Of a stretch of 64,000 nt of DNA, positions 1 through 64,000 are shown in pieces (position 1 is the stretch's first letter; every line of letters starts with the position of its first letter). Source of the stretch: Bilabrum cf. latius (lineage: Eukaryota); contig OZ237759.1 in the NCBI GenBank assembly GCA_965178125.1, positions 310,001 through 374,000 on the forward strand. Reading direction: 5' to 3'. The notes beneath the pieces were generated by a model. The model had not been told where the DNA came from, made no database searches, and worked only from the letters and a program-made list of their open reading frames with translations. The position numbers and the translations under genes were made by a program.

Positions 1-1
1 A

Positions 2-1030
2 AAACTTAATAACGTTGCCGCCAGCCTTGTTCGTTCTGGTCTTGACGACTTAAGAGTTGCATTAGAAGGAGGAACTGTAAATATGCGTCTACACACTAAG
101 AACGCTGCACTCCAAGTTCCTCTCAGCACCAATTACGCCTACCCATGGGAAAAAACAATTCCTCATGAATTTGTGGGTAATACTGCTTTACTTGCTAATA
201 GCGAAACCGTTGTCAACATTCCCATCATCAGAGAAGACGTTGTTCCCGATATGTTTGTTCCTCATGTTGTGGTCAATCGTGGTGCTGATGATTATGGTCC
301 TGATATAACTCTACCTATTACTCACATAAGTTGCACCGTCGGCAATAAATTCAAACTTCTTGATGATCACAGCACTCGCGATCTTTACGATTTAGCCGTT
401 TCAAATGGTTACGTTGGTAGTTATGCCTAGTTTGCTGGTTTACTACTCAACCCCGCTGAAAGTACCCTTGCCAATTAGGTACTCGCCAATTGGAGCATCT
501 TACCTTTACGCCCCAGTTAGATGCCACTAGATGCCGAATTAATGAGTGGTGTCAAGAAAGAGTTTAGACTCACCAGCCTACAACTCACCATTGCCAACCG
601 CACAGCCAATGCAATCGCAGCCGGCGATTACACCATCCAAATCCCTTTCATGTATGGCGGATACATTGAATTTAAAAATGGACGCATTCAAGCCAAAGAG
701 GTTGTTATTCCAGTAGCCAAAACACTCACCAGCGCTCCTGTGGTCTATCTTGAGGATGACAGCGAACATGCTATTCAAGGCGGACGCGGTGGACGCGGTT
801 GGAAGAAATTCAAGAACTTCGTCAAGAAAGCTACACCATTTGTCCAAAAAGCCAGCAAATTTGTACGCAACCTACCAGGTGTAAACAAGGTCGCTGGTGA
901 TAGTACCGCTCTAGGACAGGTTATGGCTCTTGCGGGGGCTGGAACAACTCACGTTGGCGGTGGGGTTTAGATGGTTGGAGGTCAAGTGATGAGTTCAAGC
1001 TAGGCAGATGCAATGGGAGGTTCTTACTAA
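2..1030 (+). CDS. Virophage major capsid protein, 5'-truncated by the window
   Basis: One frame open from position 2 to TAA 1028-1030 with only TAG interruptions. Sputnik-like MCP motifs LPITHISCTVGNKFKLL, DLYDLAVSNGYVGSYA(Q)FAG, and a Gly-rich C-terminal tail after AIQGG. Confidence 0.85.
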
Positions 1031-1075
1031 TCAATAAATTCATTCTAAATTATATATCTCACTATGTAATATAGA

Positions 1076-2503
1076 ATGTTTGCTGGAAAGCGAAAAAAAG
1101 CCCGTAATTTAAACGAAGTCAGATAGTTGCAACACCTAGTCAAAGCATCTGGTCAAGCCTATCAATCACCCAATGCCCGAACCACAATAATCTCCAAACA
1201 AGGAAAATATATGTACATCCCCAGTTTAAGCGATACCAAACGAGCCGTCTATCGTAACGATAAAAATCAATATATTGTTGCTTTTCGAGGAACAGTTGTC
1301 AGCGATCCTGAGGATCTATTAGACGATGCTCGAATCATTAAAAACACACTTCCTAATGGAAATAGATTTCAACGAGAGAAAAAAAAGGTTGAGGAAATCA
1401 AACAACTTAGCAATGGACAAGTTGTGCTTACTGGACACTCATTAGGAGGTGCTTTAGCCAATTAGATTGGATAGCAATTAGGAATCGAAAGTGTGGGTTG
1501 GAATGCTGGAACAGCCCCTACCGCTCGAAACTTAGTTGGCAACACCATTCGACGATTTGCCACCCAAGGCAAAACCAAAAGTTACAACGTTAGTAGCGAT
1601 CCTATTTCTCTTGGAAATCCTTTTAGCAAACGCATCAATCGCAAAGCTGGTCTAGATCCACACAGTCTTGGAAACTTTGTAATTCAAGGCGGTAAAGCAC
1701 AAACTGATCCCATTATTCGCAAATTCAACTTGTTTAACTTTGCTAAACCACTACTCAAAGTTGCCAATCTTTTAGAATTAGATAATACCTCCAAACAATC
1801 CGTGATTGAACTTAAAGGTTCGCAAACCAATCCCGTTATTTCCTTGTACGCTAGTGATTACGATTTCTTTCAACAACTAACACAAAAAGATATTCCAATG
1901 TTTGTACCACACTTAATCCATCTAGTAGAATTATTGAGTTCCAAAAGTTCTCCCCTTCGACCAGTGGAACTTAAACTAGGTGGCAAACACTACAAACCCA
2001 CAGTCAAAAATCTAAAACAGTTAGAACCCAGAATACAATCTATTATCAGCAAAGACCCTTTTGCCAAACTAGATTTAATCATGTTTGATGGCAAATACTA
2101 CCAAGAAATCACTGTGGTTTACCTATTCGAACCTCTTGCCAATCCCAAGGAAATCCAAACCCAACTACTAAACGATAGTCGGGAATATCGCAAACAAGGA
2201 ATGCGGTACAAAGCAAGTAAACGAGTGATTCAATCCAATAAAGGTACTCTCAAACAACGCCGAGCTGCCCTTAAAACACTCGAAAATCCTAAACTTGCAC
2301 AAATCAATCACACCGCCAACCATTTAGAGGCGTTCTTACGTTTTCCAAACGCAAAGCGTACCTCGCTTCAATGGATAAAACAAGATTTATCCAATGTACT
2401 CACTCGTAAACAACAAGCAGAGGTTAGCAAGTTACTCAATAAAGGAACTAAAGCAAACGTTAAACAAGTTATGGATTTATTAAAGCAATGGAAATTAAGA
2501 TAA
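1076..2503 (+). CDS. Class-3 lipase domain fused to a virophage-type domain (possibly nucleotidyltransferase-like), 475 aa
   Basis: Joins ORFs 1127-1465 and 1493-2503 through TAGs. Lipase motifs IVAFRGT and LTGHSLGGALA; second domain contains GSQ..YASDYDF; VIQGG lies at the junction. Confidence 0.75.
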
Positions 2504-2529
2504 GAAAATAATATAGATTACAATAATAT

Positions 2530-2772
2530 ATGGATATCGATCTTCGAAAGATTAGCCTTAAACGCCTACACGAACTTGTTAAACTCAAGAAACAACAACT
2601 CAAGTAGAGACCCAAATAGAAACTCAGCAACTATAACCTGTTTGTAAAAGAAATGTACCCCGTTATGCGCAAAAAGGACCCCGAGCGATACAAGAACGTC
2701 GGCAATTTTACCAAAGATGCTAGTTCCCACTCGTGGTTTGCCCAGTGGAAAAAAGAAAAGAAAATTGAATAA
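2530..2772 (+). CDS. Small basic protein, HMG-box/YABBY-like, 80 aa
   Basis: ATG 2530 to TAA with 2 TAGs. KLSNYNLFVKEMYPVMRKKDP...FAQWK resembles HMG-box helices. Absent from the supplied ORF track. Confidence 0.55.
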
Positions 2773-2814
2773 TCCTCTGGATACTTACACAGACGAGTGT
2801 GATTTTACAATTAA

Positions 2815-2847
2815 TTCCGTATTAATCGACTTGGTTTTAATACAGAA
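2815..2847. terminator. Conserved 3'-end hairpin (TCCGTATTAA-loop-TTAATAC(A/G)GA family)
   Basis: Imperfect inverted repeat between convergent genes. Related copies at 9352-9384, 15698-15728 and 19163-19195. Confidence 0.5.
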
Positions 2848-2886
2848 ATAAATTAATTTGAGGTTTCAAGATTCAGGATTGAGGAT

Positions 2887-4020
2887 TCAATTACTACAAT
2901 ACAACATGACCTCATTTGGAAACACCCTCTTGTTTGCCATGGCTTCTCGCTTTGGTAGTCGTGCATGTTGTACCTTTTGAAAGAAAGTCTTTAATCTCTC
3001 TATTCGCCTCAATAACTCATCTAAATCTGGAGCATAGTTAACATGATAGGCTACTACCATCTTTTTCAATCCAGTAAAATCACATTGATCCAAGATCGGC
3101 AATTCTGCTCCCTCTATATCCATCTTAACACAATCACAACCCTCGATTGCTTTTTTAAAACTAATGGCTGGCACAATCACCCGTTTTCTTCCTCGCACCT
3201 TTCTTAAGGTGGTATGATTCCACTCTGATTTTGCTAGATACAAAGGGATTTCTCGGGTCTCACTATCCGCCACCACCGCTTGGTTAAAACAATTATCGGG
3301 GGTTACAGAATTCTAAACCAATATATTATAATTACCCTCATCTGGTTCATAACTCTTGATTGCTATTCCATGCATCTAACATCTGGCTGTAAATGCACCA
3401 ATATTTGCTCCGATATCACACCACTTCTCCCCTTTCTCCTACTTGAAAAACTGTGTATATTCCATCTTTTTTCCTAACAATTCCTTAATCACCTTGCTAT
3501 CAGTAGTTTGCGGTCTCTGTACCAAATGATGATGATGATTATAAAAAACCAAACTGTATCTAGTTCCTGTGAACGGTGCTGTCCAATGCTCCTAACTGTG
3601 ACCATAAAAGTAAAACGGTTTCCGATTAATATCGATTTGCTATTGAGTTCCATCCTAGTTTTTTACCACTAACTCTCCTCCTTTGTAATTTCCAAAAGCC
3701 ACAATCATGGTTATACCTTTGTTTAGGCTATCTGTATGAGGGGCACACAAAAAGTTTTTGTTGACGGTTATATTGCTGAAACGCAAATTAGGATCAATCT
3801 AGCGCCCCAACTTCACCAGCATTTGATGAATCTCGGGATTCTTAACCATAACAGTACTTGGTTGCCAAGATTTATCTTTAGAAAACATTTTCTAGACCAA
3901 TCCAAAGTTACAAGTTGGTATACTTTTCTTTCCACCTGAAATCTTACGTCTTGTTTTTCCAACTGAAAAGGTAGGAAACTTCCACTGTTCTAAAGCATTA
4001 AATACGCTATCGTAATTCAT
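2887..4020 (-). CDS. 2OG-Fe(II) dioxygenase (TET/JBP-like) fused to FkbM-family methyltransferase, 377 aa
   Basis: Single frame from ATG 4020 to TGA 2887 with TAG readthrough. N-terminal part: NITVNKNFLCAPHTDSLNKG, FGNYKGGELVV, EHWTAPFTGTRYSLVFY (HxD..H..R). C-terminal part: WCDIGANIGAF, SYEPD, VKMDIEGAE. Confidence 0.8.
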
Positions 4021-4059
4021 CTTAATCTTACGTGGCAAATTAAATCTAAGCTAATATAT

Positions 4060-4704
4060 ATGAACGCCAAAAACCAATTATGGTTGCACGTTTTGTCTGT
4101 TGCTCAACAAACCTATCCTCACGATAAAGTTGCCCGTGACAAATACCTTGAATTAATGCGTAAAGAACTACGAATAGAACCCGATCCAGAACCCGAACCC
4201 GAACCCGAACCTGTTCTTGAACCTGATAGCGATTCAGATGAACCTGAGCCTGAACCAGAATCTAGACCTGCCACTCCACCATCTGCACCTAACCCCGAAC
4301 CTGTTCCAAAACCTGAACCTAAACCTGCCATTCCACCATCTGTTGTGGATTTAAGCCCACCTAAATTACAACGAGAGCGATAGGTTTCTTTTGTAATTCC
4401 AGGTTTCGGTGATCCCGATCCTGAACCTGAACCTGAACCCGAACCTGAACCATTTAAAGTCGAAGTGGTTGATAGTGATAAACCCGAATTTCGATGGATG
4501 GTACAAGAGCAGGAAAACGGTGAATGGATCTATTTTGGTGATAAAGGTGCTCTGACTGCCAAAGAAATGGTGGATCGTAAAATGTGCAGTTGGAGACGTG
4601 CTTATTCCCGAGTCCATAGATATCTTAAACAACACCGTCCGGTGTCTGATGGATCTCTCGATCGATGGAAATGGGAGCAAAAATACTACTTAGCACAAAA
4701 CTAA
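4060..4704 (+). CDS. Pro/Glu-rich hypothetical protein, 214 aa
   Basis: ORFs 4060-4383 and 4465-4704 are in one frame across a TAG; contains PEPEPE repeats. Confidence 0.7.
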
Positions 4705-4759
4705 AAACTAAATTGTTACTATTAGTTAATTGTTTAATTAAATAACAGTAATTATCAAC

Positions 4760-5290
4760 TTAAGAACTCTAAGGAAGAACCAAATAGTTGAAAGCATAAT
4801 CCTCATTACCTGCTGCGTTACCGGATAGATGGACTGTAAACTCATCAGTTCCTGCAACCACTTTCAAAAACTCAGTTGCCCCTCCTGTTGGTTCAGTAGT
4901 TGTAGTAATATGAACGTGATCACCTGCAACCACACCTGGGGCTGAAAAGGTCTAGGTTGCCAATGATGAACCACCAGTCCAACTGCCTGATCCATGGGCT
5001 TTAACTGCATTAGTGGAATTAACTGTGCCATTCAGATCAATATTACAATTCTCGCCATCATTGCTAAACAATAATCTCATTCCAGCGGATAGTGCGTTTT
5101 TACCAAATCTAAGCTCATCTGCTTCTGAAAGGATGTAAGGTACTCCTATTGAGCCCTCAAATATAATACTTGAGTTGCCAACTAATACATCGCTTGGACC
5201 TAAAACTGGATTTAAGCGTAAAGTCTTTGTTCCCATTCTTGGGGCATAAAGGTTATTGGTATTTCTTGGGTCGGTCAGTATATCTGCCAT
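4760..5290 (-). CDS. Hypothetical beta-rich protein, possible virion fibre/decoration protein, 176 aa
   Basis: ORF 4952-5290 extends through TAGs to TAA at 4760; Gly/Ser/Thr-rich. Confidence 0.6.
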
Positions 5291-5349
5291 TATACTCTAA
5301 ACCAGAAAATATTCCACCAATTCTTATTTTTTTTCTTATCTAGAGTATA

Positions 5350-5979
5350 ATGGAGATAAATACTTCCGTAGTAGCCACAGGATTAGTTTCTTTAGGCTAT
5401 CATGCCGTTTGGTATCTTTATAAATATGTATTTGAACGCCCTCTTGATCAACGTAAAAAGCTAGTGCTCTTAATTCCCAGCAAATGTGGTAAGAGTTAGC
5501 TATGCAAGACGCTTCAATCACGCAACAAGAATCTTAGATTAGTTGATCTTGATGAATGTGTCAAAGCATCAGTATTTGGCAACGCTACCGAACAATTAAA
5601 ATTAGCTTGGGGTGAACAACACCAAGATAAAGGGGTAAGTGCCGATATCCGGCGTAAGTTTGTGCTTCAAGCAATTGAAGATGTAAAACGTGAATGGTTG
5701 ATCAACAAGGATCGTAAGGCGATATTCGTAACTAGTGATGTAGATGTAGCCCTCGAACGCTTTAAGCGAACAAGTGTCTGTGTTGCCATTCCAAGCAAAC
5801 GCTATTCTGAACAAATCAGAAAACAACTCAGTGATTCTGATAAACAAGTATTCGATCACTCCAGAGAGCAATTTCGCCAGTTTGAGTTTGGTGGTGATGA
5901 ATACGTAACTTTCGACAGCATTGGACAACTAGCCTCCGAGGTTATGGTTACCTATCGATCACTCAAACACGCTGTCTAA
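5350..5979 (+). CDS. Hypothetical protein with N-terminal hydrophobic segment and degenerate P-loop, 209 aa
   Basis: ATG 5350, one TAG. LVLLIPSKCGKS(Q)L followed by LVDLDE resembles a nucleotide-kinase P-loop. Confidence 0.6.
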
Positions 5980-6023
5980 ACTAAAAACTATACTCTAGAA
6001 ATAAAATTACTACTATTTCATAT

Positions 6024-6398
6024 ATGTATCAAAATGATATAGTAATAATAAAGAAAAGTCCCATTGCTGGTTATGGAGTATTTGCTAAACATAGCATCCC
6101 TAAAGGCACACCTATTGCTTATTTCTTTGGAATTGAAATGAGCACTGCTGATATTCGACTCAAATATGGCAACTTTAGATGCTGTTTGCGTAGACCATTC
6201 CGCAAATGGATCTGTTCCAGAGAACTACCACACATTATTAACTTTGTAAATGGAGTGGGCTTTGGTAAGAGTGCCGATATGCAACCTAATTGCGTAATCA
6301 AACAACGATGGCTATTGCCAACTCGGGATATTAAACAAGGCGAAGAACTGCTACTAAAATATCCAAAAGGGTACTTTAAAGACGTTGGATTGGAGTAA
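6024..6398 (+). CDS. Stand-alone SET-domain protein (vSET-like)
   Basis: IKKSPIAGYGVFAKHSIPKGT, INFVN, PNC and RDIKQGEELLLKY motifs. The canonical NH motif reads NG. Confidence 0.85.
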   Translation: MYQNDIVIIKKSPIAGYGVFAKHSIPKGTPIAYFFGIEMSTADIRLKYGNFRCCLRRPFRKWICSRELPHIINFVNGVGFGKSADMQPNCVIKQRWLLPTRDIKQGEELLLKYPKGYFKDVGLE

Positions 6399-7409
6399 TT
6401 AAAACAAGAAGCACTTGCTTTGAGTGACCGCGTATCTATTAATCTTATCTATATAGATCCATCGACTGGATTTAAACTAATCCTCTAAAAGATGAATCTG
6501 TTTTTTGCTTAAACTTAAGTATTTACATAGCATGAATTCGCGGTCTCTCTCGGGCGTCTATCTGTAAATAATATAACTCTAACACTCTCGATGCAACAAA
6601 CGGGTTTTCCGGTAATCACTGGGAGAGTGTGTTACCCATATTACACTCGCTCCGTGACTCCTTCCTTTAACTAATAGGTGTTCCGCAAGAAATAGTGCAC
6701 GATCGAAGAGTTCACCCTCAATATCATCAAACATCAACACACTTGGACGTTCTAGTAATTTGTGCAATCCCGGTGTGAAAGCATACTTTTGACCTGTTTT
6801 CATGGCAACTTTGAGCCTATCCAAGGCTTTCTCACCCTCAATCCTTTGTTCTGGATCCATGCCTTTCTTTGTATGTTTAAACTCAATTACTGCATCTCGA
6901 TATAATCTTGCTGAATCGTCTGGAACAACCAGTTCATGAATTGGGACTTCTATCATTCCTAATTCTTTGAATCGAGATTCCTAGGGTTTTCCGTTTACTA
7001 CTACAATCTACAAGTTTGGATTTAAGTTTCTCATTGTTTGCAATATCTCAATTCCAAGAGTAGTCTTGCCACTTCCAGCCATTCCAAAGTTGTAAATACA
7101 ACAACGAGGACTCTCTTTAGTCATCAAGGGAATGATCTTTCCACTCTAGTTTTTAAATTTGTAGATTTTAAAACCCCTATCTCGTAACTCCTCCCAGTGC
7201 TTTGGTTGATTCTTGACGATTCTAGCCTTGCGTTCGCCGATCTTGTACCTTAGGTAAGCCTAATCTACTGTTTCTTCTTCTGAGTCTTCAGAATCGCTGT
7301 CGCTTACGTTTTCATAAACTTTCGGCATGAAATAAATCACCTTTCCATCTCCGTAAAGTGAATATGCTATTGGATTACTGTTTTCCTATTTCATGGTACT
7401 TAAACTCAT
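6399..7409 (-). CDS. FtsK/HerA-family genome-packaging ATPase, 336 aa
   Basis: ATG 7409 to TAA 6399 with TAG readthrough. Walker A GMAGSGKTT, Walker B VLMFDDIE, and KGRSHGASVIWVTH motif. Confidence 0.9.
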
Positions 7410-7451
7410 ATATATAGACGTACATGAGAAATTATTTCTTGCCAAGTATAT

Positions 7452-8888
7452 ATGAGTAGTAATATCTCTACACAAGAACAAGAGCGTTTGATGCTCCTTA
7501 AACTATTACAACAAAGTATCGCTGGTTCTGCAGGAATCGAGTAGGAACGAATCGGTGAACTACAGCAAGATATCTAGGATCGCGTACAAGCCTTTAAACG
7601 TGCCGAGCGAACCAAGAAGTTGCGCCAAGCAGGTTTCCTAAATTAGGATGAAATGCGTGATGATCGCAGGGCAAAAGCCAGAATCAGTACCTTGATGACT
7701 CAATTAGAGCGAGAGGATGATGAAAATATGGGTTCCATGATAAATATAGCCGCCAAAATCGTTGAAACCCTTGGAATGCACGATATTGTTGATCCCAAAT
7801 ACATCGAGTCCCTAAATCGACGAGTTGATGCTTTAGAAGGAGACCGTGGAGGTGCTTTAGCCCAAGTTGCATACGATGAAGCCATGGAATCTGCCAGTCA
7901 AGCTTTACTCAAGAAAGTTCAAGATCCCGAACTCAGACGCCGAGGTACACAAAGTAGTGCAACTGGTGGTCCTTCATCATCTATCAATCCCATTGATCTG
8001 GATGACGGTATCGGACCGGCTAGTGGTGCTGGTCAAGGTGGAGACGATGTTGGTAAAGATGGAGGTGGAGATGATGATGATGATGATAGTGCAGATGATG
8101 ATACCCAATATGTTGATGGAGCAAGCTTTTTCTCAAATAGCAACACCCAACAGTCTAAAGCACCAACAGAATCCTCTAATCGTTAGGGCATATACAGACC
8201 AAGTATTGCATCACCTACCAAATCCAAAGCTCTTAGGGCAAAATCCAGGATTCCAATTAAACCAAAAGCCAAATCCAAACGGAAAATTAAAGTATCCGCT
8301 AAAGCACGTGCTAGTGCCGAACAAGGCAGCGCCGAAGGCAAAGCAGCTGCTCAAGGCGCAAGTGAGAGCGCAAGTGGTTCTGCAAGTGGTGCAAGTGGTG
8401 CAAGTGGTTCTAGTGAAGGTGCAAGTGGTGCTGCAAGTGGTTCTGCAAGTGGTGAGGTTAAAGGCAGAGGTGCTAAGCAACCAAGCAAGAAAAACTCCAG
8501 CAAACCCGATTCCATCCAGAAACGTGCCATGCAACTCGCTGGTGCTAAACGCCGTGCATACGTGAACGCCACACAAGGCGAAGCTTTACGAGATGCGTAT
8601 AATGTAATTAAAGGAGGCAAACCTTAGTTTCCTGTTGCTCAAGATAAACAAGCAAGTAATTTGAAAGGCGGAGGCTTACTGCAAGAGGTTGGTAAACTAG
8701 CTTTTGATGGTTTAGTAGCTGGACCACTACGCAAAGTAATTGGTGATAAGGGATTAAAAGCAGTTGCTCCAAAAGCACACAGGAGGATCAATGCTAATGA
8801 ACGCCGATCTGGCAAGCAAGGTTAGAAAGCATAGGATGAGCAATTACTATTAGATCGATTAAGACGTCGAAGACGTGCTAATGGATGA
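7452..8888 (+). CDS. Low-complexity coiled-coil/acidic/basic protein, possible virion core protein, 478 aa
   Basis: One frame from ATG 7452 to TGA 8888 with only TAG interruptions; poly-Asp tract, GASG repeats, IKGG and LKGG motifs. Confidence 0.7.
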
Positions 8889-8925
8889 GTTATGTTAAAA
8901 ATAATAATATATAGAGAAATCATAT

Positions 8926-9336
8926 ATGTCAGATATTAATGGCGAACAATGTCGTATTTGGAGGTATAAAGGTAGACTCCATAGAGTTGGCGGTCCAGCA
9001 ATTGAATTTGTCAACGGTAGAAAGGAATGGTGGTCTCACGGAATACGCCACCGAGCAGATGGTCCTGCTATTATCAACCCTGATGGCTCTGAGTATTGGT
9101 ATAAGGAAGGAAAACGCCATAGAAAAGACGGACCTGCATCCACAGATTCAGAAGGTACTAAAATATGGTACTGGCATGACGTACGCCATAGAAAAGATGG
9201 ACCAGCGTGTATTTATCCCAATGGAGCCCAAGTCTGGATGTTCAAAGGAAAACGCCATAGGGAAGATGGACCAGCGTGTATTGGGGCTGATGGTCGAAAG
9301 GAATGGTATATTCATGGAGAAGAACAAGATGTCTAA
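8926..9336 (+). CDS. MORN-variant/YwqK-like repeat protein (HRxDGPA repeats)
   Basis: About five repeats of W..G.RHR.DGPA, a repeat type common in giant viruses and phages. Confidence 0.8.
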   Translation: MSDINGEQCRIWRYKGRLHRVGGPAIEFVNGRKEWWSHGIRHRADGPAIINPDGSEYWYKEGKRHRKDGPASTDSEGTKIWYWHDVRHRKDGPACIYPNGAQVWMFKGKRHREDGPACIGADGRKEWYIHGEEQDV

Positions 9337-9444
9337 AAATATTTCTGAGAATTCCCTATTAATATCAATTAAATTAATACGGAATTATTCGCAAAATCAC
9401 AGTTGTCTGTGTACTTATATAGAGAGAATTTCATCTCCTCACGA

Positions 9445-9978
9445 TTACGGGTTCTATTTTACGAATTGTAGCACTCCATTTTTGTACCATGTTCTAGTTA
9501 TTTCGCTATTCTGAGTTTCAATAACAGCTGGTCCATTTTCTCTGTGTAATTGACCTTTTTTGTACCACTTTAATTTTGATCCGCCAAGATTAGATTCTAA
9601 ATATGCTGGTAGATCATTTTCTCTGTGTAATTCACCATCTTTATGCCACATCTCTACAAAATCTCCCTTAACTGATGGTAAATCATCAATTGAATGTAAT
9701 TTACCATTCACGGCTGTCATTCTATTTGTACCCGTTCCCTCCGGGCGGTTTGTTATAACCGTAACTAATTCAGGTCCATTCGTCTGTACAATAAAATCAG
9801 GTAACTCCTCCTAATAAGGTTGTTGCTGAGTTTGTCCTGGAATCTCATATCTACAAACTGGACATTTATTTCCACTCAAAGATTTATGGCACTCCTTACA
9901 AACCGTGCCGTCTTTACAACATCCAGTATGAACATACTTCCAATCATTTATATCCTTTAAACAAATACAACATTGCAT
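9445..9978 (-). CDS. RING-finger plus HRxxGPA-repeat protein, 177 aa
   Basis: ATG 9978. CCICL..HTGCC..VCKEC..KCPVCR followed by LHRENDLPA and LHRENGPA repeats. Ends at TAA 9445. Confidence 0.75.
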
Positions 9979-10038
9979 TATACTTAATAATAGTATTTTT
10001 TTAACTCACTGCCAGATCAAAATATCTAAGAAAGAGTA

Positions 10039-11244
10039 ATGAACAACATTACAGATAAATAGCGAGAAATACTGAACGATTTGTACTATAATAAAAAGAG
10101 TTTTCTTGGGCGCGATCGCTTTTGGAAACTTGCTTTGGATAACGGTGTAGATCTACCACGACGAACCGTCTACTCTTGGCTGAGTAATCAAGAGGTGTAT
10201 CAAATGCAAAAGCCAACACGCCAAGCCAAAAGCATCAAATCTACTCGATCCAAAGCACCATTCAACAAACTACAAATAGATTTAGTTGATATGAGTAGTA
10301 GCACAACTGCAAGAGGAGCAAATTGGTTACTAACTGCCATTGATGCCTATACCCGAAAAGCATACGCTTTGCCAATGCCCAATAAAAATGAAAAGACTGT
10401 TCTTGATAGTTTAGACCTATTGCTGGATGAATTACCCAAATTACCCAAATCCATCTAGAGCGATAACGGTTCAGAGTTTATCAACAAGAAATTTAAAGCC
10501 CGTTTAAAATCCTTGAAAATTAAACAGATCTTGAGTACTGCAGGAAAGCCTTAGACCAATGGACTCGTTGAAAGATTCAATGGCACACTCAAACGATTTA
10601 TTAAAAGCGATTTACTGAGCACAGGCGAAAATGATTGGGATGTTAACTTGCCATTATATCTCAAAGCATACAATTCCACTCCACAAACTACCACGGGTAA
10701 AGCACCTGATAAATTGGTTGAGGAATGGAAACAATCAAATATGAAAGAGGCTCCTGAAATCAAACAAGCATCCAAGCAAGATTTGGCAACCCAGCAATTC
10801 AAGATTGGCGATCAGGTACGAATTAAATTAGTCTAGAACCAAAACTAGAAACGTGCGGAAAATTGGTCCAAGGATTTATACCAGGTTGCCGAGGTGTTTA
10901 AGCCACGATAGCCTTGGAGTCCTTTCCAGTATCAAGTTAAGGATAGCCAGGGAGGCTTACTTAAAACCAAGTATGGCAACGAGGATTTGCAACAAATCAA
11001 TGCGGTGGAAAACAAGAGTAAATTAGCGGAGCGATTTGAACTTAGTAGCATTACACGTCCCAGTGTCCGAGATGGCGAATAGGGATACATTGTTAGATAC
11101 AAAGGATACTCTAAACCGGAATGGAATAGCCTGAAAAATTTGGAATTGGATGTACCAAAAATGGTACGGCTATTTGATCGCAAACACAATGTGGTTTGGA
11201 AAAAAGACAAGAAAGACAAATGGACATTCTCATGGAAAAAATAA
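10039..11244 (+). CDS. Retroviral-type (rve) DDE integrase with C-terminal SH3-like domain and chromodomain, 401 aa
   Basis: LQIDLVD, I(Q)SDNGSEF, KP(Q)TNGLVERFNGTLK, FKIGDQVRI, NWSKDLYQV, YIVRYKGYSKPEW. Confidence 0.93.
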
Positions 11245-11314
11245 CTGAATATCATTTATACATTAAATCATTTACATTAAAAATGATTTAAGGCTAATTT
11301 ACAAAGTTATATAT

Positions 11315-11629
11315 ATGGAATTAACTTTTGAAAACTTACTCAAAACACCAATTAATGAATGGGATAAGGAAAACATTGAGAATCGATTGAAAATACTTGG
11401 CGAACTTATTAATAGACATGGATACCATCCACGGTTTCGAGAGAGTCTGGAAGTTTTGTGCTACTTAATAGAAGTAAAATGTTATGGATGCAATGATATT
11501 AACTGTTATCATATTGATCTAAATCCTGGAAAAAAAGTCATAAACCCTGAATATCAGCAACTAAAGGAATTACTGGCGAAATTTTACAATCATAAATATA
11601 GTTGTCAACGTAAACTAGAAGATTTTTAA
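11315..11629 (+). CDS. Hypothetical protein, 104 aa
   Basis: ATG about 12 nt after the repeat; ends TAA; contains a CYGCNDINCYH cluster. Confidence 0.65.
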   Translation: MELTFENLLKTPINEWDKENIENRLKILGELINRHGYHPRFRESLEVLCYLIEVKCYGCNDINCYHIDLNPGKKVINPEYQQLKELLAKFYNHKYSCQRKLEDF

Positions 11630-11977
11630 ATCACCCCACACAAGAAACAATTAATCAAAGATTCTTTGTCCAATGGTTTAATTGATAACATCAAGAATGA
11701 TTGGGTAATGAATTTGAATGTATCATCATTCAAAAGAACAGGTGCTTAGCTGGGAATATCACCATGTTTACTTGCTGGAGGTGGTGGTAATTGCACATTT
11801 TTTATTACATCGCTCATGCGCAAACTAACACCCCTAGAATATCTAAGATTGCAGGGATTTCCTCCAGATTTTAAAATTTGCGTTAGTAGAGCACAGACAT
11901 ATAAACAGGTTGGAAATGCAATGTCGGTTAATGTGGTGTGTTTTATTCTAAAAAGCATGCTGATGGGATTGAAATGA
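11630..11977 (+). pseudogene. C-terminal fragment of a C5-cytosine DNA methyltransferase (TRD, motifs IX-X)
   Basis: ISPCLLA..MRKLTPLEYLRLQGFPPDF..TYKQVGNAMSVNVV. Motifs I-VIII are absent. In frame with the upstream ORF after its TAA; possible ATG at 11708. Confidence 0.8.
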
Positions 11978-21902: not shown

Positions 21903-22257
21903 ACGGAATAGAACAGTGAGTGATGGTAGGTGGGTATCCACTGGGCGTGTGTGGTAGTGGGATGTGCAGAGGACTGGCAGAGGTCTTGCATCACGCGCCG
22001 TGCACGTGCCTCCCCGCACCCAGCGTGAAACCCCCAGAGAAGTAAATTATATCCATTCGGGAAATCAGGGGAACCATGGGGAATCACGGGGAATCCACTG
22101 GAACATGGGAGAATCTGTTCGTGACCAGCAACACTCACTCCCGGACCATCTCCCTCCCGAATTATCACGTACAGAATAACCCAGTCAGAAATTTAGACTC
22201 TTGTACGTTTTATGGAAAGTAACCCTTTTAATTAAAAGTAAAATCCCCGATATTCTA

Positions 22258-22315
22258 CTCTCGCAGTCCATGTGAAACCCCCTGTATACAGGGGGTTTCA
22301 CATGGACTGCGAGAG
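22258..22315. repeat. Perfect 58-bp palindrome at the presumed right end of the element
   Basis: CTCTCGCAGTCCATGTGAAACCCCCTGTA|TACAGGGGGTTTCACATGGACTGCGAGAG, with no spacer and no mismatch. Confidence 0.97.
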
Positions 22316-23683
22316 GACCCGAGCGAGCAACACCACCTCAAGTTCAAATACGACAGATATGGGACTATTAGCCCACTCAGACTGTTTAATGGATACATTT
22401 GTACTTACAGGGTGCTTGGAGCAAACGAACGCCGGCTTCTAGAAAGGCAGTTGTGGCGAGTTGTGAGGGTGCCCTCAACTTGTTGCAGGGGCGGGTTTTC
22501 AGCGGAATCCGTGGTTTAGTTCTTCATCTTTCGTTATTCGCGTTTCGTGTGCCAGGCACAGACCCCCTTGCTATGCTCGATTGAAGCATTCAGGAGACAG
22601 TTTAATTGATTCGAGAGTAAACCATATCTATAAGGGACATGTCATTGTGCTTTCGTCTTGATATTCACGTTGATATGATCGTCAGAAGGCGTCCGACAAG
22701 TAGCATGCGCTGTGGAAAACAATCATAGATTATGCGACGTAGTACCACGCAAACTTGACCACTCTGGTAACAATATATAAATTATATGGATTAGTACATA
22801 TGGACCCAGTTGTATATGCAAAAACCATCAATAAATAGATCAATTTTTGAGTACACTGTATTTAGTGTACCGCTCTTTTATCAATTATCGCTTACCAAGT
22901 GTCGTATCTCTCTCAATAAAACTAATTTAAATAAATATTTGTACCGTATGCATTGCTTGTCAATCATACTTAACATCAACATGGACCGGTGGATTGAGTA
23001 CAACAGATATGGAATTGCCCTATTTTTTGACGAGACCGATTGCATCGAATTGCTTGGTAACGTTTGCCGATTATCGGTAGCACGAGGCGACTAAATATAT
23101 ACAATCACCAGATAGAACTCGCTTTAACGATGTTTACCTCTCTACAAGTATACAACCTGCAGCGATGCAGCGCTCGGATCCAATATCTTCCGTGTGTTAC
23201 CCTCTTGCTATTCCTATGCCATGCGCGACAGAATGGAGTTGCAGTGTATTTATTCTCGTAGTATTCTGCCCGTGCACGTGTCGCAGTGTGTTCCTGCATG
23301 TCCAGTGGCTGACGAAGAGCACGATCGTGTGGCGCCGCGCGTCCGGGTGCCAACAGCGGAACTGACTAGACAGCCAAATCAAACTGAGCCACGGTGCTAT
23401 CACTTAGCCTAGAGCCTAGACGTATAGGACCCGCTTGACACGTCTCTTTTGACGCATTTGCACGTATAGGTCGTCTCTCTCGCCAGTATAACCCCCGGAA
23501 GGCCTCAATACTAGCCTGCCAAAGAGCACTGATGAGAGCTATCCCAGGGCTGCGCGAGCTGCTGCCCTCAGCGCTGGAGGCAGCTGCGGTGCGGAGGTCT
23601 TCGTCAGTCCGCGGGGCCGAGACCACCCCCAACCATTGACCTCAACGCAGCTCGATCCAGACCCGGGTCTTGCCAGTTTCACT

Positions 23684-26600
23684 TCACTGCCTCGCTTTCT
23701 TGGCGGCAGAGCCAGCGCCTGCACTAAACCTTCCTGCCGCATCATCGCGGCCGCTCGCGTCACGCCCACGCTTCTCCCCCGCTTTGGCACCGCTGGCCCC
23801 CGCACCCTGTGCCCCTTTCCCGGTCCCATCCAGACTGAACTGCAGCGCCCGCTCAAGCGCCTCCCTCGCGTCCCTCTGGGCCTCCTCCAGCGCCTCCGCC
23901 CTCGCTGCCCCGGGGACGTCGGACATGGCAGCTTCGATCCCCAGGGCGGTGGCACTGGCCACAGGAAGCGCGGCGCAGGACGCCGGCTCGCGGACAGCAG
24001 CCGCCTGAAGCCTCCCGAGCAGCTTCTCGGCGTGCTCCTCCCCCGCCAAAGAGGCGATCCTCTCGGGCGGCAGAAGCGCCAGCACGCCCGCGGCTGCACG
24101 CACGGGCGCGAGTCGGAGGCACCGGAGCAGCCCCCGCCATGCATCTTCGGACTCCCACACCGGTCGCATGGCCACGAGTCGGGCCACCGCCGCCACTACG
24201 GACCGAGCCGCGGTGCGGTGCTGCTTGTAGGCCTCGAGGGCCGCGCGCAGCACCAGGGCAGGGGGTGGCTGTGACCTGCTCGCGTGCCTGGCGGCGGCGC
24301 GGTCCTGGTCCTAGTCCAGCGAGCCGAGGCCCCATTTGCCTTGCACGGCAGTGGCTGCGACGTGCTCGAGCGCAGGGGCGAGCAGGGCGAGGGGCAGTGC
24401 TCGTGTGTCTCGGACCAGTGCCACCACGGCTTGGCTGGCTGCCTTGGCCGGCACCAGTTTGGGGCCGCTGGTGCAGTCGATGTCGCTGTCACCTGGGCTG
24501 GTCGGGTCTGCATCGCTCTGAAACAGCGGGAGGGACACAAGGTCGTTGAGCAGGAGCGGGCTTCTGTACGGGTGCGATGCTCCCTTTGTGTGGACCAGCC
24601 ACCGCAGTGCAGGCCTGATAAAGTCGTACGACCGCGCTTCCTCCTCCTCCGTCTCAACACCGCCGCCCGTGCTACCCTCCTCCAGGGAGCCAAGGGAGGC
24701 GGTGTCGTCGTCGGCGGGTGCGCCTGCTGCGGCCCGCAGTCCAGGCATCTCCCCTTCAGCATCACCCGACGGGGCTGCGTCTTCTGCATCGCCTCCCATC
24801 CCGCTCGCAGAAGTGGCGGCCTCGCTTGACCCGGTGCTGGAGCCGATGCCATCCTCTGCTGCGCCCGGCCCCGCGAGCGAGCTGCCCAGGGTGGCACCAC
24901 CTCGCAGCAGTCCAGCAGCGGATGCTGTTGCAGCGGATGCTGTTGCAGTGCCGGTTGGTCGTCCGTCCGCGCCGCTGATAGAATCCGCGGCTCCCGTCGA
25001 GCTGGCTGAGTCTACCATACCTGCCTGCCCACCGTCACCTTCCGCTGCCGCTCCATCCGACCCTACTGCGGACGTGGCCTCTTCCTCGGCGTCGTCATCT
25101 TCATTGCGCTTGCTCTCCGCTGCGGCCAGACCAGCGAGCCCCTCGCTCTGCTCGTGCTGGTGGGCTCTCCGCTCGTCCTCAATGCTGTCATACGACACCA
25201 GCCACGGCAAGAGCGCGCGCACTTGTTCCCTGGGCAAGGAGGCCAGGCACGGGATGAGGAGCTCTAGTCGCCCGCGCAGGGAGGAACGCACGTGGGCTCG
25301 TCGGCAGGCCCCAGCTACAGCAGCAGGTGACAGCTGCAGGTCGGCAGCCGCAGGCGCTGCTGCGGAATCAGCTCCGGGAGACCCGTCCTCGGCTTGCTTG
25401 TCAGTGTCCTCGTCCGCAGCGCCACCGCTCGACTCGTGGCTATTGCCGTCACTCTCGGGATCGGTGAGGAACAGCCGAACCAGCCGATCCACCACAACCT
25501 GGCTCAGCGGCTTGCGCTTGGTGTGCGCCCGGGTGGCAGCTTCCGAGGCAAAGAACACCAGGAACGGGAGAGCGTCTCTCCGGCGGGGGACGGGGGCACG
25601 CTGCGCGACCCAGTCGCTGCCTGGCCCGTGGTCAGATCCCGGGGAGCTGGCAGCCTCCATCGGGACGGCCTGGGCCTGCCCCGGGCCCGGTTTTGACCCC
25701 GTGTCATCACCGACCAGCATGGTCTTGGCATGCCCCGCGTCCTCAGTGATGGCACCAGCGGTTGAAGGCTGCCTCTCGCCCAGGGCCTCCATCACCACGG
25801 ACCCGGCCCCTTTCTTCGGTCGCAGCAGCATCTCCAGCAGCTGCACGCAGCACTGCTGCAGGCTACCGCACACCACGTCGGCGGTGCGCACCGAACGCTC
25901 CGCCACCGAAGCGGCTCTGGCCGCCATGCGAGCCACGCGCCTTGAGCGACGTACAGCCTCCTGCGCAGCCGGGCGGTCAAACACATCGCTCGCGGCATCC
26001 ACACCCTGACCCTGGTCGCCGTCGCCGTCGTTGTCGCCGTCGTTGTCGTTGTCCCAACCACCGCCCGCTCGCATGCTCTCCGGGTTGCGCCCCTCCTTGA
26101 GCGCCTGCTCGTCTTGTCGCAGCCTCTCAAGGTGGTGGTGCGCGCTTGCCTTGGCAGACGCAGCTGCCTCCGCGCATTCCCGCGCCCCTGCTTGGCACAG
26201 CTGGGAGGCACTGGCCAGCGCGCGGAGCACCTCCCTGGGCCGGATCGTGCCCAGGCCAACCGCCAAGAAGACCAGCCGGGGCACGAGTGCCGCTGCGCGA
26301 GAAGGTGTCAGGCCCAGAGGGTGCGGCAGCGGCTCCGTCAGCTCACCCGAGTCTCCCGGTCCGTCCTCCGCGTTCGAACGGAGCTCACTGGCCTCTGCGG
26401 CAAGGCATGCAGGCACTACATGAGCCGCTGCCACGGGGCCAGCAAGCACGAGAGCGTGCAAGAGTGCCCTGGGGGAGCTCGCGGAGGCTCCGGCGGAGTA
26501 TCCTAAGCTCTGCGCGGCTGACCTCACCGTGGAGTCGCATCGCTGCCCGGGAGACACGATACTAGCGAACGACCGGGACACGGACGATGCATCTGCGGGG

Positions 26601-29600
26601 TGCCCACGGGCAGTCTCGTCGTTGCTTGACCCGGTATTCACACCCAGCACCTCCAGCGCGGCTCGAGCTGACGCAGAGGCTAGCTCGGGCCCGCTCGCGA
26701 CGTGATCTCTGGCGCTGCCGCCGCTTTTACCCACCTCTGCTTCAGGCTCGAGCTGATCCGAGACTCTGCCCGCGAATTGAGCAGCGGAGCGGGCCTCCAT
26801 ACCGAGCGCTTCAATGGCCACCACAGTGCCGTGCAGCACGAAGCGAACCACCGGCAACAGTGGTGCGAGCCACGCCTGCATTCTCTTGGCCGTGCGAGTG
26901 ACCAGCAGTGTGGTAGCCTTGGTCCGCGTGTCCACCCCAGGCGCAAGTGCAAGGGACAGCACTGCCCGCAGGGCACAAAGCCTCTGTGCGGGTCCCGCCT
27001 CAAGCTGTTCCCTGAGGCCTTTCAAGACCGCTGTGACCGTGCTCTGGCTGTCACGTGGGATGGGCTGCTCCCCGTCCTGTTCCCCAGGGGCGTTCCGCCT
27101 TGCGATGTCGTTGAGCTTGCTGCCCTGCCGGTAGTCTGTCACTGGCCATGGGACGACCACGAGGTCGCTCGGGACGGGGAGATCCGCGACGTCGTCGAGC
27201 CGAGCTGGCCGCGGCCTGGACTCGTCTTCTTTCCCCATCGACTCGGGGACGGGGGGCTCGAGGGGGTCCTCGGCTCGTGCACGCGCCTTCACCCCCACCC
27301 GGTCCAGCGGCCTTATATCCAGGGCGCAGCACTGCAGGGCGGCCGAAACGGCGACGGGGCTGAGGGCATCCACTGCCTTCCACAGACCAACCAATGACTC
27401 GCGGATGCCTTTGCGCGCTAGGAGGCTCTAACTCAGCACGGCGGTCGGGTCGGGCACGCCCTCTCTGCCCCTGACCATGGCTGGGACAACAAAGGCGGGC
27501 TGCGCCAGCCGCACGGCCAGTGCCCCCCGCCCGATGGGATCTTCAACGATCCAGGCCACCGTGCGAGCCACCATCTCCCGGTATGCCATCATCGCCTCGT
27601 TGGACTGCCAGCCACCCTATTGAGCTGCACTACCCCCGGCAGCGTCCACTGCGCTTCCACCACCCGGGGACTCGCTGCCATGCAATGCCATCACAAGCTG
27701 CTACTCAAGCACCTCGAGTATGAAGGTGTCCCGCTGCCGCCGCCCCTCGGACCCGGCGACTGCCTCGTCCACGCGGGACCAGGCAAGCAGGCGAGCCAGC
27801 CTGTCTGGGGGCTGCATCCAGCTCGATGGCCCATCGGCCGGTCCGTCGCGTGTCTGACCACCCCCTCCCGGTGATGAGTCGAAGCTATGCGGCAGCCGGG
27901 GGATGAGAGTGACGGCTCCATCCTCGCGATTCTGAGCGCTGGGTGTAGATGCGATTCCCCGGTTGCCGTGAGCCTCTCGCACCTGCAGCAGGTCACCAGA
28001 GGCCCGGTCACCGTTGGGTCGGAGAGTTGCGGAATCCGATGACCAGACAGATCCTATGGATACCACAGCACCCTTTCGCTTGTCTCTAAAGCCTCCTAGA
28101 ATAGGCAGTTTCCGCAGCAAAGACACCAATGCTGCCGCTTTGCGGCTTTGCAAGAGTGCACTGGACTCGGCCTCGCTGCTACTGCCACTCGCGGTGTCAC
28201 CAGAGCCTGCCTGCAGGCGAGCAACCAGACCGGCATACCCGCTGCGGCTATTCGCATACTGTTCGATAAGCTGATCGAGCGATTCGGCACGAGATCCTTT
28301 TCGACGAGGCATGCCTGCCATGTTCTTAGCATGGCTCCCTTCTTCGAGCTCGTCCTTGTCCTCGTCCTCGTGCTCGTCGTCATCCTCATCCCGCTCTCCT
28401 CCGGCCTCATCGGGAGCGCCGTCCTCCTCCCCGTCCTCGTCCTCCAGCAACTCCCTGGTAAGCGCGGCCAAAGACTCGGGGGCTCCTGACCGTCCCGCAA
28501 GCAAGACATGCACCCTGCCGAGCCGGGCCACCAGCACCTGGGCCTGCATCTTGGCGGGCTCTCCGCCCACGATGGCTGCCAGATCCGGCAGTCCGATCGG
28601 CTCCCCTTCAAGCACAAGATCCATACCCTCGGACGGCATGGAGGCGCGCAGGGCATCGGGCACCTGCGCTGTTCTTACCACCGGCTGGCTCGAACCGCCT
28701 GCGCCTAGCAAGCTGCCGCCGCCGCTGTCATCACGCGTGGATGCATCAGATTCCAGCGTAGCAGGATCAGGGTGGAACTCCTCCACTGACACGTCCAGGT
28801 TGGCCATCAACAGGTCAAGGGCGTGCTCGGGATGCATGCTCAGAAGCCACGCCTAGTCGCTAAGGGCGCTGCGCAGTCCTGCTTGGTACTTTGCTGCCTC
28901 AAGGTCGGCTTGCTCCTTGGCTGCACGGTCGCGCTCTTGCTGCTCCTGCGTCAGCTAGGCATGTTCTGCCCGCGCGCGGGGGTCATCCATCGGTGAATTG
29001 GGCTCAGGACGCGCTCCGCCCATCACGTCCTGCGCTTGGGCCCATCTCGAATCGTCACCTCCGCCTCCACCTGGGCCGCCAGCGTACTGCCCGCTCTGGC
29101 CAAACGTGCCGGAGGGCGTGTACAGAGCAGATTGGTCCATGGGGACGCCAGATACCCCCTGCTCTGCAAAACCACCCGTAGGAACGCTAGATAACGGTGC
29201 AACTGGGGCTGCAGCTGATCCAACGGGGCCAGCCAAAGAAGCAGGCTGTGGCGGTACTTCGGCAAGAAGTGGGGCCTCTGGCACCAGCACCACCGGTGAA
29301 ACCATCCCGCCACCGTCCGGGTCCCTGTTCACACCTCCTGCTCCACCCGATGGCACCGCCCCCGTGCTCCACGCCTGAAGCCACTTGCTCCTGGCATCTA
29401 TCGCTTGCTGTGCCCTGGAAGCTGCGATGGGGCCGATCTTCCTCGCCTCTGCCACCAGCTCGGCAGCGAGCTCTCCATGCTCGTCGGCGCCCACTGACGC
29501 AGCCCCAGCCCCTTGGCGCGCATTCACCGTATGCCAGGCGCTCTTCCCGCCCTGGAGCGCATCCTCCATCTCCTTGGTCCATTGCTCCGCGCGGGGCTGC

Positions 29601-31222
29601 ACCAGGGGCAGCTGCTCGATGCACTGCACGATCAGCCGGGCGAGAGGCTCCTACAGAGGAGCCTTCACGGGGTGGCTCTTGGACACACCGTGAGGTACAG
29701 CCTCGCCGTGGCAAGCGCCTCCTGATGCCCTGCTGACGTCGCACGGAGGCGTCCTCGCGAACCGAAGGGTGCGCCGTGCGATGGCAGGTACCAGCGCGGG
29801 CCGCTCCGTGCAGATCGCCGATAGAAGCCGCATGGCCTCCTCATACACACTCGTCACGATACCTGTGGCCGCAGCGGCCGCTGTCGCCTCTTCTGGCGTT
29901 GATCGGTGTGCCATGGCGGCCTCGGCTGCCTTGGAGGCCGAATGAGGACCGATCAGCAGCCCCAGCATCCTCCCCAGGGCATCCTCTGCTTCGCGCTTGA
30001 GCGCGGCAGGCGACAGCGTGTGGGCGGGGTGTCCCGCCGGAGTGGTGGCCAGAGAGATGCCTGGGTGGATGGGCACGGCCGCCGCCGGCGGAACTCTCAG
30101 CGCCTCGTTGAGCGCCGCGTCAAACTGCCGCGCCGCCTCGCTGCCCGACGGGGTTGCAGAGGACCCACGGCTGGAGCTCGAGTCCGAACTCAAAGACGGT
30201 CGTGGCAGCGCGAGTTTACCTGCAGGCCCAGCCTTGGGTGCGCCAAGGGAGGCCTGCAGCCCTGCAAACGCGTCCTCCTCTTCCTCCTCCTCCTCGTCGC
30301 CGCCACCTATGGATTCCTCACCGGTGCCCTTCCCATTACCAGATGATGCAGCGGCTGGAAGAGCAGAAGACCGGAGATGGGACGCTATACGGTCTATTGT
30401 GCTCTCTCCATTGCCTCCCATCACGGTTCCGACGCCCCAAAGGCCCCATGCCTCCTCTTCCCGTCGCTCGCTATGGTCGCCTTGTTGGTTTGCATTGTCC
30501 CGTGTGCCGGCTTGGGCTGCTCGTGCGCGGAACCATTCCGCCCGCGTGGGTTCAGTGTGAGCAAGAACAAGGGAGCACGCGAATCGCATGACGGCTTTGC
30601 GTGCATCAGGGCTGCACCGCGGCATCGTGAGGAAGCTGAGCAACTGCCTGCGAGCATCCCACGCAGCTTGCGCCCCGCTCGCTATGCCTGGGGGCAGCGG
30701 CGGAATGAATTTGCAAGATATGCTACTATTGGGCGGCCCAGTCGCCTAAATATTGAACAATTCGCTCGTCATGGGATTCCGAAGGGCCAGCGCTAGCAAG
30801 TGCGGATAGCAAGTTGCGAGGGCAGCGCTGCACGCGGTGATGGCCTCAGGGTCCGCATCGAAGCAGGCGTTTTGCAGCGCACGAGCCAAGCTAGGAATCC
30901 AAAGCAAGAACTTTTTCACGCGCGCGAGGTGCATAACGAACAGAGCGACGTGCGTCCGGGTAGGAGTGGACCGGGCACTTGCAGCAAGTTCACAAAGCTG
31001 CCCCAACACCCCACGCACCTGCTGCATGCTTGGAATGCCTGATTGCGCCATGCTATGCTATTCAGAGACAACCGCACGAATAGACAGCGACAGGGCATGC
31101 ACCGTATCCTGTTCGTCGCCGACCTCTTGAGCTGATGATACCACGTCTTCTATTGAGACATGATCCCGACCTTCGCCCTGCTGCAGTTCACCAACCCATA
31201 GAGAAGGATCCATCGAGGACAT
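23684..31222 (-). CDS. SYMPK: Symplekin/Pta1-like 3'-end processing scaffold, ~2512 aa
   Basis: Seven track ORFs share one frame separated only by TAGs and end at TGA 23684. C-terminal PALVLRAALEAY..RLVAMRPVWESEDAWRGLLRC..VLALLPPE matches the Symplekin_C pattern. Confidence 0.75.
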
Positions 31223-31348
31223 TGAATGGTGTCCGCGCAACGACTCGATGAGTTTGCTGTAAGTTCACTGATTCGACGTTGCAACCGGTGCTCCGCCGGC
31301 CCGGATCCCGGGCAAAACCACGCCAACTTGAATCTACACCGCTTGGCG

Positions 31349-34096
31349 ATGAGTAGCATTTCCCGAGATGTAATTCTTGGACTTGCATTGTAGTTCGGGA
31401 TGGGTCCAATGGAAGGCGACGCAGTAGATTCGATAGCGACTGAGCTTGAGTACAGGCTGCGACGAGTGATCTCGGAGGCCGCCACTGTTGCTGGAATCGA
31501 GTACCGAAGTAGGATAGAATAGCGCGACATCGACTGTGCGATGCGAGAAATGGGTCTGACCGTGAGCAATATCGAGTTCATCCAGTCGCACAAGATACAT
31601 TCACTTGCGCCATCCACACACCTGTCTATCCTGCTAATTCTCTTGTTTCCGCAGCCAGTCTTAGGCAGTAGACGGTCTCATAGCATGGATTAGTCTCAAC
31701 CTGGCAGTTGCATCCACCAAGAATTGTCGTTGCATCCTCCACCAGGGGGACAAGGCTGTACGGATGGTGTGAGAGTATTTGGGAAGGCAAGCAGGATTGT
31801 TAACGTCGAGAAAGCCATCTTCGACGGCGAAGCGTGGGCGAAACGCCTCGCCGTTAGACTTCGCGGGCCTTCGGTCGCAGAGCTGTTCGACTGGAATCAG
31901 GACGACGATGATGCCGACGACGATGTGGAGGGAGCATCGGGCGAGGGCGGGGACGAGGCGGCCGAGCAAGCCGCCATCGCGAAGGACCTCGCTGAGTACG
32001 AGGAAGACACAGATGACAGGGCCGAAGGGAGTGCCAGTGGTGCGGCGCCCATGAGTGACGGCGGGGGTGCAGGTGACGACGGGGGGGAGGAAGAAGACGA
32101 GCGGGAAGAGGAGGAGGATGGAGAAGCGAGCGGCGGCAAGAAAGGGTCAGGCAATGGATCTGCCGCAGGGGCGGCGGGCTCATCGGCAGCAATGGACGGT
32201 GACAATGACGAGGACGAGGTCTCGCCCCGGATCCACACGCCGCCGCCAGTGCTCACTCCCTCGCACGAAGCGGCGTGGGCGGCGGTGCACGGCGTGCAGC
32301 CTGGCAGCACTCGTCTCACCGATGGTGTTGCATCGTAGCCAAGGAACACAGTGCAGCGCCTGCACGGATCCAGGAACCATGCATCATCTGCGGCTCGAGT
32401 GGTGCCTCCGTAGCATGGCATGCTCAGCGCCGAGCAGGCCACGCTGCTGGACACGATTGCAGCTGCCGTGCAGGCCCCCAGCTCACCGGCCGCAAGAGCA
32501 GTGGTAACGCTGTGCAGAACAGACGCGGGGCTGGGGTTATGCCTGGGACACATCGTCTAGATCGCTGCCAGTCAGGCGCGGGCCAGGGCCAGGCACCCCC
32601 CTTCCGTGCGCTGTTCCCTGGAGGTCCTGGGCGCGCTGGCGGAGAACCCGGCGGTGCGGCTGGCGCCTCACCTGGACCGTGTGCTCCCTGCGGTGCTGAC
32701 GGCCATCGTGCACGCGCAGGGGGCCGGGAACCCTTGGAGGGAACAGGGACACTGGGCCGTGCGGCGAGCGGCTGCCGTGCTGCTGGCTCGCCTGATAGAC
32801 TCTCACTCCGGCTCGCACCCCGGCCTGGGTCCCCGTGCATGCGCAGTGCTGTGCAGGGTGCTACCGGGGCCAGGGGCAGCACCAGTTGCAGGGAATGGGG
32901 CTGGTGGCGTGGAGAAAGGAGGAGAAAGGGGCAAGGCGGGCGGTTTGCAGGCCGGCATGGACGATGGGTCCGATGCAGGTGAGGACAAGGATACCAAGGA
33001 TAGAGAATAGTAGGGTTCCGGCCCAGCCTCTGTGCAGGATCAGCAGCTTGCGGCGCTGCCTCTGACCAGCGTGTATGGCGCCCTGTGCGCCTGCCACCGG
33101 ATGGGCAGGGAGGCCTGTAGGGAGGTCGTGCTGCCGAGGCTGCCCGGGCTCGAGAGGCTGCTGGAAGGAGCTCGAAGGCAAGCGGCGGCGGCCAGGGAAC
33201 AAGAAGGTAACGAGGGGAGTGCACCGAGGCTGTCGCAGCCACCGATGGGGGCGGTGAAGAGGTGCGAGCGGGCGCTGGTAGCAGCATGCAAAACAGCCAT
33301 GGCCGCGCTGCCGGCACCCACTCCACCGGTGGACGAGCTGGCTGTAGAGCTCCACGCAGCGACGCGAGCCTCGGCCCGGGATGCGCAAGCTTCTCTTCAG
33401 CTGGCCCACGGCGGCGGCGGCAGCGTCTTCGGTATGGGTATGCAGGCGCTACAGGTGCCTGTGGTGGGGCAGATTGGAGGCCCTGGTTAGGGAACAAACA
33501 AAAGTCCATCCTCAGGGGCCGCACTGGCTGCTGCAGCAGCAACGCCATCTGCCTCTGCACCTGCACCTGCACCTGCACCTGCACCCACAGGTGCCGATGC
33601 GAGTGCCACAGGAGCCATGGCACTAGCTGCTGCCCTTGTGGCTGGTGGGGGGGACAGTAGCCTCGGCATTGCCTCAGGCACTGCGGGCGGACCTGGAAGC
33701 AGCAGCAGCAGCAGCAGCAGCAGCAGTGGTGTCGGTGGTGTCCAAGCGCCCGCACGAGCAGCCTCCTCGGGGCCCGCCAGTGGTTCCCTGCCCGGTCTGG
33801 TCCCGCGGCTGGCAGCGGGACTCCCGGCCTCATCGTCATCGTATTCCCAGCCGCTGCAGGGCGCTGGGGCAGGGGTGCAGCCTGCTGCAAGCGCTGGGCT
33901 GCCCAGCGCCCCGTCGGTGCCACCAACCAGCGGGGGCAATCAAATCGAAGTGAACGCCGCTCCTGCATCTACCAGCGCGGCTGCGGGAAACTAGCCGCCG
34001 AGTGCTGGATCCGGATCAGGGGCTGTTTCTCGGCCGTCCCAGCCTGCAATGCAGCCTGCAGACGACTTCGAGGTTGTGGAGGACGAAATGCTCTGA
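31349..34096 (+). CDS. TAF6: TFIID subunit 6; exons 31349-31561 and 31655-34096
   Basis: Histone fold IATELEYRLRRVISEA..RDIDCAM; GT..AG intron 31562-31654; HEAT region ALAENPAVRLAPHLDRVLPAVLTAIV, HWAVRRAAA, PLTSVYGAL. Confidence 0.88.
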
Positions 34097-34350
34097 CGCG
34101 ATTTCATTTCAAACTAGAGGGTATTTAAGTCGTTAACCTTAATAATAAAGTAGGATAGCCAGCTTGATAAGTTATAATCCCGGATCCTTGGAAGTAGTGA
34201 GCATGGGTTGATCCAAAACCTACAGACGGATGTCATGTGATAACATAATGGCATAGACTCTAGTCTATTGGTGCAGCGGCAACAGCTAGGAACGTTTACA
34301 CACATGCACCCCGGCTTCCCTCCCCGAGAAGGCTCTACCAATCGGGATCA

Positions 34351-35385
34351 TCACAGGCGCTCGTCCACGGCGCCCTCGGGGTACTGGCTGGCAGGCCATT
34401 CTTCGTAGCGAGCGGAGAATCCCTCCCACACGCCCTTCTCCTCCTCTAGCACGGCACGGTAGCTTTCCACCGTAGCGGCGCGGGTGCTCGCGGCCTTCTC
34501 CGCCTCCTTGCCCTGCAGCTTGTCCCAGCTCTGGGAGGGCCAGCCGACCTTGCTGGCCACGTGCGGGGGCAGCCGAGCCCGCGCGGCATCGGAGGGGGAG
34601 GGCAGGACTGCCTTGGGGAGGCAGGCCCCTGCAGAATCGAGGGCGGTGGCGTGGGGCCCCGCAGCACCAAGGCCGGCCTCCTCCTGCGCCGCCTCGGCCA
34701 CGACGTCGTCGTCGACCTCGCCCGCATCGGCGCGCTCCCGCATCTGCCTGAGCCACAGCGGCGCGAGCTTGGTGGGCGGGGCCGTGTCGTAGATCTCGTT
34801 CTCGCTGCGGCGCAGCTCCTTGTTCTCGAGCTTCTCCAGGTAGTGGCTGCGGCCAGTCCGCTTGACCTCCTCCCACAATTCCCTGAAACCGGGAATCACC
34901 ATGGAGGAGTACCGGCCGGACGGCATGGTGCCCCACTCGCGGTCGCGCAGCCAGGTTGCAACTGCCGCGCCTCGCTCGGCGTCGTGGGGAGCTCCAGCGG
35001 CAAACTCTAGGCGTTTGAGCAATTCCAGGGACCACATCTAGTCCATAGTCCTATCTAACCCTTCTGCTGCGGCAGATTCTCCGTAGGAGCGGTCCATCTC
35101 GAGCAACTGGATCAGATGGCCCCGCTGCTTCCACTGGTGCAAAGTCTCCTCCAACTCCATTTCGCCGCGCACGATCATCGTATCCAGAACTTCCGGGTCA
35201 GTGATATGGGCTGATCTGCGAAACTGCAGGAGCAACAGCTGCCGGACTTCGGCAGCAGTGTATGGCAGCTCGTACATGTCAACAACGTGCTGGCTGCTCC
35301 GAGCCACTTTCCTGAAAAGGTCCACAATACGCCCCTTTAGAGCAACATTCAAATCAATTGCCCTACGGGTCGCCTGCAATGCCAT
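34351..35385 (-). CDS. NDUFA6: Complex I LYR-family subunit B14 with long C-terminal extension, 344 aa
   Basis: RIVDLFRKVARS..VVDMYEL..QFRRSAHITDPEVLDTMIVRGEMELEETLHQWKQRGH; continues in frame through TAG 35038-35040. Confidence 0.75.
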
Positions 35386-35805
35386 ATCAACGAGCTTGTA
35401 CCGTGTTTCGGGTGCCCATGTACTTTCAGTCGCCAAGAGACAATAACCAGACTAATTCTAATTTCACATTACATTTCGCATTGCAGTGTGACGAGCGACC
35501 GTAGAGCTCAGCAGAGGTGCAAAGTGCTCGCTTCCGCAGTAGTTTGGCATAGTTTAGGACGGAACTAGCTGGTGCTCAAGTTTATAGTTAAAACAAACTA
35601 GGGCAAACTCGAAGAAGATTTTGGTGTACACGATTTTTGCATCCGGTTTTGGACTCGAGGGTCAACAGGCTTGGGCTAGATTCACCCGGTACTCAGCGCA
35701 GTGATACAGACTGAGACAGGGATTGCATTAGCCTTAGCAGCAATGCCACACAAACCGAAGCAATTAACAGGGGTAAGATGTGCCTCTCTAACTGTTTTGC
35801 AGTGA

Positions 35806-38800
35806 TATATATTTTGCCCGATACCACGGTGCAGCGACTGCAAGCATCAACCACCGCAGGTGAAAGAACAATCTACCAAGATTATATACGAAACAGAACA
35901 GCCATCAAAACCGGCTGGTAATGCATCGAAGCCGTCGCCACCGCCAAAAAGCGTGGGAAAGTAGTCAGCATCTGGCTCTGGAGGCAAACCAGGTTCAGCT
36001 TCAACAGAAAGTCCAACAGCGAGATCTAGACACCACACTGCTTCCTCCGGATCATTCAGCGATTCACTACCTCCATCTGACGAAGACACCGAAGGGAGCG
36101 ACGCAGATATTCCGGATGCGCATCCGTACGGACGGCGCAATGACCGCGGTAGCCCACTGAGATCCCAATCAACAAATCCATCTGGAAAACAAGACAGACA
36201 AGATGTTCTGGCGCCGCCCAAGCCATCGGGACCCAAGCCCAGTCCATCAGGCATGAAGCGTGCAGGTGCAGCGAATAAGCCCCCGCCCAAGCCATCGGGA
36301 CCCAAGGCCAGTCCGCCGGGCATGAAGCGTGCAGGTACAGCGAATAAGCCCCCGCCCAAGCCATCGGGACCCAAGGCCAGTCCGCCGGGCATGAAGCGTG
36401 CAGGTACAGCGAACAAGCCCCCGCCCAAGCCATCCGGGCGCAAGGCCAGTCCGCCGGACATGAAGCGTGCGGGTACAGCGAACAAGCCCCCGCCTAAGCC
36501 ATCCGGGCGCAAGGCCAGTCCGCCGGACATGAAGCGTGCAGGTACAGCGAACAAGCCCCCGCCCAAGCCATCCGGGCGCAAGGCCAGTCCATCAGGCACG
36601 AAGCGTGCAGGTACAGCGAACAAGCCCCCGCCCAAGCCATCGGGACCCAAGGCCAGTCCGCCGGGCATGAAGCGTGCAGGTACAGCGAACAAGCCCCCGC
36701 CCAAGCCATCCGGGCGCAAGGCCAGTCCGCCGGACATGAAGCGTGCAGGTACAGCGAACAAGCCCCCGCCCAAGCCATCCGGGCGCAAGGCCAGTCCGCC
36801 GGACATGAGGCGTGCAGGTACAGCAGGCACAGACTCTTTGGTGCCTACTGGAAGAAGCACCATAGTGGTATCGGGCACTACTACCAGTCCTGGGTAGCTT
36901 GGCAATGCATCCTCTGGAAGGTCCAGGCAACCATCGAGCTCATTCGGATCATATAGCGACTCTCTGCCCCCTTCGGACGACGACAGCGACTATAGTGATG
37001 GCCCCGAGCAGCCGGCAACAGTAACCTCTCAGTCTCAATCAATACGATCACCGCTTAGCAACAGAGTCCAGACAGTATCGCCAGCTGCACTACACCCTGA
37101 CAGCACGCCTGCCGTCGACAAGGCCGATGCAGATGCTGGAGCTGCACCGATCCAGGAGCCGCCCACCACCACGCCTGCAGCCAACAAGGCTGATGCAGAT
37201 GCTGGAGCTGCACGGATCCAGGAGCCGCCCACCACCAAGCCTGCCGTCGACAAGGCCGATGCAGATGCTGGAGCTGCACCGATCCAGGAGCCGCCCACCA
37301 CCACGCCTGCAGCCAACAAGGCCGATGCTGATGCTGGAGCTGCACCGATCCAGGAGCCGCCCACCACCACGCCTGCAGCCGACCAGGCCGATGCAGATGC
37401 TGGAGCTGCACCGATCCAGGAGCCGCCCACCACCACGCCTGCAGCCGACAAGGCCGATGCAGATGCTGGAGCTGCACCGACCTAGGAGCCGCCCACCACC
37501 ACGCCTGCAGCCAACAAGGCCGATGCAGATGCTGGAGCTGCACCGACCCAGGAGCCGCCCACCACCACGCCTGCAGCCGACAAGGCGGATGCAGATGCTG
37601 GAGCTGCACCGATCCAGGAGCCGCCCACCACCACGCCTGCAGCCGACAAGGCGGATGCAGATGCTGGAGCTGCACCGATCCAGGAGCCGCCCACCACCAC
37701 GCCTGCAGCCGACAAGGCCGATGCAGATGCTGGAGCTGCACGGATCCAGGAGCCGCCCACCACCACGCCTGCAGCGCACAAGGCCGATGCTGATGCTGGA
37801 GCTGCACCGATCCAGGAGCCGCCCACCACCACGCCTGCAGCCGACAAGGCCGATGCTGATGCTGGAGCTGCACCGATCCAGGAGCCGCCCACCACCACGC
37901 CTGCAGCGCACAAGGCCGATGCAGATGCTGGAGCTGCACCGATCCAGGAGCCGCCCACCACCACGCCAGCAGCCAACAAGGCCGATGCAGATGCTGGAGC
38001 TGCACCGACCTAGGAGCCGCCCACCACCACGCCTGCAGCCGACAAGGCCGATGCAGATGCTGGAGCTGCACGGATCCAGGAGCCGCCCACCACCCAGCCA
38101 GCAGCCAACAAGGCCGATGCAGATGCTGGAGCTGCACCGATCCAGGAGCCGCCCACCACCACGCCTGCAGCCGACAAGGCCGATGCAGATGCTGGAGCTG
38201 CACCGATCCAGGAGCCGCCCACCACCACGCTTGCAGCCAACAAGGCCGATACAGATGCTGGAGCTGCACCGACACAGGAGCCGCCCACCACCACGCCTGC
38301 AGCGGACAAGGCCGATGCAGATGCTGGAGCTGCACCGACCCAGGAGCCGCCCACCACCACGCCTGCAGCCGACAAGGCCGATGCAGATGCAGATGCTGGA
38401 GCTGCACCGATCCAGGAGCCGCCCACCCCCACGCCTGCAGCCGACAAGGCTGATGCTGATGCTGGAGCTGCACCGATCCAGGAGCCGCCCACCACCACGC
38501 CTGCCGTCGACAAGGCCGATGCAGATGCAGATGCTGGAGCTGCACCGATCCAGGAGCCGCCCACCACCACGCCTGCAGCCACCAAGGCCGATGCAGATGC
38601 TGGAGCTGCACGGATCCAGGAGCCGCCCACCACCACGCCTGCAGCCGACAAGGCCGATGCAGATGCTGGAGCTGCACCGATCCAGGAGCCGCCCACCACC
38701 AAGCCTGCCGTCGACAAGGCCGATGCAGATGCTGGAGCTGCACCGATCCAGGAGCCGCCCACCACCACGCCTGCAGCCAACAAGGCTGATGCAGATGCTG

Positions 38801-41800
38801 GAGCTGCACCGATCCAGGAGCCGCCCACCACCAAGCCTGCCGTCGACAAGGCCGATGCTGATGCTGGAGCTGCACCGATCCAGGAGCCGCCCACCACCAC
38901 GCCTGCCGTCGACAAGGCCAATGCTGATGCTGGAGCTGCACCGATCCAGGAGCCGCCCACCACCACGCCTGCCGTCGACAAGGCCGATGCAGATGCTGGA
39001 GCTGCACGGATCCAGGAGCCGCCCACCACCACGCCTGCCGTGGATAAGGTGGACACAAGCATGATTGGGTTGTTGAGGGTGAATGAGTCTAGCCGCCCTT
39101 TTTAGGACGATGCTTTGTCTCGTCATTCCAGCATTGTCAGTCGCACTGGCTCTTATCAGGGAGCGGAAGGTGACGCAGCCGCCGAAAACCAAAATTGGTC
39201 ATTAGAGGATGTGAGCCAGTCTCGGTTGGGGGTAAGCATTGTACGTACGATTGACGACCCTGGGTTTGTTGTCAACTCGGTCGAGTCATAGGTACATGTG
39301 CACATTGCTGTTCTGAGGGAACTCGCTTGGACTGCTGATTCCATTTCTTCGCATCAATATGGGCTGGGGCGGCACATTCGCGCAGCACTGTTGGAGCTAG
39401 AGTCCTTGGTGGCAATTCTATGTTCATCCGACAGTCCCAAGCTGTCGTATGATCCATCGAAGATTGTGGCTACGCTGCGGCACCGAAGCAGGTTGCTTGC
39501 GGATCTGCTATCCGCAACAGATGCCCAATCGTCAGGGCATGGTGCGACGGCAGATGCGCTGCAAGCCGCGCAAGTCCTTCTGTCGACATCGACGGACCCG
39601 CAGCCGCTAGGCAGCGAGCCCTTCAGCGAGCCCGGTGACGCCGCTGTGGGCAACATGGTAGCCTAGGCGACGAAACGAAATATTGTGTCTACTGGCACTC
39701 GCAGCTATAATGGCAGTGATGAGTCGGTCGATGTGCTGATGCATCGGAGCCCCCGCAGAGCAAAGACACCGCCAATGCCGCCTCGCTTGCCAGAGGGGCC
39801 CATCCCGCCTACCAATGCATAGCAGCCTTCCAGCGGGACGGGGTACGACGCCGTCGCAGTGGAGAGAGGCACTTCTGCTGCGTCTGCACTGCTCGCCTCG
39901 GCTCACATGAAGAAAACAGAGGAGGATAGATTCGGACAAGGCCAGAGCGGGCGGCATATTTCTTGGAAGAGCAGCTTTGCAAACGGCAGCACGGATGACA
40001 CCCGGCTTCTTAGGTCACCAGTGACATCGCCAAGCAAAGCGAAAGCACCGAGTGCCATTGCACGCACTCAATCCAGCGAGAAGGACCGATGGTTGCAGAT
40101 GCAGCAAGAAGTAGACCGCACTACGAAAGAAGCTAGTGTGGCGCTCGCAGCTATGATGTCGACGTCGGCGGTTTCAATGAAAGCTACTGCCAGGCGACGA
40201 GGGCTTTCTCTTGGCGTACTGCAGGCAGAGGCCAATGCGGCGCGCACGGCAGTTGTACGCACAAACGTCGCTTCCCAAGCAGCGCTGGCGCGGATGCGCA
40301 ATGCGGTTGGACAGTCAATTCAACATGCATAGTGCTGCGAAGTCGTCGGTGCGGCTCGGGCTGCAATTGATGCCGCTGAACAATGCGTCCAGCAAGGCCT
40401 CGACTTGGACGTGGACGAACAGGATGCAATCAGTGCGTGCCACGAGCTGCTATCACGCAGTGGCAGCGCATCACAAGAATATGTTTCTGGACGTACACCG
40501 GGTGGTCAAATCAGGAGAACATAGCCAGACACTAGCGCGATGCAAGCTTTCGAACAGGTTTCAGAAGGCCTCGATTCAATCTAGAGCAGTGTACCGCTAC
40601 TTCAGCGGGCGCAAGATAGGCACCAAGAGCTCGTCTCAAGAATCTGCGGAACTGCAGCTCGCCTGATTGCACGAGCACGCTTGCAGGGGGCTCTCAGCGA
40701 ATCTGCTGGAAACTCTGCAGCCGGGGCAAACTCCTCTCCCGCATCTGCACTGATCGAGGCGGTCGTCCGGGGTGCACCAGCAGGGACCCAATCGGCGATA
40801 TCTTCGGCTGGAGCAGGCAAAGCCGGCGTTGAAAAGGCTCTTATCCTGCCTGTGCTAGCGAGCGCTGAGATGCAGCTGGACCAGCTGTCAAGGCACAAGT
40901 AGCAGCTGCAGGAAAAGCTGGAGCGGTTGAGGAGCGAGCGCAATGAGAGATTGTCAGCGCTGAAGCGGCTTGCGGGCGAAACGCGCAGGCATAGGACCTC
41001 GTTGAAGCGCGACTCCCAGGCGCAGCGAGCTCACATTCGCCGGCTCAAAGCCGAGGTACAGAAACTTAGGGAGGTCGCAGAGCACAGCGGTACCCTTGCA
41101 GAGCAGGCGGCGGGGCGCATCCTCCGAGACAGGCTCGTGGAGTCGCACGCAGACTTCAAGAAGGACTGGGAGGACAAGATTCGGCAGCTCAGGGCAGATC
41201 GAGAGCGGGACTTCCAAACCGGAAAAGAGAAGGTGAACGGGAGGATGGCCGACTGGCTCGAAGGAATCGCCCGGGACGCGCATGCTGGCATTCACGATCT
41301 GCTGCTCCCCCGGGTGCATAAGCTGCTGGACTCCATAAAGGGCCAGGGACATGACGCGCTTGCGCGCCGCTCTGAGATGGAGGTGAAGGTGGACAGATTC
41401 GCGGCACAGCCGACCATGCCAATCTCCGAGGCTCTGCAGGAGAGGCTGGACAACGAGGTGGAGTCTCCGAGGATTCGTGCTGTGCCCACGCGGGAGTGGC
41501 TCAAGCGAGTGCTGGCACTGCACAATATCGCAGGATCCACCCATCACGAAACTCGAAGATTTCTTCTGGGGTTGTTGGCTACAATGCCAGCCACAGCCGT
41601 ATCCATGCTCCCTTGGCGTGTTTTGGCCGGCTCGGGGAGGTGTCTCGAGGAGCTCATCTCTGTTGCCACCGCCGCGTTCAAGGCTGAAGGCAACCCCGCA
41701 GGGTCCAGAACCGGAAGGGGTGAAACACCGGCGCCAGATACCGCGAAAGGTCAGCGCCGTGCATCAGGTGACAGCAACATAAGCGATGACAGAGAGCCAA

Positions 41801-44691
41801 GCAAGAACCTACCCAGCTCGGCCATGGAGTACCTTTGCCAGGTTGGCGCCGATCCAGACGCCGCGAGGGAGGCGCTGGCTAGCCGTGAGCGGCAGGCGCA
41901 GGCCATCGAGGGTTAGATCGTGCAGAGAGAGGAGAGGCAGCGGCTTGCCCTTGAGGCCGCACAGAGGCGCAGGCAAGAGGAAGAAGAGGAGAAACAGGCC
42001 GCACAGAGGCGCAGACAAGAGGAAGAAGAGGAGAAACAGGCCCGACAAATCTTATTTGTTGGGATTGGCCAGGGCAGTGACGGCAAGCAGTCAGCGACTC
42101 AAGGTCGTCGCACATCCGTAACCGCTACCCTGCTGAAGCGATCCTTAAAGCAAGAATCCATGGGACACACTGAAGGCTCTGAGTCGGACGCGTCCTCTGT
42201 GAGCTCAAAGTCCTCCATCGGCAGTGCTGGTCGACCCGGCGGGGACGAAGGCGCTGCATCCCTTGCAAAGCAGCTTGCACCGTAGTGGTCCGCGCGATCG
42301 ACCAGCCCCACCAGCCCCGTGGGACCTTTGCCACAGTCGCCCACGTAGATGGACGAGGTAGCTGATGGGGTTGAGCTGGAGCCCGTGGCTCTGTCGGCAC
42401 TCTCTGCAGCGACAAGGCAGGCCACGGAATCGATCGGGGTGCTTTAGCGCTTCATCGAAGACGAGGGCGAGGCGACCCGGCTGCGGAAGGCTGCTCACAA
42501 ACAAATCAAGTCCAACCGGCGACAGGCGAAGCAAGATGCCCGCATCACGGGGTCCTCTCCCGACGACATGCGCGCGGTGCTGCAGAGGAGACGGGAGGCG
42601 ACAGCGGCCGTCCTTGCACAGCTCGCATCGGAAGAGGGCCACGGCGCCGACAAGAGGAGGCAGCAGGCGCTGCGACACGCGGTTCAGGCCAAGCTTCCGC
42701 GCGGTGCCATGGCCGCAGCGGATGCAAAGCACGTTTCATGGATCAGGACGCCCAAGGAGGAACTCAAGTAGGTATACACACCTGCGCTGACTAGAGCCGC
42801 GGAGCTGAGCGCGATCGGGATCGGTGACGTTGACAGGACGGGCTCTCCCGCGAATGATTCCAAGCTGCCCCGCGTGATGCGATCCACTGCTGCGTCCCGC
42901 GGGATGGTGCATCCAGCAGTACGGGCATCTGTCGATCCATCTAGGATAGAAGCGGCCGAAGTGGGTTCGAGCGGTAGCGTGCAAGTCAGCAAAGGCATTG
43001 ATCCAGGCGCCCAGCCAGACGTGCCTGCTGCAAGCTCTGGAGGAGGCATTGGAACCGCGGCTGCGTCTACCCCGCCGCCAGTCCTTGGTCGCATGCATGC
43101 CTCGGTGCTGTCGCCGCCACCAACCGGCCTGCTGCTCAGGGACCTGAACCTAGATACCAGCAATTACCACGAACAGCGTGGCAGCCCCGACGGAAGCGCG
43201 CAGATCAATGAGCAGGCAGATCAGAACAGTAGACAGATGTAGCCCCGGACTTCAACGTAGGCATCAATGACTGGCAGGGGCGGCAGTGTAACAGCCTCCC
43301 CCATGCGCGGCACCATGCTCACATCTGGAACATTTCGGCAGCCCCGCAGCCGTCTCTTGGAACTGGCCGAGCCAAAGGACTGCTCCCTCGAGGCCCTGGC
43401 ATCAACGAGGGCGGAGGATCTGCTAGAGGCTGCCGCAGATTGGCACCAGATCGAGTTCGATCGTGCCGCTGCAGCCGCTGCGAAATCGAAAGACTTCATG
43501 CGGGCCAGAACAACAGGCCGCCGCACTTTTGGCCGGTCGTCGCGTAGACAGCGCCAACCACGAGCTGGACGCAGCAGCTCGGTAGACACAGGGCGGCACC
43601 GGGCTCCCTTGGCCTCACCCCGTGGTCGGGCAGCCGGCCGGGCAAGCTCGCTGATTCGATCCTCTGGCAGGAAGCGCTAGGCAACCAGCAGCAGCACGCA
43701 GAGAAGTGGTGGCTTTACCGCAGGCTCAGGTCTGGACTCGCGGCGGATGACAAGCGCTGCACTCTCTGCCACCAGTCCGCTGCGGCTGGCCGCCACGATG
43801 CCAGAGCGTGGTGGTGGGGCGGGTCTGGGTTGGAAGGCAGACGCGCAGCGCAGGAGAGCAGCATCGACTGTGCTGGCTGGAATGGAGCGGGCTGAATCCA
43901 GGCTCGGGAGGGCCGAGTTCGGAATGGCATCCCGGCGCGTGACCGCTAGGTCCAGTGCAGTGGTGGACCGACAAGAGATACGAAGGAGCGTGCCTCGGGT
44001 GTCCATCACCGCCACAGACGCTAGGCACCTCGCGTCGGCAAGAAGCCCGCACTCGTCACTGAGGATGAGTCGCTCGAATGCTGTGGGTACATCTCTGGTT
44101 CTAGCCAGTGGGTTGCAGTCTGGCGTGGAGCAAAGCCAGGTGGCCTCGACGATCGCGAATCGACCGAGTGAAACCCCTGTGCAAGGCAGGGTGCAAACAA
44201 GGCCTCTCAATCCGGGCTTGGTATAGACGGGCAGCAGGTACAGACAGCATTCAATTGCACCTACTCATACCGACAGGAACCACAGCGGTCAAGAAGCGGC
44301 TGCAAGCAGCACCAGTGAGATAGCACGCATCGCCAGTACGATCCAGAAACTCCCGTCTAGATCCAATGGGCCATCCAAGCGCTCGAACGGGATGACGCAG
44401 CACATTGCAAGTCTTTCTGGCCCTTTCGCGTCCCCTCTCTTCGGACTTGGGGCGGGAGCGGACGAAAAGGTGAAGAAGCTAGCTCGAAACGAGGCAATGC
44501 GAGCGGCCGCGCAGCCCCGCCTGGAGCTGAACTCCCGCGGCAGGCTGCAGCTCAGGCCTGCCGAGCGAACGGACTAGCTAGCTCAGCTGCTGGCGCGGGG
44601 CACCTCGGCTGCCATGCGGGAGGCCGGCTTGGAGCCTGGGTCAGCTGTGAACATGGGCTCGCTGGAGCGCAGCCTGAATCAGCAGGTGTGA
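35806..44691 (+). CDS. Very large low-complexity/coiled-coil protein with two tandem-repeat domains (~2960 codons; ends uncertain)
   Basis: One reading frame that I found interrupted only by TAG between TGA 35803 and TGA 44689. The true start exon is not resolved. Confidence 0.7.
36210..36825 (+). repeat. Coding tandem repeat, 69-bp unit, ~9 copies (KRAGTANKPPPKPSGRKASPPDM)
   Basis: Visible directly in DNA and translation. Confidence 0.95.
37105..39045 (+). repeat. Coding tandem repeat, 66-bp unit, ~29 copies (TPAADKADADAGAAPIQEPPTT)
   Basis: Visible directly. Two units carry TAG in place of CAG (37483, 38011). Confidence 0.95.
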
Positions 44692-44984
44692 TGCCCTGGC
44701 TTGCTTCCTAGCGCAAGCAACTGAAGCGTGGGGGTGAGGCTTTCCGTGCGATTTGGCTTGTAACAGCATCCGGAATCCGGATTCATGTATTGCACCTTCA
44801 TGCATGCTATTCAATCGTGCTCCTGCGGCAAAGCACCAATACCGGACATATCTGGATGCTCCACGATGCATTGTATTGGCGCAGGCTGCACGGTGTGACT
44901 GGCAGAGTCTGCCTCCAACCACACCGCGCAGGACGCGCTCTTGCCCATGCCGTACAAAAACTATAATGAATGCCCAAGACGTAC

Positions 44985-46203
44985 TCACCACCACTTCTCG
45001 TATACGACGCACTCAGTAGGCAGTCCAACTCCTCCCTCCTCCCACGGCGTCTGCAGCACGCCAGCCACGTGGTCTATCATGGCCGGCGGCCCACACAGAA
45101 ACGCAAGGGGAGGCACCTCTCCGGCGACCTCCGTGCCCCCTCCCATGCTCAGGTCACTTAGAGCAGGGGTAGGGCCTGATGCTCGCCCCCAAGCTGCGAC
45201 TCTTAGGTCTTTGTTAGACAGCCTCCCTTTTTTTCTCTCGATCGAGCTTGCGGGCTGTGTGCTTGTCTGTGCCTCCTGGTCCGCATGCTTGTCCTCTTCA
45301 GATGTATCGGCAATGAGCACGCGCATGGGCGCTTTTTCGCCTTCTTTGGACTGAAGGGCTATGCTTTCAAGCCGATCCAGGAAGACGGCCTCGCTCTCTC
45401 CCCTGCAGGACGCAAGCACTGTGGTGGCTGCGAGCCGGCCCTCTTGGTCGGCCCGGGCTGCTACGCTGCCATGCGCGTCGTGGTGCGCGCATGCGATCGG
45501 GACAAGTGGAGACAACCCTATGCCACCTCCGATACAAATGAGCCTTGGGACTGGGCTCTACGACATCCAGGATTGTAGCCGAGAGAGGCGAGCAATCCTC
45601 TGCGGCTCTGTAATAGAAGTAGCAGTGATGGACTTGCGAGCCTGGTACCACGGGTCGCGCCCGTCGAAATGCCAATCGCCCCCAACGCGCATACTGACGT
45701 TGTCTCCCACCCTAAGCTTCTCATGGACGTGGTGTGCCGGCGGGTGCCGAGCTCTTTTCACAGCAATCGATATTCGCTGTTTGGCGGCAAGGACACCCGG
45801 CGACGAGCACAAGCTGAACCCTCCTATCGTGTCAACGCCCTTAAATTCTACATCCAGCCACTATCCAGGCTTAAACATTGCAGCGCCTGTGTCCTATTCC
45901 CTAACGTGAAAATCAACCAGTCTGACAGCGGGAGACACTTGCTCAATAGCCTGAACTGTTCCAATAAACCCATCATCATCCTGCTACAGAATGGTGAGAA
46001 ATACACAGGGATAGGACAATGCTCAGTTTGACTCTCGATGGGTTGATTCTAGCTTATGGTGGCTGCTTACTCTAGTAGCTCCAGCTGTTTGCTACATATG
46101 GTCCAGCTTCCCCGATATCCCCCGAATCAAGCTAGCACTCGACAATGGCGTGTATACCTGACGTTTGAATAAATATACCAACGTCTTTGTTATCTGCTTG
46201 CAT
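44985..46203 (-). CDS. OXNAD1: Oxidoreductase NAD-binding domain protein (ferredoxin reductase-like); start approximate, intron ~45981-46070
   Basis: FKPG(Q)WLDV, IGGFSLCSSP, LICIGGGIGLSPL, FLCGPPAMI and terminal YEKWW. Confidence 0.82.
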
Positions 46204-46358
46204 CTTGTTACTCGCATTTTGCCTGGTTGCACGCGTTGACGTGTTGGTCTCCAGCTGAGGTGTGTGACGACTACAGCACCGACTGCATTTCGGTGGTGCG
46301 GGGGCGGTGATACACCACCTCAGCTCGTAGATTGGACAGTGTCTAAAACAAATATCAG

Positions 46359-49300
46359 TCATGCACACCAACTGCGACACGAACGACCAGCCGATACCAC
46401 CACGTGAAGAAACACCATGGGAAACGCGACGGCGAGGGCCTGAGTCCGCTGCAGCCCTACCAGGGAACTATTCAGCCCAAACACTGCCGCTGGCCCCTCT
46501 GGATCCGACAGAGAGGCGCCTATCAGTCCCTCTTCAGAGGCCGACAGCCGAGACGCCGCCAGAGAGCACTCCTGCCAGCCACACACCCCGAGCACGCACA
46601 GCACCACCCACGCCAAGACGCCCACAACCAGCACGTCCTCCACGGCCCGCATCCACCATCCCTGCAAGTGCACTTGCACCAATCGATCACGGAGCCTAGA
46701 TAGAGCGACAGCATGGACGAAGCGACGCATTTCCGAGTCAGTGCTGGAGCTGCCGGAGGAGCTGCCTGCCCTTGGCATTGCGGCTCTGGATCTGGATCCA
46801 AGTGGACGCCCGGCACACCTAGATCTACTGGCAATAGTACTACTACGAGTCGCACCCCCCGACGCTCGTGGGCGCTCAGGCTACGAGGTGTGTTGCCCTG
46901 GGATCGCGGCCGACCCGTTGTGCCGTGGTGGCCCAACGGGCGCGATTGATCTGGAGTCAGTCACAGATACCGCATTGTACCTTTCGCCAGCAACCGTCCA
47001 GCTGCCATTTCCACCACTTGCACCACCTCGACTATCGCCTTGTCTTCTTCCTCCACTGAGCAGCGGTACGCCCAGCGAGTGGGATGCCATGCTGCAGTCC
47101 CGCCTGTATGCCATCCACGCGATCGTGCTGTGGGCCTCCCACGCCAGCACGGACAAGGCCCGGACAGCAGAGCACAGGGCGGGCTGGTTCGCCATCAGCT
47201 GAAGCAACTGTTTGGAACTGCCGCGCCTCGAATCCTCGTCCCAATACTGAAAGTAGCCACTTGCGTGCCTTGGATCCGTAGACACTGCGCTATGGTACTT
47301 CGATACCCCCATGTCCGCCCCAAATGGCGCTCTGCTAGTAGCATTGGACTGCATGCCGGTAGCATTCGGCCTGGTGCCAGACCGCTCCGGAATTCTGCTG
47401 CTTTCCTGCGTGGGAATCTGACTCGACGTGGGTGTAACCCCCACGATCTGCACGTCGTCATCAGCGACAGAACCACCGACTGAATCGTTCACAGATCCAT
47501 CCAAGCTGTGAGCGACGTCAGATACGGCTCGTCCAGTCGGAGACTCCCTCGATGCGCCGCTCCCTCCGTATCCGTGCGGCTGAGGTGTGCGAATTGCAGT
47601 CTGCTCGTCCCGGTCGCCCTCCAGCGCAATGCCTGGTTCACTCCACTGGAGGGAGGGCACGCGGATCTATTCAACCAAGTTCTGCGCATGTAGATTCGAC
47701 TGCATGCCACTAGTATGATACTGAGACTTCCGCGCGGTTGGAGTCATGCAAGAAGCAGCAGCCCGACGGCCTGGACCGGACGGCTTGGACGCAGTCGAAC
47801 GCCCAGAAGTAGTCTAATTGCGGTCACCTGCAGCTGCCCGCTCGCCTGCTTTCTCAACAGGAGGGTCCCCGTCCTCGCTGCTCGTATATATTCCTCTATT
47901 CCTGCGATACCCTGCCTCGCTCGAGTCAGACCCTGGAGTGCCAGCGTCACAAATTCGGGATTCATGAGCCTAAATGCCGTTCGTGCTGCGTTCTGTTGCT
48001 TCTCGAGGGGTCGAATATTGTGCTGGGGAGGCGAGTTGCGATTTTTCTGGTGACGGCCTGGGTGACGAATTCGTGAGCGCTAGGCTGCTCTCAGTTCCAG
48101 CCCAGTCTGCTGCTGAGTTCCCGTTTGTCAAGGGTCTGAAGGGGTCGAGTACCCGCCGCAGGACATCGTCAGCGGCTGAGTCTACTGCAGTCAAATCGGC
48201 ACCGTGATTTTGCCCCTGGGCTTCGTACACGCTTCCACTATGGCGCTGCCACACCGGCCTGCGAGGACCATCGGCATCTATGATGCTCCCGTGGCCAGCC
48301 GCTTCGGGACTAGGGCGCTGGGATATGCTTCCCCGACCCATGGTACTGGACTGTGTGCCTTCAAATAAATCGTGACGCATGCTTGACATTAGCACCTCCT
48401 GCTCGCGCACCGGTCCTACCTCGATTGAGCCTGCGTTGGTCTCTCGCAATGCCCTGCCTTCTCCCGAATCCGGTTCCTGAGGGTCCCACATGCTATCCTC
48501 GACCTCTTTCCACCTCTAGTTCATTGCGTACACGTTTCGCAACACTCCCCGCAGCCGTGAAGGCTTGCCTGCGCTCCCTTTTAGGTGTCGGACATGCGGC
48601 GGCGTTGCAACCGCGCTCTCGAGTGTCTCCTTACTCATGGAAGGAGCAACCGTCTTCCCTGCGCTGGATCCGATTCGGATTCCTAAGTGCAGCCCCAGGT
48701 CGACTTGAGGATCACAGCACCACGCATTCGGGCGGATAGAGGACTGCGAGCTGCCTGCATCCCCTAGCAGGTCCGCCTGCCACACTAAAAGCAAGAGGGC
48801 TCGCACGATAGACATGCACAGCAGTGCCAGCCCGAGCACCAGGGCAGGCAGCGTGCACTCGGCTGTTGCGAGCACGATCACTAGCACCCACAGCCAAACC
48901 GCGCGCGACAGATAGAACCATGTCCCGATCGTGTCGTCGCACGTGTTCGAGCAGCACTTGCACGTGCTCTGCTGCACGACACCCTCCACAGCAGCCGAGC
49001 GGCTTGCATCAGCCAATGCCACTGCTGCTTGTGGCCTGCCTGCGGCAGGGTAAATGCCTCTTCCCAGGCCGGGGGATATACCCTGTAGTTCCGAATGCTG
49101 CTGCCGCCATTGCCGTTCATGATGCTGCTGTTGTTGGGACTTGAGAATCGGCATGCCTTCCTATCGGCCTAGATTCGACCGCAGCATGGGCATGCCGGTT
49201 GTGCACGCCGTTGCACAAGCAACTACCATGCTCAGGCACACAAGCATCAGCTGGGGTACCAAGCGGGCACTTCCGAGCCATGTGACCCAGTCCGTAACAC

Positions 49301-52300
49301 AGCTAGACCCAAAGCCGCCTCCGGACACCGCCAAACACGGCAGCTGCACGCTGTACGACACGGACTCGGGATCCACCGCCAGCAGCCAGGTGCCGCCCTC
49401 GCTGCCCGGCCGCTGGCCCCGGAGAGTGGCGGCCAGGCGCTGAGCCACGGCGCCGGCGGATCGCGCCCGCTACTGCAGGTCGTTAGCATCGGTTCCGTCG
49501 TTCCTGACCGGGAACAGTCCAGCACGTATGGAGACGCGCATCGGGAGGGTATCCGCCGGCTCGCACAGTGTGCTGTTCCATGGGTTGTCCCTGTCATGCT
49601 TCTAGCCATCTGCAGGCTCCACAGCCACTCGCTCAACGGATATACGCCAGGTTCGGGTATCGTCCACGTCCCCGCCCAAATCACGCAAGTCATCTAATAG
49701 ATCTTGCTCGAGCCAGGCCAGCTGATCGCGGCTGGGCCGCGGGTAAGCAAGCCCTGGAGCCGCATTGACCGGGCTGAAATCACCTGCCACCTGGGCTGGA
49801 AGCCAATTGTTGCGGTCAAACAGGAGATCGAATGCCAGCTGCGCGCGCCCCACGATCTCTCGTTCGGCCCAAGTGGCGGAATAAGATGGTAAACCGACTG
49901 ATGCTCCCTTGGGTGGGTCCGCCATGCACCGCATGGCGGTGGCTGTCAGTCCATTCCTGTCGTACTTCGGCCAGCGCTGGTCCGGTGTACCACTACTGGG
50001 TACAAGAGGTACCACGGCCGGTGCTTTCGCAAGCCGATCCACTTGCAGCAGCTCGTCCGATTGGCGCAGCCGAGGGTGACCCAGCCACTCGCCGTACCAC
50101 ACCCGCACCACGCTCGCCAACTGCTCCCAAGCACCATTCGACTGCTCTAGGCTACTGTCCACGGGAAGATGACCGACGCTATCGCATCGTGCAACGCATA
50201 CGACCCTTCCTGCAAAATTTCCTTTTAGACTAGATCGGTGGCAGATCCAGCGGCCGTTCCGCAAGGCCGGCAGAGACATATCTGCAGAAGGAGGAAACAC
50301 CCGAGATGTGAGAGAGCCGCGGTACACTGCGAACGGGCCTGACAGAACCGACTGCCGTACCTACAGCCCCTCGTCCCCTGGAACGGGGATGTACAGCCCA
50401 GTCGATTTGCGGGGGGCCCGGAACGAAGTATAGTTGGCCCGCACGTTCGCTGGCGTACCCTCGGGGATGGGATACCTGCCCCGGTCACCGGGGAAAATGA
50501 AGATCTTTGAGACACCACCGACCTTCCACACGTACATTGATTGATACCTGTCTACTCCACCGATCGACAGCGCCTTACTGTTCTGAGAAGCCGGCAGGTC
50601 GGTCGGCATCAGGTCCACGTTCCACATGGAGTGGTCCACATCGTAGGCCACCGCGCACCCCAGCCTAGCCCGAGGGAACAGCCCACTCACCGCATCCGTC
50701 CTGCTGTACTGCTCCAGCAGCTGCGCCAGGCTGGGCGTGGAGTTCCACGAGGCCATGCCCACGTCGGGGGTGCAGTTACGGCCCTGGACGCACCAGGGGT
50801 CGTCCAGCAGCACCAGCCCTGTGCGGTGCATGTTCGGGTACTTATTGTTGCCATGGTACACGTATCTCGTGCAGTCGAAGCTGCGGCCGGATGTACCAGT
50901 ATTGTTGCGATCATTCCAAAGGATATCACTAGGGGCGTTGATCTACAGCGCCAGCACGTGCGCCCGGTTGACCCTCCACTGGTAGTCGGGGCTATCCCCC
51001 ACGATGGGGGTCCCGGGGGTGATGGGAAGCACGGCCACTGTCCCGGGCGGGTAAAAGCTAGATAGGCTCTAGTGCCATCTTGGCGTGGGCCTGGTGGCGC
51101 GCACCGTTTGGCGCTGCCTCAGGTCGACTGTGCCCCGGCTGCAGGCCCACACCCAGAATGTGCGGTAGGGGGGCTGGAAGGATGGGTCCGGCCTGCTCGT
51201 GGAATGGAACGAGTCGAGATTGCTGCCTGCATACTCGTCACACTGATTAGTCTGAGAGTCAGTGTCATCGCCGCCTGCGTTACCCTGCGTGAGCTCTGTA
51301 GTATGAGAGGGCCACCTTTGCTTGGGGGGCCACACGGTGAGCTGCCTGCAGACGTCGTTGCCCTCGATGGTGGTGTTCCAGGTGGTGTTGGCGGGGCTGT
51401 ACATGGACCGCGGACACAGCACCACCATGACTTTAAGGCAAAGCTCCATCTGGTTCAGACCCTGACCCGCGTAATTCAGCATCACTGGAATTGCGCTGAG
51501 CGAGCTATCAAAGGTTGGTGCATACCCCATCCTGTATCCCCCACTCGCCACCGTTGGGGTGGTCGGGTACATGAGCGAGCCTTGCTAGTACCCGTTGAAC
51601 TTAAAGAACGGATTCAGGACGGCCAGCCACTGCTCCACTGACCAAGGCTCCGTGGCCCGGCTGGGCAGGCTGAATGCGCTGTCGGCGTCCTGAAATCCCA
51701 GGTGCGCGGGGCGCTGCTGAGGCGAGACCAGCGCGGGCTGCATGGAGGAAAGAGCCGGCGAAGATATGAGTCTCTTCCTAGTGCTTGCAATTTGAAGTCG
51801 ATGTGCAGTACTGCTCGTCCCAAGCGTGCCCGCGCGGTTGCTGGTAGCGAGACCACTGGTGGATTTCCCGGTCGCCACTAAGGAACCGGCCAGCCCAGGC
51901 CCCACGGACCAGCAATAGCGAACATATGCCGCCCTCCAATAGTCCACAGTGTCCCACGATCGGTCCCATGGTCGCCGGGCTAGCTTGCACTGGCCTGATG
52001 AAGGACTGAAGTGATGGACCCGAGCTTTGCTGCTGTCTAGAATCCGGCGGTTCTTGCAGCATTTGTGACATATACCAAGAGCATGTGGTGATTCAGCCAT
52101 GTACCACGTAGCTGCGATAAATATAGGGGTATTATCGCTGCTCCGTGAGTACTCTAATTTAGAGAATTCTGAACATGATTACAAGTAGTCAGCGAAGCAA
52201 GTGACTTACCGTTGCATTGGGACATAACATAATTAGTAGTTGACCTTAAGCTTAAATCTGTTCCAGCCTGTACCGCAAGCTGGGGGTGTCCTCGTTCAAT

Positions 52301-52384
52301 CGCTTCCCATACCCCTGACCTACCCTGCTGCAGCAGGGCCACAGCAAGTAGCACCTGCAATGCTGCTTTCAGTTGCATTGCCAT
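46359..52384 (-). CDS. Large uncharacterised membrane protein (signal peptide, ectodomain, several TM segments); intron 52112-52209
   Basis: Starts MAMQLKAALQVLLAVALL. Successive track ORFs share one frame across TAGs. Hydrophobic segments lie at about 48.8-49.3 kb and 46.4-47.2 kb. Confidence 0.65.
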
Positions 52385-52534
52385 AGTAGAGTTGAGCACT
52401 CAACAAACATCATTTCTGCGGGCTGGTAATGTGTTGGTGTGCAGCACAGAAATCATCTGTGTCATAATTAGCTTGAGGACTCGGACTACCGAGAATCCGC
52501 GAACAGTCTCTGCCCACAGCTCGCTGTGTTGGAG

Positions 52535-53569
52535 ATGGGATTCTTGTCAACAATAGTTCCCATTTTTATTGGATCTGGTGCGCTCATGTACTTGACTGGT
52601 CGGAAAGGTCTTGTACGTTTTGCGAGAGGTGCCGGAGAAATTTTAGGAGGCTACGTCGGGCGCAGTCGTAGGCAGCGTGCGAGGATGCAGCGTGCCATTG
52701 TAGAGAGCGAAACGCCAGATCAACGGCGTACGTCCCTACAGCTGCAGCAGAACCTTTGGGAGCTCAGGATGATGCTGAACGAGGTAACAATGGTTCGCTC
52801 GTTGTCGCCGCGTTTGCTTCATAAAGGCAACTTTGGTTTCACGACAGAGGAGCTCATGGGATCTATTGGAATTCGTCCTGAGCTGGCGGTAAAGAAAGAG
52901 GAACACATGAAAGCCCATATGCAAAGGCAGCTAGACATGGAGGGCACCGCCATCAGCAACCCCCAGATGTTTCCGATGGTCGGCAAGCACGGGAACGTAG
53001 CAGACATCGGCACGAACGAGCCCAGCATCAAGCAGAAAATCGCACCGCAGAGACTGCAGCACGGCTCTGCGCAGCCAGCAGTTCCGCTATCTGGGGATAC
53101 TCCGCTTGCTGCGGCTACTGCGGCTTCAGCAGGGGCATCCGCACCGGGTCGTGCCAGCCACGGGGCGCTTGAACCCCGCGAATTCCGCGGGAAAGGCACC
53201 CCTGATGATTTCGAGGCGGCGACAGGGCCGAAAGCGAGCAGCGAGGCACCTGCTCAGGAAGGGCGAGCATCGCCGTCCGTTGGAGGGGAGCCGGGGCCTG
53301 GGCACGGTCACCAGCCCAGCGATTGGAGCAGTGCTAGCGCAACAGCCACAGGGGATGCTTAGAAGCTGCCGCCGCACCTGCAGCAGTTCCACTGGTCGCA
53401 GTGGGCCGATGAGGTGCCCGAAGGGGCCGTGTTCGTGGCTACGCCAGCAGCAGCAGAAACTGCGGGCGCATCGCAAGGCAGTGGCCGCCGGGGGGACGGC
53501 AAAGACGGAAGGATACATAGGGCCAGCAATGAAATGGAGGAACTTGTTGACAGAGGCGGTAGACGTTGA
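52535..53569 (+). CDS. TatB-like protein (mitochondrial Tat component candidate)
   Basis: N-terminal TM segment, G-hinge and amphipathic helix (MYLTGRKGLVRFARGAGEILGGYVG), then a coiled segment and a disordered tail. Confidence 0.55.
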
Positions 53570-53748
53570 ACATCCTCGAATGTCCGTATCGCTTGCTCTT
53601 TTATCGTGATCATCTTCAGAAATCGACGGCAATTTGGTTAGAACCGCCGGCTGCACCAAACCCAACGAAAAGAAAAGATATTTCTTCAAAGAAAGCGCCC
53701 ATCCGAATAGTGATAGATTGGCAAGCCTAAGAATACAGATAGTTCAAT

Positions 53749-55085
53749 ATGGCAGCAGCTGGTATGTCTTCTGATGGCATAGATATCGAGTGAGAACTCA
53801 GATCTGAACCACAGCTCGCTTGCACCGACAGGTTTCCATCTGGTTATTTACTAGCGTGCATGCCAACTTGGCGGCAGTATCCGCACTGTCTTAAACCATT
53901 ATATTGGTTCGATTCTATTGCAGAGTCGGAGCCGCGAGTGCTGCGGGTGGCGGTTTTCATGAGGATGCCGATGAGTTATAGGATTACCAGAGGCGGTTTG
54001 ACAGGCAGTATGGCCAGGTAGAGCAACTTGCAGCCGATCTTTCGTGAGAATCATGTATTGAGTGCATTCAAATTCCCATGGCTAGTTCATGGAACCGACG
54101 TCCCGGCTTCTGTTAGAATACGTGTTTTGCAGCGACTCTACGAGGAGAATGGAGGAATTGACAGCTAGAAATAACACAATATTTTCATAGGAAGAAGAGT
54201 CTCGAACGTAGAGTTAGATGCATGCCGAAATGGACCGAAGCAAGAAAGCAATGGAAGAGGGCAAGCTGGTGTTGAAGCGAATGCAGGCGCAAGGCGCTGC
54301 CTTCGAGAAGAAGGGATACACAGACAGAATGCCGCTCTTCACGCAGAGATACGAGGTTCTATGCCACAGGTTCGTGAAAGTTGCCCAAAAGAACCAGGTG
54401 AGCGAAATCACCCCTGGCCCGCTCCCCCGACCGGACCCTTCTACATCCATCGGCACCTCCTCACCATCAAAGCCAGTGTATCTCGCATTGCGCGCGCCTC
54501 GCGGCACCAGACAATCGTCCGTGCTACTATATTACATCACAGCTCCTGCGACCTTGCTCCCACATCTCCCATTCCCCCCCTTCTCCCCCCAATATTGCAC
54601 AGGCGGCCAAGGGCGCCTTCAAGGACAGCGCCAAGAAGAAGCTCCTCGACCAGGCGGAGCTGCTCCCCGGGCTGCAGGACAAGCCGAGGGACGTGCTCGA
54701 GGCAGAGCTGGAGAGGGACCCGACACTGATCTCGCAGGCCGTGGCAGGGCAGGTGGTGGCCCACAGAGAGGTCCGCAGGCAGGAGCAGGAGGCGCAGGAT
54801 AGGGCCGAGGCGATCCGTGAGCTGATGCAGAGCATCCAGGAGGTGGCGCAGATGGTCAATGAGCTGGCCGAGCTGACCAACAGGTACAGCGAGGTTGTGG
54901 ACAAGGTGGTGGTGAACGTGAGGGACGCAGACCAGTACGTTAAGCAGGGGAACAGCGACCTCCGGTCCGCGATCGAGAGCCAGAAAGCCTCGAGGAAGAA
55001 GATGTGCTGCCTTGCCATCGTCGGGATCGTGGTGCTCGTGCTAATCTCGGGGGTGCTTGGGGGGATTCTGCCCTCGCTGACCTGA
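53749..55085 (+). CDS. Syntaxin (Qa-SNARE), multi-exon; 5' exons approximate
   Basis: DRAEAIRELMQSIQEVAQMVNELAEL..VVDKVVVNV..YVKQGNSDLRSA..RKKMCC plus C-terminal TM; intron 54398-54602. Confidence 0.85.
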
Positions 55086-56368
55086 CCTTGCATGAGTGCA
55101 TTCCCTATAGAAGGTGTCTGTCTTTCTTTCATTTACGCTATCGACGATAGCTCTCGATTCTCCGTTTACGTGCTGGATGCAGGCAGTCTTCCAATAGTCC
55201 CACAGACGGTGTCTGTCTTTCATCAATTTATTGTTGGTCTGACGGATGATGATGCAATTGCTCGGGCCGTTTGGACGTGACCGGTGGGCTGCGAGCGTAT
55301 CCGGTGAGCTTGGCACCCTTGCCTTGCAGCCACGGCGGCGCACCAGGTCTGAACGGTCAATGGATCCACTGGCACAGCCTTCTGCCGGTCCAACTCGTGC
55401 AACCCCGGCTACGCGTGGATGGGATACTTCGAATCTGCTGTGGGCACTGGCAGCGATGAGCAGCAGGTGCTCGGGGCCGAGCGCCAGCTGTGCAGCAGCG
55501 GACGCCCCTCGTTCACCGAGGCGCTCATGGTAGGTACCATGTGCTCCCACCATCACCCAGTCCCACCCCACGCCCGTCAGCCCAAGCAACACCCCCTCAG
55601 CCAGTCCCAGTGCAGGTTCAAGCCCCAGCATGAGCGGAGTACCAAGCGTATCCCCATTGGATTCCCCAACGTACAGCCCGGCAGCAGTGGTTGAAGTAAG
55701 GAGCCGACAGCGCGGGCAAAATGCGTCTTCGGCACCAGACTCGTCTGCCGACACGAGCGAGTCGTGCTCAAGCTGCCTGCCGCTGGGTGCCTCAAGCTCC
55801 CAGGTGCTGGTGGAAAAAATTGTCAGCATCAGCAGCGCCGCGCCCGCGGATGTAGGGTGTGATTATGCGGCAGCATTTTTGGCTAGAGTTGGACGACGTG
55901 GTTGTCTGGCTGCAGTAGTCGGACGGTGGGCCAGGGACTGTGCTAGTCCTGCAGGTGCCAGCCGACTCCCTCACTCGAGCAGACGAGCTGCTGCAGCTGA
56001 TCGAGCCGATGCGACGACCCCGGTCGCCGTGTGATCGACAGAACGGGCAGGGCACTTTGGAAGAGACTTCACGGCACGTGTTGACTGCATGGTCAGCACG
56101 GGTACCACTCGCTTCTGGGACGGCTGCAGCCACGGTGGCTATGGACTCCTTACTAAGGAACCAATATTGCAGTGCCAAGCCTGTTTCACGCTAGCTTTGT
56201 GACTGCTTTGATAAACGTTTGCTTGTTCGATCCACGGGTGTGTCGAGTGTCCAAATCCACTCCCGCCCAAGATTGCTCCCGTTGCCAAACTCAAAGCGAG
56301 CGAGGATACCGGATCTAGTAGCTCTGCCGGTTGCATGACACGACGCGGTATCCGCAGAATCAGGATCA

Positions 56369-58460
56369 TCACACGCTATGAGGCAACAACAGCTTCACGC
56401 ACTCGTCATGCTCACCCAGTCTAGCTGCTTCCAGCGCACTAGCGAGCCGCCTGCCACCGATTCCGTCGTCTACCTCGCAGCGCAGACGCATGCCACCCGC
56501 CAGCACACCAAGCCGCAACCGCTTGGCCAGCTCCAATGGCCTTCCCTATGCTGCAGCCAACAGCAACAACTTTGCATTCATCCGTGCTTCCACGGCCCTT
56601 CTGTGATTCAAAACGCACTGGAGTCTCTTGCAGCGCTCTCTGCGTGCCATGATTATATCTAGCGCGGCTGTCTCCTGTCTGGCCCGGCTGCAGCTCCTGA
56701 GCATCTGCAGGCACTTGTCAGCGTCGCCATTGCTGCTGGTTACCGCCAGCAAGATCTTGGCTAGTGTGGACCTGGGCCTCAGCATGCGTGCCTTGATGGT
56801 GTCTTCAAGGCTGCGCACGAAGGGCTTGCTGGTACGTGCCCCGAGAGCCACAAGTTGGGCAACAGAGACGAGGCTAACATTGGGCGCATCCCGTATCGGT
56901 GTGCGGTGCTTCTGCGAGAAGAGAGCATGCAATCGATGGGTGCAAGCATGTGCGCGCATTCAGTAATAAGAAACCCGGCTGATCAACGGCGGGGCGGCAC
57001 GCGGTCTGCAAACCTGCGAGCAGTCGTTCATGAGGCAGTTGGACGACTATGGCATTCAGTACAAACAGCGAGCCGTTCTCCAGCTTACGTTACACTTCGC
57101 GTTAATATTGCCACCGCGCAAGACAAGCAGCCGCAATATGTCGCTGTGATTGTGTTTGGCGGCATAATGCATGGGCGTCTTCCCTTTCTGCGACAAGCCA
57201 GCAGCAGACCGAGGACTCGCTATTCTGGAAAGGTTGTCGCAGACGTGCAGCGTGGGCATACCAGGGCTAGGCCAGGCAAGCCCGGTGCACTCACACTATC
57301 TCGCAAGTTGGGGTCCACGCCGACATCCCTGAGAAGAGCCGCGGCGGCTGCGTAATGCCCGGCGGCAGCAGACCGATGCAGGCTCGATGGGATGTCCGGG
57401 CCGGTCTCTTCGGCCCGGGCCAGCAGTTCGCACACGTCTCGATGCCTGCCTCTAGAGGCAACGATAAGAGGACTCATTCCGAGCTGCGGGTCGCGGTTGA
57501 TTGCTAGGAGGTGATGGTTACTCGTGAGCCACCGGCGCGGGGTAATCCTGAATGTCAACAGCTAGCACGATCGTACTCACCATGAGGCCGGCAAACGGAT
57601 TGGCACGAGCTTTCAGGAGCGCCTGGCAAACTTCCTTTCGCCCCCTTGACGCAGCCATGTGAAGTGGAGTGGCACCATCCTGCACGGACGCACGGGCAGA
57701 AGGGTCGGACATGCTAATTGAGGTTGCGCGCATGGCGCAGCCACCAACCTCATTTGACTAGGCTCCACTCAATCCGGATGATCGGCAGCTGTAGTACCTA
57801 TCGGCAGCGGCAGTCCACAGAACTGGATTACTTCGCTAGAATGACTGGACTACACTGCACCAGAGAGCATGCAAGCTCGCACGAGGGGTGGGTGCTACCT
57901 CACGCAGTCAGTCAGGTGAACCGGCGCCTTGGCCCGAAGCAGGACGACGCAAGTGGTGAGGTCGCCACCATTAGCACAATAGTGCAGTGCAGTGCGACCT
58001 TTCTGCAAGCATTACATGGATCTAGCATATGGTGGTAGCAAAGTGATTCCTTCTTGTGGGAACGTTCCAGAATACAAGCAGCTTGAAGCGCATGATGGCC
58101 CGCCGGGCTCTGTAGCAATGGGCCCATGTCAATCTGTCAATCCTCGCATTATACAAACGTGCGTCGCCACAGCCCACGCCCGTTATCTCACTGGGCACTA
58201 TATATCAACCGGTATCCCTGATTTCAGCAGGTCCGCGCATAAATGAGCATGACCAGAGAACGCAGCAAAGTGGAGCGGCGACGAATTGCCCAAGATAGGT
58301 TTAGCTCCATTTTGGATGAGCATCCCACAAGTGTTGACGAGGCCTCGAAAAGCACAGTACAAAAGCGGATCCAGGGACTGCAATGGAAGTTTCTCGTGTG
58401 CCCAGTGCGGAGAACGTTTGAATAATTAGTGCGCCGAAATGATGTTGTTCTAGTTGCCAT
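56369..58460 (-). CDS. Ankyrin-repeat protein, multi-exon; start approximate
   Basis: SPLHFAAFSGH, GATPLHMAASRG, SPLIVASRG and GKTPMHYAAKHNH repeats; TGA at 56369. Confidence 0.8.
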
Positions 58461-58866
58461 AGCATGTGTACAAAGTCCCTCACTAATCCTGAACAGTCCA
58501 TCTACAACAATGTTTGAATCTCAAAGTTTACCAGACGCACTGTATGCCCTTGGCTGAGGGCTTCCAAGACCTTCCGCTATGATTCTATTTCTCCCCGTTC
58601 CGCCGACGCGAGAACATGTTCCGACAACATTTTGACAGGCCAGACACTTCGACCAGCAGCTCCAGCTTATGTATTGCTATTTATTAAAAAGTTTTCGATG
58701 AACGTACGCGGGATGTTGACTTTGGTTAATGATTGCGAGAGCATTGCAATTTGCAAGTTTGCATGCAGGGCAAACCGGAAGCGCACCGACATGCGGCCAT
58801 CCGGCTTGCTGATGCCTAGACGATACCGCCGCTGGCAGCTCTGCGCTCAATGGATGGCGCATCGTG

Positions 58867-60207
58867 TTACGGCCTCAGAGCTGCCAGCAGGGCTGCGGCT
58901 TTCTCCCCGCTGGTGCACCGCACGAGAAACACGATCGACCCCCCCGGGCTTGTGCCGCTGCCTGCATCCCCCTGCGCCCCCCCCGCGTGGCCTGCGATGG
59001 CCCCAGCCGTGCCCGTGTCCCTCTTTGCGGCTGCTAATGATGACGACGGCGATGAAGACGATGATGAGGACGATGACGAGGACGACGAGGAGACAGGCGG
59101 TACCCCCGCGCCCGTGACGATGGCACGCTCATCCGGGCCCAGCACAGCCTGTGGGAGAGTCAGCGACACGCACCGCTCCTGCACCTCGTGCACCGCCACC
59201 CAGCCCGGGGGCAGCCCGTCGAGCACCTGCTTGGGCAGGCTCGCGTTGAGGAGCAGCGCGCGCGTAGACTCGCGACGGATGATCAGGTGCAGCGCATTGC
59301 CATGCAGTCGCGCAGAGGGCTTGCCTGCCGCGTCGGACGTTGCGTCGGCTGTGGATGGTTTCGATCGGACGGCATCTCCCGCAGTTGCTTGCGTCTCGCT
59401 GCCCGCCGATCCGAGTGGAGCACTTGCTCCTGCTCCTGCTCCTGGCAAGACGAGCAGAGTGCCCTCTCCTCGCTCGATCCATCGGCTGCCGCTTGCAGTG
59501 CTAGTGGACTGTGCGCCATTCGGCTTCCGGGGAGCAGTTGCAGCGGAATGTTCGGCACTCGCACTGCTGGGCGTCGCGCTCGGCTTCTGCTACTAGGCTG
59601 CCGCTGGTGTCGATGCACTATCGCTGGCAGTCTTGGCGGTAGCACTCCCACGAGGCAAGGCTGCAGACTTCTCTCCTGACGAAGCCGCAGTACCATCTTC
59701 CGCACTCTAATCTGTACTACTATCTAAGGATACAAACTCGTACAATTTCACTCGACCCCTCCAAGCTGGAGTGGCGTTCTCGTCGACAACAGCTGGCCTG
59801 CCGCTTGTTCTCGGCCTCTTCTTGCCACCTGCATCAACATTCTTATCATCGCTAGCACCTGCTGGTTCTGTGGCCGGCCGTTTGGTTCCAAGCGCGAATG
59901 GGCTGGAGATATTGCTGCTGCCAGGTGAGGGCGCGACTGAAAACGATTCCGCCCCAGGACTCGACGATGCAACTCCGTCGAATCCGAACGTGTTTGCCAC
60001 GTCGGATAACCAAGCTTCTTTTGCAGAAGTAGAAGACGATTCGGAAGAGCCTCCTGCACTGGGCTTGCTACCGTCGCCAGCTGGGCTCTGCTGCCGTGTG
60101 AGCCATTGGGGGACGTCTCCTGCGGTTTCCAAGGATGCGCTGCTGGTCTCCACCTCTGATGAGGTAGCGGCCATATCTGCCCAGCCGCCATCTGTAGACT
60201 GTGCCAT
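58867..60207 (-). CDS. Ran-binding-domain protein (RanBP3/Nup50-like), 446 aa
   Basis: RVKLYEF..WIERGEGTL..LIIRRESTRALLLNA..FLVR with low-complexity insertions; basic KRP..KKRPR segment. Confidence 0.7.
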
Positions 60208-60262
60208 AATCGTCACAGAAGGGATTGTGCTGCGAAGCAAAGCGGTCTTTCAATCTGTAGGG

Positions 60263-60440
60263 CCCTCGCTGCCAGTGGCGCCGCAGCGGAACCGTGGGCC
60301 GTGGCGGACGGCGGTCGTGCACGAGCCACACTTTCGGCTTGACCTGGAACAAGTTCGTCCAAGCCGTTTATTTTTATATTTCAGCTGGGTTTGCCGTAAG
60401 TTTTGCGATCGCGCCCGAGCGGAATGTTCGGCTCGGGCAG
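60263..60440. repeat. Host intergenic repeat, related to 62960-63270
   Basis: GGCGGACGGCGG..GCACGAGCCA.ACTTTCGGCTTG.CCTGG..TTCGTCCAAGC..CGCCC.AGCGGAA..TCGGCTCGGGC shared with the other copy. Confidence 0.8.
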
Positions 60441-61188
60441 GGGTGCTCTCTGCCCGAGCCGAGGGTTTTCTTCTTTTCGGCTCGGGCTATGGTATTTTGC
60501 TCTTTTGGTGGCTGCTTGCTTGCTAATTAGAATTGGCGCTGCCGCCTGTGTGCCGTTTGACCGCCCATGCAGCGGGTCGGAGGCTTTCACAACGCACGCA
60601 ATCCAACCTTTCTTCTGAGTGGGTCTGCCCTCTTCGGCGGACGCGGGAGTCGCGCCCCGGGCCTGTCCGTCGGCCGTGACAGCCGCCTCGCGAGTGTGCT
60701 TGCTGCCGATCCGGGCAGCCCCACTCTGGCCGGGCCGCCGCTTCCTTCTGCTGTCCGTGGCAAGCACTTGCTCGGAGCGCAATTGGAATAATTTCTTGGT
60801 TTGGTGGATAATATATCGTTCGACAGAGTTCGGACGTTCGCGGCGAGTGATGCCGATGCGGGATTGCGAGGTGGAGGCGCTGAGGCAGTTCTGATCGCGC
60901 ACCTGCCACGCAGTGCCCAAGTCATGCCTCAACCCCTGAACCTACTAGTATGGCATGCTATTTCTGCTAACCGCTTGCTGCTATTTCGCCTGCCTTCTGC
61001 ATCGATTCAGTATTGACAGCATCGGCGCCCCATTTTTCTTGCTGTCGGCTTCTCGTTTGCAGCTGAGCCATCATGGTCGCAGCAGTACATCGATCACAGG
61101 GCAAGAGCGGGTTTCGTTATGCCGGATTGGCATCATTGGTATCGCACACCGCCTGTGCTTTCAAGACCGCCAAGCTAAAGCACCCGCC

Positions 61189-62883
61189 TCATTCATCCTG
61201 GGACTCGCGCAAATAAGCAAACGCCGGCTCGAATTTCTATCCCGGGTATCCCTCCAAAGCACTGGGCGATCCACTATTCAAATACGACCTCCAGATACGT
61301 GATAGCGAACCCTGCTGTCTCAGCTCCAGGTTGAGGTCTGATACTCTCAACATCCTGGCCATGGGCCGCATGTAGGACGTCTCGATGCTCCACAGGTACT
61401 CCCCGCTACCCATGTCCACGAATGCCAGATCGCCCACGCGGTCGCACTCCTCCCCCGTGATGACGAGTGCGCACTTCTGGGCCTTGCCCTGGGTATCCGT
61501 CTTCCAGTCGATGTCTCCGTTCGATTTCGTCTTCACCAGGTTGCAGTCGTCCTGCACCGTCAGAGAGGCCTTGCTGTCGCCCCCCTTCCGGAGCGCCTGC
61601 CCCATGGCCAGCACCTCGGAGTCCCACAGAGTGTCCCCCCTGGCGGCAGGTCGCTTAGCAAGCGCCCTGGGGTCGCAGCGATGCACCGCCCCTTCGATGG
61701 CCGCCTGCAGCGCCGCCGTCTTGCGACCATTGCCCAAAGTCTTATCGTCGTGAGGACTATCGAGGTCCGCCGACCCCGCCGACCACACGATCGCACCTCC
61801 CTGCTGGAACAGGACGGCGTTGCCGTCCCCCTGCAGACGAAGGGTATCTGCACCCGGATCCATCAGCGAGGCAGGCACCCTCCAGATGTACTGCCCGGAG
61901 GCGCTGTCCACGATGGCCAGGTCGCCCTGGGTGTCGCACCCGTCCCCCGTGATGACGAGTGCGCACTTCCCCTCGGTACCCTTGTCCCTCGTGTTGGTTG
62001 CAAACACGTCCTTGCCCCCTCGGTACACCACCAGGTTGCAGTCTCCCTGCATGCGCAGCTCGACCCCCTCGCCCGCTTTCAAGGCATCCCCGGCCCGCAG
62101 CACCTGCCCCGGAGACAGCACGTCGCGGTCGGTCACTTGGTGGTATGACGATTGCAGGGCCCCTGCATCGCATTGCAGACTGTGCACGTCCTCCCGCACC
62201 TCCAGATCGTAGTAAAAGTACCCCGCACGATTCGGAAGGTGCGTCAAATATTCGGTGCTCCATAGCAGCTGCGCGCCTTCCTGAAGGAGAACGGCAACAC
62301 TGTCCCCCTGGACCAGAAACGTGTCGACTTTTGGTGTGAAGACAGAGGATTGCACACGCCAGAGGTACTTACCTGTATCCGTGTCGATGATGGCCAGGTC
62401 TCCATCCGTGCTGCACGATGCATCGGTCAAGATCAACGCACAGTGGTTGGCCTGCTCCGAGCCGTCGGAGTTGCCCGAGTAGAACTAGTCCCCACTGGGA
62501 TGGCCAATACTGTCATACTCTCCATAAACGACCAGCTTGCAGTCAGCCCGGAGCCACACCCTCGTCGGACCCTTGGACAAGGCGTTATCAAGCATGGTCA
62601 TGGCGGAATGTAGAATCTCGCCCCTCCGGAGTCTGTCGCCCTCAGCCGGCTTCCTCGAAGCCAAGGCCTTGACATCGCAAGAGTACGTGTCAATTTTGTC
62701 AATGTTCAGGAGTGCCTCCCACCTGGTGCGGCTATGTTGCCTGCTGCTGGCGCGGACCGAGGCCAACGACGTAGATCTAGAGCCAGCGCTGCGAAGGTGC
62801 TGCTGGCCTGCTGCTCGTCGCCCGTGCACAGTTACCGCCGAGCAGGCGGCGAGAGCTACCAATATTGTAACGATTGATTGCAT
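61189..62883 (-). CDS. Secreted protein with three bulb-type (B-)lectin domains, 564 aa
   Basis: Signal peptide MQSIVTILVALAACSAVTVHG; MQGDCNLVVY, LQGDGNAVLF and VQDDCNLV motifs (QxDxNxVxY family). Confidence 0.85.
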
Positions 62884-62959
62884 CCCTATAGATCTGAGGT
62901 TGGTGCAACCGTTGTGTTACTTCACTGCAGTGGGCGGCAAGGAAGTCGCGAGTGGCCGC

Positions 62960-63270
62960 CGCGCCGCGCCGGCGGCACTGGCAGCGGAACCTTCAAGTTG
63001 GGCTGCGGCGGACGGCGGCCTTGTACGAGCCAAACTTTCGGCTTGGGCCTGGGAAAACTTCGTCCAAGCATTGCATTTATATTCAAACAAGATTTGCCGC
63101 GATGTCAGAGATCACGCCCAAGCGGAACTCTCGGCTCGGGCGCGGTTAAAATTTATAAACACAATCGGCTTGGGCGAACTTGTACCAGATCAATTCAAAA
63201 GTTTGGCTCGTGCACGACCGCCGTTCGCCACTGACAAGGCTCCGCGGCGGCGCCCCGTGGCAGCGGGGGG
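62960..63270. repeat. Host MITE-like repeat with inverted arms
   Basis: Left arm ~63005-63068 and right arm ~63169-63230 are imperfect reverse complements; both resemble 60263-60365. Confidence 0.7.
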
Positions 63271-63407
63271 TGGGGCGACCTGACGCGCACTGCGAGTAAA
63301 TAAATACTCACAAAGTAACGCAACCGGTGGCAGTGGCTGCGCATCTGCGGACGAGTTCTAAAGACAAACTTGTTGATCACATACAGAAAGCCACTGCCCC
63401 GCCATAA

Positions 63408-64000
63408 TCACCGGAGCTTCGCCATGGCCGCCTGGACCGCCCCGGCAGCTCCCTTCTTGCCGTTGCACCTCCCTGCGAGGTAGCTTGTCGCCTTGGCTCC
63501 CAGCAGCCGGATCTCATCCCTGTGGCCCGCCAGCTTGGTGGCCATGCAGGCGACCACCAGGGCAGTGACCCATACGCTCCTGACATCCTCCTTGCTGAGC
63601 CCTCCCGCCCAGGGCGCGGCAGACGGCACATCTGCGAGGATCGCCTTAACCGCTCCCATGTCTCTGACCATGAGGATTGCGCGCAGCTGCTCGTCAGTGG
63701 CCACGAAGGACCCGTCGGCCTGCTGCGCCTGCACCACCTGGTCCAGCGACCTTGCCACCTCCGCTGCACTAGGCCCCCCCGCGGCCCCCTCCTCCGCTTC
63801 CTCCTCCTCGGCCTCCTCGATGGCATCGTCAGTGTCGTCCTCGTCCAGCGCCCCGCCGCGGGACAGCCGGTCCGCGCTGGCCACCGAGCTAAAGTCGCTG
63901 TGGTCACTGCCGGCCTCGGCCACGGCCATGCCGTCGGGGATGGCAGCCGCCCAGCTTCCGCCCAGAGCCATCGAATCCAGCTCTGCACCTGCTCCTGCCC
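63408..64000 (-). CDS. C-terminus of a VWA5A/VIT-VWA-like protein (5' part outside the window)
   Basis: LDQVVQAQQADGSF...VWVTALVVACM..KL..HRDEIRLLGAKATSYL. Confidence 0.7.
   Translation of the reverse strand, partial: AGAGAELDSMALGGSWAAAIPDGMAVAEAGSDHSDFSSVASADRLSRGGALDEDDTDDAIEEAEEEEAEEGAAGGPSAAEVARSLDQVVQAQQADGSFVATDEQLRAILMVRDMGAVKAILADVPSAAPWAGGLSKEDVRSVWVTALVVACMATKLAGHRDEIRLLGAKATSYLAGRCNGKKGAAGAVQAAMAKLR

What the first reader, a model, noticed from the sequence alone, without database searches (positions are those of the whole stretch)
1..64000. UAG appears reassigned to Gln in both the eukaryotic host and its integrated virophage
Seen: most genes are interrupted only by in-frame TAG and end in TAA or TGA. 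TAG sits at Gln positions of family motifs: integrase QSDNGSEF (10456) and PQTNG..ERFN (10552), helicase motif VI QxxxRVR (16769), MTase ENPQTG (19635) and host OXNAD1 FKPGQW (45861). Host frames of 7.5 kb (symplekin) and 8.9 kb are open apart from TAG. Established: UAG=Gln with UAA kept as stop (NCBI table 15 logic) is rare in nuclear genomes, with Iotanema spirale as one example. Inference: a recoded protist carries a virophage using the same code, which would confine the virus, and presumably its helper giant virus, to recoded hosts. I do not know of a described recoded virophage-host pair.
Basis: partly seen in the sequence, partly recalled or inferred. Interest (0 to 1): 0.93.

Follow-up and report, generated by a model that had tools for sequence, protein, structure and literature searches.

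The report
Virophage and host both read TAG as glutamine
A GC-rich microbial eukaryote and the virophage-like element next to its genes both use the stop codon TAG as a glutamine codon, so this virus lineage probably makes full-length proteins only in cells that decode TAG this way.

Summary
Positions 1 to about 22,300 are a low-GC virophage-like element with a mavirus/Sputnik-type capsid protein, an rve integrase, an SF2 helicase and a tRNA-Met. The rest is GC-rich eukaryotic DNA with symplekin, TAF6 (one spliced GT..AG intron) and an OXNAD1-like gene. In 16 element ORFs (5,513 codons) there are 82 in-frame TAG, 0 TAA and 0 TGA. In 6 host ORFs (9,239 codons) there are 59, 0 and 0. All 25 ORFs tabulated end in TAA or TGA.

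TAG lies on near-invariant Gln columns: OXNAD1 FKPGxW (Q in 142 of 150), helicase motif VI (Q in 44 of 50), integrase PxTNG and TAF6. In a 29-copy host repeat the same codon is CAG 27 times and TAG twice. A log-odds tally over 12 TAG columns puts Gln first (+2.9, next -5.3).

Three metagenome contigs carry an 85%-identical helicase with 16 in-frame TAG, and dN/dS is 0.14, so the element's lineage evolves under this code. A spliced, probably RNA-derived contig set from another study keeps all 9 symplekin TAGs.

No tRNA-Gln(CUA), eRF1, peptide or host identity could be checked, because no genome is held. A precedent exists: Streblomastix viral insertions share the host's TAA/TAG=Gln code.

The parts
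1..22287 (.). Low-GC (about 34-50%) virophage-like element. Its left end lies outside the window (the window opens inside the capsid gene). The right end is approximate.
   Evidence: GC profile. Contigs of run X1 have host-level word depth (11.9) from 22287 rightward and higher depth to the left. Hallmark genes.
2..1030 (+). C-terminal 342 aa of the major capsid protein; 5 in-frame TAG; stop TAA
   Evidence: PF22031 MCP_V20_C E 5.9e-12, 45.8 bits against cut-off 27. Mavirus MCP 6g45 E 1.4e-7 and Sputnik V20 3j26 E 3.2e-5.
1076..2503 (+). Lipase-like ORF (GHSLGG); 3 TAG; stop TAA
   Evidence: Lipase_3 E 2.4e-4, just below cut-off (21.4 against 22 bits)
2887..4077 (-). 2OG-Fe(II) oxygenase / FkbM methyltransferase fusion; 9 TAG; stop TGA
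   Evidence: Methyltransf_21 E 4.5e-9 (above cut-off). Tet_JBP E 3.2e-6 (below cut-off).
6399..7481 (-). P-loop NTPase (GMAGSGKTT), candidate packaging ATPase; 8 TAG; stop TAA
   Evidence: Only weak P-loop hits (NB-ARC E 5.6e-4; AAA_10 E 0.017). The fold attempt failed.
10039..11244 (+). rve (retroviral-type) integrase; 7 TAG, including 10552-10554 on the conserved PQ(T/S)xG Gln; stop TAA
   Evidence: PF00665 E 1.1e-16. PDB alignments.
13122..13192 (+). tRNA-Met (anticodon CAT) inside the element. It is not a suppressor.
   Evidence: ARAGORN. Rfam tRNA 48 bits.
15734..18667 (-). SF2 helicase of the Herpes_ori_bp type with an N-terminal extension; 11 TAG, including 16769-16771 on the motif VI Gln; stop TGA
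   Evidence: PF02399 E 2.2e-20. Alignments. 85%-identical metagenome relatives.
19251..19997 (-). Possible C5 DNA methyltransferase; 3 TAG; stop TAA
   Evidence: PF00145 E 0.021, below cut-off. No PDB hit.
23684..31240 (-). Host symplekin-like gene, 2518 codons, 9 TAG, stop TGA
   Evidence: Symplekin_C E 5.4e-8. An 8133-nt contig of run X5 covers 23086-31218 with 0 differences.
31226..34096 (+). Host TAF6 gene, 10 TAG in the unspliced reading frame, stop TGA. Intron 31562-31654 (93 nt, GT..AG).
   Evidence: TAF6_C E 5.2e-22 and TAF E 1e-4. Spliced contig in run X5 (table 5). TAG at 32558 opposite Gln of two solved TAF6.
35860..44691 (+). Host 2943-codon repeat-rich ORF, 22 TAG, stop TGA. In its 66-nt repeat array (37104-39038) the Gln codon is CAG in 27 copies and TAG in 2 (37483, 38011).
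44985..46022 (-). Host OXNAD1-like oxidoreductase (stop-to-stop frame), 4 TAG. TAG at 45861-45863 is in FKPGxW.
   Evidence: 675 homologues at E<=1e-3. Named OXNAD1 relatives. The column is Q in 142 of 150. No Pfam hit at E<=0.01.
46359..52100 (-). Host 1913-codon ORF of no known family, 12 TAG, stop TGA

Best explanation
The window joins a virophage-like element (mavirus/Sputnik-type capsid, rve integrase, SF2 helicase) to nuclear DNA of a GC-rich eukaryote. Both are written in a code where UAG is a glutamine codon and UAA and UGA remain the stops (NCBI table 15 logic).

Shown:
- TAG is frequent in frame, while TAA and TGA are absent in frame and end the genes.
- TAG falls on Gln-invariant columns in host and element proteins.
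- TAG exchanges mainly with CAA and CAG between close relatives.
- The element's genes are under purifying selection while carrying TAG.

Inferred, from what is established for other stop-to-Gln lineages:
- The host has a tRNA-Gln with anticodon CUA and an eRF1 that no longer recognises UAG.
- The element brings no decoder of its own (its only tRNA is Met-CAU). It relies on host translation, so it can make full-length proteins only in cells with this code.
- Any helper giant virus must tolerate read-through at UAG.
For: (1) Frame statistics.
- freeing TAG alone raises ORFs of 300 aa or more from 1 to 9 in the element part, and gives host frames of 2961, 2526 and 1939 aa.
- in-frame TAG/TAA/TGA are 82/0/0 in 5,513 element codons and 59/0/0 in 9,239 host codons. 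Off-frame TAA and TGA are common.
- 25 of 25 ORFs end in TAA or TGA.

(2) Gln-conserved columns.
- OXNAD1 FKPGxW is Q in 142 of 150 homologues.
- Helicase motif VI is Q in 5 of 5 distant database homologues and in 44 of 50 IMG/VR loci that cover it.
- Integrase PxTNG lies opposite PQT/PQS in 4 of 4 PDB alignments shown, which are 2 distinct proteins.
- TAF6 ivXia lies opposite fiQF in 2 of 2.

(3) A log-odds tally over 12 TAG columns gives Q +2.92 and the next best, D, -5.27. The same statistic recovers Q, Y, E, H and K for their own codons.

(4) In the 29-copy host repeat the same codon is CAG 27 times and TAG twice.

(5) Window against metagenome relative L001, two genes: TAG-TAG 14, TAG-CAA 4, TAG-CAG 2, TAG-TAC 2, TAG-ACA 1, TAG-GAG 1. 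The motif VI TAG corresponds to CAA in L001.

(6) L001-L003 have 16 in-frame TAG in a helicase that ends in TGA. dN/dS is 0.136 for the helicase and 0.255 for the neighbouring gene.

(7) Run X5, from another study, has a contig with the TAF6 intron removed (GT..AG, 93 nt). Its 8133-nt contig over symplekin has 0 differences, so all 9 TAGs stand in what is probably RNA.
Against: Some TAG codons face columns that favour other residues:
- TAF6 X56 lies opposite Ser in 3 of 3 solved homologues, and X99 opposite T, T and V.
- Capsid X173 lies opposite Asp in both solved virophage capsids.
- Helicase X612 is H 23, Y 11 and Q 2 of 53, and X773 is E in 10 of 20.
- Two TAG-TAC exchanges were seen.
These columns are variable or sparsely sampled, and most TAG columns carry no information.

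Other limits:
- The 87%-identical database protein P0001 has Q at all 11 sites, but it is simply L001 translated with TAG=Q (1 mismatch). It is circular and was not counted.
- No tRNA(CUA) lies in the window or in L001-L003.
- No genome is held, so the tRNA set, eRF1 and genome-wide inference are untested.
- The tool itself labels X5 'RNA? (probably DNA)'. My reading of it as RNA rests on the spliced contig and on contig ends that coincide with gene ends.
- Only about 15,000 codons were examined. Whether TAG also terminates some genes elsewhere cannot be told.
Confidence: 0.88

Rival explanations
1. TAG is sense but stands for another amino acid (Tyr, Ser, Glu, Asp or His), or is decoded ambiguously by several tRNAs.
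For: TAF6 X56 lies opposite Ser in 3 of 3. Capsid X173 lies opposite Asp in 2 of 2. Helicase X612 is H/Y-rich and X773 E-rich. There are two TAG-TAC exchanges and one TAG-GAG exchange.
Against: Every strongly conserved column hit by TAG is a Gln column. The log-odds tally puts Q 8 natural-log units ahead of the next residue, and Y is not in the top eight. Six of 10 changed TAG pairs are Gln codons, including two-step TAG-CAA. The repeat array has CAG and TAG at one position.
Confidence: 0.04
2. TAG is context-dependent: Gln inside genes but still a stop at some gene ends, as in ambiguous ciliate codes.
For: Nothing in the window speaks for it. It cannot be excluded with 25 ORFs, and ORFs were defined with TAG as sense, so a true TAG terminator followed by a short open tail would be missed.
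Against: 25 of 25 ORFs run to a TAA or TGA. The helicase C-terminus beyond its last TAG is conserved up to a shared TGA in the 85% relatives. TAG lies throughout gene bodies, including close to ends.
Confidence: 0.06
3. The element is dead cargo. Its TAG codons are CAG-to-TAG decay that is harmless only because nothing is expressed, so the virus does not really use the code.
For: TAG makes up a larger share of CAA+CAG+TAG in the element (82 of 347) than in the host (59 of 455).
Against: There is no in-frame TAA or TGA in 5,513 codons. Fourteen of 24 TAG positions are shared with relatives at about 86% nucleotide identity. dN/dS is 0.14 and 0.26. The relatives lie on separate low-GC metagenome contigs with partly different neighbours.
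Confidence: 0.05
4. The TAGs are not translated as such: they are RNA-edited to CAG, or they are sequencing or assembly errors.
For: None found.
Against: Contigs of four runs from three studies match the host part with no listed difference where they cover it. The spliced X5 contig set keeps the TAGs. Independent metagenome contigs carry TAG at the same positions.
Confidence: 0.02

Closest known systems
UAG-only to Gln nuclear codes (NCBI table 15 logic): Iotanema spirale, Protocruzia tuzeti, Hartmannula sinica, Trochilia petrani (PMC11687900, passages read; PMC5304391, search listing only)
   Same: UAG is read as Gln while UAA and UGA stay stops. In-frame UAG sits at conserved Gln positions, and most genes carry at least one.
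   Different: Here the host DNA is 58-69% GC and TGA is the main terminator (6 of 7 host ORFs). The known cases are a fornicate and ciliates. I could not name the host, so whether it belongs to one of these lineages is untested. Long multi-gene DNA with a spliceosomal intron is what the window shows.
Endogenous viral elements of Streblomastix strix that use the host's TAA/TAG=Gln table (Bellas et al. 2023, PMC10120064, passages read)
   Same: An integrated capsid-bearing DNA virus written in the host's variant code, read by those authors as a sign of long association.
   Different: That case is code 6 (both TAA and TAG) and its capsids fall in a Metamonada group of Polinton-like elements. Here only TAG is changed, the capsid is of the virophage (V20/mavirus) type, and close relatives occur on separate metagenome contigs.
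Endogenous mavirus-like virophages of Cafeteria burkhardae, and virophages of Halocafeteria (PMC8547959 and PMC10945749, search listing only; bioRxiv 10.64898/2026.07.28.741278, abstract and passages)
   Same: A low-GC virophage element with an rve integrase inside a higher-GC protist genome. The capsid's best solved relative is mavirus.
   Different: A word search of the Halocafeteria preprint found no mention of codons or translation tables, and its host GC (47%) does not fit this window. Here the element has about 5 in-frame TAG per gene.
Virophage-encoded tRNAs (Paez-Espino et al. 2019, PMC6905037, passage read)
   Same: Metagenomic virophages carry tRNA genes. Met (CAT) is the commonest in one clade, and one ochre suppressor was taken as a hint of recoded hosts.
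   Different: The tRNA here is Met-CAU, not a suppressor. The recoding is shown directly by the coding sequences rather than hinted at by a tRNA.

Membership tests
UAG=Gln nuclear code (table 15 type) | In-frame TAG in conserved genes, with no in-frame TAA or TGA | tested here: met
UAG=Gln nuclear code (table 15 type) | TAG aligns to conserved Gln columns, and Gln is the best-scoring residue overall | tested here: met
   Exceptions at variable columns are listed in the Against line.
UAG=Gln nuclear code (table 15 type) | TAA and TGA serve as terminators; TAG does not | tested here: inconclusive
   25 of 25 ORFs end in TAA or TGA. However, ORFs were defined with TAG as sense and the sample is one window.
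UAG=Gln nuclear code (table 15 type) | Cognate tRNA-Gln(CUA) gene | not testable with these tools
   None in the window. No genome is held.
UAG=Gln nuclear code (table 15 type) | eRF1 altered in its stop-codon recognition region | not testable with these tools
   eRF1 is not in the window, and no genome is held.
Virophage (Sputnik/mavirus-type capsid viruses) | Major capsid protein of the V20 family | tested here: met
   PF22031 above cut-off. 6g45 and 3j26 hits. Only the C-terminal 342 aa lie in the window.
Virophage (Sputnik/mavirus-type capsid viruses) | Penton protein and cysteine protease | tested here: inconclusive
   No family hit among the element ORFs scanned. They may lie left of the window start.
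Virophage (Sputnik/mavirus-type capsid viruses) | FtsK/HerA-type packaging ATPase | tested here: inconclusive
   ORF 6399-7481 has a Walker A motif and only weak P-loop hits. The AlphaFold model has mean pLDDT 37.9 and is unusable. No database homologue at E<=1e-3.
Virophage (Sputnik/mavirus-type capsid viruses) | Dependence on a giant virus | not testable with these tools
   No giant-virus sequence is in the window.
Integrated element in a eukaryotic nuclear genome | Contiguity with nuclear genes that have spliceosomal introns | tested here: met
   TAF6 and symplekin. GT..AG intron spliced in X5. The X1 contig 22287-31999 bridges low-GC DNA and the host gene. Left of 22287 the short contigs break at repeats, so the exact junction rests on the window's own assembly.
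Integrated element in a eukaryotic nuclear genome | Terminal inverted repeats and target-site duplication | tested here: inconclusive
   The left end is outside the window. Internal repeats only were found.

The most novel reading that the evidence does not exclude
A complete three-level system (host, giant virus, virophage) runs on UAG=Gln. The virophage lineage circulates in nature: three metagenome contigs carry the same recoding under purifying selection. It can replicate only in this host lineage, so its helper giant virus must also be written for, or tolerant of, a cell that reads through UAG. That helper would be the first giant-virus system known from a host with a variant code. It would also be a natural case of a genetic code acting as a host-range barrier for eukaryotic DNA viruses.
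Probability: 0.35. Interest if true: 0.85.

Novelty: new member of a known kind. Interest (0 to 1): 0.62.

Why it matters
UAG-only reassignment to Gln is known from few nuclear genomes: a fornicate and some ciliates, according to the passages read. A GC-rich host that terminates mostly at TGA would add a compositionally very different case, which bears on how stop codons get captured.

For virology, a virophage lineage whose genes hold about five in-frame TAG each cannot make its proteins in a standard-code cell, so the code itself limits its host range. A 2026 giant-virus catalogue states that all confirmed giant-virus isolates come from standard-code hosts (PMC13524828, passage). A culturable host with such virophages would therefore make the question 'do giant viruses follow their hosts into variant codes?' directly testable.

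The interest is tempered in three ways. The Streblomastix precedent already shows an integrated virus sharing its host's variant code. The code type itself is known. I also could not identify the host or rule out that its code has already been reported under its name.

Tried and rejected
- The whole genome is not held, so there was no genome-wide codon inference and no tRNA, eRF1 or 18S search.
I gave up that route to a host placement.
- Single-protein scans of IMG/VR with the ATPase and the capsid found no relative.
- A database search with the ATPase found nothing at E<=1e-3.
- PDB sequence searches with the OXNAD1-like and MTase-like proteins found nothing.
- tblastn of the capsid against the phage collection found no match.
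- The AlphaFold model of the ATPase without an alignment was unusable (mean pLDDT 37.9), and no fold search was run.
- P0001's Q at all 11 helicase TAG sites was rejected as evidence once it proved to be a TAG=Q translation of L001.
- Relaxed ARAGORN with introns gave 35 calls, of which only tRNA-Met is credible.
- Sequencing runs: no RNA holder was listed.
- Runs X5-X7 have no cover over 12000-21337. This is no evidence on expression or on presence of the element in those samples.
- X1 word depth is higher on the element (24-36, locally 180-250) than on the host flank (11.9). That hints at several copies, but the tool warns it is not a copy number.
- None of 65 distant IMG/VR helicase loci looks TAG-recoded. 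All are densely coding under the standard code, so the recoded lineage was seen only in the window and in L001-L003.
- Eight paper searches found no report of a recoded virophage or of a GC-rich UAG=Gln eukaryote. Supplementary files could not be opened and may hold such data.

Full report
WHAT THE WINDOW IS. Base composition splits the window in two. Positions 1 to about 23,000 are 34-50% GC and the rest is 54-69% GC.

Under the standard code the low-GC part has one ORF of 300 aa or more. With TAG read as sense it has nine. With TAA freed instead it has one, and with TGA freed it has two.

In the GC-rich part, freeing TAG produces frames of 2961, 2526 and 1939 aa, where the longest standard frame is 1038 aa. 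Freeing TAA changes nothing at the top. Freeing TGA yields many more middling ORFs (50 of 300 aa or more), as expected of GC-rich DNA, but no longer top frame.

GENE CONTENT. The element ORFs read with TAG as sense include:
- the C-terminal 342 aa of a virophage major capsid protein (Pfam MCP_V20_C, E 5.9e-12, above cut-off). Its best solved relatives are the mavirus capsid 6g45 (E 1.4e-7) and Sputnik V20 3j26 (E 3.2e-5);
- an rve integrase (E 1.1e-16);
- a Herpes_ori_bp-type SF2 helicase (E 2.2e-20);
- an FkbM-methyltransferase/2OG-oxygenase fusion, a lipase-like protein and two RING proteins;
- a P-loop protein that may be the packaging ATPase, although it has only weak hits.

A tRNA-Met(CAU) gene lies at 13122-13192.

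The GC-rich part encodes a symplekin-like protein (Symplekin_C, E 5.4e-8) and TAF6 (TAF6_C, E 5.2e-22). It also encodes an OXNAD1-like oxidoreductase with 675 homologues at E<=1e-3, among them named OXNAD1 proteins from Scylla and Balamuthia. Several very long low-complexity ORFs complete the set.

A contig of run X5 lacks 31562-31654, which has GT..AG ends and is 93 nt long. TAF6 therefore has a spliceosomal intron and the host is a eukaryote.

THE CODON PATTERN. All 25 ORFs tabulated contain in-frame TAG: 86 in 18 element ORFs and 60 in 7 host ORFs. They end in TAA (13 element, 1 host) or TGA (5 element, 6 host).

For a cleaner set I dropped four doubtful or unsupported ORFs and added the OXNAD1 frame. 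That leaves 16 element and 6 host ORFs.
- Element, 5,513 codons: in frame TAG 82, TAA 0, TGA 0; off frame TAA 109-193, TGA 97-215.
- Host, 9,239 codons: in frame TAG 59, TAA 0, TGA 0; off frame TAA 19-29, TGA 121-165.

TAG makes up 82 of 347 CAA+CAG+TAG codons in the element and 59 of 455 in the host.

WHICH RESIDUE. I translated TAG as X so that the queries carried no bias.

Columns that point to Gln:
- OXNAD1 FKPGxW is Q in 142 of 150 homologues. The other three TAG columns of that protein are variable or gapped.
- Helicase motif VI (VFxATLRVR) is Q in 5 of 5 distant database homologues. It is also Q in 44 of the 50 IMG/VR loci, out of 65, that cover it.
- Integrase KPxTNG faces PQT or PQS in all 4 PDB alignments shown, which are two distinct proteins.
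- TAF6 ivXia faces fiQF in 2 of 2.

A log-odds tally over the 12 TAG columns with at least 5 homologues gives Gln +2.92. The runner-up is Asp at -5.27, and Tyr is not among the top eight. The same statistic recovers the right residue for Gln, Tyr, Glu, His and Lys codons of the helicase.

Columns that point elsewhere:
- TAF6 X56 faces Ser in 3 of 3, and X99 faces T, T and V.
- Capsid X173 faces Asp in both solved capsids.
- Helicase X612 is H 23, Y 11 and Q 2 of 53, and X773 is E in 10 of 20.
- The TAG before SDNG faces T or H.
These columns are variable or thinly sampled.

EVIDENCE THAT NEEDS NO DISTANT HOMOLOGUES. In the 29-copy, 66-nt repeat of the 2943-codon host ORF, the codon in ...AP(I/T)xEPP... 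is CAG 27 times and TAG twice. The frame then runs on for over 2,000 more codons.

Three metagenome contigs (L001-L003, 36-39% GC) carry the helicase at 85% identity. Each has 16 in-frame TAG and a TGA stop.

Codon by codon, window against L001 over the helicase and the neighbouring gene: TAG-TAG 14, TAG-CAA 4, TAG-CAG 2, TAG-TAC 2, TAG-ACA 1, TAG-GAG 1. The motif VI TAG is CAA in L001.

With TAG counted as Gln, dN/dS is 0.136 for the helicase (dS 0.54) and 0.255 for the neighbour. The lineage therefore evolves under purifying selection while carrying TAG, which argues against decay.

A warning for later readers: the database protein P0001 (87% identical, Q at all 11 sites) is just L001 translated with TAG=Q. 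It is not evidence.

RNA AND INDEPENDENT DATA. Nine runs from four studies hold part of 40000-49999. I laid four of them on 12000-31999.

Run X5, from a different study than the probable source, has an 8133-nt contig covering 23086-31218 with 0 differences, so all nine symplekin TAGs are present. Its contig ends coincide with gene ends, and its TAF6 contig is spliced. I read it as RNA-derived, although the tool marks it 'RNA? (probably DNA)'. If it is RNA, editing of UAG to CAG is excluded for this gene.

WHAT IS INFERRED. No decoder was seen. The element's only tRNA is Met-CAU, and there is no tRNA(CUA) in the window or in L001-L003. No genome is held.

By analogy with other stop-to-Gln lineages, I infer a host tRNA-Gln(CUA) and an eRF1 that is blind to UAG. 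With about five TAG per gene, the element could not make its proteins in a standard-code cell. No giant virus was seen.

COMPARISON WITH WHAT IS KNOWN.
- UAG-only to Gln is reported for Iotanema spirale, Protocruzia tuzeti, Hartmannula sinica and Trochilia petrani (PMC11687900, passages).
- Viral insertions of Streblomastix strix use the host's TAA/TAG=Gln table (PMC10120064, passages).
- Virophage tRNAs, including Met-CAT and one ochre suppressor, are described from metagenomes (PMC6905037, passage).
- A 2026 catalogue reports giant-virus bins that annotate better under variant codes. It also states that all isolates come from standard-code hosts (PMC13524828, passages).
- Eight searches found no recoded virophage and no GC-rich UAG=Gln eukaryote. 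Supplements were closed.
- The Halocafeteria preprint does not fit: its host GC is 47% and a word search of it found no mention of codons.

VERDICT. This is a new example of a known code variant and of a known phenomenon, an integrated virus sharing its host's variant code. To my searches it is the first involving a virophage-type capsid and a UAG-only change.

Noticed in passing
window 13122-13192 (+): A tRNA-Met(CAU) gene sits inside the element (Rfam 48 bits). In this copy the base 3' of the anticodon is T. A high-depth variant contig in run X1 has A at 13157. Contigs over 12600-14600 have much higher word depth (about 180-250) and many variants, as if this segment is far more repeated than the rest of the element.
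   Followed up: partly
window 11241-11290, 11997-12046, 12573-12622, 14039-14088, 14596-14645, 15308-15357, 18650-18700, 18943-18973, 21183-21233: A palindromic motif (TTAAATCATTT, 8-12 nt, AAATGATTTAA) recurs in at least nine intergenic spots between element genes. It may be a transcript-end hairpin or a promoter. From memory, not from a call, it recalls the hairpin rule of mimivirus transcripts.
   Followed up: no
window 15414-15586, 18716-18921, 21705-21909: A 170-200 nt repeat flanks the helicase gene in inverted orientation. It flanks the block 18.7-21.9 kb (MTase-like gene plus a 400-aa ORF of higher GC) in direct orientation, which suggests nested or cassette-like mobile modules. Runs X5 and X7 hold a 390-nt contig at 21854-22243, overlapping the third copy.
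   Followed up: no
window 31562-31654: The TAF6 intron is 93 nt long, has GT..AG ends and has no TAA or TGA in frame. The unspliced gene therefore reads as one open frame under TAG=Gln, and a naive ORF call would add 31 false residues.
   Followed up: yes
window 20023-21225 (-): A 400-aa ORF with 9 TAG and higher GC (50%) than its neighbours has no family hit. Its C-terminal ...GHSHKVQKAFYQEY... looks by eye like a tyrosine-recombinase motif.
   Followed up: no
L001-L003 (metagenome contigs): Relatives of the element share the helicase and the next gene at about 86% nucleotide identity but have partly different neighbours. The lineage looks mosaic. The protein database holds both a full-length TAG=Q translation and many 113-193 aa fragments of the same helicase, evidently made by different gene callers.
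   Followed up: partly
window 9445-9978 (-) and 13356-14036 (-): Two paralogous RING-finger ORFs lie in the element (79-nt stretch 75% identical; zf-C3HC4_3 hits below cut-off). Both carry acidic/Pro-Glu repeats like the ORF at 4060-4704.
   Followed up: no

What the first reader, a model, noticed from the sequence alone, without database searches (positions are those of the whole stretch)
2887..4020. TET/JBP-like dioxygenase-FkbM fusion plus C5-MTase: candidate cytosine hypermodification pathway in a virophage
Seen: visible only with TAG=Gln, a 2OG-Fe(II) dioxygenase domain (HxD..H..RxS) is fused to an FkbM methyltransferase, and the same element encodes a C5 DNA MTase (19251-19997). Established: phage TET/JBP clusters oxidise 5mC made by a linked C5-MTase, and neighbouring enzymes modify it further. 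Inference: the pathway could run C to 5mC to 5hmC to a further methylated base, protecting virophage DNA. The substrate could instead be a capsid glycan or RNA.
Basis: partly seen in the sequence, partly recalled or inferred. Interest (0 to 1): 0.82.

Follow-up and report, generated by a model that had tools for sequence, protein, structure and literature searches.

The report
Virophage enzyme likely capping DNA bases
A small virus lodged in a protist genome carries one protein that probably first oxidises a DNA base and then methylates the new hydroxyl group, which would give a DNA base not yet described in nature; whether the base is thymine or methylated cytosine is still open.

Summary
Observation confirmed. 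Window 4020-2887 (-) is a 377-aa fusion read through 8 TAG=Gln codons, a code the flanking host genes also need: a minimal TET/JBP-like oxygenase plus an FkbM methyltransferase, inside an integrated virophage. The fusion recurs in standard-code viruses and in both domain orders. In 212 loci found by FkbM motifs alone, 74 of 89 lineages carry a TET/JBP gene or a thymidylate-synthase/hmU-kinase cluster within 4 kb, and most TET-linked ones have no glycosyltransferase nearby. A capsid-glycan role is therefore unlikely. Best reading: hydroxylate a C5-methyl pyrimidine in viral DNA, then O-methylate it to a 5-methoxymethyl base (about 0.7 over all base variants). For thymine: a C5-MTase was seen in only 7 of 89 lineages, and the one cited lies 15 kb away and looks dispensable. 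For cytosine: the closest relatives have another C5-MTase directly downstream (truncated here at 11622-11977), and the base-edge residues match TET2. The FkbM/TET co-occurrence and TET genes in such viruses are in print; I found no paper on the product.

The parts
2887..4020 (-). Fusion gene, 377 aa, 8 TAG=Gln codons: minimal TET/JBP-like oxygenase + FkbM methyltransferase
3535..4020 (-). Oxygenase domain, residues 1-162: H95, D97, H145 (iron), R154/S156 (2-oxoglutarate), V158, Y160, N100, H162 (base pocket, by alignment to NgTET1)
2890..3528 (-). FkbM-type SAM methyltransferase domain, residues about 165-377
19251..19997 (-). Short C5 cytosine DNA methyltransferase, 248 aa, catalytic motifs present; link to the fusion not shown
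11622..11977 (+). 3' remnant (motifs IX-X) of a second, bacterial-type C5-MTase whose longer form lies directly downstream of the fusion in L081 and L083
1..1030 (+). Virophage major capsid protein, cut by the window start
   Evidence: Pfam MCP_V20_C E 5.9e-12, above cut-off
6399..7409 (-). Packaging ATPase, A32-like
   Evidence: phmmer E 1e-8 to the A32 gene of L148; PHROG terminase E 5e-5
10039..11244 (+). rve integrase
   Evidence: Pfam rve E 1e-16
15734..18646 (-). Replication protein with origin-binding-protein-like helicase
20023..21183 (-). Tyrosine-recombinase-like ORF (motifs judged by eye from recall; no family hit)
22258..22315 (.). Perfect 58-nt palindrome near the right end of the AT-rich element
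   Evidence: I9; GC step
23684..34096 (.). Host genes (Symplekin-like, TAF6-like), GC-rich, also read with TAG=Gln: evidence for integration and for the code

Best explanation
One polypeptide edits the virophage's own DNA after replication in two steps. The Fe(II)/2-oxoglutarate domain hydroxylates the 5-methyl group of thymine to 5-hydroxymethyluracil. The fused FkbM domain then moves a methyl from SAM onto the new hydroxyl, giving 5-methoxymethyluracil. No C5-MTase is needed. The cap would block further oxidation and probably hide the base from glycosylases and from restriction nucleases of the helper giant virus. Shown: the gene, its two folds, intact catalytic residues, and the gene neighbourhoods of its relatives. 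Inferred: activity, base, product and protective role. The same chemistry summed over thymine and 5-methylcytosine has about 0.7.
For: (1) The domains are coupled: 43 of the 173 proteins held (query included) carry both, in 34 clusters at 50% identity, 4 with the order reversed. (2) Scans that used FkbM motifs only gave 212 loci = 89 lineages at 70% identity: 52 with a TET/JBP gene within 4 kb (26 also with ParB), 22 with a thymidylate-synthase or hmU-kinase-helical gene, 15 with neither (12 of these under 8 kb); a C5-MTase anywhere in the locus in 7 of 89. (3) 15 of 23 thymidylate-synthase ORFs have Asn at the dUMP-specifying position; the one searched best matches dUMP hydroxymethyltransferases of MP1412-like Pseudomonas phages; amino acid:DNA transferases and an hmU kinase lie nearby in several. 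(4) Two complete cultured phages, HTVC112P and MED4-184, have ParB + TET + FkbM and no C5-MTase hit. (5) Another virophage, L167, has a fusion right behind its capsid gene whose oxygenase has the HxDxxD / YxR signature seen in the tested thymine dioxygenases, and no C5-MTase in 15.5 kb. (6) On the FkbM tree a branch with support 95 mixes 13 small-oxygenase and 9 larger-oxygenase partners, so the two types look interchangeable as suppliers. (7) Among 122 neighbour ORFs of the 52 TET lineages, one glycosyltransferase and no hmU kinase or amino acid transferase was found, so the hydroxyl itself is the simplest acceptor. (8) PMC13229309 reports a C5-MTase in only 6% of 5mYOX pathways.
Against: The window's oxygenase is not of the tested thymine type. 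It forms its own branch (support 99), has Asn where those have Asp, and at 161 aa lacks the insert whose removal abolished activity in the phage enzymes. N100 and H162 match human TET2 N1387 and H1904, which read cytosine. The two closest relatives (84% identity) have a C5-MTase directly downstream, and a second virophage-like lineage has one 0.2-1.2 kb upstream. Four thymidylate synthases beside FkbM genes have Asp, the dCMP-type residue, so FkbM may cap either base and its neighbourhoods do not fix the base here. Loci reach at most 10 kb each side. By fold, NgTET1 (Z 12.1) is tied with ALKBH3 (11.7), FTO (11.3) and PiuC (11.1). No activity was measured.
Confidence: 0.4

Rival explanations
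1. One reading: an element-encoded C5-MTase makes 5mC at its target sites, the oxygenase makes 5hmC, and FkbM caps it as 5-methoxymethylcytosine. The likelier partner is the bacterial-type MTase (remnant at 11622-11977), not the one at 19251-19997.
For: C5-MTase directly downstream of the fusion in L081 and L083; a sibling contig in run X3 continues that gene upstream of 11622; a different C5-MTase lies upstream in L093, L099 and L110; N100/H162 as in TET2; Asp-type thymidylate synthases beside 4 FkbM genes; C-containing palindromes are depleted, GGCC 0 against 30 expected.
Against: H162 is His in 2 of 17 fusion-family rows; Asn at the D234 position raised thymine activity in NgTET1; the adjacent MTase is truncated and moved in this copy while the fusion is intact; the X8 contig skips 19206-20417 (what lies between is not known); most Polinton-like viruses carry MTases anyway, so co-occurrence is weak evidence.
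Confidence: 0.24
2. Anti-silencing: the enzyme acts on 5mC laid by the host on the integrated element and converts it to a capped base that host readers and maintenance methylases do not see.
For: The element is integrated. This role is proposed for Tet-like genes of Polinton-like viruses and for a giant-virus TET in Chlamydomonas. CpG is 0.76 of expectation in the element.
Against: The same gene pair is standard in bacteriophages next to terminase, where no eukaryotic silencing applies. A cap blocks the usual demethylation route. Host 5mC was not examined.
Confidence: 0.07
3. The target is DNA but FkbM does other chemistry: it esterifies a 5-carboxy base after repeated oxidation, or methylates a sugar or amino-acid adduct added by an enzyme encoded elsewhere.
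For: Phage thymine dioxygenases can oxidise iteratively. P0064 joins the oxygenase, FkbM and a TET-associated glycosyltransferase-like domain. Several thymidylate-synthase loci also encode amino acid:DNA transferases.
Against: No glycosyltransferase or kinase family hit in the part of the element inside the window and almost none beside the 52 TET lineages. FkbM also occurs with dUMP hydroxymethylases, which stop at the alcohol.
Confidence: 0.18
4. The substrate is not DNA: RNA, a capsid protein or a glycan.
For: The gene lies 1.9 kb behind the capsid gene here and directly behind it in L167. FkbM-like domains are otherwise known from sugar and polyketide methylation (recalled). The fold alone does not separate TET from AlkB enzymes. 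In PacBio methylomes, two giant viruses with an FkbM-domain gene showed no motif assigned to it (subfamily not checked).
Against: The profile's only significant PDB sequence hit is NgTET1 (E 4.7e-5); 18 of 27 members hit Tet_JBP, 4 of 27 the 2OG-FeII_Oxy_3 model and none an AlkB model; 74 of 89 FkbM lineages sit with DNA-base enzymes.
Confidence: 0.11

Closest known systems
Phage C5-MT/TET hypermodification clusters, clades A/B (Burke 2021, PMC8256090; Pyle, bioRxiv 10.1101/2023.12.21.572611; passages read)
   Same: Post-replicative oxidation of a 5-methylpyrimidine followed by tailoring of the hydroxyl; a C5-MTase in the same genome.
   Different: Tailoring enzyme is an FkbM methyltransferase fused in one chain, not a glycosyltransferase; oxygenase is 161 aa; host is a eukaryote; the MTase is not adjacent in this copy. 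Clade A/B sequences were not seen, so residues could not be compared.
Phage thymine dioxygenases, clades C1/C2 (O'Toole 2026, PMC13229309; abstract, Results part 1, sections 11-13, Datasets S10 and part of S11 read)
   Same: Homologous core (hhalign probability 98.9% to loci with the same signature). The paper counts FkbM O-methyltransferases in 6-7% of 5mYOX contigs.
   Different: Lacks the HxDxxD / YxR signature, the variable insert and ParB. In the parts read, FkbM is counted but not assayed.
Naegleria NgTET1 and human TET2 (PMC4678852, PMC11804724; passages read)
   Same: Best solved match by sequence profile and by fold; iron triad, 2OG arginine, stacking aromatic and both base-edge positions align.
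   Different: About 16% identity; no fused methyltransferase in those enzymes; they oxidise repeatedly as part of demethylation.
Tet-like genes of Polinton-like viruses and punuivirus (bioRxiv 10.64898/2026.06.19.733378, 10.64898/2026.10.09.758095, 10.64898/2026.10.13.758929; passages and one section read)
   Same: TET-like genes in small eukaryotic DNA viruses and endogenous viruses are already reported, often beside MTases.
   Different: The first two read them as demethylases, the third mentions TET-coupled glycosyltransferases. 'FkbM' does not occur in the main text of the first and third; it was not looked for in the second. Their supplements were not seen.
Base J pathway (JBP + J-glucosyltransferase) and dinoflagellate thymidine hydroxylases (PMC11572971, abstract and section 7 read)
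   Same: Eukaryotic thymine hydroxylation in DNA followed, in base J, by capping of the hydroxyl.
   Different: Cap predicted to be a methyl, not glucose. The dinoflagellate sequences were not seen, so their relation to this small subfamily is untested.
FkbM family methyltransferases (PF05050, TIGR01444)
   Same: Member by both curated cut-offs; class I SAM fold.
   Different: This subfamily (PHROG 28597, 'unknown function') is tied to DNA-base enzymes; no solved close relative (best FkbM structure 2py6, Z 12.2, tied with many other methyltransferases).

Membership tests
TET/JBP (5mYOX) oxygenases | Double-stranded beta-helix with HxD...H iron triad and 2OG-binding Arg | tested here: met
   H95, D97, H145 in 27 of 27 and R154 in 26 of 27 rows; model pLDDT 95.6
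TET/JBP (5mYOX) oxygenases | Pfam PF12851 score at or above the curated cut-off | tested here: not met
   27 bits against 34.9; still the top oxygenase family in 18 of 27 members. Filed as TET/JBP-like, a separate subfamily.
TET/JBP (5mYOX) oxygenases | Closer to TET/JBP than to AlkB or prolyl hydroxylases by sequence profile | tested here: met
   only significant PDB hit NgTET1, E 4.7e-5; hhalign 98.9% and 98.0% to two phage TET groups
TET/JBP (5mYOX) oxygenases | Closer to TET/JBP than to AlkB by fold | tested here: inconclusive
   NgTET1 Z 12.1, rmsd 2.4, 140 aligned; ALKBH3 11.7, FTO 11.3 and PiuC 11.1 are tied; best prolyl hydroxylase 10.6, rmsd 3.2. Named top hits among viral models are TET/JBP.
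TET/JBP (5mYOX) oxygenases | Base pocket Val and aromatic (TET2 V1900, Y1902; NgTET1 V293, F295) | tested here: met
   V158, Y160 by alignment; aromatic in 25 of 27 and 17 of 17 rows
TET/JBP (5mYOX) oxygenases | Arg equivalent to TET2 R1261 / NgTET1 R224 | tested here: inconclusive
   R24 is Arg in 23 and Lys in 4 of 27 rows; its position in space was not checked
TET/JBP (5mYOX) oxygenases | Oxidises 5mC or T in DNA | not testable with these tools
   needs an assay
Phage C5-MT/TET clusters (clades A/B) | C5-MTase gene next to the oxygenase | tested here: not met
   15.2 kb away, or truncated and 7.6 kb away, in the window; adjacent in L081 and L083
Phage C5-MT/TET clusters (clades A/B) | Glycosyltransferase or P-loop kinase as tailoring neighbour | tested here: inconclusive
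   no such family hit in the window; the element's left part lies outside the window; 5350-5979 has a P-loop-like motif without a hit
Phage C5-MT/TET clusters (clades A/B) | GpC-directed 5hmC formation | not testable with these tools
   needs an assay
Phage thymine dioxygenases (clades C1/C2) | HxDxxD and YxR signature seen in the tested members viewed | tested here: not met
   HxDxxN and YxH here; signature read by eye from Dataset S11; it is my observation, not the paper's definition
Phage thymine dioxygenases (clades C1/C2) | Variable insert, about 290-aa length | tested here: not met
   domain is 161 aa
FkbM methyltransferases | PF05050 and TIGR01444 above cut-off; class I SAM fold with DxGxNxG and KxDxEGxE motifs | tested here: met
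FkbM methyltransferases | O-methylation of a hydroxyl (recalled as the family's known chemistry; labelled O-methyltransferase in Dataset S10) | not testable with these tools
   for the label; needs an assay
Prolyl 4-hydroxylase / AlkB oxygenases | Family profile match | tested here: not met
   2OG-FeII_Oxy_3 19.8 bits against cut-off 27; 4 of 27 members hit it and none an AlkB model
Virophages | Virophage-type major capsid protein and packaging ATPase | tested here: met
Virophages | Penton and maturation protease | tested here: inconclusive
   no hit among the ORFs scanned; the element is cut by the window start

The most novel reading that the evidence does not exclude
A single 377-aa viral enzyme writes a natural DNA base not yet described, 5-methoxymethyluracil or 5-methoxymethylcytosine. 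The same two-step module is widespread in virophages, giant viruses and marine phages, including the cultured phages HTVC112P and MED4-184, and the 160-aa oxygenase is a minimal, untested TET/JBP subfamily.
Probability: 0.6. Interest if true: 0.85.

Novelty: new variant of a known kind. Interest (0 to 1): 0.72.

Why it matters
It turns a counted but unexplained gene association (FkbM beside 6-7% of viral 5mYOX genes) into one sharp prediction: a new DNA base made by one small protein that needs only Fe(II), 2-oxoglutarate, O2 and SAM. It can be tested with one gene in E. coli or directly on DNA of two cultured marine phages. It would extend DNA hypermodification to virophages, and it would challenge the current reading of Tet-like genes in such viruses as demethylases: a fused capping enzyme points to a stable protective mark. 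An enzyme that methylates 5hmU or 5hmC in DNA could also serve for labelling these bases with SAM analogues.

Tried and rejected
Single-sequence search of the PDB gave nothing significant. The whole-protein fold search was filled by methyltransferases; it did not single out a substrate class, and NgTET1 was the only oxygenase match to the N-terminal domain in the top 50. Foldseek ranked ALKBH2, CMD1 and CcTet together. A first C5-MTase pattern missed its own positive control and was replaced by a profile from 17 seeds; distant C5-MTases may still be missed. No close relative of the capsid gene was found in IMG/VR, and the capsid of L167 is only remotely similar, so no complete sister genome was examined. 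The FastTree grouping of the window's FkbM branch with the thymidylate-synthase branch was not resolved in IQ-TREE (open fork, support 93) and is not used. The residue test for T against C was inconclusive. Motif depletion did not point to deamination of 5mC: GACC/GGTC is not enriched (81 against 75.5) and AGCC/GGCT is not depleted. No RNA holder listed. Contig depths differ between the fusion and the MTase region, but they are not copy numbers and are not used. Earlier scan notes held nothing. Literature searches: TET+JBP+FkbM+phage, 0 papers; 5mYOX/methoxymethyl/FkbM/hypermodification/5hmU, 13 papers, none with FkbM or methoxymethyl in the main text, nothing on such a base among those listed (25 of 135 and 15 of 570); five names for the predicted base, 11 papers, the 10 listed all unrelated chemistry; FkbM with virophage terms, nothing on this pairing among 15 of 215 listed. 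The host was not identified. No complex prediction was run: both domains are in one chain.

Full report
1. Observation. Window 4020-2887 (-) encodes 377 aa with 8 in-frame TAG codons and a TGA stop; table 11 lists only a 129-aa piece. The first 22.3 kb of the window is an AT-rich element (GC 0.32-0.48) beside GC-rich host DNA. Across 21 element genes TAG makes up 80 of 356 Gln codons and the stops are 17 TAA and 4 TGA; four long host-side frames use TAG 53 times in 409. Host Symplekin-like and TAF6-like frames need the same reading. At positions 194 and 215 of the fusion, 8 and 7 of the 16 other rows have Gln. The element has a virophage capsid gene, an A32-like ATPase, an rve integrase and an origin-binding-protein-like helicase. 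Contigs of three runs from three studies cover the gene with 3, 4 and 72 differing letters; one may be the window's source.

2. The two domains. Residues 1-162 are a 2OG-Fe(II) oxygenase with H95, D97, H145, R154 and S156; residues about 165-377 are an FkbM methyltransferase above the Pfam and NCBIfam cut-offs. The AlphaFold2 model has mean pLDDT 96.0 and pTM 0.93. The oxygenase scores below the Tet_JBP cut-off (27 against 34.9 bits), but 18 of 27 family members hit Tet_JBP, 4 hit 2OG-FeII_Oxy_3 and none an AlkB model. The family profile's only significant PDB hit is NgTET1 (E 4.7e-5). hhalign links it to two groups of phage TETs at 98.9% and 98.0%, and on a tree of 85 cores it forms its own branch (support 99; few columns). 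By fold NgTET1 leads (Z 12.1, rmsd 2.4, 140 aligned) but is tied with ALKBH3, FTO and PiuC; the best prolyl hydroxylase has Z 10.6. I call it TET/JBP-like, a minimal subfamily, and not a member of any tested clade.

3. The fusion is recurrent. Eight homologues cover 97% or more of the query at 38-66% identity. Among the 173 proteins held after (the best 150 of 3716 hits in the latter), 43 carry both domains, the query included; 37 have the small oxygenase and 6 the larger phage type. They form 34 clusters at 50% identity. Four have the order reversed (P0012, P0042, P0138, P0142; the script's fifth, P0031, is a truncated protein). This set is biased, since the query has both domains.

4. What the FkbM subfamily lives beside. 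In the first 80, 70 had a related 260-320-aa neighbour; all 34 sent to Pfam hit Tet_JBP, 27 above the cut-off. At 70% FkbM identity the 212 loci are 89 lineages: 52 with a TET gene within 4 kb (26 also with ParB, often followed by terminase), 22 with a thymidylate-synthase or hmU-kinase-helical gene, 15 with neither, 12 of them under 8 kb. The profiles came from these loci and were checked on samples with Pfam. A C5-MTase was found anywhere in the locus in 7 of 89 lineages, within 2 kb in 5, and in 3 of the 53 with 8 kb or more. Among 122 further ORFs of 140 aa or more within 3 kb in the 52 TET lineages, there was one glycosyltransferase and no hmU kinase or amino acid transferase. The common thread is a 5-hydroxymethyl pyrimidine, made either on DNA by a TET or in the nucleotide pool by a hydroxymethylase. 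That places FkbM downstream of the hydroxyl and makes a glycan role unlikely.

5. Thymine or cytosine. For thymine: 15 of 23 thymidylate-synthase ORFs have Asn at the dUMP-specifying position, and the one searched best matches dUMP hydroxymethyltransferases. HTVC112P and MED4-184, both complete, have ParB + TET + FkbM and no C5-MTase hit. Virophage L167 has a fusion with the signature of the tested thymine dioxygenases and no C5-MTase in 15.5 kb. A well-supported FkbM branch mixes 13 small and 9 larger partners (98 of 131 rows used, two thirds of the HxDxxN/YxL phage rows and 11 unclassified rows left out). A contig in run X8 skips the site of the MTase at 19251-19997 while another holds the fusion. 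For cytosine: L081 and L083, 84% identical and also TAG=Gln, carry a bacterial-type C5-MTase directly downstream; its 3' part matches window 11622-11967 at 87%, and a contig in run X3 continues it upstream. L093, L099 and L110 have another C5-MTase upstream. N100 and H162 align with TET2 N1387 and H1904, though H162 is His in only 2 of 17 rows and Asn at the first position raised thymine activity in NgTET1. Four thymidylate synthases beside FkbM genes have Asp, the dCMP-type residue. The largest phage group beside FkbM has HxDxxN / YxL (81 of 98 ParB-linked sequences), a signature absent from the tested enzymes I viewed, so ParB linkage alone does not prove thymine activity. The window's own FkbM branch holds only small fusions (24 rows, support 97). 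Net: thymine somewhat likelier, cytosine open, and the enzyme may take both.

6. Why the virus would do it (inference). In the 21 genes GGCC occurs 0 times against 30 expected under codon-preserving shuffles, AGCT 25 against 60, CCGG 12 against 33, GCGC 8 against 29; the host flank has 311 GGCC in 40 kb. This is the pattern expected from restriction-site avoidance, and it fits a lineage exposed to nucleases. It does not name the modified base. A methyl ether would also stop further oxidation and may hide 5hmU from glycosylases such as SMUG1, which removes it in mammalian cells.

7. Comparison with what is known. Phage C5-MT/TET/glycosyltransferase clusters are established. Phage thymine dioxygenases were shown in 2026; that paper reports a C5-MTase in only 6% of pathways and counts FkbM in 6-7% of contigs without, in the parts read, assaying it. 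Tet-like genes in Polinton-like and endogenous viruses are reported, two of three preprints reading them as demethylases. I found no paper on the FkbM product or on a natural 5-methoxymethyl pyrimidine in DNA; the library lacks most subscription papers. Not seen and able to change this: Iyer et al. 2013, which may already predict the link; the supplements of PMC8256090 (clade A/B and D sequences) and PMC11572971 (dinoflagellate enzymes); and preprint supplements. No whole genome was available, so other copies of the element and host 5mC machinery were not examined.

8. Verdict. A real, intact, recurrent fusion; a new variant of the known TET/JBP hypermodification systems, with a tailoring step whose product appears undescribed. 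Oxidise-then-O-methylate on DNA about 0.7 overall (thymine 0.40, element-made 5mC 0.24, host-made 5mC 0.07); other chemistry on DNA 0.18; non-DNA substrate 0.11. Interest 0.72.

Noticed in passing
window 1-22300 and 23684-52100: Host and virophage both read TAG as Gln while TAA stays a stop (17 of 21 element genes end in TAA). Such a decoupled code is rare (PMC5304391, abstract read). L081 and L083 use it too.
   Followed up: partly
window 1-22300: GGCC is absent (0 sites in 22.3 kb); AGCT, CCGG, GCGC and GAAG/CTTC are depleted. L083 encodes an Eco57I-like adenine MTase next to the fusion.
   Followed up: partly
L216:17126-17911 (MED4-184) and L215:7590-8504 (HTVC112P): Both are TET/JBP genes mis-annotated in GenBank, as queuine tRNA-ribosyltransferase and as DnaJ/SNF2; PHROG 6059 carries the first label.
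   Followed up: yes
P0064, L110, L116: Triple fusion of small oxygenase, FkbM and a TET-associated-glycosyltransferase-like domain; the oxygenase in this group looks circularly permuted.
   Followed up: partly
P0079: FkbM of this subfamily fused to a radical SAM domain.
   Followed up: no
L057, L146, L162, L163: Thymidylate synthases with Asp at the base-specifying position beside FkbM genes: candidates for a capped 5hmC made before replication.
   Followed up: partly
L171:10654-11952, L158, L106: ParB + FkbM without a detected TET; in L171 an unannotated 433-aa frame takes its place.
   Followed up: no
window 11241-11314, 11994-12070, 12570-12646, 14039-14088, 14593-14669, 15308-15357, 18650-18700, 21183-21233: A recurring AT-rich palindromic motif upstream of genes, likely a viral promoter or gene-cassette boundary (D2-D4, D17).
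   Followed up: no
window 15414-15586, 18716-18921, 21705-21909: A 170-200 nt non-coding repeat in three copies, one inverted, around the helicase and recombinase genes.
   Followed up: no
window 10039-11244 and 20023-21183: The element has both an rve integrase and a tyrosine-recombinase-like gene; joints in other runs show a mosaic of sibling elements with variable genes.
   Followed up: partly
window 5350-5979 (+): 209-aa ORF with a P-loop-like motif and no useful family hit; skipped in contigs of X1 and X3.
   Followed up: partly
window 2530-2772, 6024-6398, 13122-13192, 9445-9978, 13356-14036: HMG-box protein, SET-domain protein, a tRNA-Met gene and two RING-finger genes inside the element.
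   Followed up: no
window 14649-15299 (-): 216-aa ORF with an HNH-like His/Asn pattern by eye (recalled motif), no family hit.
   Followed up: no
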